NCBI GenBank assembly: GCA_017499595.2
Contig: CM039003.1
Coordinates: 248,001 to 312,000 of the forward strand
Direction of reading: 5' to 3'
Source: Psilocybe cubensis
Taxonomy: Eukaryota
Length of the DNA stretch: 64,000 bases
Below are positions 1-64,000 of this stretch, piece by piece. The notes under the pieces are model-generated. The model was given only the letters and a program-made list of their open reading frames with translations, searched no databases and was not told the origin of the DNA. Position numbers and translations under genes: made by a program. How positions within the stretch are numbered: the first letter of the stretch is position 1; each line of letters opens with the position of its first letter.

Positions 1-1464
1 CCCTCGAGCTAAAAATCGAGATTTACTCGCACCGATCTCTAGATACTTCTACGCAATGTAATTACTCCAACACAGTACAACACCCCAAAACAAACTAGCA
101 TATCTTTCCAACGTACGCGCAAGAGATAGGTGTGACGAGTCTGCGATTGAATTTTTGTATCTGCGCTGTGTCGGTGAGTTCTCCACAAAGAGCTGTTTTG
201 TACACCCAAATGCGCCGCTGAATGAGGTCAAGATGTCAATCCTAGACCTCTGAATCATCCTCAGTCGACTATTAGAAGCTCCCGAAACATGGCTATGAGC
301 GACATTGAAATCATTCGGGCACATACGGCACCTCCTTCTCCTCGCACCCCGATACGCCATCCACCTTCCACAATAACGCTGTTTCCAGCCCAACCTTGTT
401 AATTAACCGTTCACGTAAGCTTCTAGTACCTTTCGTAACGATATTCAGCGGCGAACTGACCTTTGAATTGCGTTTGCAGCGGCCACGTAGACTTTGTCCC
501 CGGGAAGCGCCTGGTAAGATCTTGCAATTCTACGCGTTTTCGAGAGGTTTTTGAGGCTAATACTGACTGGAACTGTGTTCTGAATAGGGGTTGGACGGTT
601 TGCGATGCGAAGAGCAACACAAAACGTTGGGAATGAACAAATACATCACGTTTGGTTCAATGTACACCAAACAGCGAATTTCGTTGTTTTCTTTGAACTA
701 CACATTTCAAACTGCTCACAGATAGACATCCCAGCACTGCATAGCATCTCTCAATGTCCCTGCAAGCTCCCGCGATCACAGGGTAAGCAATCCAATTCAA
801 CGGAGATTGTTCTCCTCGCACCTTCCCTCGACGCGAAATTGCATGTACGTCGTTTTTCCGGCTTCCATTGGCCCCCTGTGAGTCATCTCGTAACGGTTAT
901 GTACGTGAATAATAGGCTGAAACGGTTGGAATTTTTGTGGAAGACGGAAATGCGGAGTGAATGAAAATATTGCGAATACGAGTGTTGGCGCATCCGGACC
1001 ATGTCTGCGATGCGCGGTAGTTGTATAGCTACCTAGAGTGATATATCTATCTTATCTATCGTGTCTTATTCTGTTTTCATAATGTCTGGCTCGTCGAGTG
1101 CAATAAAATGAATACCTACAAACACATCACGCCAAATCTAACAAACACAGCGATTCGCAACTCTCTCCAAATTCCCGTCGATTTAAAGTAATATACACAC
1201 CTGGATATATTGTATACTCTAACCCTGCACTACAGAAATCAATCAGCAAAAGTACAAACCATTGAATACCAATCGAACAACCAAATCCACAACATGACAT
1301 GACACACCCTCGCCTCCCGCCCAAATTCACAATTACACACCCGTTCAAAACGCTAGAAACACCTGGCTAGTCTATTCGGCTCTCGGCTCGGGTCTGGTCC
1401 GATCAAGGGTCCTGTCAGGTATATTGAGAAGGCCTTCGTAGTTTACTGTACGTTGGTATGTGTG

Positions 1465-2422
1465 CTCCTTCAGTAGATATTGCGAATGGCGTTGTAATTG
1501 ATGTACGTACGTTTAATTGAGAGTAGGTGGAGATATTGGTATACCATTACATGCCTGCTTGACTTTGGAAAAGTGTGAGTTGAGACGGGGATGGTTGAAA
1601 AAGAAAATGTGAACACTCGAGGACTCCTGCAGAACGCGAATGCGTGAAAACAAGCAAAAAACACATTTCATTCACCATAACCATGTTACTACAAACATTA
1701 GAATAGTAAGTACCCCTAAGAATACACTACACCCAACTGTCCAAAGACCCTCGAACTCGATTTTCAAAAATGTATCACTCACCTCACCCGACCTTCCTCT
1801 CCTCCCGATCTTCCGCACTAACGGGCTGAAAAACACCTCTGGATTGTTACCACTCGCCCCTGAAGCATCCGAAGTCGCCGAAGCCGTAATAATAATACCA
1901 AATTTCACAGAAAAAAATTGGCAACTTACGTTTTGTAATTTTGTTGAACGTTGCATGTGGACGTAGTTCTCCTTCAGTAGATATTGCGAATGCCGTTGTA
2001 GTTGTTGTACGTACGTTGAAATGAGAGAGAGTGGAGATATTGGCATACTGGTACATCCAGTGGTTGACTTTTGAGAGATGTGAGTTGAGATGATGGGTAT
2101 TTGGAAATGTTACAGAGAGATATCTTCACCCGAACGTGAATGCTTGAAAAAACACATAAAAACACATTTCATTGGCAATCCTACTACTCACATTGTGCAG
2201 ATGGTACATCTATAGGTATCCTACGACCCACCCAGCAATACTCGAACTCGATTTCGAAATGTATGGCTCACCTCACATCACCCTCTCCCAACCTCCTTCT
2301 CCTCCCGATCTTCCGCACTAACGGGCTGAAAAAAAACGTCTGGATTCCTACCACTCGTCCCTGAAGCTCCGAGGTCACCGCAGCCGTAATCCCAATACCA
2401 AAATATATCGCCAACTTACGTT
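1465..2422. repeat. Diverged ~504-bp direct duplication inside the unit (also near 17848, 27665, 38076, 47893, 58958)
   Basis: ctccttcagtagatattgcgaatg at 1465 and 1969; ctcctcccgatcttccgcactaacgggctgaaaaa in both halves. Confidence 0.92.
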
Positions 2423-3148
2423 CATTCCTTTCGTTTTTGCTCGTTCGCCGGGCTTGATCCTCGTCGATTCACGCACAATTGTGCAATTGTACAACCCTAG
2501 AAGGATTGCGTGCGTTATCTGCTATGCATATGGAGCGACTCCTGAGCTTACCTGGCTGGTTACAGACTTTCAGACACCCAGACAACTCGTCGAAGGCCCA
2601 ACGAGCCTCTTGACCCCCGATACGACCCTCCGCTTCCATTTCAAAAACAACGCAATTTCCGCTGCATTCGACGTATCCAGGGTGTTGTAAGCTAGTGTAT
2701 ATTGCCAACGTAATGCACTAGAGAGGTTCTGAAATCTTTTTTTTCGAGGTTAGTTGCAGTTGGAAGCGAGAGATTGGAGATGGATACGTACCGTTGTGCA
2801 GCAAAGAATGCAATCCGAACCATTCTACGTATGTTCCAGTTTTGTTTTGGGCGACTCCTATTCACATTGAGGTGTGCTTCGATCGAAGGTCGAATGCTCG
2901 ATAACTAAAAACACGATGAAAAGAGAGGGCGAATGCAAACATCTTGTGCACATTCACGCCCGATTCATGTCTCGCCGATTAGACCCAACGGCGGAAATTC
3001 CGACTCCTAGCACAAACGACAGCCTCGAAAGAATATATTGAACGAATCACGTACCCAGATTCAAAAGCAAAAAGCGAGATTCGAAGGGAATCACAACCTA
3101 TTCCGGATGTCGTCACAGGGAGGAAAACACGAAAATAACACACCCGGG

Positions 3149-3205
3149 CTAGCGCGACGGGTTCCGTGTGGATGTACGTACACGGGCGTGTCGCGCTAGT
3201 ATAAA
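3149..3205 (+). promoter_or_regulatory. Palindrome abutting a TATA box (TATAAA also at 19578, 29395, 39806, 49623, 60686)
   Basis: ctagcgcgac...gtcgcgctag perfect 10-bp inverted repeat with inner ccgtgt/acacgg, directly followed by TATAAAGG, a CT-rich stretch and a first AAG|GTAAGC donor. Confidence 0.6.
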
Positions 3206-5076
3206 GGCAGGCGTGTGTTGGTGTGTTTTTCCTCATCCCCTCTTGGGGTTCTCGGCCTCGTCTCCTCCTCCTCTCCTCAAGGTAAGCGCGATTCTCCTTG
3301 AGCGCGTCGGTTGACTGTTGAACATTGAACTCGCAGGTTTTGGTGCTGGGCCGCGTCGGGACGAATCCTGCTTGCTGGTGAGTGTTGCCACTGGCTTGTG
3401 TGCACTGCTGATGCTCGTTGTTGCAGATAGTGTGCTCGTTGTGGCGGGTGTTGGTGTCTCCGTGAGTCGGGTTTTCTTTACCTCGACGCGTCGCAGACTC
3501 TGTTGATGTATAATGACACAGCGGACCTTGAAGTGGTCAACACGTCATGCGGCGGAGGTGCTGGACTGTGCTGTAGGTAGGCACGTCAACGTCGGTCACT
3601 GTGGGGAATGCACTGACCGTGTCTTCTAGCAACTCACCATTGCCGCCCTTGTAAGTGGTAAGTATACCCTCCTGTCTCTTGGATGGCGTGGCTGATGTCG
3701 TGTTATTGCAGAGTGGAGCAACGGTGATGAGCTCGATAGAGCAAGGTAGGTGTCTTGACCCACTAGAAGAACATTGCTGATGATCGACGTGGCAGATGGT
3801 GTGGATGCGAGTCGGGGCCGGCTTATAGGTGAGTGTTCCCACAGACTTGTGGTCATTGCTGATGCTTTGACAGAGTGCTCGTTGTGGCGGGTGACGGTGT
3901 CTAGGTGAGTCGGGTTTTCTTCCCTCGTCGCGTCGTAGATTCTGTTGACGTATGATGAGAAAGCGGACCTTGAAGGTGATCGACACGTCATTCGGCGGAG
4001 GTGCTGGATATTAGGTGAGTGGATGATTTCTCCCTCTACGTGAGTGTGCTCACCGTGTCCTGTGCGCCTACAACCAGTCATTGTACCCCTCATGGTGGTT
4101 GTAGTTGCTGCTGGAAAGAGAGACCGACTTTCCAAGGCATCGGTGGCACGGTCCTATGTTGCAGCAAGAGGCAGCGGCGGCGGCGGAATGGGCGGCCTCA
4201 TTTCCTCTTCATCTCCTGAATGTAAGTGGGATTCTCCTTTACCGCGTTGGTTGATTGTTGAACTTTGAACTCCTAGGTTTTGGTTACTCGTCGTCTGTGT
4301 CGCATCAGGTTAAGGGGAGGTAAGTCAGTGTTGGTGACTGTGAGGAACATGCTGACCGTGTATTTGAGCAGCTCCGTGAACTTGGCATTGGGAACTTTTA
4401 ACTGGTAAGCGTGCGCTTGATATTGAAGGTCAATGCTGATGTCGTGTTTTCTCTGATATTGTAGGGGTAAGCTGGCCGACGAGGAGTCCCCGGTGACCTG
4501 CTGTCGCTGTTATCGCAGCTAGCGACCTCGTTGCTATACAGGTGAGTCGGGATTTCTTTGTGTAACAATGTACTCACCTTGACGCGTTGTAGATGAGAAA
4601 GCGGAACACGACAGTCGACAATATCAGGCAAGTCGGCCTTTTCTCTCCACGGGAGTCTGCTCACTGTACTCCCCAGGACATTGTTCCGTCATTTTTGGCG
4701 TGTGCTCGACGTGTATTTGGCCTGCCGAAGGAGCTCCCGATTGACGAGCTTGTTGAAGTGGGACCTGGTAAGTGACAGACATGTCTGCTGGAAAGAAAGA
4801 GACACAGACTCACCAAGGTGTCGGTGGCGCGGCGGCGGCGGTATGGACCTGGGAGGGACGTGTGGAATGAGGTGAAGAACGCGGCTCTGAACTGTCGACG
4901 GTGTGGATGCGTCCCGCCGGCGGTGGTGAAGGATGTTGGAGGGACGCGTCAGGCCAACTGCTTGCTGTCGCGGAAAGGCATGGCTGGCGTGATGGACATT
5001 GCTGCACCAGTTGGGATGGTTGTAAAAGTCGGGCATGATTGTGGAGCAGACCGGCGCGGGCAGCCGCGCTGGGGTT
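3200..5076 (+). ncRNA. Variant of the intron-dense tract upstream of Rho1 copy 1
   Basis: Same TATA and module motifs, different module composition (shared with 49623-51549). Confidence 0.5.
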
Positions 5077-5314
5077 CATCTCTCTCCAATCGAGGTATTT
5101 ACGCGGAGAGGCGGTGTGATGCGCCAAGGCGGTGCGCCTGTTTACACGCACAGGGCAGGGGCCATTGCATAATCTCTGGCATTCAAGTTCCGCTTTAAAA
5201 CATCATACGGGGACGGTTTGCTCACAACGGACCCCATCCTTTGCTCGTCGCCAGCCCCGCTCCCCAGCACCTAACACTGTCGCCGCTCGGCCCGCACAAC
5301 CGCCCCCGAGAACC

Positions 5315-6577
5315 ATGTCGGAAATCAAAGGAAGGTTGTCATCGTTGGTGATAGTGCTTGCAGGAAGGTATGGTTGGCTTTTGACTAGCTCAGAGAACGT
5401 CAGTTTGCATGCTGATCATCGTCGCCCGTCTAGACTTGTCTGTTGATCGTGTTCTCCAAAGGCACATTCCCAGAGGTACGTACATTGTCATCCGCCGGCC
5501 AGCCAGCCGAGGTGTGGGGCTTGCTGCTCCTCATTGCACCGTCTTGTGGGGTGTTTAGGCAGCTCCAGCGAATCCCTGGCGGCTTCGTCCGAGGTGTGGA
5601 AGGCTGATATTGGCGTTCAACTCTAGGTCTATGTGCCCACCGTGTTCGAGAACTACGTTGCCGATGTCGAGGTCGATGGCAAGCACGTGGAGCTTGCTCT
5701 ATGGGATACGGCCGGCCAGGAAGACTACGATCGTCTACGCCCTCTCAGTTATCCTGATTCGCATGTCATCCTCATCTGCTTCGCCGTCGACTCCCCCCGA
5801 TTCGCTTGATAACGTCCAGGAGAAGGTGTGTCTTGCCTTTCTGTCATTCCCCCTGCCTACATTTTTTTTGGGGATAACATCGGATACGGCAATTTGCTAA
5901 TGTCGTTGTTTTGTGGTTCCCTGCTTTTTAGTGGATTTCCGAAGTTATGCATTTCTGTGCCGGCCTGCCTATCATTCTTGTCGGCTGCAAAAAGGATCTC
6001 AGACGTGACCCCCCGTGTGATTGAGGAGCTTAGGAAGACGAGCCAGCGACCCGTAACCCCCGAAGAGGTGCGTTTTTTCTTGTTTTTTTCTTTTTCCTAC
6101 ATCACATTTCTTGTTTTCGTACGACTTTGGTGTGATGAGGGGGCGAGGTATGTACACGCCCCCGACCCTTATCTGAGCGCCATTTTTTGTGACATTTTTT
6201 GCGCTTCGTTCGAATCTGAATAACGTCATTCTTTTTTTGATGTCCTGTTTTATCACCCTTGCCTCGTTCCCCGCTTCTCTTATCCACATTGTGATCCCCG
6301 TCGCCGCCAACATTCTGTGTCTCAATGTCACCGTTTTTTCATTATTTTTTTTCCGTGCATCATTCTTTACACTCTTCCTCTTTTGTTGATTCCAACTTGT
6401 CACTAACCGTCATGTTTCTAGGGTATGGCAGTCGCCCAGAAGATCGGGGCAAAGCACTACCTCGAGTGCTCCGCCAAGTCGGGTGAAGGCGTCCGCGAAG
6501 TCTTCCAGTACGCCACCCGCGCCGCACTGCTCAGCAGAGGAAAGGGCAAGAAGAGCCACCATTGCATCGTGTTGTAG
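5315..6577 (+). pseudogene. rho1: Rho1 copy 1, frameshifted in exon 1
   Basis: atcaaaggaaggttgtc vs intact atcagaaggaagcttgtc (1-nt deletion). P-loop reads GDSACRK instead of GDGACGK. Exon 2 and exon 5 encode the intact peptide. The extra C in poly-C runs of exons 3 and 4 may be homopolymer errors. Confidence 0.9.
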
Positions 6578-7606
6578 ATGGCGTAGCTTATCCCTTTTAC
6601 CATTTTTTTTTCTTTCCGTCTTCATTCTTTCTTCCTTTCTTCCTTTTTTTGCTTTTTTCTTCCTTGACGACTCTCTTTCACTCTTCTTTCCGAGATCCTT
6701 GGATGCTTGAATTGGGGTGGGTGAAGATGCAGGGAGGAAAACGGGAGGTGGAGCGAGGGAGGGGTGGGGTGAGGTCAGGTAGGGAGGAACTTCAACAAGG
6801 ATAGGGAGGGGCTTGAATATCATTTATACTCGCACCTCGCCACCTTCTCTTTCACCTTGTTCCGGTTGGTTGTGGATAATGAACATGTGTTAATGCCGGT
6901 GGAATGCTCTTCGGTTTCTTTTTTTTTTCTCTTACCTAGTCTTTTTCACTTGATACCGCTTCTTTCTTGATTTTGATTGATGATCCACTTTTGACTCTTC
7001 TTCTCAAATATACTGCTGCTGCTGCACCTCCTGACTGCGACGAGTTGGCTATCTGTTTGTCTCTCCTTGAGCTTCTGTTGCTTTGGCTAAGCCCCTATGG
7101 ATTCCGAGCGTGTATTGCAATTTGAACAAAGTTGAAGTCTAATTGTTTTATATACGTTGTGCTGCCAGATATACATCGCTCGCTGTTGTGATGTATTTTA
7201 CGAGAAGATACTAGCTTTATATGGCATTAGATACCTTATTGAGACAACCCTGAGCAAATGAGATAGAAGTTTTTTGAATTTTCGAGTCGTGTTCTGGTAT
7301 CGTACAAGCAGAGGTTAGCCCCGCCCGAAGGCCAGCAGGGTCCGCCTCTGCTCTATCTACCTATCTAGTACGTACCTGGTCCGAATAAAGTCGGATAGAA
7401 CCGCTCGAGGTGCATCCAGAGTTTTCACAAGTCCGAAAATCGAACAATCGGTTGCGTGAAGTCTACCGAGTAAGTACATACCCGCTCTTGACACCGCCTC
7501 AGAACTCATTCGGCGTCGCCTACAAGCTGTCACACGACCCTTGAGCAGGTGAGTACTATATAAATGTTAAGTGCCAGTTCATAAAGTCTACCAATCAAAG
7601 TACACA

Positions 7607-8500
7607 CCTTGTTTGCCGGACGTCCAGAAATCGAAAAAAAGTCCGGGAAAGTCCAGATACATGCTCGACGTCATCTACTAGATGCAGATGGTGAGTACTA
7701 TATAGATATTAAGTGCGGGTACATACCTTGTTCGCCGGACATCCAGAAATCAAATAAAAACTGTGCAGAAGTCAAATACATGCCCGACGATGTAACCACC
7801 TCAACACCGCTCGCCGGATGCAATAACAACTGCAAGAGGGTTATGTGAACTTCAACAATCAAAGTGAAAAACTCAGTCAACACACCAGGCAGCCAACCCT
7901 CGCTCGCCGGAACTCCAAAAATCGAAAAAAATGTGCAACGACATTCCACGGCACTGGTAAGCTGTTGTTCATTAATTTGACGCCGCTCGCCGGATGTCCA
8001 AAAATCGAAAATAGTGCGAGGCGTTAACGGGACTTCAAACGTCTGTTGAGAAAAGCTCAGTCAGTACTCGGGTCTGCAAACTATGTAACACACCTTGTTG
8101 TGCAACAACCCTCGCTCGCCGGAACTCCAAAAAACGAATAAAAAGTGCAAAGGCGGGTACTGTGTAGATGGTAAGCTGTGGCTCAACAAACTCTAGCAAA
8201 TAAAGCACGTACCTCACTCGCCGGACATCCAAAAATCAAAAAATAACTCCGTGGCATGTCCAAACGTCGACTCCGTCTATGGAAGACAACTCAAGCCAAC
8301 GACTAGATGTGACACGTACTGGTTTCATGGCACGGCGGCAGATGAGAGCTGTGTAAAGAGATCAGTGATGGCCCATTAAGTGTACTAGGTAACATACCTT
8401 GCTCGCCGGACGTCGAAAAATCGAATAAAACTTGCGGCTCCATAGGTAGACACTGTCGATAGAATACAGGTTCGCGGGAACTCCAAAAATCGAATAAAAA
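7607..8500 (+). repeat. Array of about 9 copies of a ~28-nt motif CTCGCCGGA(ac/ca/cg/tg)TCCAAAAATCGAA with irregular spacers (also ~14298-15180, 24115-24997, 33932-34814, 44343-45225, 55400-56293)
   Basis: Motif instances near 7607, 7726, 7808, 7898, 7984, 8110, 8213, 8397, 8471. Confidence 0.88.
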
Positions 8501-9331
8501 ATGCAGGAGCATAAGGACGGGATACGTGTTGGGGGTTCCCCAAAACCCACTTCACTTTATATCCTTTTCCCTAATGCTTCTAGTTTATTCAACGTCACGC
8601 AATATTTGCCCGTTGCCCCCGTTTCCAAACTAGAATGTGATGTCCAATATACCTGCAAGCTAAAATTGGCTCATGTAAATTTTCAGTTGCGGTCTCCTAT
8701 CCCGGTCTTTTGATTCAACTCCGCTGCTTGTTTTCCCCAATCGCCTGTTCTTTCTCATTATCATAAATCATGCTCTCCCCGTCCTTTGTACATCAAATGC
8801 GAAATTTCAGTCTCGGTCTCCTGTTCCGGCCTTTTCAATCAAGTCCACTGCGTTCTTATTGTCATGAAGCTATGCTTCCCGTCCTTGGTGCATCAAACTC
8901 AGGTATGTATCATTTCCTATGCTTTACAATTCTTGTACCCACCACAATCCAAAAATTTTGACCCCTAGACTCAGTAGCTCGTCACTGCGCAGACTCGCGC
9001 ATCGCGACCCAAGCAGCTAGTGCAAGGCAATCACCATTTAGCTGACGCGATGACCTCATGTCGTTCCAAACTACTGGACCTCAGTCAGATCGGGTATCCG
9101 ACTCGCAAAATCTCTCCAGATCGTTGGTTTTCGAAGCTCAAATATTCGATTTTTAGGCTGCATTAACGTATTCAGGGTCGCATTCAGGAACACCTGAGCT
9201 GAGTAATGAGATTTCAGTAACCGACGACTCACTCAACGCCCACGAAATCCCAAGACAGCAATACGCTTCACATTCGCTTCCACGGGGTAGATTTTGTCAC
9301 AGTCCCCTATTTTCTTTGACGACCTATTAAT

Positions 9332-9431
9332 NNNNNNNNNNNNNNNNNNNNNNNNNNNNNNNNNNNNNNNNNNNNNNNNNNNNNNNNNNNNNNNNNNNNN
9401 NNNNNNNNNNNNNNNNNNNNNNNNNNNNNNN
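9332..9431. other. Assembly gap (100 N, true size unknown)
   Basis: Run of N. Confidence 1.
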
Positions 9432-10266
9432 AACTGATGGCGAAAGTGATGTGCCATCAGCACAAATGGTTTCAATAATAGTCACCATTTCACGGTTCCC
9501 ATTTTCAACTTGTTGTACATTTTTCTGTGTTTTGTCAACAATTGCAGAAACAGCTTTTCCAACGCCAAGTTGTATTCCTTTTTCATCTGAGTTATAGATG
9601 TTGCTTGGTATGATATCATATTCCTAAATCAAGGAGATCTTTGAATTATGTCATATCTAGGGATGATATTTTTACATGCCTCGATTAGATCTTTGATCAT
9701 CACAAAAAACTCTCCAACAACTGTCGGATTCAAAGAGCGGGCCCGACATTCCTCAAGTGCAGAGGTTTTTTTGATTTTAAGATCAGTATGTCGTTCCAAA
9801 AACTTCCGGGGCCAGTTGATACCAATTTTCTGTTGTGATATTTCCTAAAAAATAGTACAGTATAAGTAACAGATTACCAATCACAGCACATACAATATAA
9901 CAAAATAGCACTTACTGAAGCATATTCCCGAAGCATGTCCTGAGTTACAGGAAACCCCCGTCGTCCTAATGTCTTTGCCCAATCAACTAGAATACTTTCT
10001 TCGGCATCTGAAAGTGCACGTTCGCCTGCATGTGCATCACGTTTGGTTTTGACTCCATTTAGCCGATTAGTCAACATTCCACGCTTGACACTGTAAATGC
10101 GACAGGCCTCCCGGATTGACAGTGTGTGCTGACCATTAGACTTTAAAGGTGAGGACATAATGGCCTGAATAGCTTCTTGAATCCGATTTTCTACAGTATT
10201 ATTGATAAGATCTGGGATGTCATCATTGGTAGAATCATGTGGAGAAACAGGAGAGGTTGTAGACAT
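9432..10266 (-). CDS. pogo/Fot1-type (Tc1-mariner superfamily) transposase, N-terminal part, cut by the gap
   Basis: Exon 10266-9916 has psq-like HTH (LSIREACRIYSV..GMLTNRLNG) and CENP-B-like HTH (LSDAEESILVDW...GFP). Exon 9844-9680 has IGINWPRKFLERH. Exon 9623-9432 has IYNSDEKG and NREMVTIIETICADG, typical of pogo DDE transposases. Spliced frame is open. Confidence 0.9.
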
Positions 10267-11135
10267 TCTGTGAGTAGTTGAGGAAGAAAAGCGAGTACAG
10301 CTGATTTCTAGTAGCTACTGACAGTGTATCCTACTTAGTTATTATATACTAGGGGTGGAATTAAAGGAGGACATACTTCGGACTTTTTATGGCATTTTGT
10401 ATGATTCTTCCACTTTTCCGAGTGCTATAACTTGGTGAGATGGTGGTTCTATCATTCAAAAATTGGTATTCAATGTCATAGGACATTGCAAAACACAAAC
10501 GCGCCTTCAATTTCTGCCGATCTTTAGCCGTTCTGAAGAACTTCTTTCAATGTTGAAGGTGTTCAAAATTAGCTACTTTTTACTGATTGTCATATTTCAA
10601 GCCTAAAAAAATCGCAAAAAATAAGAGAAGCGAGATTGTGGTACCTTGAAGTGTTATCACTGTAGATCAAGTCATTGTTTGCCGCAATTTTTCCTCATCT
10701 TCTCCGAATACTGCATACAATATGCATATGTTTAAATAGGCAAATCAGTCAAGTCATGCACTTAATTTCCAATTCTCGGAATATTCTCTGGAGATATCTA
10801 CTTGGAATCGAATGTATATTGTAGCCAGGGCTATATATGACCGACGTATACTGTTTTTGTGTCTGCTCAGCGCAGTTGTTGTGTTTGACCAAGTCGATAA
10901 TTATGGATTAGACGTGAGAATGATTAGCAAATCAATGGTGATGGTGAAATCTCACGGTGTATTGGCAAGATTGTGGCAGCAATACTTACTGCCTTGCTCT
11001 AAAAGTTTCTGATGTGGTGTAGAAGTACCACAAGAGCAGTAATACACAAAAAGATTGAAAGAAATTGCTATACAACTCGTCAAAATTGCTCAGTGGCCAT
11101 TTTCCGGGGTTGGCCGGTTTCAGGGTCGGGTACAG
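9432..11135 (-). mobile_element. pogo/Fot1-like DNA transposon, 5' half
   Basis: AT-rich tract containing the transposase. Candidate terminus on the minus strand TA|CTGTACCCGACCCTGAAACCGGCCAACCCCGGAAAATGGCCA has an internal imperfect direct repeat and flanking TA (11136-11137). Partner TIR is not visible. Confidence 0.65.
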
Positions 11136-11137
11136 TA

Positions 11138-11275
11138 GCACTGATGGCACTGAGTCAGCATTGACAGCCGAATGGGTAACGTCATGACCGCTATGAACAG
11201 TCACTAACCGTCTCTGACTTTGATGCTAACCGTAACTTTTATGACCGTCATCCATGGGCTGACCGCCCACCACTG
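11138..11275 (-). mobile_element. Possible hAT-like transposon terminus
   Basis: Minus strand starts CAGTGGTGGGCGGTCAG at 11275, followed by five short T(G/A)ACCG subterminal motifs. No partner end seen. Confidence 0.35.
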
Positions 11276-11981
11276 GGGTAGAGACGGTGCATCTGCTTGG
11301 ATTAAGCTAGAAAAGCGATGCTGGCTAAATATAACGCACTCCCCGTTCCCACATCTTCGCGGAGGGTAACGCAGACCGCGAATATAATAAATTAGAGTAG
11401 GTGCTGAGAGAGCAACGGGGTTATTTTTAAAAACGTCACCAGATAGGGTGCGTCATTATATTCTTTCGACGGTCTATCCGGGGTGGAAGCGCGCACATAG
11501 ATACCGAGGATGAGAAGCGCGCCTCACTGCCATGAAATTAGGAGAATACAGCCTCTACACTTGTAGCTGTTGTACAGCATGGCCATGGTAATAATTTTCG
11601 ACCACGTTCGTTCAACCTAGCAGTAAGATAATTGAAACTGTATAACAAACAACATTGTAAGATAAGGTGAGTAAAATCATGTCCAACGATGACTCGCATC
11701 TCTCTCCAATCGAGGTATTTATTACGACAGCGGCAAGGCACCGGAGAGGCGGTGTGATGCGCCAAGGCGGTGCGCCTGTTCACACGCACAGGGCAGGGGG
11801 CAGGGGAGTTACGTAATCCTGGCCCTCTTGTACGAATTCAAGTTCCGCTTAAAAACGTGGTACCATACGTTCGTCGACGCTTTGCTCACAACCATCCCCC
11901 GCTGCTCGTCGCCAGCCCCGCTTCCAGCACAACTACAAACCCACAAGTCGCCGCTGCCACCGCACAACCTCCCCGAGAACC

Positions 11982-13377
11982 ATGTCAGAAATCAGAAGGA
12001 AGCTTGTCATCGTTGGTGATGGTGCTTGCGGAAAGGTATGGTTGGCTTTTGACCAGCTTAGAGAACGTCAGCTTGCATGCTGATCATCGTCGCCCGTCTA
12101 GACTTGTCTGTTGATCGTGTTTTCCAAAGGCACATTCCCAGAGGTACGTACATTGTCAGCCGCCGGTCAGCCAGCCGAGGTGTGGGGCTTGCTGCTCCTT
12201 ATTGCACCGTCTTGGGGGGTGTTTAGACAGCTCCAGCGAATCCCTGGCGGCTTCGTCCGAGGTGTGGAAGGCTGATATTACTGGCGTTTAACTCTAGGTC
12301 TATGTGCCCACCGTGTTCGAGAACTACGTTGCCGATGTCGAGGTCGATGGCAAGCACGTGGAGCTTGCTCTATGGGATACGGCCGGCCAGGAAGACTACG
12401 ATCGTCTCCGCCCTCTCAGTTATCCTGATTCGCATGTCATCCTCATCTGCTTCGCCGTCGACTCCCCCGATTCGCTTGATAACGTCCAGGAGAAGGTGTG
12501 TCTTGCCTTTCTGTCATTCCCCCTGCCTACATTTTTTTGGGGATAACATCGGATACGGCAATTTGCTAATGTCGTTGTTTTGTGGTTCCCTGCTTTTTAG
12601 TGGATTTCCGAAGTTATGCATTTCTGTGCCGGCCTGCCTATCATTCTTGTCGGCTGCAAAAAGGATCTCAGACGTGACCCCCGTGTGATTGAGGAGCTTA
12701 GGAAGACGAGCCAGCGACCCGTAACCCCCGAAGAGGTGCGTTTTTCTTGTTTTTTCTTTTTCCTACATCACATTTCTTGTTTTCGTACGACTTGGTGTGA
12801 TGAGGGGCGAGATGTGTACACGCCCCGACCCCTTATCTGAGCGCCATTTTTTGTGACATTTTTGCGCTTCGTTCGAATCTGAATAACGGCATTCTTTTTT
12901 TGATGTCCTGTTTATCACCCTTGCCTCGTTCCCGCTTCTCTTATCCACATTGTGATCCCCGTCGCCACCGACATTGACGCCGTTTTTCAATCCAAATTTT
13001 ATTATTTTTCCATGCATCATGTTTTATTTATTCCAACTTGGTACTAACCATCGTCATCTTGTCATGCTTCTCTTATCCACATTGTGATCCCCCTTGCCAC
13101 CGACATTGACGCCGTTTTTCAATATAAATCTCATTATTTTTTTTATGCATCATTCTTTTATACTCCTTTTTTATTTATTCGAACTTGGTACTAACCCATC
13201 GTTATCTTGTAATGTTTCTAGGGTATGGCAGTCGCCCAGAAGATCGGGGCAAAGCACTACCTCGAGTGCTCCGCCAAGTCGGGTGAAGGCGTCCGCGAAG
13301 TCTTCCAGTACGCCACCCGCGCCGCACTGCTCAGCAGAGGAAAGGGCAAGAAGAGCCACCATTGCATCGTGTTGTAG
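11982..13377 (+). CDS. rho1: Rho1 small GTPase, intact, 5 exons, 194 aa
   Basis: Exons 11982-12035 ([18 protein letters not shown]), 12102-12143 ([14 protein letters not shown]), 12298-12495 ([10 protein letters not shown]...[19 protein letters not shown]...QEK), 12601-12735 (WISEV...VGCKKDLR...PEE), 13222-13377 ([19 protein letters not shown]...[10 protein letters not shown]). Four GT-AG phase-0 introns; G1-G5 motifs and CAAX box present. Confidence 0.97.
12782..12882 (+). ncRNA. Structured element in Rho1 intron 4; candidate box C/D snoRNA or K-turn hairpin
   Basis: GTGATGA (12797-12803), CTGA (12837-12840), GTGACA, CTGA (12879-12882). Stems ggtgt/gcgcc, gatgagggg/ccccttatc and ttcgtacga/tcgttcgaa. 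The host intron is unusually long (486 nt). Confidence 0.4.
12935..13221 (+). repeat. ~130-bp tandem duplication of the 3' part of Rho1 intron 4, including the TACTAAC branch site
   Basis: cttctcttatccacattgtgatcccc...ggtactaacc occurs twice in copies 2-5, once in copy 1, and partly duplicated in copies 6-7. Confidence 0.9.
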
Positions 13378-16300
13378 ATGGCCTAGCTTTTGTTTTATCC
13401 CTTATCCCTCTACCATTTTCTTTCTATTTTCTTTCTTCTTTCTTCCTTTTTTGCTTTTTTCTTCCTTGACGACTCTCTTTCACTCTTCTTTCCGAGATCC
13501 TTGGATGCTTGAATTGGGGTGGGTGAATGTGCAGGGAGGAAAATGGGAGGTGGAGCGAGGGAGGGGTGGGGTGAGGTCAGGTAGGGAGGAACTTCAACAA
13601 GGATAGGGAGGGTCTTGAATATCATTTATACTCGCACCTCGCACCTTCTCTTTCACCTTGTTCCGGTTGGTTGTGGATAATGAACATGTGTTAATGCCGG
13701 TGGAATGCTCTTCGGTTTCTTTTTTTTTTTTTTCTTACCTAGTCTTTTTCACTTGATACCGCTTCTTTCTTGATTTTGATTGATGATCCACTTTTGACTC
13801 TTCTTCTCAAATATACTGCTGCTGCTGCACCTCCTGACTGCGACGAGTTGGCTATCTGTTTGTCTCTCCTTGAGCTTCTGTTGCTTTGGCTAAGCCCCTA
13901 TGGATTCCGAGCGTGTATTGCAATTTGAACAATGTTTCTTTGGTTTATATACGTTGTGCTGCCAGATATACATGGCTCGCTGTTGTGATGTATTTTACGA
14001 GAAGATACTAGCTTTATATGGCATTAGATACCTTATTGAGACAACCCTGAGCAAATGAGATAGAAGTTTTTTGAATTTTCGAGTCGTGTTCTGGTATCGT
14101 ACAAGCAGAGGTTAGCCCCGCCCGAAGGCCAGCAGGGTCCGCCTCTGCTCTATCTACCTATCTAGTACGTACCTGTTTGAGTTTTCCACAAGTCCGAAAA
14201 TTGAACAGTCGGTTGTGGGAAGTCTACCGAGGTCTGTCGAAGAAATCTCAGCACTCGTTCGGCGTTGTCTACAACCTTGTTCTCCAAACTCATCCACTGG
14301 CTCGCCGGAATCGAATAAAAAGTGCGCGAAAGTTGAAATACATGCCGGCAGGTGAGTACTGTAATGGTTGTAAGTGCCGGTTCATCAAGTCCATGAATCA
14401 AAGTACATACCTTGTTTGCCGGACGTCCAGAAATCAAAAAAACCGCGTGAAAGTCGAAATACATGCCCGACAGTAACCACTCTCGACACCGCTCGCCGGA
14501 TGCAATAACAACTGCAAGAGGGTTAATGTGAACTTCAACAATCAACACACCTACCCATCACCAGGCAGCCAACCCTCGCTCGCCGGAACTCCAAAAATCG
14601 AAAAAAATGTGCAACGACATTCCACGGCACTGGTAAGCTGTTGTTCATTAATTTGACGCCGCTCGCCGGATGTCCAAAAATCGAAAATAGTGCGAGGCGT
14701 TAACGGGACTTCAAACGTCTGTTGAGAAAAGCTCAGTCAGTACTCGGGTCTGCAAACTATGTAACACACCTTGTTGTGCAACAACCCTCGCTCGCCGGAA
14801 CTCCAAAAATCGAATAAAAAGTGCAAAGGCGGGTACTGTGTAGATGGTAAGCTGTGGCTCAACAAACTCTAGCAAATAAAGCACAAACCTTGCTCGCCGG
14901 ACATCCAAAAATCAAAAAATAACTGCGCGGCATGTCCAAACATCGACTCCGTCTATGGAAGACAACTCAAGCCAACGACTAGATGTGACACGTACGTTGG
15001 TTTCATGGCACGGCGGCAGATGAGAGCTGTGTAAAGAGATAAGTGGTGGCCCATTAAGTGTACTAGGTAACACACCTTGCTCGCCGGACGTCGAAAAATC
15101 GAATAAAACTTGCGGCTCCATAGGTAGACACTGTCGATAGAATACAGGTTCGCGGGAACTCCAAAAATCGAATAAAAAATGCAGGAGCATAAGGACGGGA
15201 TACACGTTGGGGGTTCCCCAAAACCCACTTCACTTTATATCCTTTTCCCTAATGCTTCTAGTTTATTCAACGTCACGCAATATTTGCCCGTTGCCCCCGT
15301 TTCCAAACTAGAATGTGATGTCCAATATACCTGCAAGCTAAAATTGGCTCATGTAAATTTTCAGTTGCGGTCTCCTATCCCGGTCTTTTGATTCAACTCC
15401 GCTGCTTGTTTTCCCCAATCGCCTGTTCTTTCTCATTATCATAAATCATGCTCTCCCCGTCCTTTGTACATCAAATGCGAAATTTCAGTCTCGGTCTCCT
15501 GTTCCGGCCTTTTCAATCAAGTCCACTGCGTTCTTATTGTCATGAAGCTATGCTTCCCGTCCTTGGTGCATCAAACTCAGGTATGTATCATTTCCTATGC
15601 TTTACAATTCTTGTACCCACCACAATCCAAAAATTTTGACCCCTAGACTCAGTAGCTCGTCACTGCGCAGACTCGCGCATCGCGACCCAAGCAGCTAGTG
15701 CAAGGCAATCACCATTTAGCTGACGCGATGACCTCATGTCGTTCCAAACTACTGGACCTCAGTCAGATCGGGTATCCGACTCGCAAAATCTCTCCAGATC
15801 GTTGGTTTTCGAAGCTCAAATATTCGATTTTTAGGCTGCATTAACGTATTCAGGGTCGCATTCAGGAACACCTGAGCTGAGTAATGAGATTTCAGTAACC
15901 GACGACTCACTCAACGCCCACGAAATCCCAAGACAGCAATACGCTTCACATTCGCTTCCACGGGGTAGATTTTGTCACAGTCCCCTATTTTCTTTGACGA
16001 CCTATTAATTAATACATTAAATATGTTCACAAAACGCAGACAAGGTTCACACGTAGAGTCAAAGGGTGACAGAACCAACAGGCGGAGCTCAAATTAGGCG
16101 CCCGTGAGTCCGCACTTGCTTCTACCACGACGTCACCTATCCATATCACTCCCACATCCAGTCTGACGTACCGATAACCCCACACAATACCCCCAAAAAC
16201 GTCGTTCTCGCCCTCTGACTCTCAGGACAACGTTGCCACGTGGCGACTTGAACCAACATTCCCGTCTTCCGATTCATCGACGCAGGCCAGATTCGCGTAC

Positions 16301-19300
16301 AAGGCACTCGGAAATATCATTCGAATAGGCTGTAAGCTCGAGTTAGGCATGTTTGAAATGAGGTAATGAGAAATTCGACTCACCCCTCGAGCTAAAAATC
16401 GAGATTTACTCGCACCGATCTCTAGATACTTCTACGCAATGTAATTACTCCAACACAGTACAACACCCCAAAACAAACTAGCATATCTTTCCAACGTACG
16501 CGCAAGAGATAGGTGTGACGAGTCTGCGATTGAATTTTTGTATCTGCGCTGTGTCGGTGAGTTCTCCACAAAGAGCTGTTTTGTACACCCAAATGCGCCG
16601 CTGAATGAGGTCAAGATGTCAATCCTAGACCTCTGAATCATCCTCAGTCGACTATTAGAAGCTCCCGAAACATGGCTATGAGCGACATTGAAATCATTCG
16701 GGCACATACGGCACCTCCTTCTCCTCGCACCCCGATACGCCATCCACCTTCCACAATAACGCTGTTTCCAGCCCAACCTTGTTAATTAACCGTTCACGTA
16801 AGCTTCTAGTACCTTTCGTAACGATATTCAGCGGCGAACTGACCTTTGAATTGCGTTTGCAGCGGCCACGTAGACGTTGTCCCCGGGAAGCGCCTGGTAA
16901 GATCTTGCAATTCTACGCGTTTTCGAGAGGTTTTTGAGGCTAATACTGACTGGAACTGTGTTCTGAATAGGGGTTGGACGGTTTGCGATGCGAAGAGCAA
17001 CACAAAACGTTGGGAATGAACAAATACATCACGTTTGGTTCAATGTACACCAAACAGCGAATTTCGTTGTTTTCTTTGAACTACACATTTCAAACTGCTC
17101 ACAGATAGACATCCCAGCACTGCATAGCATCTCTCAATGTCCCTGCAAGCTCCCGCGATCACAGGGTAAGCAATCCAATTCAACGGAGATTGTTCTCCTC
17201 GCACCTTCCCTCGACGCGAAATTGCATGTACGTCGTTTTTCCGGCTTCCATTGGCCCCCTGTGAGTCATCTCGTAACGGTTATGTACGTGAATAATAGGC
17301 TGAAACGGTTGGAATTTTTGTGGAAGACGGAAATGCGGAGTGAATGAAAATATTGCGAATACGAGTGTTGGCGCATCCGGACCATGTCTGCGATGCGCGG
17401 TAGTTGTATAGCTACCTAGAGTGATATATCTATCTTATCTATCGTGTCTTATTCTGTTTTCATAATGTCTGGCTCGTCGAGTGCAATAAAATGAATACCT
17501 ACAAACACATCACGCCAAATCTAACAAACACAGCGATTCGCAACTCTCTCCAAATTCCCGTCGATTTAAAGTAATATACACACCTGGATATATTGTATAC
17601 TCTAACCCTGCACTACAGAAATCAATCAGCAAAAGTACAAACCATTGAATACCAATCGAACAACCAAATCCACAACATGACATGACACACCCTCGCCTCC
17701 CGCCCAAATTCACAATTACACACCCGTTCAAAACGCTAGAAACACCTGGCTAGTCTATTCGGCTCTCGGCTCGGGTCTGGTCCGATCAAGGGTCCTGTCA
17801 GGTATATTGAGAAGGCCTTCGTAGTTTACTGTACGTTGGTATGTGTGCTCCTTCAGTAGATATTGCGAATGGCGTTGTAATTGATGTACGTACGTTTAAT
17901 TGAGAGTAGGTGGAGATATTGGTATACCATTACATGCCTGCTTGACTTTGGAAAAGTGTGAGTTGAGACGGGGATGGTTGAAAAAGAAAATGTGAACACT
18001 CGAGGACTCCTGCAGAACGCGAATGCGTGAAAACAAGCAAAAAACACATTTCATTCACCATAACCATGTTACTACAAACATTAGAATAGTAAGTACCCCT
18101 AAGAATACACTACACCCAACTGTCCAAAGACCCTCGAACTCGATTTTCAAAAATGTATCACTCACCTCACCCGACCTTCCTCTCCTCCCGATCTTCCGCA
18201 CTAACGGGCTGAAAAACACCTCTGGATTGTTACCACTCGCCCCTGAAGCATCCGAAGTCGCCGAAGCCGTAATAATAATACCAAATTTCACAGAAAAAAT
18301 TGGCAACTTACGTTTTGTAATTTTGTTGAACGTTGCATGTGGACGTAGTTCTCCTTCAGTAGATATTGCGAATGCCGTTGTAGTTGTTGTACGTACGTTG
18401 AAATGAGAGAGAGTGGAGATATTGGCATACTGGTACATCCAGTGGTTGACTTTTGAGAGATGTGAGTTGAGATGATGGGTATTTGGAAATGTTACAGAGA
18501 GATATCTTCACCCGAACGTGAATGCTTGAAAAACACATAAAACACATTTCATTGGCAATCCTACTACTCACATTGTGCAGATGGTACATCTATAGGTATC
18601 CTACGACCCACCCAGCAATACTCGAACTCGATTTTCGAAATGTATGGCTCACCTCACATCACCCTCTCCCAACCTCCTTCTCCTCCCGATCTTCCGCACT
18701 AACGGGCTGAAAAAAACGTCTGGATTCCTACCACTCGTCCCTGAAGCTCCGAGGTCACCGCAGCCGTAATCCCAATACCAAAATATATCGCCAACTTACG
18801 TTCATTCCTTTCGTTTTGCTCGTTCGCCGGGCTTGATCCTCGTCGATTCACGCACAATTGTGCAATTGTACAACCCTAGAAGGATTGCGTGCGTTATCTG
18901 CTATGCATATGGAGCGACTCCTGAGCTTACCTGGCTGGTTACAGACTTTCAGACACCCAGACAACTCGTCGAAGACCCAATGATCCTCTTGACCCCGATA
19001 CGACCCTCCGCTTCCATTTCAAAAACAACGCAATTTCCGCTGCATTCGACGTATCCAGGGTGTTGTAAGCTAGTGTATATTGCCAACGTAATGCACTAGA
19101 GAGGTTCCGAAATTTTGTTTTCGAGGTTAGTTGCATTCGGAATTGAGAGATTGGAGATGGGTACGTACGCATTGTGCAGCAAAGAATGCAATCCGGAGCT
19201 TTCTACGTGTGTTCCAGTGTTGTTTTGGGAGACTCCTATTCACATTGAGGTGTGCTTCGATCGAAGGTCGAATGCTCGATAACTGAAAACACGATGAAAA

Positions 19301-19577
19301 GAGAGGGCGAATGCAAACATCTTGTGCACATTCAAGCCCGATTCGTGTCTCGCCGATTAGACCCAATAGCGGAGATCCCGACGCCTAGAACAAACGACAG
19401 CCTCGAAAGAATATATTGAACGAATCACGTACCCAGATTCAAAAGTAAAAAGCGAGATTTGAAGGGAATCGCAACCTATTCCGGATGTCGTCACAGGGAG
19501 GAAAACACGAAAATAACACACCCGGGCTAGCGCGACGGGTTCCGTGTGGATGTACGTACACGGGCGTGTCGCGCTAG

Positions 19578-21541
19578 TATAAAGGCAGGCGTGTGGTGGT
19601 GTGTTTTTCCTCATCCCCTCTTGGGGTTCTCGGCCTCGTCTCCTCCTCCTCTCCTCAAGGTAAGCGCGATTCTCCTTGAGCGCGTCGGTTGACTGTTGAA
19701 CATTGAACTCGCAGGTTTTGGTGCTGGGCCGCGTCGGGACGAATCCTGCTTGCTGGTGAGTGTTGCCACTGGCTTGTGTGCACTGCTGATGCTCTTGTTG
19801 CAGATAGTGTGCTCGTTGTGGCGGGTGTTGGTGTCTCCGTAAGTCGGGTTTTCTTTACCTCGACGCGTCGTAGAGTCTCTGTTGATGTATAATGACACAG
19901 CGGACAACACGTCATGCGGCGGAGGTGCTGGACTGTGGGGGTCGCATTGGGGTGTGCTGTAGGCAGGTAAGTCACTGTTGGTCACTGTGGGGAATGTGCT
20001 GACCGTGTCTTTTAGCAGCTCACCATTATTGCGGCCGTTGTAAGTGGTAAGTATATCCTCCTATCTCTTGGATGGCGCGGCTGATGTTGTGTTGTTGCAG
20101 ACTGGTAGGTGTTTTCACCCACTTGAAGACAGTGTTGATGGACGTGGCAGGTGGCGTGGACGCGAGTCGGGGAGGGCTTTCAGGTGAGTGTTCCCACAGA
20201 CTTGTGGTCATTCCTAATGCTTTGACAGCGTGCTCGTTGTTGCGGGTGCTGCCGTCTAGGTCAGTCGGCTTTCCTTTACCTCGTCGCGTCTGTTGACGTG
20301 GGATGAGACAGCGGACCTTGGAGATGCTGAACGCGTCATTCGGCGGAGGGGGACTGTCAGGGTCGCATCGGGATGTGCTGCAGGCAGGCAAGCAAGTCAA
20401 TGTTGGTGAGTGTGGGGAATGTGCTGACCGTGTATTTGAGCAGCTCACTGTTGCCGCCTTGTAGACTTGTCGGACGAGCTAGATGGCGGGGAGCGAGGTA
20501 GGTGTCTCCACCTTTTTGAAGGACAATGCTGATATTCGACGTGTCTAGTGGTGTAGACGCGAGTCGGGGCCTGCTCGAGGGTGAGTGTTTCCCCTGGCTT
20601 GTGTGCATTGCTAATGCTTTGACAGTTTTCTCGTCGTTGCGGGTGCTGGTGTCTAGGTGAGTCGGCTTTAATTTACACCGTCGCGTCGTAGAGCCTGTTG
20701 ACGTAGGATGAGACAGTGATAGTCGACGCGTCATTTGGCGGAGGTGCTGGACTGTGGGGTCGCATCGGGATGTTCTCCAGGCAGGCAAGTCAGTGTTGGT
20801 GACTGTGAGGAACATGCTGACCGTGTATTTGAGCAGCTCCGTGAACTTGGCATTGGGAACTTTTAACTGGTAAGCGTGCGCTTGATATTGAAGGTCAATG
20901 CTGATGTCGTGTTTTCTCTGATATTGTAGGGGTAAGCTGGCCGACGAGGAGTCCCCGGTGACCTGCTGTCGCTGTTATCGCAGCTAGCGACCTCGTTGCT
21001 ATACAGGTGAGTCGGGATTTCTTTGTGTAACAATGTACTCACCTTGACGCGTTGTAGATGAGAAAGCGGAACACGACAGTCGACAATATCAGGCAAGTCG
21101 GCCTTTTCTCTCCACGGGAGTCTGCTCACTGTACTTCCCAGGACACCTGTCCGTCATTTTTGGCGTGTGCTGGACGCGTATTTGGCCTGCCGAAGGAGCT
21201 CCCGATTGACGAGCTTGTTGGAGTGTGACCTGGTAAGTGACGGACATGTCTGCTGGCAAGAAAGAGACACAGACTCACCAAGGTGTCGGTGGCGCGGCGG
21301 CGGCGGTATGGATCAGGGAGGGACGTGTGGAATGAGGTGAAGAACGCGGCTCCAAACTGTCGACGGCGAGGATGCGTCCCGCTGGCGGTGGTGATGGATG
21401 TTGGAGGGACGCGTCAGGCCAACTGCTTGCTGTCGCGGAAAGGCATGGCTGGCGTGATGGACATTGCTGCACCAGTCGGGATGGTTGTAAAAGTCGGGCA
21501 TGATTGTGGAGCAGACCGGCGCGGGCAGCCGCGCTGGGGTT
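19578..21541 (+). ncRNA. Putative intron-dense, apparently non-coding transcription unit built of ~400-430 bp tandem modules
   Basis: Consecutive predicted introns 19660-19714, 19756-19803, 19839-19900, 19967-20015, 20047-20100, 20105-20150, 20184-20228, 20260-20311 and more, with GTRAGT-like donors, CTRAY/TTGAY branch sites and YAG acceptors. Module landmarks recur near 19756, 20184, 20581. Confidence 0.55.
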
Positions 21542-21797
21542 CATCTCTCTTTACGCGACAGCGGCAAGGCAGCGGAGAGGCGGTGTGATGCGCCAAGGCG
21601 GTGCGCCTGTTTACACGCACAGGGCAGAGGCCGTTCGTAATCCTGGCATTCAAGTTCCGCTTTAAAACGGTGGTATCATACATTCGTTGACGGGGCCGCT
21701 TTGCTCACAACCATCCCCCCTGCTCGTCGCCAGCCCCGCTCCCCAGCATCTAATACATCTATTCACGCACGTCGCCGCACAACCGCCCCCGAGAACC

Positions 21798-23191
21798 ATG
21801 TCGGAAATCAAAGGAACCTTGTCATCGTTGGTGATGGTGCTTGCGGAAAGGTATGATCGGCTTTTGACCAGCTCAGAGAACGTCAGCTTGCATGCTGATC
21901 ATCGTCACCCGTCTAGACTTGCCTTTTGATTGTGTTATCCAAAGTCATATTCCCAGAGGTACGTGCATCGTTAGCCGCCGTTCAGCCAGCCGAGGTGTGC
22001 GGCTTGCTGCTCCTCATTGCACCGTCTTGTGGGGTGTTTAGGCAGCTCCAGCGAATCCCTGGCGGCTTCGTCCGAGGTGTGGAAGGCTGATATTGGCGTT
22101 CAACTCTAGGTCTATGTGCCCACCGTGTTCGAGAACTACGTTGCCGATGTCGAGGTCGATGGCAAGCACGTGGAGCTTGCTCTATGGGATACGGCCGGCC
22201 AGGAAGACTACGATCGTCTACGCCCTCTCAGTTATCCTGATTCGCATGTCATCCTCATCTGCTTCGCTGTCGACTCCCCCGATTCGCTTGATAACGTCCA
22301 GGAGAAGGTGTGTCTTGCCTTTCTGTCATTCCCCCTGCCTACATTTTTTTGGGGATAACATCGGATACGGCAATTTGCTAATGTCGTTGTTTTGTGGTTC
22401 CCTGCTTTTTAGTGGATTTCCGAAGTTATGCATTTCTGTGCCGGCCTGCCTATCATTCTTGTCGGCTGCAAAAAGGATCTCAGACGTGACCCCCGTGTGA
22501 TTGAGGAGCTTAGGAAGACGAGCCAGCGACCCGTAACCCCCGAAGAGGTGCGTTTTTCTTGTTTTTTCTTTTTCCTACATCACATTTCTTGTTTTCGTAC
22601 GACTTTGGTGTGATGAGGGGCGAGGTGTGTACACGCCCCGACCCCTTATCTGAGCGCCATTTTTGTGACATTTTTACGCTTCGTTCGAATCTGAACAACG
22701 TCATTCTTTTTTTGATGTCCTGTTTATCACCATTGCCTCGTTCCCGCTTTTCTTATCCACATTGTGATCCCCGTCGCCACCGACATTGACGCCGTTTTTC
22801 AATCCAAATTTTATTATTTTTCCATGCATCATGTTTTATTTATTCCAACTTGGTACTAACCATCGTCATCTTGTCATGCTTCTCTTATCCACATTGTGAT
22901 CCCCCTTGCCACCGACATTGACGCTGTTTTTCAATATAAATCTCATTATTATTATTTTATGCATCATTCTTTTATACTCCTCTTTTATTTATTCCAATCT
23001 GGTACTAACCCATCGTTATCTTGTAATGTTTCTAGGGTATGGCAGTCGCCCAGAAGATTGGGGCAAAGCACTACCTCGAGTGCTCCGCCAAGTCGGGTGA
23101 GGGCGTCCGCGAAGTCTTCCAGTACGCCACCCGCGCCGCACTGCTCAGCAGAGGAAAGGGCAAGAAGAGCCACCATTGCATCGTGTTGTAG
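21798..23191 (+). pseudogene. rho1: Rho1 copy 3, chimeric: degenerate exons 1-2, intact exons 3-5
   Basis: Same 1-nt deletion at codon 5. Exon 2 reads TCLLIVLSKVIFPE. Exons 3-5 encode the same peptide as the intact copy. Confidence 0.92.
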
Positions 23192-26100
23192 ATGGCGTAG
23201 CTTATCCCTTTTACCATTTTTTTTTCTTTCCATCTTCATTCTTCCTTCCTTTCTTCCTTTTTTTGCTTTTTTCTTCCTTGACGACTCTCTTTCACTCTTC
23301 TTTCCGAGTTCCTTGCTGGATGGTTGAATTGAGGGTGGGTGAAGGTGCAGGGAGGAAAATGGGAGGTGGAGCGAGGGAGGGGTGGGGTGAGGTCAGGTAG
23401 GGAGGAACTTCAACAAGGATAGGGAGGGGCTTGAATATCATTTATACTCGCACCTCGCACCTTCTCTTTCACCTTGTTCCGGTTGGTTGTGGATAATGAA
23501 CATGTGTTAATGCCGGTGGAATGCTCTTCGGTTTCTTTTTTTTTTTTTTTCTTACCTAGTCTTTTTCACTTGATACCGCTTCTTTCTTGATTTTGATTGA
23601 TGATCCACTTTTGACTCTTCTTCTCAAATATACTGCTGCTGCTGCACCTCCTGACTGCGACGAGTTGGCTATCTGTTTGTCTCTCCTTGAGCTTCTGTTG
23701 CTTTGGCTAAGCCCCTATGGATTCCGAGCGTGTATTGCAATTTGAACAATGTTTCTTTGGTTTATATACGTTGTGCTGCCAGATATACATGGCTCGCTGT
23801 TGTGATGTATTTTACGAGAAGATACTAGCTTTATATGGCATTAGATACCTTATTGAGACAACCCTGAGCAAATGAGATAGAAGTTTTTTGAATTTTCGAG
23901 TCGTGTTCTGGTATCGTACAAGCAGAGGTTAGCCCCGCCCGAAGGCCAGCAGGGTCCGCCTCTGCTCTATCTACCTATCTAGTACGTACCTGTTTGAGTT
24001 TTCCACAAGTCCGAAAATTGAACAGTCGGTTGTGGGAAGTCTACCGAGGTCTGTCGAAGAAATCTCAGCACTCGTTCGGCGTTGTCTACAACCTTGTTCT
24101 CCAAACTCATCCACTGGCTCGCCGGAATCGAATAAAAAGTGCGCGAAAGTTGAAATACATGCCGGCAGGTGAGTACTGTAATGGTTGTAAGTGCCGGTTC
24201 ATCAAGTCCATGAATCAAAGTACATACCTTGTTTGCCGGACGTCCAGAAATCAAAAAAACCGCGTGAAAGTCGAAATACATGCCCGACAGTAACCACTCT
24301 CGACACCGCTCGCCGGATGCAATAACAACTGCAAGAGGGTTAATGTGAACTTCAACAATCAACACACCTACCCATCACCAGGCAGCCAACCCTCGCTCGC
24401 CGGAACTCCAAAAATCGAAAAAAATGTGCAACGACATTCCACGGCACTGGTAAGCTGTTGTTCATTAATTTGACGCCGCTCGCCGGATGTCCAAAAATCG
24501 AAAATAGTGCGAGGCGTTAACGGGACTTCAAACGTCTGTTGAGAAAAGCTCAGTCAGTACTCGGGTCTGCAAACTATGTAACACACCTTGTTGTGCAACA
24601 ACCCTCGCTCGCCGGAACTCCAAAAATCGAATAAAAAGTGCAAAGGCGGGTACTGTGTAGATGGTAAGCTGTGGCTCAACAAACTCTAGCAAATAAAGCA
24701 CAAACCTTGCTCGCCGGACATCCAAAAATCAAAAAATAACTGCGCGGCATGTCCAAACATCGACTCCGTCTATGGAAGACAACTCAAGCCAACGACTAGA
24801 TGTGACACGTACGTTGGTTTCATGGCACGGCGGCAGATGAGAGCTGTGTAAAGAGATAAGTGGTGGCCCATTAAGTGTACTAGGTAACACACCTTGCTCG
24901 CCGGACGTCGAAAAATCGAATAAAACTTGCGGCTCCATAGGTAGACACTGTCGATAGAATACAGGTTCGCGGGAACTCCAAAAATCGAATAAAAAATGCA
25001 GGAGCATAAGGACGGGATACACGTTGGGGGTTCCCCAAAACCCACTTCACTTTATATCCTTTTCCCTAATGCTTCTAGTTTATTCAACGTCACGCAATAT
25101 TTGCCCGTTGCCCCCGTTTCCAAACTAGAATGTGATGTCCAATATACCTGCAAGCTAAAATTGGCTCATGTAAATTTTCAGTTGCGGTCTCCTATCCCGG
25201 TCTTTTGATTCAACTCCGCTGCTTGTTTTCCCCAATCGCCTGTTCTTTCTCATTATCATAAATCATGCTCTCCCCGTCCTTTGTACATCAAATGCGAAAT
25301 TTCAGTCTCGGTCTCCTGTTCCGGCCTTTTCAATCAAGTCCACTGCGTTCTTATTGTCATGAAGCTATGCTTCCCGTCCTTGGTGCATCAAACTCAGGTA
25401 TGTATCATTTCCTATGCTTTACAATTCTTGTACCCACCACAATCCAAAAATTTTGACCCCTAGACTCAGTAGCTCGTCACTGCGCAGACTCGCGCATCGC
25501 GACCCAAGCAGCTAGTGCAAGGCAATCACCATTTAGCTGACGCGATGACCTCATGTCGTTCCAAACTACTGGACCTCAGTCAGATCGGGTATCCGACTCG
25601 CAAAATCTCTCCAGATCGTTGGTTTTCGAAGCTCAAATATTCGATTTTTAGGCTGCATTAACGTATTCAGGGTCGCATTCAGGAACACCTGAGCTGAGTA
25701 ATGAGATTTCAGTAACCGACGACTCACTCAACGCCCACGAAATCCCAAGACAGCAATACGCTTCACATTCGCTTCCACGGGGTAGATTTTGTCACAGTCC
25801 CCTATTTTCTTTGACGACCTATTAATTAATACATTAAATATGTTCACAAAACGCAGACAAGGTTCACACGTAGAGTCAAAGGGTGACAGAACCAACAGGC
25901 GGAGCTCAAATTAGGCGCCCGTGAGTCCGCACTTGCTTCTACCACGACGTCACCTATCCATATCACTCCCACATCCAGTCTGACGTACCGATAACCCCAC
26001 ACAATACCCCCAAAAACGTCGTTCTCGCCCTCTGACTCTCAGGACAACGTTGCCACGTGGCGACTTGAACCAACATTCCCGTCTTCCGATTCATCGACGC

Positions 26101-29100
26101 AGGCCAGATTCGCGTACAAGGCACTCGGAAATATCATTCGAATAGGCTGTAAGCTCGAGTTAGGCATGTTTGAAATGAGGTAATGAGAAATTCGACTCAC
26201 CCCTCGAGCTAAAAATCGAGATTTACTCGCACCGATCTCTAGATACTTCTACGCAATGTAATTACTCCAACACAGTACAACACCCCAAAACAAACTAGCA
26301 TATCTTTCCAACGTACGCGCAAGAGATAGGTGTGACGAGTCTGCGATTGAATTTTTGTATCTGCGCTGTGTCGGTGAGTTCTCCACAAAGAGCTGTTTTG
26401 TACACCCAAATGCGCCGCTGAATGAGGTCAAGATGTCAATCCTAGACCTCTGAATCATCCTCAGTCGACTATTAGAAGCTCCCGAAACATGGCTATGAGC
26501 GACATTGAAATCATTCGGGCACATACGGCACCTCCTTCTCCTCGCACCCCGATACGCCATCCACCTTCCACAATAACGCTGTTTCCAGCCCAACCTTGTT
26601 AATTAACCGTTCACGTAAGCTTCTAGTACCTTTCGTAACGATATTCAGCGGCGAACTGACCTTTGAATTGCGTTTGCAGCGGCCACGTAGACGTTGTCCC
26701 CGGGAAGCGCCTGGTAAGATCTTGCAATTCTACGCGTTTTCGAGAGGTTTTTGAGGCTAATACTGACTGGAACTGTGTTCTGAATAGGGGTTGGACGGTT
26801 TGCGATGCGAAGAGCAACACAAAACGTTGGGAATGAACAAATACATCACGTTTGGTTCAATGTACACCAAACAGCGAATTTCGTTGTTTTCTTTGAACTA
26901 CACATTTCAAACTGCTCACAGATAGACATCCCAGCACTGCATAGCATCTCTCAATGTCCCTGCAAGCTCCCGCGATCACAGGGTAAGCAATCCAATTCAA
27001 CGGAGATTGTTCTCCTCGCACCTTCCCTCGACGCGAAATTGCATGTACGTCGTTTTTCCGGCTTCCATTGGCCCCCTGTGAGTCATCTCGTAACGGTTAT
27101 GTACGTGAATAATAGGCTGAAACGGTTGGAATTTTTGTGGAAGACGGAAATGCGGAGTGAATGAAAATATTGCGAATACGAGTGTTGGCGCATCCGGACC
27201 ATGTCTGCGATGCGCGGTAGTTGTATAGCTACCTAGAGTGATATATCTATCTTATCTATCGTGTCTTATTCTGTTTTCATAATGTCTGGCTCGTCGAGTG
27301 CAATAAAATGAATACCTACAAACACATCACGCCAAATCTAACAAACACAGCGATTCGCAACTCTCTCCAAATTCCCGTCGATTTAAAGTAATATACACAC
27401 CTGGATATATTGTATACTCTAACCCTGCACTACAGAAATCAATCAGCAAAAGTACAAACCATTGAATACCAATCGAACAACCAAATCCACAACATGACAT
27501 GACACACCCTCGCCTCCCGCCCAAATTCACAATTACACACCCGTTCAAAACGCTAGAAACACCTGGCTAGTCTATTCGGCTCTCGGCTCGGGTCTGGTCC
27601 GATCAAGGGTCCTGTCAGGTATATTGAGAAGGCCTTCGTAGTTTACTGTACGTTGGTATGTGTGCTCCTTCAGTAGATATTGCGAATGGCGTTGTAATTG
27701 ATGTACGTACGTTTAATTGAGAGTAGGTGGAGATATTGGTATACCATTACATGCCTGCTTGACTTTGGAAAAGTGTGAGTTGAGACGGGGATGGTTGAAA
27801 AAGAAAATGTGAACACTCGAGGACTCCTGCAGAACGCGAATGCGTGAAAACAAGCAAAAAACACATTTCATTCACCATAACCATGTTACTACAAACATTA
27901 GAATAGTAAGTACCCCTAAGAATACACTACACCCAACTGTCCAAAGACCCTCGAACTCGATTTTCAAAAATGTATCACTCACCTCACCCGACCTTCCTCT
28001 CCTCCCGATCTTCCGCACTAACGGGCTGAAAAACACCTCTGGATTGTTACCACTCGCCCCTGAAGCATCCGAAGTCGCCGAAGCCGTAATAATAATACCA
28101 AATTTCACAGAAAAAATTGGCAACTTACGTTTTGTAATTTTGTTGAACGTTGCATGTGGACGTAGTTCTCCTTCAGTAGATATTGCGAATGCCGTTGTAG
28201 TTGTTGTACGTACGTTGAAATGAGAGAGAGTGGAGATATTGGCATACTGGTACATCCAGTGGTTGACTTTTGAGAGATGTGAGTTGAGATGATGGGTATT
28301 TGGAAATGTTACAGAGAGATATCTTCACCCGAACGTGAATGCTTGAAAAACACATAAAACACATTTCATTGGCAATCCTACTACTCACATTGTGCAGATG
28401 GTACATCTATAGGTATCCTACGACCCACCCAGCAATACTCGAACTCGATTTTCGAAATGTATGGCTCACCTCACATCACCCTCTCCCAACCTCCTTCTCC
28501 TCCCGATCTTCCGCACTAACGGGCTGAAAAAAACGTCTGGATTCCTACCACTCGTCCCTGAAGCTCCGAGGTCACCGCAGCCGTAATCCCAATACCAAAA
28601 TATATCGCCAACTTACGTTCATTCCTTTCGTTTTGCTCGTTCGCCGGGCTTGATCCTCGTCGATTCACGCACAATTGTGCAATTGTACAACCCTAGAAGG
28701 ATTGCGTGCGTTATCTGCTATGCATATGGAGCGACTCCTGAGCTTACCTGGCTGGTTACAGACTTTCAGACACCCAGACAACTCGTCGAAGACCCAATGA
28801 TCCTCTTGACCCCGATACGACCCTCCGCTTCCATTTCAAAAACAACGCAATTTCCGCTGCATTCGACGTATCCAGGGTGTTGTAAGCTAGTGTATATTGC
28901 CAACGTAATGCACTAGAGAGGTTCCGAAATTTTGTTTTCGAGGTTAGTTGCATTCGGAATTGAGAGATTGGAGATGGGTACGTACGCATTGTGCAGCAAA
29001 GAATGCAATCCGGAGCTTTCTACGTGTGTTCCAGTGTTGTTTTGGGAGACTCCTATTCACATTGAGGTGTGCTTCGATCGAAGGTCGAATGCTCGATAAC

Positions 29101-29394
29101 TGAAAACACGATGAAAAGAGAGGGCGAATGCAAACATCTTGTGCACATTCAAGCCCGATTCGTGTCTCGCCGATTAGACCCAATAGCGGAGATCCCGACG
29201 CCTAGAACAAACGACAGCCTCGAAAGAATATATTGAACGAATCACGTACCCAGATTCAAAAGTAAAAAGCGAGATTTGAAGGGAATCGCAACCTATTCCG
29301 GATGTCGTCACAGGGAGGAAAACACGAAAATAACACACCCGGGCTAGCGCGACGGGTTCCGTGTGGATGTACGTACACGGGCGTGTCGCGCTAG

Positions 29395-31358
29395 TATAAA
29401 GGCAGGCGTGTGGTGGTGTGTTTTTCCTCATCCCCTCTTGGGGTTCTCGGCCTCGTCTCCTCCTCCTCTCCTCAAGGTAAGCGCGATTCTCCTTGAGCGC
29501 GTCGGTTGACTGTTGAACATTGAACTCGCAGGTTTTGGTGCTGGGCCGCGTCGGGACGAATCCTGCTTGCTGGTGAGTGTTGCCACTGGCTTGTGTGCAC
29601 TGCTGATGCTCTTGTTGCAGATAGTGTGCTCGTTGTGGCGGGTGTTGGTGTCTCCGTAAGTCGGGTTTTCTTTACCTCGACGCGTCGTAGAGTCTCTGTT
29701 GATGTATAATGACACAGCGGACAACACGTCATGCGGCGGAGGTGCTGGACTGTGGGGGTCGCATTGGGGTGTGCTGTAGGCAGGTAAGTCACTGTTGGTC
29801 ACTGTGGGGAATGTGCTGACCGTGTCTTTTAGCAGCTCACCATTATTGCGGCCGTTGTAAGTGGTAAGTATATCCTCCTATCTCTTGGATGGCGCGGCTG
29901 ATGTTGTGTTGTTGCAGACTGGTAGGTGTTTTCACCCACTTGAAGACAGTGTTGATGGACGTGGCAGGTGGCGTGGACGCGAGTCGGGGAGGGCTTTCAG
30001 GTGAGTGTTCCCACAGACTTGTGGTCATTCCTAATGCTTTGACAGCGTGCTCGTTGTTGCGGGTGCTGCCGTCTAGGTCAGTCGGCTTTCCTTTACCTCG
30101 TCGCGTCTGTTGACGTGGGATGAGACAGCGGACCTTGGAGATGCTGAACGCGTCATTCGGCGGAGGGGGACTGTCAGGGTCGCATCGGGATGTGCTGCAG
30201 GCAGGCAAGCAAGTCAATGTTGGTGAGTGTGGGGAATGTGCTGACCGTGTATTTGAGCAGCTCACTGTTGCCGCCTTGTAGACTTGTCGGACGAGCTAGA
30301 TGGCGGGGAGCGAGGTAGGTGTCTCCACCTTTTTGAAGGACAATGCTGATATTCGACGTGTCTAGTGGTGTAGACGCGAGTCGGGGCCTGCTCGAGGGTG
30401 AGTGTTTCCCCTGGCTTGTGTGCATTGCTAATGCTTTGACAGTTTTCTCGTCGTTGCGGGTGCTGGTGTCTAGGTGAGTCGGCTTTAATTTACACCGTCG
30501 CGTCGTAGAGCCTGTTGACGTAGGATGAGACAGTGATAGTCGACGCGTCATTTGGCGGAGGTGCTGGACTGTGGGGTCGCATCGGGATGTTCTCCAGGCA
30601 GGCAAGTCAGTGTTGGTGACTGTGAGGAACATGCTGACCGTGTATTTGAGCAGCTCCGTGAACTTGGCATTGGGAACTTTTAACTGGTAAGCGTGCGCTT
30701 GATATTGAAGGTCAATGCTGATGTCGTGTTTTCTCTGATATTGTAGGGGTAAGCTGGCCGACGAGGAGTCCCCGGTGACCTGCTGTCGCTGTTATCGCAG
30801 CTAGCGACCTCGTTGCTATACAGGTGAGTCGGGATTTCTTTGTGTAACAATGTACTCACCTTGACGCGTTGTAGATGAGAAAGCGGAACACGACAGTCGA
30901 CAATATCAGGCAAGTCGGCCTTTTCTCTCCACGGGAGTCTGCTCACTGTACTTCCCAGGACACCTGTCCGTCATTTTTGGCGTGTGCTGGACGCGTATTT
31001 GGCCTGCCGAAGGAGCTCCCGATTGACGAGCTTGTTGGAGTGTGACCTGGTAAGTGACGGACATGTCTGCTGGCAAGAAAGAGACACAGACTCACCAAGG
31101 TGTCGGTGGCGCGGCGGCGGCGGTATGGATCAGGGAGGGACGTGTGGAATGAGGTGAAGAACGCGGCTCCAAACTGTCGACGGCGAGGATGCGTCCCGCT
31201 GGCGGTGGTGATGGATGTTGGAGGGACGCGTCAGGCCAACTGCTTGCTGTCGCGGAAAGGCATGGCTGGCGTGATGGACATTGCTGCACCAGTCGGGATG
31301 GTTGTAAAAGTCGGGCATGATTGTGGAGCAGACCGGCGCGGGCAGCCGCGCTGGGGTT
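29395..31358 (+). ncRNA. Copy of the intron-dense tract
   Basis: Offset 9817 from 19578-21541. Confidence 0.5.
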
Positions 31359-31614
31359 CATCTCTCTTTACGCGACAGCGGCAAGGCAGCGGAGAGGCGG
31401 TGTGATGCGCCAAGGCGGTGCGCCTGTTTACACGCACAGGGCAGAGGCCGTTCGTAATCCTGGCATTCAAGTTCCGCTTTAAAACGGTGGTATCATACAT
31501 TCGTTGACGGGGCCGCTTTGCTCACAACCATCCCCCCTGCTCGTCGCCAGCCCCGCTCCCCAGCATCTAATACATCTATTCACGCACGTCGCCGCACAAC
31601 CGCCCCCGAGAACC

Positions 31615-33008
31615 ATGTCGGAAATCAAAGGAACCTTGTCATCGTTGGTGATGGTGCTTGCGGAAAGGTATGATCGGCTTTTGACCAGCTCAGAGAACGT
31701 CAGCTTGCATGCTGATCATCGTCACCCGTCTAGACTTGCCTTTTGATTGTGTTATCCAAAGTCATATTCCCAGAGGTACGTGCATCGTTAGCCGCCGTTC
31801 AGCCAGCCGAGGTGTGCGGCTTGCTGCTCCTCATTGCACCGTCTTGTGGGGTGTTTAGGCAGCTCCAGCGAATCCCTGGCGGCTTCGTCCGAGGTGTGGA
31901 AGGCTGATATTGGCGTTCAACTCTAGGTCTATGTGCCCACCGTGTTCGAGAACTACGTTGCCGATGTCGAGGTCGATGGCAAGCACGTGGAGCTTGCTCT
32001 ATGGGATACGGCCGGCCAGGAAGACTACGATCGTCTACGCCCTCTCAGTTATCCTGATTCGCATGTCATCCTCATCTGCTTCGCTGTCGACTCCCCCGAT
32101 TCGCTTGATAACGTCCAGGAGAAGGTGTGTCTTGCCTTTCTGTCATTCCCCCTGCCTACATTTTTTTGGGGATAACATCGGATACGGCAATTTGCTAATG
32201 TCGTTGTTTTGTGGTTCCCTGCTTTTTAGTGGATTTCCGAAGTTATGCATTTCTGTGCCGGCCTGCCTATCATTCTTGTCGGCTGCAAAAAGGATCTCAG
32301 ACGTGACCCCCGTGTGATTGAGGAGCTTAGGAAGACGAGCCAGCGACCCGTAACCCCCGAAGAGGTGCGTTTTTCTTGTTTTTTCTTTTTCCTACATCAC
32401 ATTTCTTGTTTTCGTACGACTTTGGTGTGATGAGGGGCGAGGTGTGTACACGCCCCGACCCCTTATCTGAGCGCCATTTTTGTGACATTTTTACGCTTCG
32501 TTCGAATCTGAACAACGTCATTCTTTTTTTGATGTCCTGTTTATCACCATTGCCTCGTTCCCGCTTTTCTTATCCACATTGTGATCCCCGTCGCCACCGA
32601 CATTGACGCCGTTTTTCAATCCAAATTTTATTATTTTTCCATGCATCATGTTTTATTTATTCCAACTTGGTACTAACCATCGTCATCTTGTCATGCTTCT
32701 CTTATCCACATTGTGATCCCCCTTGCCACCGACATTGACGCTGTTTTTCAATATAAATCTCATTATTATTATTTTATGCATCATTCTTTTATACTCCTCT
32801 TTTATTTATTCCAATCTGGTACTAACCCATCGTTATCTTGTAATGTTTCTAGGGTATGGCAGTCGCCCAGAAGATTGGGGCAAAGCACTACCTCGAGTGC
32901 TCCGCCAAGTCGGGTGAGGGCGTCCGCGAAGTCTTCCAGTACGCCACCCGCGCCGCACTGCTCAGCAGAGGAAAGGGCAAGAAGAGCCACCATTGCATCG
33001 TGTTGTAG
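31615..33008 (+). pseudogene. rho1: Rho1 copy 4 (same as copy 3)
   Basis: Offset exactly 9817 from copy 3, with the same lesions. Confidence 0.92.
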
Positions 33009-36000
33009 ATGGCGTAGCTTATCCCTTTTACCATTTTTTTTTCTTTCCATCTTCATTCTTCCTTCCTTTCTTCCTTTTTTTGCTTTTTTCTTCCTTGACG
33101 ACTCTCTTTCACTCTTCTTTCCGAGTTCCTTGCTGGATGGTTGAATTGAGGGTGGGTGAAGGTGCAGGGAGGAAAATGGGAGGTGGAGCGAGGGAGGGGT
33201 GGGGTGAGGTCAGGTAGGGAGGAACTTCAACAAGGATAGGGAGGGGCTTGAATATCATTTATACTCGCACCTCGCACCTTCTCTTTCACCTTGTTCCGGT
33301 TGGTTGTGGATAATGAACATGTGTTAATGCCGGTGGAATGCTCTTCGGTTTCTTTTTTTTTTTTTTTCTTACCTAGTCTTTTTCACTTGATACCGCTTCT
33401 TTCTTGATTTTGATTGATGATCCACTTTTGACTCTTCTTCTCAAATATACTGCTGCTGCTGCACCTCCTGACTGCGACGAGTTGGCTATCTGTTTGTCTC
33501 TCCTTGAGCTTCTGTTGCTTTGGCTAAGCCCCTATGGATTCCGAGCGTGTATTGCAATTTGAACAATGTTTCTTTGGTTTATATACGTTGTGCTGCCAGA
33601 TATACATGGCTCGCTGTTGTGATGTATTTTACGAGAAGATACTAGCTTTATATGGCATTAGATACCTTATTGAGACAACCCTGAGCAAATGAGATAGAAG
33701 TTTTTTGAATTTTCGAGTCGTGTTCTGGTATCGTACAAGCAGAGGTTAGCCCCGCCCGAAGGCCAGCAGGGTCCGCCTCTGCTCTATCTACCTATCTAGT
33801 ACGTACCTGTTTGAGTTTTCCACAAGTCCGAAAATTGAACAGTCGGTTGTGGGAAGTCTACCGAGGTCTGTCGAAGAAATCTCAGCACTCGTTCGGCGTT
33901 GTCTACAACCTTGTTCTCCAAACTCATCCACTGGCTCGCCGGAATCGAATAAAAAGTGCGCGAAAGTTGAAATACATGCCGGCAGGTGAGTACTGTAATG
34001 GTTGTAAGTGCCGGTTCATCAAGTCCATGAATCAAAGTACATACCTTGTTTGCCGGACGTCCAGAAATCAAAAAAACCGCGTGAAAGTCGAAATACATGC
34101 CCGACAGTAACCACTCTCGACACCGCTCGCCGGATGCAATAACAACTGCAAGAGGGTTAATGTGAACTTCAACAATCAACACACCTACCCATCACCAGGC
34201 AGCCAACCCTCGCTCGCCGGAACTCCAAAAATCGAAAAAAATGTGCAACGACATTCCACGGCACTGGTAAGCTGTTGTTCATTAATTTGACGCCGCTCGC
34301 CGGATGTCCAAAAATCGAAAATAGTGCGAGGCGTTAACGGGACTTCAAACGTCTGTTGAGAAAAGCTCAGTCAGTACTCGGGTCTGCAAACTATGTAACA
34401 CACCTTGTTGTGCAACAACCCTCGCTCGCCGGAACTCCAAAAATCGAATAAAAAGTGCAAAGGCGGGTACTGTGTAGATGGTAAGCTGTGGCTCAACAAA
34501 CTCTAGCAAATAAAGCACAAACCTTGCTCGCCGGACATCCAAAAATCAAAAAATAACTGCGCGGCATGTCCAAACATCGACTCCGTCTATGGAAGACAAC
34601 TCAAGCCAACGACTAGATGTGACACGTACGTTGGTTTCATGGCACGGCGGCAGATGAGAGCTGTGTAAAGAGATAAGTGGTGGCCCATTAAGTGTACTAG
34701 GTAACACACCTTGCTCGCCGGACGTCGAAAAATCGAATAAAACTTGCGGCTCCATAGGTAGACACTGTCGATAGAATACAGGTTCGCGGGAACTCCAAAA
34801 ATCGAATAAAAAATGCAGGAGCATAAGGACGGGATACACGTTGGGGGTTCCCCAAAACCCACTTCACTTTATATCCTTTTCCCTAATGCTTCTAGTTTAT
34901 TCAACGTCACGCAATATTTGCCCGTTGCCCCCGTTTCCAAACTAGAATGTGATGTCCAATATACCTGCAAGCTAAAATTGGCTCATGTAAATTTTCAGTT
35001 GCGGTCTCCTATCCCGGTCTTTTGATTCAACTCCGCTGCTTGTTTTCCCCAATCGCCTGTTCTTTCTCATTATCATAAATCATGCTCTCCCCGTCCTTTG
35101 TACATCAAATGCGAAATTTCAGTCTCGGTCTCCTGTTCCGGCCTTTTCAATCAAGTCCACTGCGTTCTTATTGTCATGAAGCTATGCTTCCCGTCCTTGG
35201 TGCATCAAACTCAGGTATGTATCATTTCCTATGCTTTACAATTCTTGTACCCACCACAATCCAAAAATTTTGACCCCTAGACTCAGTAGCTCGTCACTGC
35301 GCAGACTCGCGCATCGCGACCCAAGCAGCTAGTGCAAGGCAATCACCATTTAGCTGACGCGATGACCTCATGTCGTTCCAAACTACTGGACCTCAGTCAG
35401 ATCGGGTATCCGACTCGCAAAATCTCTCCAGATCGTTGGTTTTCGAAGCTCAAATATTCGATTTTTAGGCTGCATTAACGTATTCAGGGTCGCATTCAGG
35501 AACACCTGAGCTGAGTAATGAGATTTCAGTAACCGACGACTCACTCAACGCCCACGAAATCCCAAGACAGCAATACGCTTCACATTCGCTTCCACGGGGT
35601 AGATTTTGTCACAGTCCCCTATTTTCTTTGACGACCTATTAATTAATACATTAAATATGTTCACAAAACGCAGACAAGGTTCACACGTAGAGTCAAAGGG
35701 TGACAGAACCAACAGGCGGAGCTCAAATTAGGCGCCCGTGAGTCCGCACTTGCTTCTACCACGACGTCACCTATCCATATCACTCCCACATCCAGTCTGA
35801 CGTACCGATAACCCCACACAATACCCCCAAAAACGTCGTTCTCGCCCTCTGACTCTCAGGACAACGTTGCCACGTGGCGACTTGAACCAACATTCCCGTC
35901 TTCCGATTCATCGACGCAGGCCAGATTCGCGTACAAGGCACTCGGAAATATCATTCGAATAGGCTGTAAGCTCGAGTTAGGCATGTTTGAAATGAGGTAA

Positions 36001-37440
36001 TGAGAAATTCGACTCACCCCTCGAGCTAAAAATCGAGATTTACTCGCACCGATCTCTAGATACTTCTACGCAATGTAATTACTCCAACACAGTACAACAC
36101 CCCAAAACAAACTAGCATATCTTTCCAACGTACGCGCAAGAGATAGGTGTGACGAGTCTGCGATTGAATTTTTGTATCTGCGCTGTGTCGGTGAGTTCTC
36201 CACAAAGAGCTGTTTTGTACACCCAAATGCGCCGCTGAATGAGGTCAAGATGTCAATCCTAGACCTCTGAATCATCCTCAGTCGACTATTAGAAGCTCCC
36301 GAAACATGGCTATGAGCGACATTGAAATCATTCGGGCACATACGGCACCTCCTTCTCCTCGCACCCCGATACGCCATCCACCTTCCACAATAACGCTGTT
36401 TCCAGCCCAACCTTGTTAATTAACCGTTCACGTAAGCTTCTAGTACCTTTCGTAACGATATTCAGCGGCGAACTGACCTTTGAATTGCGTTTGCAGCGGC
36501 CACGTAGACGTTGTCCCCGGGAAGCGCCTGGTAAGATCTTGCAATTCTACGCGTTTTCGAGAGGTTTTTGAGGCTAATACTGACTGGAACTGTGTTCTGA
36601 ATAGGGGTTGGACGGTTTGCGATGCGAAGAGCAACACAAAACGTTGGGAATGAACAAATACATCACGTTTGGTTCAATGTACACCAAACAGCGAATTTCG
36701 TTGTTTTCTTTGAACTACACATTTCAAACTGCTCACAGATAGACATCCCAGCACTGCATAGCATCTCTCAATGTCCCTGCAAGCTCCCGCGATCACAGGG
36801 TAAGCAATCCAATTCAACGGAGATTGTTCTCCTCGCACCTTCCCTCGACGCGAAATTGCATGTACGTCGTTTTTCCGGCTTCCATTGGCCCCCTGTGAGT
36901 CATCTCGTAACGGTTATGTACGTGAATAATAGGCTGAAACGGTTGGAATTTTTGTGGAAGACGGAAATGCGGAGTGAATGAAAATATTGCGAATACGAGT
37001 GTTGGCGCATCCGGACCATGTCTGCGATGCGCGGTAGTTGTATAGCTACCTAGAGTGATATATCTATCTTATCTATCGTGTCTTATTCTGTTTTCATAAT
37101 GTCTGGCTCGTCGAGTGCAATAAAATGAATACCTACAAACACATCACGCCAAATCTAACAAACACAGCGATTCGCAACTCTCTCCAAATTCCCGTCGATT
37201 TAAAGTAATATACACACCTGGATATATTGTATACTCTAACCCTGCACTACAGAAATCAATCAGCAAAAGTACAAACCATTGAATACCAATCGAACAACCA
37301 AATCCACAACATGACATGACACACCCTCGCCTCCCGCCCAAATTCACAATTACACACCCGTTCAAAACGCTAGAAACACCTGGCTAGTCTATTCGGCTCT
37401 CGGCTCGGGTCTGGTCCGATCAAGGGTCCTGTCAGGTATA

Positions 37441-38032
37441 AGATTGGGCTCATCAGGAACCAGCACCCCCTTAGGTAAGCAAAAGTTGGCTTACCTCCGA
37501 ACCTTTTCAACCCTTCTGCACTCACACTATTCTACATTTTTGAACCACAGATATGTAGGTTATGCTTCTTTGAACACATCTGTGGTTTTTTTTTTCAAAA
37601 AAATTTTGATCTCAAGAAGTTATAAAGATTTTAATTTTTTTCCTTTTTTTTTAGTCTAACACGTCAGAAATGGTGTTTTCTCGAGTTTGGGAGATTTTCG
37701 AAAATTTGACAATGTTCTTTTGGCCGCTTATATAATGGTACACGTGACCACACGTGACAATAAGTCACGCCTAAGTAATACCTCTCAGACTCATTATGGA
37801 CTTCCAGAGACTACAATTTGACCTCTGAGGTGTAATTCTATTATTGTGGGCATAAAGGCTAGTAGTAAGGATTGTATATGCACATTTATGAATTTTTTTT
37901 TTTTAAACTTTTTGTCTGAAACCATTTTCCGTCAACATAACTTTTGATTTTTTTTTCGAGCTGGATTTTGGCCGCTCTTGGCGCCAAGCCCATTGATTAC
38001 GTAAGGGTGCTGGTTTCTGATGAGCCCAATCT
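37441..38032. mobile_element. 592-bp MITE, 28-bp TIRs, TA target-site duplication (Tc1/mariner-type)
   Basis: TIR agattgggctcatcag(g/a)aaccagcaccc, 1 mismatch. Flanked by TA (37439-37440, 38033-38034). Empty site gtcaggtaTAttgagaa in all other units. Confidence 0.96.
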
Positions 38033-39805
38033 TATTGAGAAGGCCTTCGTAGTTTACTGTACGTTGGTATGTGTGCTCCTTCAGTAGATATTGCGAATGG
38101 CGTTGTAATTGATGTACGTACGTTTAATTGAGAGTAGGTGGAGATATTGGTATACCATTACATGCCTGCTTGACTTTGGAAAAGTGTGAGTTGAGACGGG
38201 GATGGTTGAAAAAGAAAATGTGAACACTCGAGGACTCCTGCAGAACGCGAATGCGTGAAAACAAGCAAAAAACACATTTCATTCACCATAACCATGTTAC
38301 TACAAACATTAGAATAGTAAGTACCCCTAAGAATACACTACACCCAACTGTCCAAAGACCCTCGAACTCGATTTTCAAAAATGTATCACTCACCTCACCC
38401 GACCTTCCTCTCCTCCCGATCTTCCGCACTAACGGGCTGAAAAACACCTCTGGATTGTTACCACTCGCCCCTGAAGCATCCGAAGTCGCCGAAGCCGTAA
38501 TAATAATACCAAATTTCACAGAAAAAATTGGCAACTTACGTTTTGTAATTTTGTTGAACGTTGCATGTGGACGTAGTTCTCCTTCAGTAGATATTGCGAA
38601 TGCCGTTGTAGTTGTTGTACGTACGTTGAAATGAGAGAGAGTGGAGATATTGGCATACTGGTACATCCAGTGGTTGACTTTTGAGAGATGTGAGTTGAGA
38701 TGATGGGTATTTGGAAATGTTACAGAGAGATATCTTCACCCGAACGTGAATGCTTGAAAAACACATAAAACACATTTCATTGGCAATCCTACTACTCACA
38801 TTGTGCAGATGGTACATCTATAGGTATCCTACGACCCACCCAGCAATACTCGAACTCGATTTTCGAAATGTATGGCTCACCTCACATCACCCTCTCCCAA
38901 CCTCCTTCTCCTCCCGATCTTCCGCACTAACGGGCTGAAAAAAACGTCTGGATTCCTACCACTCGTCCCTGAAGCTCCGAGGTCACCGCAGCCGTAATCC
39001 CAATACCAAAATATATCGCCAACTTACGTTCATTCCTTTCGTTTTGCTCGTTCGCCGGGCTTGATCCTCGTCGATTCACGCACAATTGTGCAATTGTACA
39101 ACCCTAGAAGGATTGCGTGCGTTATCTGCTATGCATATGGAGCGACTCCTGAGCTTACCTGGCTGGTTACAGACTTTCAGACACCCAGACAACTCGTCGA
39201 AGACCCAATGATCCTCTTGACCCCGATACGACCCTCCGCTTCCATTTCAAAAACAACGCAATTTCCGCTGCATTCGACGTATCCAGGGTGTTGTAAGCTA
39301 GTGTATATTGCCAACGTAATGCACTAGAGAGGTTCCGAAATTTTGTTTTCGAGGTTAGTTGCATTCGGAATTGAGAGATTGGAGATGGGTACGTACGCAT
39401 TGTGCAGCAAAGAATGCAATCCGGAGCTTTCTACGTGTGTTCCAGTGTTGTTTTGGGAGACTCCTATTCACATTGAGGTGTGCTTCGATCGAAGGTCGAA
39501 TGCTCGATAACTGAAAACACGATGAAAAGAGAGGGCGAATGCAAACATCTTGTGCACATTCAAGCCCGATTCGTGTCTCGCCGATTAGACCCAATAGCGG
39601 AGATCCCGACGCCTAGAACAAACGACAGCCTCGAAAGAATATATTGAACGAATCACGTACCCAGATTCAAAAGTAAAAAGCGAGATTTGAAGGGAATCGC
39701 AACCTATTCCGGATGTCGTCACAGGGAGGAAAACACGAAAATAACACACCCGGGCTAGCGCGACGGGTTCCGTGTGGATGTACGTACACGGGCGTGTCGC
39801 GCTAG

Positions 39806-41769
39806 TATAAAGGCAGGCGTGTGGTGGTGTGTTTTTCCTCATCCCCTCTTGGGGTTCTCGGCCTCGTCTCCTCCTCCTCTCCTCAAGGTAAGCGCGATTC
39901 TCCTTGAGCGCGTCGGTTGACTGTTGAACATTGAACTCGCAGGTTTTGGTGCTGGGCCGCGTCGGGACGAATCCTGCTTGCTGGTGAGTGTTGCCACTGG
40001 CTTGTGTGCACTGCTGATGCTCTTGTTGCAGATAGTGTGCTCGTTGTGGCGGGTGTTGGTGTCTCCGTAAGTCGGGTTTTCTTTACCTCGACGCGTCGTA
40101 GAGTCTCTGTTGATGTATAATGACACAGCGGACAACACGTCATGCGGCGGAGGTGCTGGACTGTGGGGGTCGCATTGGGGTGTGCTGTAGGCAGGTAAGT
40201 CACTGTTGGTCACTGTGGGGAATGTGCTGACCGTGTCTTTTAGCAGCTCACCATTATTGCGGCCGTTGTAAGTGGTAAGTATATCCTCCTATCTCTTGGA
40301 TGGCGCGGCTGATGTTGTGTTGTTGCAGACTGGTAGGTGTTTTCACCCACTTGAAGACAGTGTTGATGGACGTGGCAGGTGGCGTGGACGCGAGTCGGGG
40401 AGGGCTTTCAGGTGAGTGTTCCCACAGACTTGTGGTCATTCCTAATGCTTTGACAGCGTGCTCGTTGTTGCGGGTGCTGCCGTCTAGGTCAGTCGGCTTT
40501 CCTTTACCTCGTCGCGTCTGTTGACGTGGGATGAGACAGCGGACCTTGGAGATGCTGAACGCGTCATTCGGCGGAGGGGGACTGTCAGGGTCGCATCGGG
40601 ATGTGCTGCAGGCAGGCAAGCAAGTCAATGTTGGTGAGTGTGGGGAATGTGCTGACCGTGTATTTGAGCAGCTCACTGTTGCCGCCTTGTAGACTTGTCG
40701 GACGAGCTAGATGGCGGGGAGCGAGGTAGGTGTCTCCACCTTTTTGAAGGACAATGCTGATATTCGACGTGTCTAGTGGTGTAGACGCGAGTCGGGGCCT
40801 GCTCGAGGGTGAGTGTTTCCCCTGGCTTGTGTGCATTGCTAATGCTTTGACAGTTTTCTCGTCGTTGCGGGTGCTGGTGTCTAGGTGAGTCGGCTTTAAT
40901 TTACACCGTCGCGTCGTAGAGCCTGTTGACGTAGGATGAGACAGTGATAGTCGACGCGTCATTTGGCGGAGGTGCTGGACTGTGGGGTCGCATCGGGATG
41001 TTCTCCAGGCAGGCAAGTCAGTGTTGGTGACTGTGAGGAACATGCTGACCGTGTATTTGAGCAGCTCCGTGAACTTGGCATTGGGAACTTTTAACTGGTA
41101 AGCGTGCGCTTGATATTGAAGGTCAATGCTGATGTCGTGTTTTCTCTGATATTGTAGGGGTAAGCTGGCCGACGAGGAGTCCCCGGTGACCTGCTGTCGC
41201 TGTTATCGCAGCTAGCGACCTCGTTGCTATACAGGTGAGTCGGGATTTCTTTGTGTAACAATGTACTCACCTTGACGCGTTGTAGATGAGAAAGCGGAAC
41301 ACGACAGTCGACAATATCAGGCAAGTCGGCCTTTTCTCTCCACGGGAGTCTGCTCACTGTACTTCCCAGGACACCTGTCCGTCATTTTTGGCGTGTGCTG
41401 GACGCGTATTTGGCCTGCCGAAGGAGCTCCCGATTGACGAGCTTGTTGGAGTGTGACCTGGTAAGTGACGGACATGTCTGCTGGCAAGAAAGAGACACAG
41501 ACTCACCAAGGTGTCGGTGGCGCGGCGGCGGCGGTATGGATCAGGGAGGGACGTGTGGAATGAGGTGAAGAACGCGGCTCCAAACTGTCGACGGCGAGGA
41601 TGCGTCCCGCTGGCGGTGGTGATGGATGTTGGAGGGACGCGTCAGGCCAACTGCTTGCTGTCGCGGAAAGGCATGGCTGGCGTGATGGACATTGCTGCAC
41701 CAGTCGGGATGGTTGTAAAAGTCGGGCATGATTGTGGAGCAGACCGGCGCGGGCAGCCGCGCTGGGGTT
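39806..41769 (+). ncRNA. Copy of the intron-dense tract
   Basis: Offset 10411 from 29395-31358. Confidence 0.5.
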
Positions 41770-42025
41770 CATCTCTCTTTACGCGACAGCGGCAAGGCAG
41801 CGGAGAGGCGGTGTGATGCGCCAAGGCGGTGCGCCTGTTTACACGCACAGGGCAGAGGCCGTTCGTAATCCTGGCATTCAAGTTCCGCTTTAAAACGGTG
41901 GTATCATACATTCGTTGACGGGGCCGCTTTGCTCACAACCATCCCCCCTGCTCGTCGCCAGCCCCGCTCCCCAGCATCTAATACATCTATTCACGCACGT
42001 CGCCGCACAACCGCCCCCGAGAACC

Positions 42026-43419
42026 ATGTCGGAAATCAAAGGAACCTTGTCATCGTTGGTGATGGTGCTTGCGGAAAGGTATGATCGGCTTTTGACCAGC
42101 TCAGAGAACGTCAGCTTGCATGCTGATCATCGTCACCCGTCTAGACTTGCCTTTTGATTGTGTTATCCAAAGTCATATTCCCAGAGGTACGTGCATCGTT
42201 AGCCGCCGTTCAGCCAGCCGAGGTGTGCGGCTTGCTGCTCCTCATTGCACCGTCTTGTGGGGTGTTTAGGCAGCTCCAGCGAATCCCTGGCGGCTTCGTC
42301 CGAGGTGTGGAAGGCTGATATTGGCGTTCAACTCTAGGTCTATGTGCCCACCGTGTTCGAGAACTACGTTGCCGATGTCGAGGTCGATGGCAAGCACGTG
42401 GAGCTTGCTCTATGGGATACGGCCGGCCAGGAAGACTACGATCGTCTACGCCCTCTCAGTTATCCTGATTCGCATGTCATCCTCATCTGCTTCGCTGTCG
42501 ACTCCCCCGATTCGCTTGATAACGTCCAGGAGAAGGTGTGTCTTGCCTTTCTGTCATTCCCCCTGCCTACATTTTTTTGGGGATAACATCGGATACGGCA
42601 ATTTGCTAATGTCGTTGTTTTGTGGTTCCCTGCTTTTTAGTGGATTTCCGAAGTTATGCATTTCTGTGCCGGCCTGCCTATCATTCTTGTCGGCTGCAAA
42701 AAGGATCTCAGACGTGACCCCCGTGTGATTGAGGAGCTTAGGAAGACGAGCCAGCGACCCGTAACCCCCGAAGAGGTGCGTTTTTCTTGTTTTTTCTTTT
42801 TCCTACATCACATTTCTTGTTTTCGTACGACTTTGGTGTGATGAGGGGCGAGGTGTGTACACGCCCCGACCCCTTATCTGAGCGCCATTTTTGTGACATT
42901 TTTACGCTTCGTTCGAATCTGAACAACGTCATTCTTTTTTTGATGTCCTGTTTATCACCATTGCCTCGTTCCCGCTTTTCTTATCCACATTGTGATCCCC
43001 GTCGCCACCGACATTGACGCCGTTTTTCAATCCAAATTTTATTATTTTTCCATGCATCATGTTTTATTTATTCCAACTTGGTACTAACCATCGTCATCTT
43101 GTCATGCTTCTCTTATCCACATTGTGATCCCCCTTGCCACCGACATTGACGCTGTTTTTCAATATAAATCTCATTATTATTATTTTATGCATCATTCTTT
43201 TATACTCCTCTTTTATTTATTCCAATCTGGTACTAACCCATCGTTATCTTGTAATGTTTCTAGGGTATGGCAGTCGCCCAGAAGATTGGGGCAAAGCACT
43301 ACCTCGAGTGCTCCGCCAAGTCGGGTGAGGGCGTCCGCGAAGTCTTCCAGTACGCCACCCGCGCCGCACTGCTCAGCAGAGGAAAGGGCAAGAAGAGCCA
43401 CCATTGCATCGTGTTGTAG
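42026..43419 (+). pseudogene. rho1: Rho1 copy 5 (same as copy 3)
   Basis: Offset 10411 (9817 + 594 MITE insertion) from copy 4, with the same lesions. Confidence 0.92.
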
Positions 43420-46400
43420 ATGGCGTAGCTTATCCCTTTTACCATTTTTTTTTCTTTCCATCTTCATTCTTCCTTCCTTTCTTCCTTTTTTTGCTTTTTT
43501 CTTCCTTGACGACTCTCTTTCACTCTTCTTTCCGAGTTCCTTGCTGGATGGTTGAATTGAGGGTGGGTGAAGGTGCAGGGAGGAAAATGGGAGGTGGAGC
43601 GAGGGAGGGGTGGGGTGAGGTCAGGTAGGGAGGAACTTCAACAAGGATAGGGAGGGGCTTGAATATCATTTATACTCGCACCTCGCACCTTCTCTTTCAC
43701 CTTGTTCCGGTTGGTTGTGGATAATGAACATGTGTTAATGCCGGTGGAATGCTCTTCGGTTTCTTTTTTTTTTTTTTTCTTACCTAGTCTTTTTCACTTG
43801 ATACCGCTTCTTTCTTGATTTTGATTGATGATCCACTTTTGACTCTTCTTCTCAAATATACTGCTGCTGCTGCACCTCCTGACTGCGACGAGTTGGCTAT
43901 CTGTTTGTCTCTCCTTGAGCTTCTGTTGCTTTGGCTAAGCCCCTATGGATTCCGAGCGTGTATTGCAATTTGAACAATGTTTCTTTGGTTTATATACGTT
44001 GTGCTGCCAGATATACATGGCTCGCTGTTGTGATGTATTTTACGAGAAGATACTAGCTTTATATGGCATTAGATACCTTATTGAGACAACCCTGAGCAAA
44101 TGAGATAGAAGTTTTTTGAATTTTCGAGTCGTGTTCTGGTATCGTACAAGCAGAGGTTAGCCCCGCCCGAAGGCCAGCAGGGTCCGCCTCTGCTCTATCT
44201 ACCTATCTAGTACGTACCTGTTTGAGTTTTCCACAAGTCCGAAAATTGAACAGTCGGTTGTGGGAAGTCTACCGAGGTCTGTCGAAGAAATCTCAGCACT
44301 CGTTCGGCGTTGTCTACAACCTTGTTCTCCAAACTCATCCACTGGCTCGCCGGAATCGAATAAAAAGTGCGCGAAAGTTGAAATACATGCCGGCAGGTGA
44401 GTACTGTAATGGTTGTAAGTGCCGGTTCATCAAGTCCATGAATCAAAGTACATACCTTGTTTGCCGGACGTCCAGAAATCAAAAAAACCGCGTGAAAGTC
44501 GAAATACATGCCCGACAGTAACCACTCTCGACACCGCTCGCCGGATGCAATAACAACTGCAAGAGGGTTAATGTGAACTTCAACAATCAACACACCTACC
44601 CATCACCAGGCAGCCAACCCTCGCTCGCCGGAACTCCAAAAATCGAAAAAAATGTGCAACGACATTCCACGGCACTGGTAAGCTGTTGTTCATTAATTTG
44701 ACGCCGCTCGCCGGATGTCCAAAAATCGAAAATAGTGCGAGGCGTTAACGGGACTTCAAACGTCTGTTGAGAAAAGCTCAGTCAGTACTCGGGTCTGCAA
44801 ACTATGTAACACACCTTGTTGTGCAACAACCCTCGCTCGCCGGAACTCCAAAAATCGAATAAAAAGTGCAAAGGCGGGTACTGTGTAGATGGTAAGCTGT
44901 GGCTCAACAAACTCTAGCAAATAAAGCACAAACCTTGCTCGCCGGACATCCAAAAATCAAAAAATAACTGCGCGGCATGTCCAAACATCGACTCCGTCTA
45001 TGGAAGACAACTCAAGCCAACGACTAGATGTGACACGTACGTTGGTTTCATGGCACGGCGGCAGATGAGAGCTGTGTAAAGAGATAAGTGGTGGCCCATT
45101 AAGTGTACTAGGTAACACACCTTGCTCGCCGGACGTCGAAAAATCGAATAAAACTTGCGGCTCCATAGGTAGACACTGTCGATAGAATACAGGTTCGCGG
45201 GAACTCCAAAAATCGAATAAAAAATGCAGGAGCATAAGGACGGGATACACGTTGGGGGTTCCCCAAAACCCACTTCACTTTATATCCTTTTCCCTAATGC
45301 TTCTAGTTTATTCAACGTCACGCAATATTTGCCCGTTGCCCCCGTTTCCAAACTAGAATGTGATGTCCAATATACCTGCAAGCTAAAATTGGCTCATGTA
45401 AATTTTCAGTTGCGGTCTCCTATCCCGGTCTTTTGATTCAACTCCGCTGCTTGTTTTCCCCAATCGCCTGTTCTTTCTCATTATCATAAATCATGCTCTC
45501 CCCGTCCTTTGTACATCAAATGCGAAATTTCAGTCTCGGTCTCCTGTTCCGGCCTTTTCAATCAAGTCCACTGCGTTCTTATTGTCATGAAGCTATGCTT
45601 CCCGTCCTTGGTGCATCAAACTCAGGTATGTATCATTTCCTATGCTTTACAATTCTTGTACCCACCACAATCCAAAAATTTTGACCCCTAGACTCAGTAG
45701 CTCGTCACTGCGCAGACTCGCGCATCGCGACCCAAGCAGCTAGTGCAAGGCAATCACCATTTAGCTGACGCGATGACCTCATGTCGTTCCAAACTACTGG
45801 ACCTCAGTCAGATCGGGTATCCGACTCGCAAAATCTCTCCAGATCGTTGGTTTTCGAAGCTCAAATATTCGATTTTTAGGCTGCATTAACGTATTCAGGG
45901 TCGCATTCAGGAACACCTGAGCTGAGTAATGAGATTTCAGTAACCGACGACTCACTCAACGCCCACGAAATCCCAAGACAGCAATACGCTTCACATTCGC
46001 TTCCACGGGGTAGATTTTGTCACAGTCCCCTATTTTCTTTGACGACCTATTAATTAATACATTAAATATGTTCACAAAACGCAGACAAGGTTCACACGTA
46101 GAGTCAAAGGGTGACAGAACCAACAGGCGGAGCTCAAATTAGGCGCCCGTGAGTCCGCACTTGCTTCTACCACGACGTCACCTATCCATATCACTCCCAC
46201 ATCCAGTCTGACGTACCGATAACCCCACACAATACCCCCAAAAACGTCGTTCTCGCCCTCTGACTCTCAGGACAACGTTGCCACGTGGCGACTTGAACCA
46301 ACATTCCCGTCTTCCGATTCATCGACGCAGGCCAGATTCGCGTACAAGGCACTCGGAAATATCATTCGAATAGGCTGTAAGCTCGAGTTAGGCATGTTTG

Positions 46401-49400
46401 AAATGAGGTAATGAGAAATTCGACTCACCCCTCGAGCTAAAAATCGAGATTTACTCGCACCGATCTCTAGATACTTCTACGCAATGTAATTACTCCAACA
46501 CAGTACAACACCCCAAAACAAACTAGCATATCTTTCCAACGTACGCGCAAGAGATAGGTGTGACGAGTCTGCGATTGAATTTTTGTATCTGCGCTGTGTC
46601 GGTGAGTTCTCCACAAAGAGCTGTTTTGTACACCCAAATGCGCCGCTGAATGAGGTCAAGATGTCAATCCTAGACCTCTGAATCATCCTCAGTCGACTAT
46701 TAGAAGCTCCCGAAACATGGCTATGAGCGACATTGAAATCATTCGGGCACATACGGCACCTCCTTCTCCTCGCACCCCGATACGCCATCCACCTTCCACA
46801 ATAACGCTGTTTCCAGCCCAACCTTGTTAATTAACCGTTCACGTAAGCTTCTAGTACCTTTCGTAACGATATTCAGCGGCGAACTGACCTTTGAATTGCG
46901 TTTGCAGCGGCCACGTAGACTTTGTCCCCGGGAAGCGCCTGGTAAGATCTTGCAATTCTACGCGTTTTCGAGAGGTTTTTGAGGCTAATACTGACTGGAA
47001 CTGTGTTCTGAATAGGGGTTGGACGGTTTGCGATGCGAAGAGCAACACAAAACGTTGGGAATGAACAAATACATCACGTTTGGTTCAATGTACACCAAAC
47101 AGCGAATTTCGTTGTTTTCTTTGAACTACACATTTCAAACTGCTCACAGATAGACATCCCAGCACTGCATAGCATCTCTCAATGTCCCTGCAAGCTCCCG
47201 CGATCACAGGGTAAGCAATCCAATTCAACGGAGATTGTTCTCCTCGCACCTTCCCTCGACGCGAAATTGCATGTACGTCGTTTTTCCGGCTTCCATTGGC
47301 CCCCTGTGAGTCATCTCGTAACGGTTATGTACGTGAATAATAGGCTGAAACGGTTGGAATTTTTGTGGAAGACGGAAATGCGGAGTGAATGAAAATATTG
47401 CGAATACGAGTGTTGGCGCATCCGGACCATGTCTGCGATGCGCGGTAGTTGTATAGCTACCTAGAGTGATATATCTATCTTATCTATCGTGTCTTATTCT
47501 GTTTTCATAATGTCTGGCTCGTCGAGTGCAATAAAATGAATACCTACAAACACATCACGCCAAATCTAACAAACACAGCGATTCGCAACTCTCTCCAAAT
47601 TCCCGTCGATTTAAAGTAATATACACACCTGGATATATTGTATACTCTAACCCTGCACTACAGAAATCAATCAGCAAAAGTACAAACCATTGAATACCAA
47701 TCGAACAACCAAATCCACAACATGACATGACACACCCTCGCCTCCCGCCCAAATTCACAATTACACACCCGTTCAAAACGCTAGAAACACCTGGCTAGTC
47801 TATTCGGCTCTCGGCTCGGGTCTGGTCCGATCAAGGGTCCTGTCAGGTATATTGAGAAGGCCTTCGTAGTTTACTGTACGTTGGTATGTGTGCTCCTTCA
47901 GTAGATATTGCGAATGGCGTTGTAATTGATGTACGTACGTTTAATTGAGAGTAGGTGGAGATATTGGTATACCATTACATGCCTGCTTGACTTTGGAAAA
48001 GTGTGAGTTGAGACGGGGATGGTTGAAAAAGAAAATGTGAACACTCGAGGACTCCTGCAGAACGCGAATGCGTGAAAACAAGCAAAAAACACATTTCATT
48101 CACCATAACCATGTTACTACAAACATTAGAATAGTAAGTACCCCTAAGAATACACTACACCCAACTGTCCAAAGACCCTCGAACTCGATTTTCAAAAATG
48201 TATCACTCACCTCACCCGACCTTCCTCTCCTCCCGATCTTCCGCACTAACGGGCTGAAAAACACCTCTGGATTGTTACCACTCGCCCCTGAAGCATCCGA
48301 AGTCGCCGAAGCCGTAATAATAATACCAAATTTCACAGAAAAAATTGGCAACTTACGTTTTGTAATTTTGTTGAACGTTGCATGTGGACGTAGTTCTCCT
48401 TCAGTAGATATTGCGAATGCCGTTGTAGTTGTTGTACGTACGTTGAAATGAGAGAGAGTGGAGATATTGGCATACTGGTACATCCAGTGGTTGACTTTTG
48501 AGAGATGTGAGTTGAGATGATGGGTATTTGGAAATGTTACAGAGAGATATCTTCACCCGAACGTGAATGCTTGAAAAACACATAAAACACATTTCATTGG
48601 CAATCCTACTACTCACATTGTGCAGATGGTACATCTATAGGTATCCTACGACCCACCCAGCAATACTCGAACTCGATTTTCGAAATGTATGGCTCACCTC
48701 ACATCACCCTCTCCCAACCTCCTTCTCCTCCCGATCTTCCGCACTAACGGGCTGAAAAAAACGTCTGGATTCCTACCACTCGTCCCTGAAGCTCCGAGGT
48801 CACCGCAGCCGTAATCCCAATACCAAAATATATCGCCAACTTACGTTCATTCCTTTCGTTTTGCTCGTTCGCCGGGCTTGATCCTCGTCGATTCACGCAC
48901 AATTGTGCAATTGTACAACCCTAGAAGGATTGCGTGCGTTATCTGCTATGCATATGGAGCGACTCCTGAGCTTACCTGGCTGGTTACAGACTTTCAGACA
49001 CCCAGACAACTCGTCGAAGGCCCAACGAGCCTCTTGACCCCGATACGACCCTCCGCTTCCATTTCAAAAACAACGCAATTTCCGCTGCATTCGACGTATC
49101 CAGGGTGTTGTAAGCTAGTGTATATTGCCAACGTAATGCACTAGAGAGGTTCTGAAATCTTTTTTTTCGAGGTTAGTTGCAGTTGGAAGCGAGAGATTGG
49201 AGATGGATACGTACCGTTGTGCAGCAAAGAATGCAATCCGAACCATTCTACGTATGTTCCAGTTTTGTTTTGGGCGACTCCTATTCACATTGAGGTGTGC
49301 TTCGATCGAAGGTCGAATGCTCGATAACTAAAAACACGATGAAAAGAGAGGGCGAATGCAAACATCTTGTGCACATTCACGCCCGATTCATGTCTCGCCG

Positions 49401-49622
49401 ATTAGACCCAACGGCGGAAATTCCGACTCCTAGCACAAACGACAGCCTCGAAAGAATATATTGAACGAATCACGTACCCAGATTCAAAAGCAAAAAGCGA
49501 GATTCGAAGGGAATCACAACCTATTCCGGATGTCGTCACAGGGAGGAAAACACGAAAATAACACACCCGGGCTAGCGCGACGGGTTCCGTGTGGATGTAC
49601 GTACACGGGCGTGTCGCGCTAG

Positions 49623-52600
49623 TATAAAGGCAGGCGTGTGTTGGTGTGTTTTTCCTCATCCCCTCTTGGGGTTCTCGGCCTCGTCTCCTCCTCCTCTCCT
49701 CAAGGTAAGCGCGATTCTCCTTGAGCGCGTCGGTTGACTGTTGAACATTGAACTCGCAGGTTTTGGTGCTGGGCCGCGTCGGGACGAATCCTGCTTGCTG
49801 GTGAGTGTTGCCACTGGCTTGTGTGCACTGCTGATGCTCGTTGTTGCAGATAGTGTGCTCGTTGTGGCGGGTGTTGGTGTCTCCGTGAGTCGGGTTTTCT
49901 TTACCTCGACGCGTCGCAGACTCTGTTGATGTATAATGACACAGCGGACCTTGAAGTGGTCAACACGTCATGCGGCGGAGGTGCTGGACTGTGCTGTAGG
50001 TAGGCACGTCAACGTCGGTCACTGTGGGGAATGCACTGACCGTGTCTTCTAGCAACTCACCATTGCCGCCCTTGTAAGTGGTAAGTATACCCTCCTGTCT
50101 CTTGGATGGCGTGGCTGATGTCGTGTTATTGCAGAGTGGAGCAACGGTGATGAGCTCGATAGAGCAAGGTAGGTGTCTTGACCCACTAGAAGAACATTGC
50201 TGATGATCGACGTGGCAGATGGTGTGGATGCGAGTCGGGGCCGGCTTATAGGTGAGTGTTCCCACAGACTTGTGGTCATTGCTGATGCTTTGACAGAGTG
50301 CTCGTTGTGGCGGGTGACGGTGTCTAGGTGAGTCGGGTTTTCTTCCCTCGTCGCGTCGTAGATTCTGTTGACGTATGATGAGAAAGCGGACCTTGAAGGT
50401 GATCGACACGTCATTCGGCGGAGGTGCTGGATATTAGGTGAGTGGATGATTTCTCCCTCTACGTGAGTGTGCTCACCGTGTCCTGTGCGCCTACAACCAG
50501 TCATTGTACCCCTCATGGTGGTTGTAGTTGCTGCTGGAAAGAGAGACCGACTTTCCAAGGCATCGGTGGCACGGTCCTATGTTGCAGCAAGAGGCAGCGG
50601 CGGCGGCGGAATGGGCGGCCTCATTTCCTCTTCATCTCCTGAATGTAAGTGGGATTCTCCTTTACCGCGTTGGTTGATTGTTGAACTTTGAACTCCTAGG
50701 TTTTGGTTACTCGTCGTCTGTGTCGCATCAGGTTAAGGGGAGGTAAGTCAGTGTTGGTGACTGTGAGGAACATGCTGACCGTGTATTTGAGCAGCTCCGT
50801 GAACTTGGCATTGGGAACTTTTAACTGGTAAGCGTGCGCTTGATATTGAAGGTCAATGCTGATGTCGTGTTTTCTCTGATATTGTAGGGGTAAGCTGGCC
50901 GACGAGGAGTCCCCGGTGACCTGCTGTCGCTGTTATCGCAGCTAGCGACCTCGTTGCTATACAGGTGAGTCGGGATTTCTTTGTGTAACAATGTACTCAC
51001 CTTGACGCGTTGTAGATGAGAAAGCGGAACACGACAGTCGACAATATCAGGCAAGTCGGCCTTTTCTCTCCACGGGAGTCTGCTCACTGTACTCCCCAGG
51101 ACATTGTTCCGTCATTTTTGGCGTGTGCTCGACGTGTATTTGGCCTGCCGAAGGAGCTCCCGATTGACGAGCTTGTTGAAGTGGGACCTGGTAAGTGACA
51201 GACATGTCTGCTGGAAAGAAAGAGACACAGACTCACCAAGGTGTCGGTGGCGCGGCGGCGGCGGTATGGACCTGGGAGGGACGTGTGGAATGAGGTGAAG
51301 AACGCGGCTCTGAACTGTCGACGGTGTGGATGCGTCCCGCCGGCGGTGGTGAAGGATGTTGGAGGGACGCGTCAGGCCAACTGCTTGCTGTCGCGGAAAG
51401 GCATGGCTGGCGTGATGGACATTGCTGCACCAGTCGGGATGGTTGTAAAAGTCGGGCATGATTGTGGAGCAGACCGGCGCGGGCAGCCGCGCTGGGGTTC
51501 ATGTCTCTCCAATCGAGGTATTTACGCGGAGAGGCGGTGTGATGCGCCAGTCATGCGGCGGAGGTGCTGGACTGTGCTGTAGGTAGGCACGTTAACGTCG
51601 GTCACTGTGGGGAATGCACTGACCGTGTCTTCTAGCAGCTCGCCATCATTGCCGCCCTTGTAAGTGGTAAGCATACCCTCGTAGCTCTTGAATGGCGCAG
51701 CTGATCCTGTGTTATTGCAGACTGGATGGGCGGTGCTGAGCAAGGTAGGTGTTTTCGCCCACTTGAAGATAGTGTTGATGGACGTGGCAGGTGGCGTGGA
51801 CGCGAGTCGGGGAGGGCTTGCAGGTGAGTGTTCCCACAGACTTGTGGTCATTCCTAATGCTTTGACAGCGTGCTCGTTGTTGCGGGTGCTGCCGTCTAGG
51901 TCAGTCGGCTTTCCTTTACCTCGTCGCGTCTGTTGACGTGGGATGAGACAGCGGACCTTGGAGATGCTGAACGTGTCATTCGGCGGAGGGGGACTGTCAG
52001 GGTCGCATCTGGATGTGCTGCAGGCAGGCAAGCAAGTCAATGTTGGTGAGTGTGGGGAATGTGCTGACCGTGTATTTGAGCAGCTCACCGTTGCCGCCTT
52101 GTAGACTTGTCGGACGAGCTAGATGGCGGGGAGCGAGGTAGGTGTCTCCACCTTTTTGAAGGACAATGCTGATATTCGACGTGTCTAGTGGTGTAGACGC
52201 GAGTCGGGGCCTGCTCGAGGGTGAGTGTTTCCCCTCGCTTGTGTGCATTGCTAATGCTTTGACAGTTTGCTCGTCGTTGCGGATGCTGGTGTCTAGGTGT
52301 GTCGCGTTTTCTTTACCTCGTCGCGTCGCAGAGCGTGTTGATGTAGGATGCGACAGCATATGTTGGTGATGCTCGACGCGTCATTCGGCGGAGGTGCTGG
52401 ACATTTAGGTCAGTGAATGTTTTCTCTCTGCGTGAGTGTGCTCACCGTGTCCTGTACATGTATATAACCAGTCATTGAGATACTGACTCCCAAGGCGTCG
52501 GTGGCGCTGAGCTATGTTGCAGACAGAGGCGGCGGCGGCGGCGGCGGCGGTATGGATCTGGGAAGGACGTGTGGAATGAGGTGAAGAACGCGGCTCTGAA

Positions 52601-52785
52601 CTGTCGACGGTGTGGATGCGTCCCGCCGGCGGTGGTGAAAGATGTTGGAGGGACGCGTCAGGCCAACTGCTTGCTGTCGCGGAAAGGCATGGCTGGCGTG
52701 ATGGACATTGCTGCACCAGTCGGGATGGTTGTAAAAGTCGGGCATGATTGTGGAGCAGACCGGCGCGGGCAGCCGCGCTGGGGTT
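49623..52785 (+). ncRNA. Composite, longer intron-dense tract (two variants joined at 51549/51550)
   Basis: First part matches 3200-5130; second part matches 61029-62264. Confidence 0.5.
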
Positions 52786-53038
52786 CATGTCTCTCCAATC
52801 GAGGTATTTACGCGGAGAGGCGGTGTGATGCGCCAAGGCGGTGCGCCTGTTTACACGCACAGCGCAGAGGCCGTTCGTAATCCCTGGCATTCAAGTTCCG
52901 CTTTAAAACGGTGGTATCATACATTCGTTGACGGGGCCGCTTTGCTCACAACCATCCCCCCTGCTCGTCGCCAGCCCCGCTCCCCAGCATCTAATACATC
53001 TATTCACGCACGTCGCCGCACAACCGCCCCCGAGAACC

Positions 53039-54366
53039 ATGTCGGAAATCAAAGGAACCTTGTCATCGTTGGTGATGGTGCTTGCGGAAAGGTATGATCG
53101 GCTTTTGACCAGCTCAGAGAACGTCAGCTTGCATGCTGATCATCGTCACCCGTCTAGACTTGCCTTTTGATTGTGTTATCCAAAGTCATATTCCCAGAGG
53201 TACGTGCATCGTTAGCCGCCGTTCAGCCAGCCGAGGTGTGCGGCTTGCTGCTCCTCATTGCACCGTTATGGCGGTGTTTAGACAGCTCCAGCAAATACCT
53301 GGCGGCTTCGTTCGAGGTGTAGAAGGCTGATATTAGTGTTAAAGTGTAGGTCCATGTACCCATCGTGTTCCGGAACTACGTTGCCAATGTCGAGGTCAAT
53401 GGTAAGCACGTTGAGCTTCAATTGTAAGCACGTCGAGCTTCGATGGTAAGCATGTCGAGCTTCGTCTCCACCCTCTTAGTTATTATAATTCGCATGTCAT
53501 CCTCATCTGCTTTGCCGTCTACCCCTCTTAGTTATTATGATTCGCATGTCGTCCCCACCTGCTTCGCCGTCGACTCCCCGATTCCCTTTATAACATCCAA
53601 TAAAAGGTTTGTCTTGTCTTTTCTTCATTCCCTCTGCCTGTATAATATCAGACACCGCAATTTACTAACATTGTTGTTGTGTGGTTCCTCTCTTTTTAGT
53701 GCCATACCTATGCCTGCCTGCCTCTCATTCTCGTCGTCTGCAAAACAGATCTCAGACCTGACTCCCGTGTGATTGAGGTTCTTAGATAGACGAGCCGTAA
53801 CCCCCGAAGAGGTGCGTTTCTTTTTTCTACGTCACCTTTATTGTTTTTCGTACAACTTTGGTGTGTATGACACGCCCTGGGGCCTGGCCCCTTATCTGAG
53901 TGCCATTTTTGTGCTTCGTTCGAATCACCCACGCATTCTTTTTGATATCCTGTTTATTACCCTTGCCTCATTCCCGCTTCTCTTATCCACATCGTGATCC
54001 CCGTCGCCACCAACATTGACGCCGTATTTCAATCCAATTTTATTTTATTTTTTTTTTCATGCATCATGTTTTATTTATTCCAACTTGGTACTCGCCACCA
54101 ACATTGACGCCGTTTTTCAATACAAATTTCATTATTTTTTCCATGCATCATTCTTTTACACTCTTCCTCTTTTGTTGATTCCAACTTGTCACTAACCGTC
54201 ATGTTTCTAGGGTATGGCAGTCGCCCAGAAGATCGGGGCAAAGCACTACCTCGAGTGCTCCGCCAAGTCGGGTGAGGGCGTCCGCGAAGTCTTCCAGTAC
54301 GCCACCCGCGCCGCACTGCTCAGCAGAGGAAAGGGCAAGAAGAGCCACCATTGCATCGTGTTGTAG
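53039..54366 (+). pseudogene. rho1: Rho1 copy 6, exons 1-4 heavily degenerate, exon 5 intact
   Basis: Exon 1 frameshift. Exon 3 lacks the [12 protein letters not shown]-coding segment and has internal micro-duplications. Exon 4 has deletions. Exon 5 is intact. Confidence 0.95.
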
Positions 54367-57300
54367 ATGGCGTAGCTTATCCCTTTTACCATTTTTTTTT
54401 CTTTCCATCTTCATTCTTCCTTCCTTTCTTCCTTTTTTTGCTTTTTTCTTCCTTGACGACTCTCTTTCACTCTTCTTTCCGAGTTCCTTGCTGGATGGTT
54501 GAATTGAGGGTGGGTGAAGGTGCAGGGAGGAAAATGGGAGGTGGAGCGAGGGAGGGGTGGGGTGAGGTCAGGTAGGGAGGAACTTCAACAAGGATAGGGA
54601 GGGGCTTGAATATCATTTATACTCGCACCTCGCCACCTTCTCTTTCACCTTGTTCCGGTTGGTTGTGGATAATGAACATGTGTTAATGCCGGTGGAATGC
54701 TCTTCGGTTTCTTTTTTTTTTCTCTTACCTAGTCTTTTTCACTTGATACCGCTTCTTTCTTGATTTTGATTGATGATCCACTTTTGACTCTTCTTCTCAA
54801 ATATACTGCTGCTGCTGCACCTCCTGACTGCGACGAGTTGGCTATCTGTTTGTCTCTCCTTGAGCTTCTGTTGCTTTGGCTAAGCCCCTATGGATTCCGA
54901 GCGTGTATTGCAATTTGAACAAAGTTGAAGTCTAATTGTTTTATATACGTTGTGCTGCCAGATATACATCGCTCGCTGTTGTGATGTATTTTACGAGAAG
55001 ATACTAGCTTTATATGGCATTAGATACCTTATTGAGACAACCCTGAGCAAATGAGATAGAAGTTTTTTGAATTTTCGAGTCGTGTTCTGGTATCGTACAA
55101 GCAGAGGTTAGCCCCGCCCGAAGGCCAGCAGGGTCCGCCTCTGCTCTATCTACCTATCTAGTACGTACCTGGTCCGAATAAAGTCGGATAGAACCGCTCG
55201 AGGTGCATCCAGAGTTTTCACAAGTCCGAAAATCGAACAATCGGTTGCGTGAAGTCTACCGAGTAAGTACATACCCGCTCTTGACACCGCCTCAGAACTC
55301 ATTCGGCGTCGCCTACAAGCTGTCACACGACCCTTGAGCAGGTGAGTACTATATAAATGTTAAGTGCCAGTTCATAAAGTCTACCAATCAAAGTACACAC
55401 CTTGTTTGCCGGACGTCCAGAAATCGAAAAAAAGTCCGGGAAAGTCCAGATACATGCTCGACGTCATCTACTAGATGCAGATGGTGAGTACTATATAGAT
55501 ATTAAGTGCGGGTACATACCTTGTTCGCCGGACATCCAGAAATCAAATAAAAACTGTGCAGAAGTCAAATACATGCCCGACGATGTAACCACCTCAACAC
55601 CGCTCGCCGGATGCAATAACAACTGCAAGAGGGTTATGTGAACTTCAACAATCAAAGTGAAAAACTCAGTCAACACACCAGGCAGCCAACCCTCGCTCGC
55701 CGGAACTCCAAAAATCGAAAAAAATGTGCAACGACATTCCACGGCACTGGTAAGCTGTTGTTCATTAATTTGACGCCGCTCGCCGGATGTCCAAAAATCG
55801 AAAATAGTGCGAGGCGTTAACGGGACTTCAAACGTCTGTTGAGAAAAGCTCAGTCAGTACTCGGGTCTGCAAACTATGTAACACACCTTGTTGTGCAACA
55901 ACCCTCGCTCGCCGGAACTCCAAAAAACGAATAAAAAGTGCAAAGGCGGGTACTGTGTAGATGGTAAGCTGTGGCTCAACAAACTCTAGCAAATAAAGCA
56001 CGTACCTCACTCGCCGGACATCCAAAAATCAAAAAATAACTCCGTGGCATGTCCAAACGTCGACTCCGTCTATGGAAGACAACTCAAGCCAACGACTAGA
56101 TGTGACACGTACTGGTTTCATGGCACGGCGGCAGATGAGAGCTGTGTAAAGAGATCAGTGATGGCCCATTAAGTGTACTAGGTAACATACCTTGCTCGCC
56201 GGACGTCGAAAAATCGAATAAAACTTGCGGCTCCATAGGTAGACACTGTCGATAGAATACAGGTTCGCGGGAACTCCAAAAATCGAATAAAAAATGCAGG
56301 AGCATAAGGACGGGATACGTGTTGGGGGTTCCCCAAAACCCACTTCACTTTATATCCTTTTCCCTAATGCTTCTAGTTTATTCAACGTCACGCAATATTT
56401 GCCCGTTGCCCCCGTTTCCAAACTAGAATGTGATGTCCAATATACCTGCAAGCTAAAATTGGCTCATGTAAATTTTCAGTTGCGGTCTCCTATCCCGGTC
56501 TTTTGATTCAACTCCGCTGCTTGTTTTCCCCAATCGCCTGTTCTTTCTCATTATCATAAATCATGCTCTCCCCGTCCTTTGTACATCAAATGCGAAATTT
56601 CAGTCTCGGTCTCCTGTTCCGGCCTTTTCAATCAAGTCCACTGCGTTCTTATTGTCATGAAGCTATGCTTCCCGTCCTTGGTGCATCAAACTCAGGTATG
56701 TATCATTTCCTATGCTTTACAATTCTTGTACCCACCACAATCCAAAAATTTTGACCCCTAGACTCAGTAGCTCGTCACTGCGCAGACTCGCGCATCGCGA
56801 CCCAAGCAGCTAGTGCAAGGCAATCACCATTTAGCTGACGCGATGACCTCATGTCGTTCCAAACTACTGGACCTCAGTCAGATCGGGTATCCGACTCGCA
56901 AAATCTCTCCAGATCGTTGGTTTTCGAAGCTCAAATATTCGATTTTTAGGCTGCATTAACGTATTCAGGGTCGCATTCAGGAACACCTGAGCTGAGTAAT
57001 GAGATTTCAGTAACCGACGACTCACTCAACGCCCACGAAATCCCAAGACAGCAATACGCTTCACATTCGCTTCCACGGGGTAGATTTTGTCACAGTCCCC
57101 TATTTTCTTTGACGACCTATTAATTAATACATTAAATATGTTCACAAAACGCAGACAAGGTTCACACGTAGAGTCAAAGGGTGACAGAACCAACAGGCGG
57201 AGCTCAAATTAGGCGCCCGTGAGTCCGCACTTGCTTCTACCACGACGTCACCTATCCATATCACTCCCACATCCAGTCTGACGTACCGATAACCCCACAC

Positions 57301-60300
57301 AATACCCCCAAAAACGTCGTTCTCGCCCTCTGACTCTCAGGACAACGTTGCCACGTGGCGACTTGAACCAACATTCCCGTCTTCCGATTCATCGACGCAG
57401 GCCAGATTCGCGTACAAGGCACTCGGAAATATCATTCGAATAGGCTGTAAGCTCGAGTTAGGCATGTTTGAAATGAGGTAATGAGAAATTCGACTCACCC
57501 CTCGAGCTAAAAATCGAGATTTACTCGCACCGATCTCTAGATACTTCTACGCAATGTAATTACTCCAACACAGTACAACACCCCAAAACAAACTAGCATA
57601 TCTTTCCAACGTACGCGCAAGAGATAGGTGTGACGAGTCTGCGATTGAATTTTTGTATCTGCGCTGTGTCGGTGAGTTCTCCACAAAGAGCTGTTTTGTA
57701 CACCCAAATGCGCCGCTGAATGAGGTCAAGATGTCAATCCTAGACCTCTGAATCATCCTCAGTCGACTATTAGAAGCTCCCGAAACATGGCTATGAGCGA
57801 CATTGAAATCATTCGGGCACATACGGCACCTCCTTCTCCTCGCACCCCGATACGCCATCCACCTTCCACAATAACGCTGTTTCCAGCCCAACCTTGTTAA
57901 TTAACCGTTCACGTAAGCTTCTAGTACCTTTCGTAACGATATTCAGCGGCGAACTGACCTTTGAATTGCGTTTGCAGCGGCCACGTAGACGTTGTCCCCG
58001 GGAAGCGCCTGGTAAGATCTTGCAATTCTACGCGTTTTCGAGAGGTTTTTGAGGCTAATACTGACTGGAACTGTGTTCTGAATAGGGGTTGGACGGTTTG
58101 CGATGCGAAGAGCAACACAAAACGTTGGGAATGAACAAATACATCACGTTTGCTTCAATGTACACCAAACAGCGAATTTCGTTGTTTTCTTTGAACTACA
58201 CATTTCAAACTGCTCACAGATAGACATCCCAGCACTGCATAGCATCTCTCAATGTCCCTGAAAGCTCCCGCAATCACAGAGTAAGCAATCCAATTCAACG
58301 GAGAATATTCTCCTCGCACCTTCCCTCGACGCGAAATTGCATGTACGTCGTTTTTCCGGCTTCCATTGGTCTCCTGTGAGTCATGTCGTAACGGTTATGT
58401 ACGTGAATATTAGGCTGAAACGGTTGGAATTTTTGTGGAAGACGGAAATGCGGAGTGAATGCAAATATTGCGAATACGAGTGTTAGCGCATCCGGACCAT
58501 GTCTGCGATGCGCGGTAGTTGTATAGCTACCTAGAGTGATATATCTATCTTATCTATCGTGTCTTATTCTGTTTTCATAATGTCTGGCTCGTCGAGTGTA
58601 ATAAAATGAATACCTACAAACACATCACGTCAAATCTAACAAACACAGCAATTCGCACCTCTCTCCAAATTCCCGTCGATTTAAAGTGATGTACACACCT
58701 GAATATACAGTATACCCTGATCCTGCACCGCAGAAATCCGTCAACAAAAGTGCAAATCATTGAATACCAATCGGATAACCAAATCCACGACATGACACAC
58801 CCTCGCCTCCCGCCCAAATTCGCAATTACACACCCATTCGAAACGCTAGAATAAACTGACTGGTCTATTCGGTTCTCGGCTCGGGTCTGGTCCGATCAAG
58901 GGTCCTGTCAGGTATATTGAGAAGGCCTTCGTAGTTTACTGTACGTTGGTATGTGTGCTCCTTCAGTAGATATTGCGAATGGCGTTGTAATTGATGTACG
59001 TACGTTTAATTGAGAGTAGGTGGAGATATTGGTATACCATTACATGCCTGCTTGACTTTGGAAAAGTGTGAGTTGAGACGGGGATGATTGAAACAAAAAG
59101 TGAGCACTCGAGGACTCCTGCAGAACGCGAATGCGTGAAAACAAGCAAAAAACACATTTCATTCACCATAACCATGTTACTACAAACATTAGAATAGTAA
59201 GTACCCCTAAGAATACACTACACCCAACTGTCCAAAGACCCTCGAACTCGATTTTCAAAAATGTATCACTCACCTCACCCGACCTTCCTCTCCTCCCGAT
59301 CTTCCGCACTAACGGGCTGAAAAACACCTCTGGATTGTTACCACTCGCCCCTGAAGCATCCGAAGTCGCCGAAGCCGTAATAATAATACCAAATTTCACA
59401 GAAAAAATTGGCAACTTACGTTTTGTAATTTTGTTGTACGTTGCATGTGGACGTAGTTCTCCTTCAGTAGATATTGCGAATGCCGTTGTAGTTGTTGTAC
59501 GTATGTTGAAATGAGAGAGAGTGGAGATATTGGCATACTGGTACATCCAGTGGTTGACTTTTGAGAGATGTGAGTTGAGATGATGGGTATTTGGAAATGT
59601 TACAGAGAGATATCTTCACCCGAACGTGAATGCTTGAAAAACACATAAAACACATTTCATTGGCAATCCTACTACTCACATTGTGCAGATGGTACATCTA
59701 TAGGTATCCTACGACCCACCCAGCAATACTCGAACTCGATTTTCGAAATGTATGGCTCACCTCACATCACCCTCTCCCAACCTCCTTCTCCTCCCGATCT
59801 TCCGCACTAACGGGCTGAAAAAAACGTCTGGATTCCTACCACTCGTCCCTGAAGCTCCGAGGTCACCGCAGCCGTAATCCCAATACCAAAATATATCGCC
59901 AACTTACGTTCATTCCTTTCGTTTTGCTCGTTCGCCGGGCTTGATCCTCGTCGATTCACGCACAATTGTGCAATTGTACAACCCTAGAAGGATTGCGTGC
60001 GTTATCTGCTATGCATATGGAGCGACTCCTGAGCTTACCTGGCTGGTTACAGACTTTCAGACACCCAGACAACTCGTCGAAGACCCAATGATCCTCTTGA
60101 CCCCGATACGACCCTCCGCTTCCATTTCAAAAACAACGCAATTTCCGCTGCATTCGACGTATCCAGGGTGTTGTAAGCTAGTGTATATTGCCAACGTAAT
60201 GCACTAGAGAGGTTCCGAAATTTTGTTTTCGAGGTTAGTTGCAGTTGGAAGCGAGAGATTGGAGATGGATACGTACGCGTTGTGCAGCAAAGAATGCAAT

Positions 60301-60685
60301 CCGAACCATTCTACGTATGTTCCAGTTTTGTTTTGGGCGACTCCTATTCACATTGAGGTGTGCTTCGATCGAAGGTCAAATGCTCGATAACTGAAAACAC
60401 GATGAAAAGAGAGGGCGAATGCAAACATCTTGTGCACATTCACGCCCGATTCGTGTCTCGCCGATTAGACCCAATAGCGGAGATCCCGACGCCTAGAACA
60501 AACGACAGCCTCAAACCAATATATTGAACGAATCACGTACCCAGATTCAAAAGTAAAAAGCGAGATTCAAAGGGAATCACAACCTATTCCGGATGTCGTC
60601 ACAGGGAGGAAAACACGAAAATAACACACCCGGGCTAGCGCGACGGGTTCCGTGTGGATGTACGTACACGGGCGTGTCGCGCTAG

Positions 60686-62264
60686 TATAAAGGCAGGCGT
60701 GTGTTGGTGTGTTTTTCCTCATCCCCTCTTGGGGTTCTCGGCCTCGTCTCCTCCTCCTCTCCTCAAGGTAAGCGCGATTCTCCTTGAGCGCGTCGGTTGA
60801 ATGTTGAACATTGAACTCGCAGGTTCTGGTGCTGGGGCGCGTCGGGACGAATCCTGCTCGCTGGTGAGTGTTGCCACTGGCTTGTGTGCATTGCTAATGC
60901 TCTTGTTGCACATAGTGTACTCGTTGTGGCGGGTGTTGGTGTCTCCGTAAGTTGGGTTTTCTTTACCTCGACGCGTCGCAGGCTCTGTTGATGTATAATG
61001 ACACAGCGGACCTTGAAGTGGTCAACACGTCATGCGGCGGAGGTGCTGGACTGTGCTGTAGGTAGGCACGTTAACGTCGGTCACTGTGGGGAATGCACTG
61101 ACCGTGTCTTCTAGCAGCTCGCCATCATTGCCGCCCTTGTAAGTGGTAAGCATACCCTCGTAGCTCTTGAATGGCGCAGCTGATCCTGTGTTATTGCAGA
61201 CTGGATGGGCGGTGCTGAGCAAGGTAGGTGTTTTCGCCCACTTGAAGATAGTGTTGATGGACGTGGCAGGTGGCGTGGACGCGAGTCGGGGAGGGCTTGC
61301 AGGTGAGTGTTCCCACAGACTTGTGGTCATTCCTAATGCTTTGACAGCGTGCTCGTTGTTGCGGGTGCTGCCGTCTAGGTCAGTCGGCTTTCCTTTACCT
61401 CGTCGCGTCTGTTGACGTGGGATGAGACAGCGGACCTTGGAGATGCTGAACGTGTCATTCGGCGGAGGGGGACTGTCAGGGTCGCATCTGGATGTGCTGC
61501 AGGCAGGCAAGCAAGTCAATGTTGGTGAGTGTGGGGAATGTGCTGACCGTGTATTTGAGCAGCTCACCGTTGCCGCCTTGTAGACTTGTCGGACGAGCTA
61601 GATGGCGGGGAGCGAGGTAGGTGTCTCCACCTTTTTGAAGGACAATGCTGATATTCGACGTGTCTAGTGGTGTAGACGCGAGTCGGGGCCTGCTCGAGGG
61701 TGAGTGTTTCCCCTCGCTTGTGTGCATTGCTAATGCTTTGACAGTTTGCTCGTCGTTGCGGATGCTGGTGTCTAGGTGTGTCGCGTTTTCTTTACCTCGT
61801 CGCGTCGCAGAGCGTGTTGATGTAGGATGCGACAGCATATGTTGGTGATGCTCGACGCGTCATTCGGCGGAGGTGCTGGACATTTAGGTCAGTGAATGTT
61901 TTCTCTCTGCGTGAGTGTGCTCACCGTGTCCTGTACATGTATATAACCAGTCATTGAGATACTGACTCCCAAGGCGTCGGTGGCGCTGAGCTATGTTGCA
62001 GACAGAGGCGGCGGCGGCGGCGGCGGCGGTATGGATCTGGGAAGGACGTGTGGAATGAGGTGAAGAACGCGGCTCTGAACTGTCGACGGTGTGGATGCGT
62101 CCCGCCGGCGGTGGTGAAAGATGTTGGAGGGACGCGTCAGGCCAACTGCTTGCTGTCGCGGAAAGGCATGGCTGGCGTGATGGACATTGCTGCACCAGTC
62201 GGGATGGTTGTAAAAGTCGGGCATGATTGTGGAGCAGACCGGCGCGGGCAGCCGCGCTGGGGTT
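60686..62264 (+). ncRNA. Third, shorter variant of the intron-dense tract
   Basis: Same TATA and module motifs; lacks the block found at about 20810-21270. Confidence 0.5.
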
Positions 62265-62517
62265 CATGTCTCTCCAATCGAGGTATTTACGCGGAGAGGC
62301 GGTGTGATGCGCCAAGGCGGTGCGCCTGTTTACACGCACAGCGCAGAGGCCGTTCGTAATCCCTGGCATTCAAGTTCCGCTTTAAAACGGTGGTATCATA
62401 CATTCGTTGACGGGGCCGCTTTGCTCACAACCATCCCCCCTGCTCGTCGCCAGCCCCGCTCCCCAGCATCTAATACATCTATTCACGCACGTCGCCGCAC
62501 AACCGCCCCCGAGAACC

Positions 62518-63845
62518 ATGTCGGAAATCAAAGGAACCTTGTCATCGTTGGTGATGGTGCTTGCGGAAAGGTATGATCGGCTTTTGACCAGCTCAGAGAA
62601 CGTCAGCTTGCATGCTGATCATCGTCACCCGTCTAGACTTGCCTTTTGATTGTGTTATCCAAAGTCATATTCCCAGAGGTACGTGCATCGTTAGCCGCCG
62701 TTCAGCCAGCCGAGGTGTGCGGCTTGCTGCTCCTCATTGCACCGTTATGGCGGTGTTTAGACAGCTCCAGCAAATACCTGGCGGCTTCGTTCGAGGTGTA
62801 GAAGGCTGATATTAGTGTTAAAGTGTAGGTCCATGTACCCATCGTGTTCCGGAACTACGTTGCCAATGTCGAGGTCAATGGTAAGCACGTTGAGCTTCAA
62901 TTGTAAGCACGTCGAGCTTCGATGGTAAGCATGTCGAGCTTCGTCTCCACCCTCTTAGTTATTATAATTCGCATGTCATCCTCATCTGCTTTGCCGTCTA
63001 CCCCTCTTAGTTATTATGATTCGCATGTCGTCCCCACCTGCTTCGCCGTCGACTCCCCGATTCCCTTTATAACATCCAATAAAAGGTTTGTCTTGTCTTT
63101 TCTTCATTCCCTCTGCCTGTATAATATCAGACACCGCAATTTACTAACATTGTTGTTGTGTGGTTCCTCTCTTTTTAGTGCCATACCTATGCCTGCCTGC
63201 CTCTCATTCTCGTCGTCTGCAAAACAGATCTCAGACCTGACTCCCGTGTGATTGAGGTTCTTAGATAGACGAGCCGTAACCCCCGAAGAGGTGCGTTTCT
63301 TTTTTCTACGTCACCTTTATTGTTTTTCGTACAACTTTGGTGTGTATGACACGCCCTGGGGCCTGGCCCCTTATCTGAGTGCCATTTTTGTGCTTCGTTC
63401 GAATCACCCACGCATTCTTTTTGATATCCTGTTTATTACCCTTGCCTCATTCCCGCTTCTCTTATCCACATCGTGATCCCCGTCGCCACCAACATTGACG
63501 CCGTATTTCAATCCAATTTTATTTTATTTTTTTTTTCATGCATCATGTTTTATTTATTCCAACTTGGTACTCGCCACCAACATTGACGCCGTTTTTCAAT
63601 ACAAATTTCATTATTTTTTCCATGCATCATTCTTTTACACTCTTCCTCTTTTGTTGATTCCAACTTGTCACTAACCGTCATGTTTCTAGGGTATGGCAGT
63701 CGCCCAGAAGATCGGGGCAAAGCACTACCTCGAGTGCTCCGCCAAGTCGGGTGAGGGCGTCCGCGAAGTCTTCCAGTACGCCACCCGCGCCGCACTGCTC
63801 AGCAGAGGAAAGGGCAAGAAGAGCCACCATTGCATCGTGTTGTAG
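62518..63845 (+). pseudogene. rho1: Rho1 copy 7 (same as copy 6)
   Basis: Offset 9479 from copy 6, with the same lesions. Confidence 0.95.
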
Positions 63846-64000
63846 ATGGCGTAGCTTATCCCTTTTACCATTTTTTTTTCTTTCCATCTTCATTCTTCCT
63901 TCCTTTCTTCCTTTTTTTGCTTTTTTCTTCCTTGACGACTCTCTTTCACTCTTCTTTCCGAGTTCCTTGCTGGATGGTTGAATTGAGGGTGGGTGAAGGT

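Follow-up and report, generated by a model that had tools for sequence, protein, structure and literature searches.

Why would a housekeeping gene be followed by a row of dead copies of itself, and do those copies do anything? Fungal Rho1 is the partner of beta-1,3-glucan synthase and is essential in yeasts, and the 64-kb stretch of Psilocybe cubensis DNA analysed here (the window) holds seven copies of it. These start at 5315, 11982, 21798, 31615, 42026, 53039 and 62518, with start-to-start spacings of 6667 (spanning a scaffold gap), 9816, 9817, 10411, 11013 and 9479 nt. An earlier reading of the letters, hereafter the sequence-only reading, had described seven copies in head-to-tail units of 9.5-11 kb, and these starts and spacings at a single locus bear it out. 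It had also placed the intact gene within an array running off both ends of the window. This is correct for the right end. On the left, however, positions 1-9331 lie behind a gap of 100 N (9332-9431) and 9432-11696 lie outside the unit; the contiguous array begins with the intact gene, its first member, which occupies the normal locus with its own upstream flank still in place, and the assembly connects the left piece to it by scaffolding alone. Arrays of rDNA and tRNA genes were considered and rejected, with no Rfam match and no tRNA found in the window.

The intact gene (11982-13377, plus strand) has five exons (11982-12035, 12102-12143, 12298-12495, 12601-12735 and 13222-13377) and four GT-AG introns, and encodes a 194-aa Rho1 with the C-terminal CAAX box CIVL. 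It is seen spliced in RNA, with poly(A) at approximately 13829-13833. The product carries a Ras-family domain (Pfam PF00071) and is nearly identical to fungal Rho1; exon 5 is 100% identical to its counterpart in records of P. cubensis, and 90% identical to P0006, a member of a cluster with agaric small GTPases. Taken by itself this is a typical agaric Rho1; what sets it apart from the usual case is the row of tandem pseudogene copies that follows it. One study describes an FKS1-Rho1-Smi1 complex that is apparently conserved across Agaricomycetes and steadily expressed there (PMC10282164). Directly upstream of the gene, 285 nt of promoter and 5' leader (11697-11981, plus strand) recur in every unit at about 15% divergence, and the first base of this piece is the unit junction. 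The normal upstream flank (9432-11696, minus strand) lies outside the unit, is covered by reads of the sets X14 and X15, and contains the remnant of a pogo/Fot1-like transposase, whose frame (9874-10314) matches HTH_psq at E 4.9e-05 and, weakly, HTH_Tnp_Tc5.

The codon-5 frameshift that the sequence-only reading reported for all extra copies is indeed present in six of six, each of which lacks one base in this codon. Translated for one copy per type, the pseudogenes' own ATG opens a frame of 21 aa that stops in exon 2, and an intact reading frame was found in 0/6. The copies, all on the plus strand, fall into three types, within each of which the departures from the intact gene are shared. Type A comprises 21798-23191 and the equal copies at 31615-33008 and 42026-43419, each with a dead 5' part. 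Type B (53039-54366 and 62518-63845) has type-A-like 5' exons, decayed exons 3-4 with small tandem duplications and a nearly intact exon 5, whilst type C (5315-6577) has additional 1-nt insertions in exons 3 and 4. Rescue from an upstream ATG was also considered: type B does have one, 211 nt upstream and in frame with the P-loop, yet its exon 3 is decayed, and the corresponding frame of types A and C soon meets a stop. Because no extra copy can encode Rho1, the array is not a dosage amplification and 11982-13377, which splices to a full Rho1, is the sole intact copy of the seven, both as previously proposed. The yeast dosage arrays CUP1 and ENA1 likewise place a gene and its flanks in head-to-tail units that are altered by unequal exchange. 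Here, in contrast, gene dosage is not raised, since every extra copy is broken in codon 5.

The 3' parts of the three types differ markedly in their relationship to the working gene. Exon insertions aside, type C exons 3-5 differ from the intact gene by 1 change in 489 positions, compared with 36 in 448 for the introns (p 5e-11). The 3' exons of type A carry four synonymous and no non-synonymous changes, although their exon-versus-intron contrast alone is non-significant (p 0.13). By comparison, the type B 3' half has diverged by 14-15%, to the same extent in exons as in introns, and its synonymous changes number 19 against 45 that are non-synonymous. At 18 listed sites, the single Rho1 allele of X14/X15 is matched by type A at 17, type B at 7 and type C at 6; moreover, the informative sites change partner along the gene, giving a mosaic, and the types differ from one another by up to ~20% in places. 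These patterns indicate that types A and C took the sequence of their 3' halves anew from working Rho1 alleles and that the middle of type B has decayed neutrally. The earlier picture of a long-lived lineage that is still recombining is upheld, the former by the divergence of type B and the latter by identical units, the mosaic of informative sites and the refreshed 3' halves.

At the level of whole units, two of the type A units are identical across 9817 nt and the third differs solely by a 594-nt MITE insertion (37441-38032; 28-nt terminal inverted repeats matching at 27/28, with a TA duplication). Likewise, 51550-54521 is identical to 61029-64000. An internal rearrangement lies at 51549-51550 (plus strand), where a type C unit breaks off just within its Rho1 promoter piece and a type B module follows directly. 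As a separate observation, CpG depletion is absent from the unit, with observed/expected at 0.93-1.17; the pogo remnant, at 0.70, and the MITE, at 0.64, lie lower.

Identity of this kind may also be read as largely a product of assembly, with one or two real pseudogene copies written repeatedly and pieces of different haplotypes scaffolded together. In addition to the two identical units, a span of about 24 kb, running up to the MITE from the last site that only the intact copy has, carries no unit-specific mark, and the left piece (1-9331, plus strand) repeats parts of the right piece from behind the gap, with 1-5126 equal to 46429-51549 (99.8%) and 7369-9331 equal to 55162-57124 (100%). Against this, RNA contigs from two runs carry the alleles of several types together with the unit junction, the types are far apart in sequence, the MITE with its target duplication occurs in one unit alone, and public gene models include a further B-like type that is absent from the window. 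Taken together, these RNA alleles, the divergence of the types, the MITE and the public B-like model mean that at least three pseudogene copies are real, and we regard an assembly origin as very improbable. Doubt is confined to the number of identical type A units, which comes from the assembly alone, and to the placement of the left piece.

Reads of X14 and X15, which come from one study and are linked to the array holders by species label only, cover 9433 to ~14060, and there are essentially none over 14293-21555. Bin arithmetic with a match end near 14060 gives expected values of 117.7 and 103.2, and 117.2 and 105.5 were seen. Depth over Rho1 in these sets is 20-35, against ~36-38 expected for one copy, as calculated from 1632 and 1731 million letters over a genome of ~45 million, a size taken from the summed contigs of the best array holders. 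Array copies number zero in X14 and X15. In six further runs from two studies, 70-82% of the words of the unit are present, and the window itself may derive from one of them. Of the 15 runs listed, read mapping covered X7, X8, X14 and X15; the small shares of X9-X13 (0.04-0.28) carry no weight in either direction. Because the accessory DNA is essentially readless in two sets whose Rho1 is single-copy, we conclude that strains differ in the array, which is not fixed in the species. The array of the sequence-only reading is thus present in the window and in X7/X8, but in X14/X15 the entire non-Rho1 part of the unit is missing. We consider that the locus is probably a haplotype-specific gene-plus-pseudogene array of local origin, kept by unequal exchange, whose extra copies have no selected function.

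The accessory DNA, which makes up three quarters of the unit, is a non-coding block of 7.4 kb (14166-21541) with an X14/X15 read depth of 0 to 0.06; it is transcribed, partly from the strand opposite to that of Rho1. Within it are seven degenerate copies of a 45-nt sub-repeat (14406-15184, plus strand; spacing 69-187 nt) and a module with a TATA-like box that is rich in intron motifs (19575-21141, plus strand; 20 candidates, some overlapping, versus 1.3 in shuffles), for which no plus-strand splice occurs among the joints shown. Pfam analysis of 7 frames within or overlapping the block in one round, and of 14 frames in another, gave only two weak matches, Agouti (E 0.039) and an IFT121 zinc finger (E 0.049), neither of which reached the cut-off. 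A homology search with three accessory frames returned no homologue, an Atlas search with the accessory frames reached 0.78 at best, and the unit frames searched contained no transposase, RepHel, Rep or helicase.

The match to the array-free strains stops at a hairpin motif (14095-14165, plus strand) that occurs once per unit and ends in CTAG, then T, at 14162-14166, 13 nt past the outer stem. Its first 37 nt (14095-14131) are common to ~50 dispersed copies in X14 and X15 in which the sequence to the left is conserved, and the motif resembles a transposon end. A unit boundary at such a dispersed motif is not predicted by purely random duplication, and counts against the origin that we favour. 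It may instead point to a non-autonomous Helitron-like element that captured Rho1 near its 3' end, formed head-to-tail multimers by rolling-circle replication and recombined into the normal locus via Rho1 homology, with later upkeep by unequal exchange as above. The order of full promoter, intact gene, end motif and unit is that expected from integration of a circle, and the motif contains a CC-GAA-GG hairpin resembling those at the 5' ends of FoHeli1/2 (PMC5148889). However, a test for an HLE1 end, that is a hairpin ~12 nt before CTRR, then T, with a 5' TC directly after it in a multimer, found TA after CTAG in 6/6 units instead of TC or TG (T[C/G] in Pleurotus). A test for an HLE2 end, which looked for short terminal inverted repeats of 12-17 nt, found no exact inverted match of at least 10 nt between 14060-14170 and 14166-21800, and an imperfect local one at the motif only. 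Moreover, the frames searched include no Rep or helicase, X14 and X15 contain no dispersed copies of the accessory block, and the hairpin fold is modest (z -1.78; 8/200 shuffles as good). The read-based consensus of the dispersed family continues with TCTATCTAC and has no CTAG in the 30 letters given. Metagenome scans for the end motif found no fungal relatives, with 0 hits in one and 11 in another that were judged to be chance and had no similarity to the window. We therefore weigh a Helitron-like origin as unlikely.

Gene-capturing Helitrons of fungi include HELPO1/2 in Pleurotus ostreatus (PMC4289320; PMC5397611) and FoHeli in Fusarium oxysporum (PMC5148889), and Helitrons of an agaric other than P. 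cubensis capture genes that are then expressed (PMC4289320). The Rho1 array resembles these in its hairpin and putative CTAG-like end, its expressed gene copy and its presence or absence by strain, and tandem Helitron copies are reported from other organisms. It differs in that no 5' TC/TG past the end, terminal inverted repeat, RepHel or second locus was seen, and in its location, which is that of the donor gene.

If the extra copies cannot make Rho1, their RNA might still act. X7 and X8 are RNA-like runs with unstranded contigs; none of the array holders is on record as RNA, and these two are presumed to be so, with spliced joints and poly(A) in support. The sequence-only reading had looked to copy-specific sites for telling the transcripts apart, and this holds to the extent that type B, type C and A-like alleles are all present in the RNA contigs of X7 and X8. 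Type B RNA is spliced at intron 3 in both runs. A minus-strand spliced RNA of type C (observed span 2736-5140; introns 2736-2791, 4534-4577 and 4749-4813), whose joints were mapped on the type A unit and then placed on type C, passes the unit junction at 5077 into the pseudogene promoter region, to which it is tied for at least ~50 nt. Its longest stop-free frame in the spliced model is 185 aa, a length reached by 5/300 simple shuffles; as this is slightly long, the RNA may derive from a decayed gene. On the plus strand, part of a further spliced RNA was recovered (15645-16425; GT-AG introns 16104-16161 and 16363-16425) with no long reading frame, stop-free frames in it and in splice models of the intron-motif-rich module being at most 112 aa.

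These transcripts bear on the possibility that the array is a kept regulatory locus, in which antisense RNA running across the pseudogenes would pair with sense pseudogene RNA or Rho1 mRNA, feed RNA interference, lower Rho1 in strains with the array and alter wall synthesis or the shape of the fruiting body. Two CT..AC joints and the promoter-junction joint share one contig depth per run (109; 33.3); the third minus-strand intron is found on a separate contig. In X7, unspliced intron 1 and intron 2 RNA (depth 59.5 and 80.6) is exclusively of pseudogene alleles. Of 1100 21-mers, type C has 659 in common with the intact mRNA, type A 656 and type B 391. Yet with unstranded contigs only those ~50 nt of the promoter piece are tied to a minus-strand contig, X8 has no rows for unspliced introns 1 and 2, and intact Rho1 mRNA has the deepest contig among the joints shown in both runs (882 and 466 versus 195 and 234 for type B, contig depth being a poor measure of level). 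Furthermore, antisense transcripts are commonly made by mushroom-forming fungi and many may be noise, according to the part of the source available (PMC10282164). Some room for function is left because the 14-15% decay of type B implies persistence and because pseudogene RNA is plentiful, as judged by contig depth. Nonetheless, we find a regulatory locus of this kind quite improbable. The same low standing applies to a strain-variable RNA-silencing dial in which antisense RNA would cross pseudogenes whose 3' halves stay similar to Rho1 through repeated conversion, small RNAs would be produced and Rho1 would be lowered with copy number, with effects on hyphal walls or mushroom form in carrier strains; we hold this to be distinctly doubtful.

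Repeat-derived silencing is known from mammalian pseudogene small RNAs, plant chalcone-synthase repeats, and tandem transgenes in Neurospora and Cryptococcus. With these the Rho1 array has in common its tandem copies, RNA of sense and opposite strands and a match to an unrepeated working gene; the difference is that small RNAs and lowered Rho1 remain hypothetical for the array.

Returning to the local array that we favour, we propose that ~7.4 kb of accessory DNA, led by the motif, was placed 0.7 kb past the Rho1 stop on one haplotype. A head-to-tail duplication would then have run from 285 nt before the ATG to the end of the accessory block, so that the first copy alone would have retained the full upstream region. 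These two steps are themselves unseen, the right end of the array lying outside the window, and are inferred. The extra copies subsequently decayed, as their sequences show, and all now share a single dead 5' end that carries the codon-5 deletion. Sequence and reads together show a recent multiplication of units, with the 3' halves of A and C overwritten from working alleles, most likely through out-of-register pairing between array-bearing and array-free chromosomes. Given the known role of Rho1, only products with one clean gene behind a full promoter would be expected to survive. Finally, transcription from the retained promoter piece and from cryptic promoters would account for the pseudogene RNA in sense orientation and for the spliced non-coding RNA, part of which is minus-strand, and these RNAs are most likely by-products.

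Human RCCX (CYP21A2/CYP21A1P) is a gene-plus-pseudogene tandem module with copy-number variation and conversion, and D4Z4/DUX4 is a gene-bearing macrosatellite. The Rho1 array resembles both in its working gene with tandem dead copies, its chimeric copies, its differences in copy number between individuals and its transcribed units. It differs in being fungal and built on a housekeeping GTPase, in that the visible transfer is from working alleles to pseudogenes, and in that three quarters of the unit are accessory DNA missing from array-free strains.

A literature search of titles and the starts of abstracts, with supplements and most subscription papers outside its scope, returned nothing on this locus and nothing joining Psilocybe cubensis with rho1. 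The array offers a clean natural case of dead copies in continuing genetic contact with a mushroom housekeeping gene, in which the pseudogenes preserve pieces of different working alleles. Moreover, as array-free strains apparently exist, a single cross can test the cost of the array, its exchange rates and any silencing effect. Should the antisense reading prove true, a cell-wall gene would here have a native regulator whose effect depends on copy number; if it is false, the array is an unusual but ordinary structural variant. Lastly, we note that the public 'rho1' models of P. cubensis (P0001, P0002, P0058 and P0059) are read-throughs of pseudogenes.

The repeat array is real in kind and uncertain in count; it is old, is still exchanging sequence, is transcribed and is missing from at least two read sets. 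We take it to behave like known gene-plus-pseudogene modules. New here are the housekeeping target, the transfer from allele to pseudogene and the opposite-strand RNA, and literature searches, including Psilocybe cubensis with rho1, returned no published description of the array itself. In self-comparison, a 9.5-11 kb repeat in head-to-tail arrangement spans the entire window bar 9332-11696. Rho1 starts were located seven times (5315, 11982, 21798, 31615, 42026, 53039 and 62518), the number counted in the sequence-only reading, and no rRNA or tRNA was found in the unit. Five exons at 11982-13377, the intact copy, encode a 194-aa Rho1; exon 3 matches Pfam Ras, whilst exon 5 gave 57 matches, the best of which, two Psilocybe cubensis records, are identical to it. 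In each unit, the non-Rho1 7.4-kb block runs directly into the Rho1 part at the base lying 285 nt ahead of the ATG, and the 2.3 kb from the 100-N gap (9332-9431) to 11697 lie outside the repeat unit. Therefore, the intact gene has kept its own upstream flank and heads the contiguous array. Upstream of Rho1 lies a pogo/Fot1-like transposase remnant (9432-10900, minus strand), which is CpG-depleted (0.70) and truncated by the scaffold gap. Also upstream, 11053-11457 reaches a depth of ~100 in the read sets X14 and X15, three to four times that of the gene, with loose read ends at 11136; on read depth this is a further small repeat.

The left piece (1-9331) duplicates portions of the right piece at 99.8-100% identity, and its position beside the intact gene, across the scaffold gap, is putative. 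Units 14166-23982 and 23983-33799 are identical sequences. The sole difference of unit 33800-44210 from these two A units is one 592-nt MITE (37441-38032) that has terminal inverted repeats of 28 nt and a TA duplication; confined to this single unit, it is a marker that dates the latest unit copying as recent. No mark tells one unit from another over the ~24 kb that separate the MITE from the last position unique to the intact copy, so the number of A units is uncertain. The unit also contains an older duplication of ~500 nt (17845-18782, 74% alike), the first copy of which lies mostly in a stretch without RNA contigs.

All six non-intact copies lack one base of codon 5, in agreement with the frameshift that had been proposed as common to the extra copies, and in the one copy translated per type the frame ends after 21 codons. 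These copies fall into types A (21798, 31615, 42026), B (53039, 62518) and C (5315), the last with two 1-nt insertions in its otherwise clean 3′ part. Among public gene models, P0001 and P0058 are type C by mapping. P0002 and P0059 represent a B-like type beyond the one in the window, with which it shares 97.8% and 91.4% identity in two stretches; none of the four was taken as independent, as they may share the assembly or strain of the window. Type B (52828-53094, 62307-62573) has an upstream ATG in frame with the P-loop, which accounts for the long made-up N-terminus of the P0002 and P0059 models.

Exons 3-5 of type C differ from the intact copy at 1/489 positions, against 36/448 in introns 3-4 (p 5e-11). 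Those of type A show 4 synonymous and 0 non-synonymous differences (exon versus intron, p 0.13). Clean exons beside drifting introns cannot be maintained by a pseudogene itself. Therefore, types A and C recently received their 3′ halves from working alleles. X14 and X15 differ from the intact copy at 18 listed sites between 12507 and 13613, a subset from 40 of 163 difference rows; their base is carried by type A at 17, by B at 7 and by C at 6. Moreover, the partner of the informative sites changes several times along the gene. Type B differs from the intact copy at 64/466 exon and 74/481 intron positions, its 19 synonymous and 45 non-synonymous changes lying near the synonymous share of 23% for random change, and the 5′ exons look neutral in every pseudogene type. 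The middle of type B thus records a long decay. A dead 5′ part with a live 3′ part describes type A and, its two insertions aside, type C, but does not describe type B. The decay of type B upholds the long life that the sequence-only reading had ascribed to the array, and the overwritten 3′ halves and changing partners its continued recombination. In an agaric other than P. cubensis, homologous chromosomes are reported to undergo conversion at loci that bear elements (PMC5397611). At 13613 the intact copy of the window differs from all four compared runs (X7, X8, X14 and X15), perhaps through a private change, perhaps through an assembly error; all four also have an extra base behind 13641. 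Just past the stop codon (13383-13446), ~30 sites separate the intact copy from every pseudogene type.

Between 70 and 82% of the words of the unit are present in 6 of 15 runs, from two studies; one of these runs may be the source of the window. Four of the 15 were mapped onto 9433-21555. Both X14 and X15 consist of raw DNA reads and stem from a single study; they share their species label with a unit-containing run, and 26% of X14 and 29% of X15 were read. In both, the upstream flank is covered and Rho1 has a depth of 20-35, about one copy. From 14293 onward the depth is 0 to 0.06, so the accessory block (14166-21541) is absent from these strains. The preceding bin is consistent with coverage that stops near 14060 and with a pile of reads over 14095-14131. 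This 37-nt stretch is a hairpin motif, and the sequence to the left of its dispersed copies is of at least two kinds. By rough estimate the pile implies some 50 such copies per genome, and the motif is probably the end of a transposon family.

The 3′-side unit boundary coincides with the hairpin motif, with CTAG at its end and then T, and by features given in PMC4289320, PMC5148889 and PMC11417382 resembles a Helitron end. Such a boundary would suit capture by a Helitron-like element and re-integration; however, we consider this unlikely, given that the base pair after CTAG is TA, not TC or TG, that neither a terminal inverted repeat nor a transposase was found in the unit, and that no dispersed copies of the accessory block occur in X14 or X15. 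The same points led us not to classify the unit among the Helitrons. Local duplication beside the transposon relic, followed by unequal exchange, is the more probable origin, preferred because it would need fewer unseen steps than capture and re-integration.

X7 and X8 are contig sets of one study, presumed to be RNA; their depth falls to zero across 9433-11052 and 17533-18342, which argues against DNA carry-over. The intact gene is spliced, with all four introns in X7 and three listed in X8, and poly(A) lies near 13830. Both sets include a contig of type B from which intron 3 has been spliced whereas intron 4 is retained; its depth is 195 and 234, compared with 882 and 466 for mRNA of the intact gene, contig depth being a poor measure of level. 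Contigs without a splice give no strand. Plus-strand spliced RNA with no long frame covers 15645-16425 in both sets. In each set, two CT..AC joints (20999-21042, 21214-21278) and the junction by which the unit passes into the pseudogene promoter share one depth (109 and 33.3), and are read as one contig of type C alleles; a further skip near 19114 corresponds in type C to a canonical intron on the minus strand. Spliced RNA extends leftwards from the promoter region of the pseudogene, or from deeper inside it. Where introns 1 and 2 are left unspliced in X7, their sequence comes from pseudogene alleles only, which would fit antisense RNA across the pseudogene; X8 has no such rows. A silencing role for the array is conceivable but quite improbable. 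Antisense RNA is common in mushroom-forming fungi (PMC10282164).

A ~420-nt module, repeated three-fold behind a TATA-like box, occupies 19575-21141, with equivalents at 3197, 29392, 39803, 49620 and 60683, and no protein was recognised in it. Its plus strand holds 20 intron-like candidates, some overlapping, versus 1.3 in shuffles. None is spliced on the plus strand among the 15 of 35 joints listed, and contigs read through. Minus-strand spliced RNA overlaps the module, which is why the RNA there appears unspliced.

Follow-up and report, generated by a model that had tools for sequence, protein, structure and literature searches.

Rho1 is essential for viability in yeast and other fungi, and the window analysed here (the whole 64-kb stretch of DNA) carries a single intact Rho1 among disabled copies. 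The question raised by this locus is whether selection on the essential gene pushes the array to grow. The sequence-only reading had proposed such a ratchet, in which crossovers between the intact edge copy and a pseudogene would be viable when they expand the array and lethal when they contract it, so that the array would be biased to growth and only chimeras with a dead 5' part and a live 3' part would be left. The locus is probably a strain-variable gene–pseudogene tandem segmental duplication at Rho1 in a Psilocybe cubensis-like genome, evolving by ordinary concerted evolution, with no growth ratchet.

The window is a tandem array of head-to-tail units of ~9.5–11 kb, each with a Rho1 copy; self-BLAST shifts are 9.5–10.4 kb. 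Seven Rho1 copies, all on the plus strand, were found by blastn and tblastn in the window (coordinates from ATG to stop), and this number is a lower bound, since the array extends past both window ends. Tandem Repeats Finder, with a period limit of 500 bp, gave no array call, the unit period being above this limit. The layout outside the gene copies is given below, with depths from raw DNA reads of two array-less strains, X14 and X15.

1–5076, plus strand: partial unit U0, a spacer tail 99.8% identical to 46429–51549; the array continues beyond the left window end.
9332–9431: assembly gap of 100 N between contig A (units U0 and U1) and contig B (copy 2 onward).
9432–10314, minus strand: fragment of a pogo/Tc5-like DNA transposon (HTH_psq, HTH_Tnp_Tc5) with broken frames, reaching into the gap.
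11137–11277: short high-copy repeat, with a depth of ~182–188 in X14/X15 versus ~28 in its flanks.
11278–11696, plus strand: upstream flank, present within the window only at copy 2 and at single-copy depth in X14/X15.
11697–11725, plus strand: left edge of the repeat unit, ~285 bp ahead of the ATG, where similarity to the other units begins.
13651–21527, plus strand: spacer of unit 2, with internal sub-repeats and without Pfam, Rfam or tRNA match.

A gapped assembly underlies both the unit number (at least seven) and the placement of copy 1, which is set left of copy 2 by the join across the 100 N. In the reads of X14/X15, the transposon fragment shows mixed variants, and many loose ends occur at the borders of the short repeat. 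Because the flank 11278–11696 is single-copy in these array-less strains, it is the native flank of Rho1. The search of the spacer content gave 0 Rfam families and 0 tRNAs, as well as 0 Pfam families in the 10 of 10 ORFs tried.

An uninterrupted reading frame was found in one of the seven copies, copy 2.

11982–13377, plus strand: copy 2, intact Rho1, exons 11982–12035, 12102–12143, 12298–12495, 12601–12735 and 13222–13377, 194 aa.
13383–13450, plus strand: CT-rich beginning of the 3' UTR, found in copy 2 only; the six others have another, common version.
13829, plus strand: polyadenylation site of the Rho1 mRNA, marked by a loose end of 27 A in X10, with no genomic A run here.

Copy 2 has five exons, GT–AG introns and a 194-aa protein, and the Ras-family GTPase domain PF00071 was matched on its exons 3 and 5. 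The 194 aa can be aligned over their full length to a Gymnopilus model, with 4 mismatches, and exon 5 is 100% identical to Psilocybe cubensis proteins named rho1. Contigs of the RNA-like run X10 contain three spliced joints, as well as loose ends at exons 4/5. Copy 2 is an intact, spliced and polyadenylated gene and the positional counterpart of the single Rho1 in array-less strains; judging by its sequence, it encodes a full-length Rho1/RhoA small GTPase, conserved in comparison with orthologues.

The six disabled copies fall into three types.

5315–6577, plus strand: copy 1, pseudogene with the codon-5 deletion and P-loop changes of its own.
21798–23191, plus strand: copy 3, pseudogene with a frameshifted exon 1 and three missense changes in exon 2.
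31615–33008, plus strand: copy 4, identical to copy 3, with 0 differences in the gene.
42026–43419, plus strand: copy 5, identical to copy 3, with 0 differences in the gene.
53039–54366, plus strand: copy 6, pseudogene with wrecked exons 3–4.
62518–63845, plus strand: copy 7, identical to copy 6; the array continues beyond the right window end.

The same 1-bp deletion in codon 5 is present in 6/6 disabled copies (aligned in copies 1, 3 and 6, and assigned to copies 4 and 5 through their identity to copy 3 and to copy 7 through copy 6), and because of this common deletion they would descend from one founder pseudogene. The earlier description of all disabled copies as dead at the 5' end and live at the 3' end holds in its first half; in its second half, it fails for copy 1, where the 3' part is not live. 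Copy 1 is of copy 2 type from 5334 to ~6330 and of copy 6 type from 6338 on, and, besides a deletion in intron 4, contains two extra frameshifting 1-bp insertions (C5-to-C6 runs), one in exon 3 and one in exon 4. Copy 3 is of copy 6 type up to 22015, of functional type at 22026–23025, again of copy 6 type at 23101–23429 and of unit 2 type thereafter; the amino acids of its exons 3–5 are 100% identical to those of copy 2.

Copy 6 diverges from copy 2 by 8.6% in the 5' part and by 16.7% in the middle (138/825, plus 208 indel columns), while from 54201 on, a single one of the 171 exon 5 sites is different, by a synonymous change. Exon 5 is accordingly an island of identity between copies 2 and 6 (1/171 versus 47/225 in the 120-bp flanks, p = 8e-12). 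Copies 6 and 7 are identical over 2,972 bp (51550–54521 and 61029–64000). The age implied by the divergence of the copy 6 middle is hard to reconcile with a recent strain-specific array, given that X14/X15 contain no pseudogene at a likeness of at least 88%.

Several other origins and rescues of the disabled copies were considered and rejected. Retrocopies (processed pseudogenes) were rejected, as each copy type retains the four introns, bordered by AG/GT. RIP was rejected as the cause of decay because of the balanced spectrum in the middle part of copy 2 versus copy 6, namely, 80 transitions and 58 transversions, with 52 C>T plus G>A and 28 T>C plus A>G changes; a second analysis likewise gave a balanced spectrum. 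Rescue of copies 3–5 by an upstream start in the frame restored by the deletion was rejected, since the 70 open codons contain no ATG; in copies 6–7, an in-frame ATG is present, but exons 3–4 are wrecked.

The switch points to copy-2-like sequence that had been read from the letters were recovered. In copy 2 coordinates, they lie at 12002, after exon 1, in copy 1; between 12200 and 12211, in intron 2, in copies 3–5; for copies 6–7, the switch is at 13211/13212, where intron 4 ends, 10 nt short of exon 5. Likewise, none of the seven copies within the window combines an intact exon 1 with decay in the later exons. The number of independent chimera types is three, as had been stated, and three of three would be alike by chance with a probability of 0.125 if the polarities were equally likely. 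In the disabled copies, a pseudogene lineage has recombined with functional-type sequence. Each of them is built as a sandwich rather than a two-part chimera. In copy 3, the order is copy 6 type, functional type, copy 6 type (13287–13613 in copy 2 coordinates, 40 events) and unit 2 type; in copy 1, it is copy 6 type, copy 2 type and copy 6 type, the last from ~13044 on in copy 2 coordinates, with single-site exceptions and a 4-site patch of copy 2 type at 13497–13516. Since 0 of 10,000 shuffles of the informative sites in copies 3 and 1 gave as few runs, the mosaics are not due to chance.

The origin of the live part of copy 3 was assessed by comparison of units 2 and 3. The spacers (7,870 bp) differ by 0 substitutions and 1 indel column, while the 'live' gene part (1,177 bp) differs by 19 substitutions and 7 indel columns, and the 273 bp directly past it by 21 substitutions and 18 indel columns. 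Over the 285 bp upstream, copies 2 and 3 differ by 25 substitutions and 61 indel columns. A single crossover between copy 2 and a pseudogene would leave the live part, the 3' region and the spacer all identical; copy 3 is therefore not the product of one crossover with the present copy 2, and the earlier derivation of the live parts from the present intact copy in one crossover does not stand. In exons 3–5, the differences between copies 2 and 3 are synonymous in 4/4 cases (~0.003 by chance), as expected if both derive from working alleles.

Such an allele is represented in X14 and X15. The raw DNA reads of both strains have a depth of 20–40 over the gene, the same as over the unique flank, and a depth of 0 beyond 13956. 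The codon-5 deletion was found in 0/29 reads of X14 and 0/25 reads of X15, and no pseudogene was detected in these reads at a likeness of at least 88%. X14 and X15 are single-copy strains without the pseudogene, and the copy number of Rho1 varies between individuals. At 12507–13613, 17 of the 18 listed fixed differences of X14/X15 from copy 2 carry the letter of copy 3, which implies another functional allele as the donor of the live part of copy 3. At 11300–12500, no difference from the window was found among the listed rows, namely, 40 of 110 for other letters and 12 of 24 for indels.

In light of these data, the ratchet appears very improbable. It is consistent with the predicted polarity of the three chimera types, with the single intact copy in the window and with copy 2 being the leftmost array unit on its own contig, where the native flank lies to its left; its crossover geometry, whereby expansion leaves the edge gene in place and adds a chimera of opposite polarity, is that of textbooks. 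However, as assembled, a further unit (copy 1) lies left of copy 2 beyond the gap, and agreement of three out of three is little against the chance value given above. The live part of copy 3 differs from copy 2 next to an identical spacer and matches another functional allele, and pseudogene-type sequence resumes at the 3' side in copies 1 and 3. Growth of the array by exchanges with the intact copy is contradicted by the identity of U3, U4 and U5 in the gene and of copies 6 and 7, which shows that whole pseudogene units were copied in at least three duplications without involvement of copy 2. Together, these observations speak against selection biasing the array toward growth, as does the existence of single-copy strains. 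In addition, if copy 2 exchanged with a copy of the copy 3 type at a point 3' of exon 2, the resulting gene would be intact, and contraction would thus not be generally lethal. By simple arithmetic, ~4% of the exchange points in a 7-unit array would fall within the gene body of copy 2, and <2% would give a defective or lethal contraction product. Polarity alone does not separate the ratchet from an ordinary mosaic, since both predict three polar switch points.

The repeated unit starts ~285 bp before the Rho1 ATG and comprises the gene in full, introns included, followed by a non-coding spacer of ~8 kb. Under ordinary concerted evolution, the founder pseudogene with the codon-5 deletion would have given rise to all other disabled copies, and patches of these would have been replaced with functional-type sequence by unequal exchange and/or non-allelic gene conversion. 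Whole units would have been multiplied by exchanges in the long identical spacer; recent growth of the array came from pseudogene units duplicating themselves, without copy 2. The direction of the exchanges, not readable from one genome, and their mechanism are proposed here on this basis.

The polarity would follow from two features of such an array. Since the founding lesion lies at the extreme 5' end, any copy counted as disabled is 5'-dead by definition. Homology also forms a gradient: it extends perfectly over a long distance on the 3' side, in exon 5, the 3' UTR and the spacer, and is poor on the 5' side (70–85% identity and numerous indels ahead of the ATG). Homogenising tracts would therefore be anchored at the 3' side and reach left to 13212, 12211 and 12002 in copy 2 coordinates. 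With a 5' founding lesion and this gradient, which may well lie behind the polarity, no selection on array size is needed.

It is unlikely that part of this picture is an artefact of assembly or haplotypes, with contig A (1–9331) misplaced or representing 46429–57124 of the other nucleus, units 3–5 miscounted and the frameshifts of copy 1 being homopolymer errors. The gap at 9332–9431 leaves room for such an error, contig A is 99.5% identical to 54127–57124 in addition to its match to 46429–51549, and the extra indels of copy 1 are C5-to-C6 and T7-to-T8 runs. However, the pseudogene is present in contigs of two other runs: the codon-5 deletion in X1 (depth 79 of 124.7, 2 contigs) and also in X10, where pseudogene-type exon 1 has a depth of 58.6 of 192.6 and the unique flank a depth of 0 (Logan contigs, in which depth is not copy number). 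Furthermore, public P. cubensis gene models exist on a copy resembling copy 1 with both frameshifts (P0001) and on a variant resembling copy 6 (P0002).

The same X10 contigs, with their splicing and poly(A) end, bear on a function of the disabled copies. These would be transcribed from the kept ~285-bp promoter, and exon 5 and the 3' UTR would be held identical since the transcripts modulate Rho1 mRNA, e.g., as decoys, a small-RNA source or an antisense target. The pseudogene-type exon 1 in X10 and the exon 5 island are consistent with this, and on this view, the array would act as a dosage regulator in cell-wall and polarity signalling that varies between strains. In a weaker variant, the single working copy would act as a reflecting barrier, and the array would drift upward. 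Such a role is nevertheless highly doubtful: the single synonymous difference in exon 5 would be better accounted for by recent conversion than by long purifying selection, the island ends on its right at a change specific to copy 2, with copies 3 and 6 identical for 270 bp past the stop, and strains without any pseudogene exist. Contigs, moreover, neither show the transcript level nor exclude DNA carry-over.

The Rho1 array is real and strain-variable, and its significance is modest. It offers a clean natural gene–pseudogene tandem array around an essential fungal GTPase, and the single- and many-copy strains are usable for rates of exchange and conversion in a mushroom genome. For P0001 and P0002, which carry the name rho1 or are grouped with it, the gene model stands on a disabled copy, and short-read variant calling at Rho1 will mix the copies. 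P0001 may derive from the assembly that also contains the window. The literature search, covering papers on Psilocybe and rho1 by title and abstract, turned up none about a Rho1 array.

Among known systems, the human RCCX locus (CYP21A2/CYP21A1P) is also made up of tandem modules that vary in number and include one functional and one disabled gene copy; chimeras form and patches are transferred between the two, and there the medically relevant flow is from pseudogene to gene. Unlike RCCX, the visible flow in the Rho1 array appears to run from functional-type sequence to the pseudogenes. The array also resembles Hb Lepore/anti-Lepore (HBD–HBB, beta-globin), where misalignment of tandem paralogues gives one fusion gene on contraction and the reciprocal fusion between intact parents on expansion, and where gene conversion can yield the same mosaics with copy number unchanged. 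Unlike Lepore, one partner in the Rho1 array belongs to a frameshifted pseudogene lineage derived from an essential GTPase gene, and the unit is ~10 kb with a long non-coding spacer, at least seven units and three-part sandwich chimeras. Asymmetric retention of crossover products, caused by the harm done by the deletion product, is already known for the Lepore/anti-Lepore globin genes from the account in PMC4041002, and to that extent, no new principle is involved. With macrosatellites, the array shares ~10-kb units with an embedded gene copy, near-identical neighbours and copy-number variation; unlike macrosatellites, it has a working essential gene in one unit only, with the others decayed, and is absent in some strains.

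The Rho1 locus is a real, strain-variable tandem array of a gene and its pseudogenes, which evolves through unequal exchange and gene conversion of the ordinary kind. Self-comparison of the window revealed head-to-tail repeats with shifts of ~9.5-10.4 kb across its full 64 kb, and the array continues past both window ends; Tandem Repeats Finder did not detect it in the window, because the longest period of this tool is 500 bp. Seven Rho1 copies, all on the + strand, were found by blastn and tblastn, and their ATG and stop coordinates were verified. Copies 4 and 5 show no gene differences from copy 3, and copy 7 equals copy 6 across 2,972 bp; therefore, the window contains four distinct Rho1 sequences, namely, one intact gene (copy 2) and three pseudogene types.

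No Pfam, Rfam or tRNA matches were found anywhere in the spacer, which contains internal tandem sub-repeats of ~430-500 bp with 68-74% identity (1462-2402, 17845-18782, 19748-20839 and homologous places). An additional 592 bp in unit 4 (37441-38032) is the sole difference between units 3 and 4; units 2, 3 and 5 lack it at the corresponding site (position 17804 in unit 2). Units 5 and 6 close with an added segment of ~1.2 kb ahead of copies 6 and 7 (51550-52785 and 61029-62264); the two segments are 100% identical to each other and similar to the sub-repeats of the spacer (89% for 19911-20752).

The intact gene and its disabled relatives are as follows.

11982-12035, 12102-12143, 12298-12495, 12601-12735, 13222-13377, + strand: exons of copy 2, GT-AG introns, 194 aa
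Copy 1: codon-5 frameshift, P-loop codon changes and two 1-bp insertions in C runs, exons 3 and 4
Copies 3-5: codon-5 frameshift and, in exon 2, three missense changes; protein sequence of exons 3-5 identical
Copies 6-7: exons 3-4 destroyed

Pfam Ras matches exons 3 and 5 of copy 2, and an end-to-end alignment of the copy 2 protein to a Gymnopilus model has 4 mismatches. The exon 5 protein is 100% identical among all seven copies, and the peptide is also 100% identical to two public proteins assigned to Psilocybe cubensis, P0001 and P0002, the next matches being other Agaricales; therefore, the window comes from this species or a very close relative. Both proteins are gene-finder models, each on a disabled copy: P0001 on a copy 1-like sequence, with the frame jumped at two C insertions, and P0002 on a copy 6-like variant, with its start at an ATG further upstream. 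Among the best 120 of 163 matches, none was a 194-aa model identical to copy 2. The C-run insertions of copy 1 could be homopolymer errors; the same frame jumps occur in P0001, an agreement perhaps not independent, since this model may derive from the window's own assembly. The identical 1-bp deletion in codon 5 of copies 1, 3 and 6, together with the copy identities, traces the six disabled copies to a single founder lesion.

The recombinant nature of the copies, proposed in the sequence-only reading with switches after exon 1, in intron 2 and in intron 4, is supported by site patterns and run analysis. The change to copy-2-like sequence lies at 12002 for copy 1, within 12200-12211 in intron 2 for copies 3-5 and at 13211/13212, 10 nt ahead of exon 5, for copies 6-7 (copy 2 coordinates); informative sites are clustered far beyond chance (0 of 10,000 shuffles as clustered). 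The description of these copies as chimeras with a dead 5' and a live 3' part holds for coding exons but is incomplete at the nucleotide level, where the copies are sandwiches. Copy 3 reverts to copy 6 type at 13287-13613 (40 informative events) and then becomes unit-2-type; copy 1 becomes copy 6-type at 13044 and, apart from a 4-site copy-2-type patch at 13497-13516, is again copy 6-type beyond.

A single exchange in intron 2 between copy 2 and a pseudogene predicts an equal match to unit 2 everywhere to the right of the breakpoint. Units 2 and 3 compare as follows.

12201-13377: 'live' gene part, 1,177 bp, 19 substitutions, 7 indel columns
13378-13650: start of the 3' UTR, 273 bp, 21 substitutions, 18 indel columns
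13651-21527: spacer, 7,870 bp, 0 substitutions, 1 indel column

The unequal match argues against the origin of copy 3 by one such crossover. Judged from the contrast between the spacer and the divergent gene part and 3' UTR start, the latest homogenising event between these units ended on its left side near 13650, within the 3' UTR, and left the gene out. Copies 2 and 3 show four differences in exons 3-5, all of them synonymous (~0.003 by chance), in keeping with a live part of copy 3 close to a functional allele.

Strata of different age are also present in copy 6, compared here with copy 2.

Exon 1 to intron 2: 23 substitutions in 266 aligned sites (8.6%)
Middle: 138 in 825 (16.7%), plus 208 indel columns
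13212-13382, exon 5 region: 1 in 171 (0.6%)

Divergence in the middle differs from that in the 5' part (p = 0.001) and from that in the exon 5 region (p = 2e-11). The lower divergence of the 5' part suggests that this part of the pseudogene lineage was once refreshed while the middle was left alone, a polarity opposite to the proposed rule. RIP was rejected as the cause of decay, the substitution spectrum between copies 2 and 6 being not RIP-like. The copy 6-type middle (53300-54200, the same in copy 7) has a 59-bp insertion in exon 3.

The search for sequencing runs yielded 13 matching runs in 5 studies and two raw-read DNA runs; X14 and X15 (raw DNA), X10 ('RNA?') and X1 (DNA contigs) were compared over 9432-14100. 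Summed depth in X14 and X15 is 24-32 and 18-40 in the flank 11304-11927 and 20-40 and 24-39 in the gene, without the several-fold rise in exon 5 and the 3' UTR expected from seven copies; the codon-5 deletion was found in 0/29 and 0/25 reads, and depth is 0 past 13956. Therefore, X14 and X15 have one Rho1, no pseudogene at ≥88% likeness and no such spacer beside the gene. The middle of copy 6 is 16.7% diverged, though these strains have no pseudogene; old polymorphism, introgression or fast decay may account for a pseudogene of this apparent age within an array wholly missing from some strains.

The shared flank identifies copy 2 as the positional equivalent of the single Rho1 in X14 and X15. 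Among the listed differences (40 of the 110 letter rows and 12 of the 24 indel rows), none fixed between X14/X15 and copy 2 falls within 11300-12500, and 18 fixed letter differences fall within 12507-13613, of which 17 agree with copy 3, 8 with copy 6 and 6 with copy 1; 6 of 7 listed indels also agree with copy 3. The live part of copy 3 is thus close to a functional allele that circulates in single copy, rather than to copy 2 as it now stands.

X10 contigs have joints of exons 1/2, 2/3 and 3/4 at GT..AG borders, with loose ends at exon 4/5, and terminate in 27 A at 13829, where no genomic A run is present; therefore, X10 contains RNA. The main form is copy-2-type through exon 5 and for the initial 150 nt of the 3' UTR. 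Pseudogene exon 1 accounts for a depth of 58.6 of 192.6 at a unique flank depth of 0, which suggests, but does not prove, transcription of disabled copies; both exon-1 forms occur in X1 contigs (79 of 124.7), and the contig depths of X1 and X10 do not equal copy numbers. A CT-rich version at 13383-13450, directly after the stop, is confined to copy 2 among the window copies and is real, since this rearranged 3' UTR start is also present in X1 contigs and the X10 main transcript. In X14 and X15, depth falls at this point and reads look truncated at 13417-13453, suggesting that these strains have the other version.

The following features lie to the left of copy 2.

9332-9431: assembly gap, 100 N
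9432-10314, - strand: pogo/Tc5-like transposon fragment in three frames, adjoining the gap
11137-11277: short high-copy repeat, ~6-fold depth in X14/X15
~420 bp within 9432-11696: single-copy flank of copy 2

The transposase fragment, with HTH_psq at E = 4.9e-05 and HTH_Tnp_Tc5 below the cut-off, shows mixed variants and ~1.6 times single-copy depth in X14/X15; therefore, it is a dispersed repeat, and probably caused the gap. The short repeat has numerous, differing loose ends in X14/X15 (at 11136-11139 and at 11275-11277) and is also found in X10 (depth 215.7); it may represent either a miniature element or a solo terminal repeat. The region 9432-11696 occurs once in the window, and thus copy 2 is the leftmost unit on its own contig. 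The scaffold sets another unit, with copy 1, to the left beyond the 100-N gap; this contig shares 99.5-99.8% identity with 46429-51549 and 54127-57124, and may be misplaced or derive from a second haplotype.

According to the sequence-only reading, selection on an essential edge gene would bias the array toward growth. This is not supported: at least three array-growing duplications copied pseudogene units as such, and any still-disabled copy is 5'-dead anyway because the founder lesion lies at codon 5. By simple arithmetic (1.4-kb gene, 9.8-kb unit, seven units), ~4% of exchange points would fall in the gene body of copy 2, and <2% would lead to a contracted product with a defect, a figure that makes no deduction for poor homology. 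Exchange with a copy 3-type copy 3' of exon 2 would leave the gene intact, and strains with a single copy are alive. Homology is poor in the 285 bp upstream of the ATG, where copies 2 and 3 differ by 25 substitutions and 61 indel columns; it is nearly complete in exon 5, the 3' UTR and the spacer. Homogenising tracts anchored 3' and stopping at varied leftward points would produce the observed series of breakpoints.

The significance of the Rho1 array is modest. It is a known kind of system, with the sequence-only observation confirmed in part; recombinant copies are supported and a selection ratchet is not. The crossover geometry of the proposed model and the expected unequal retention of deletion versus duplication products are already described for the Lepore/anti-Lepore globin genes (PMC4041002).
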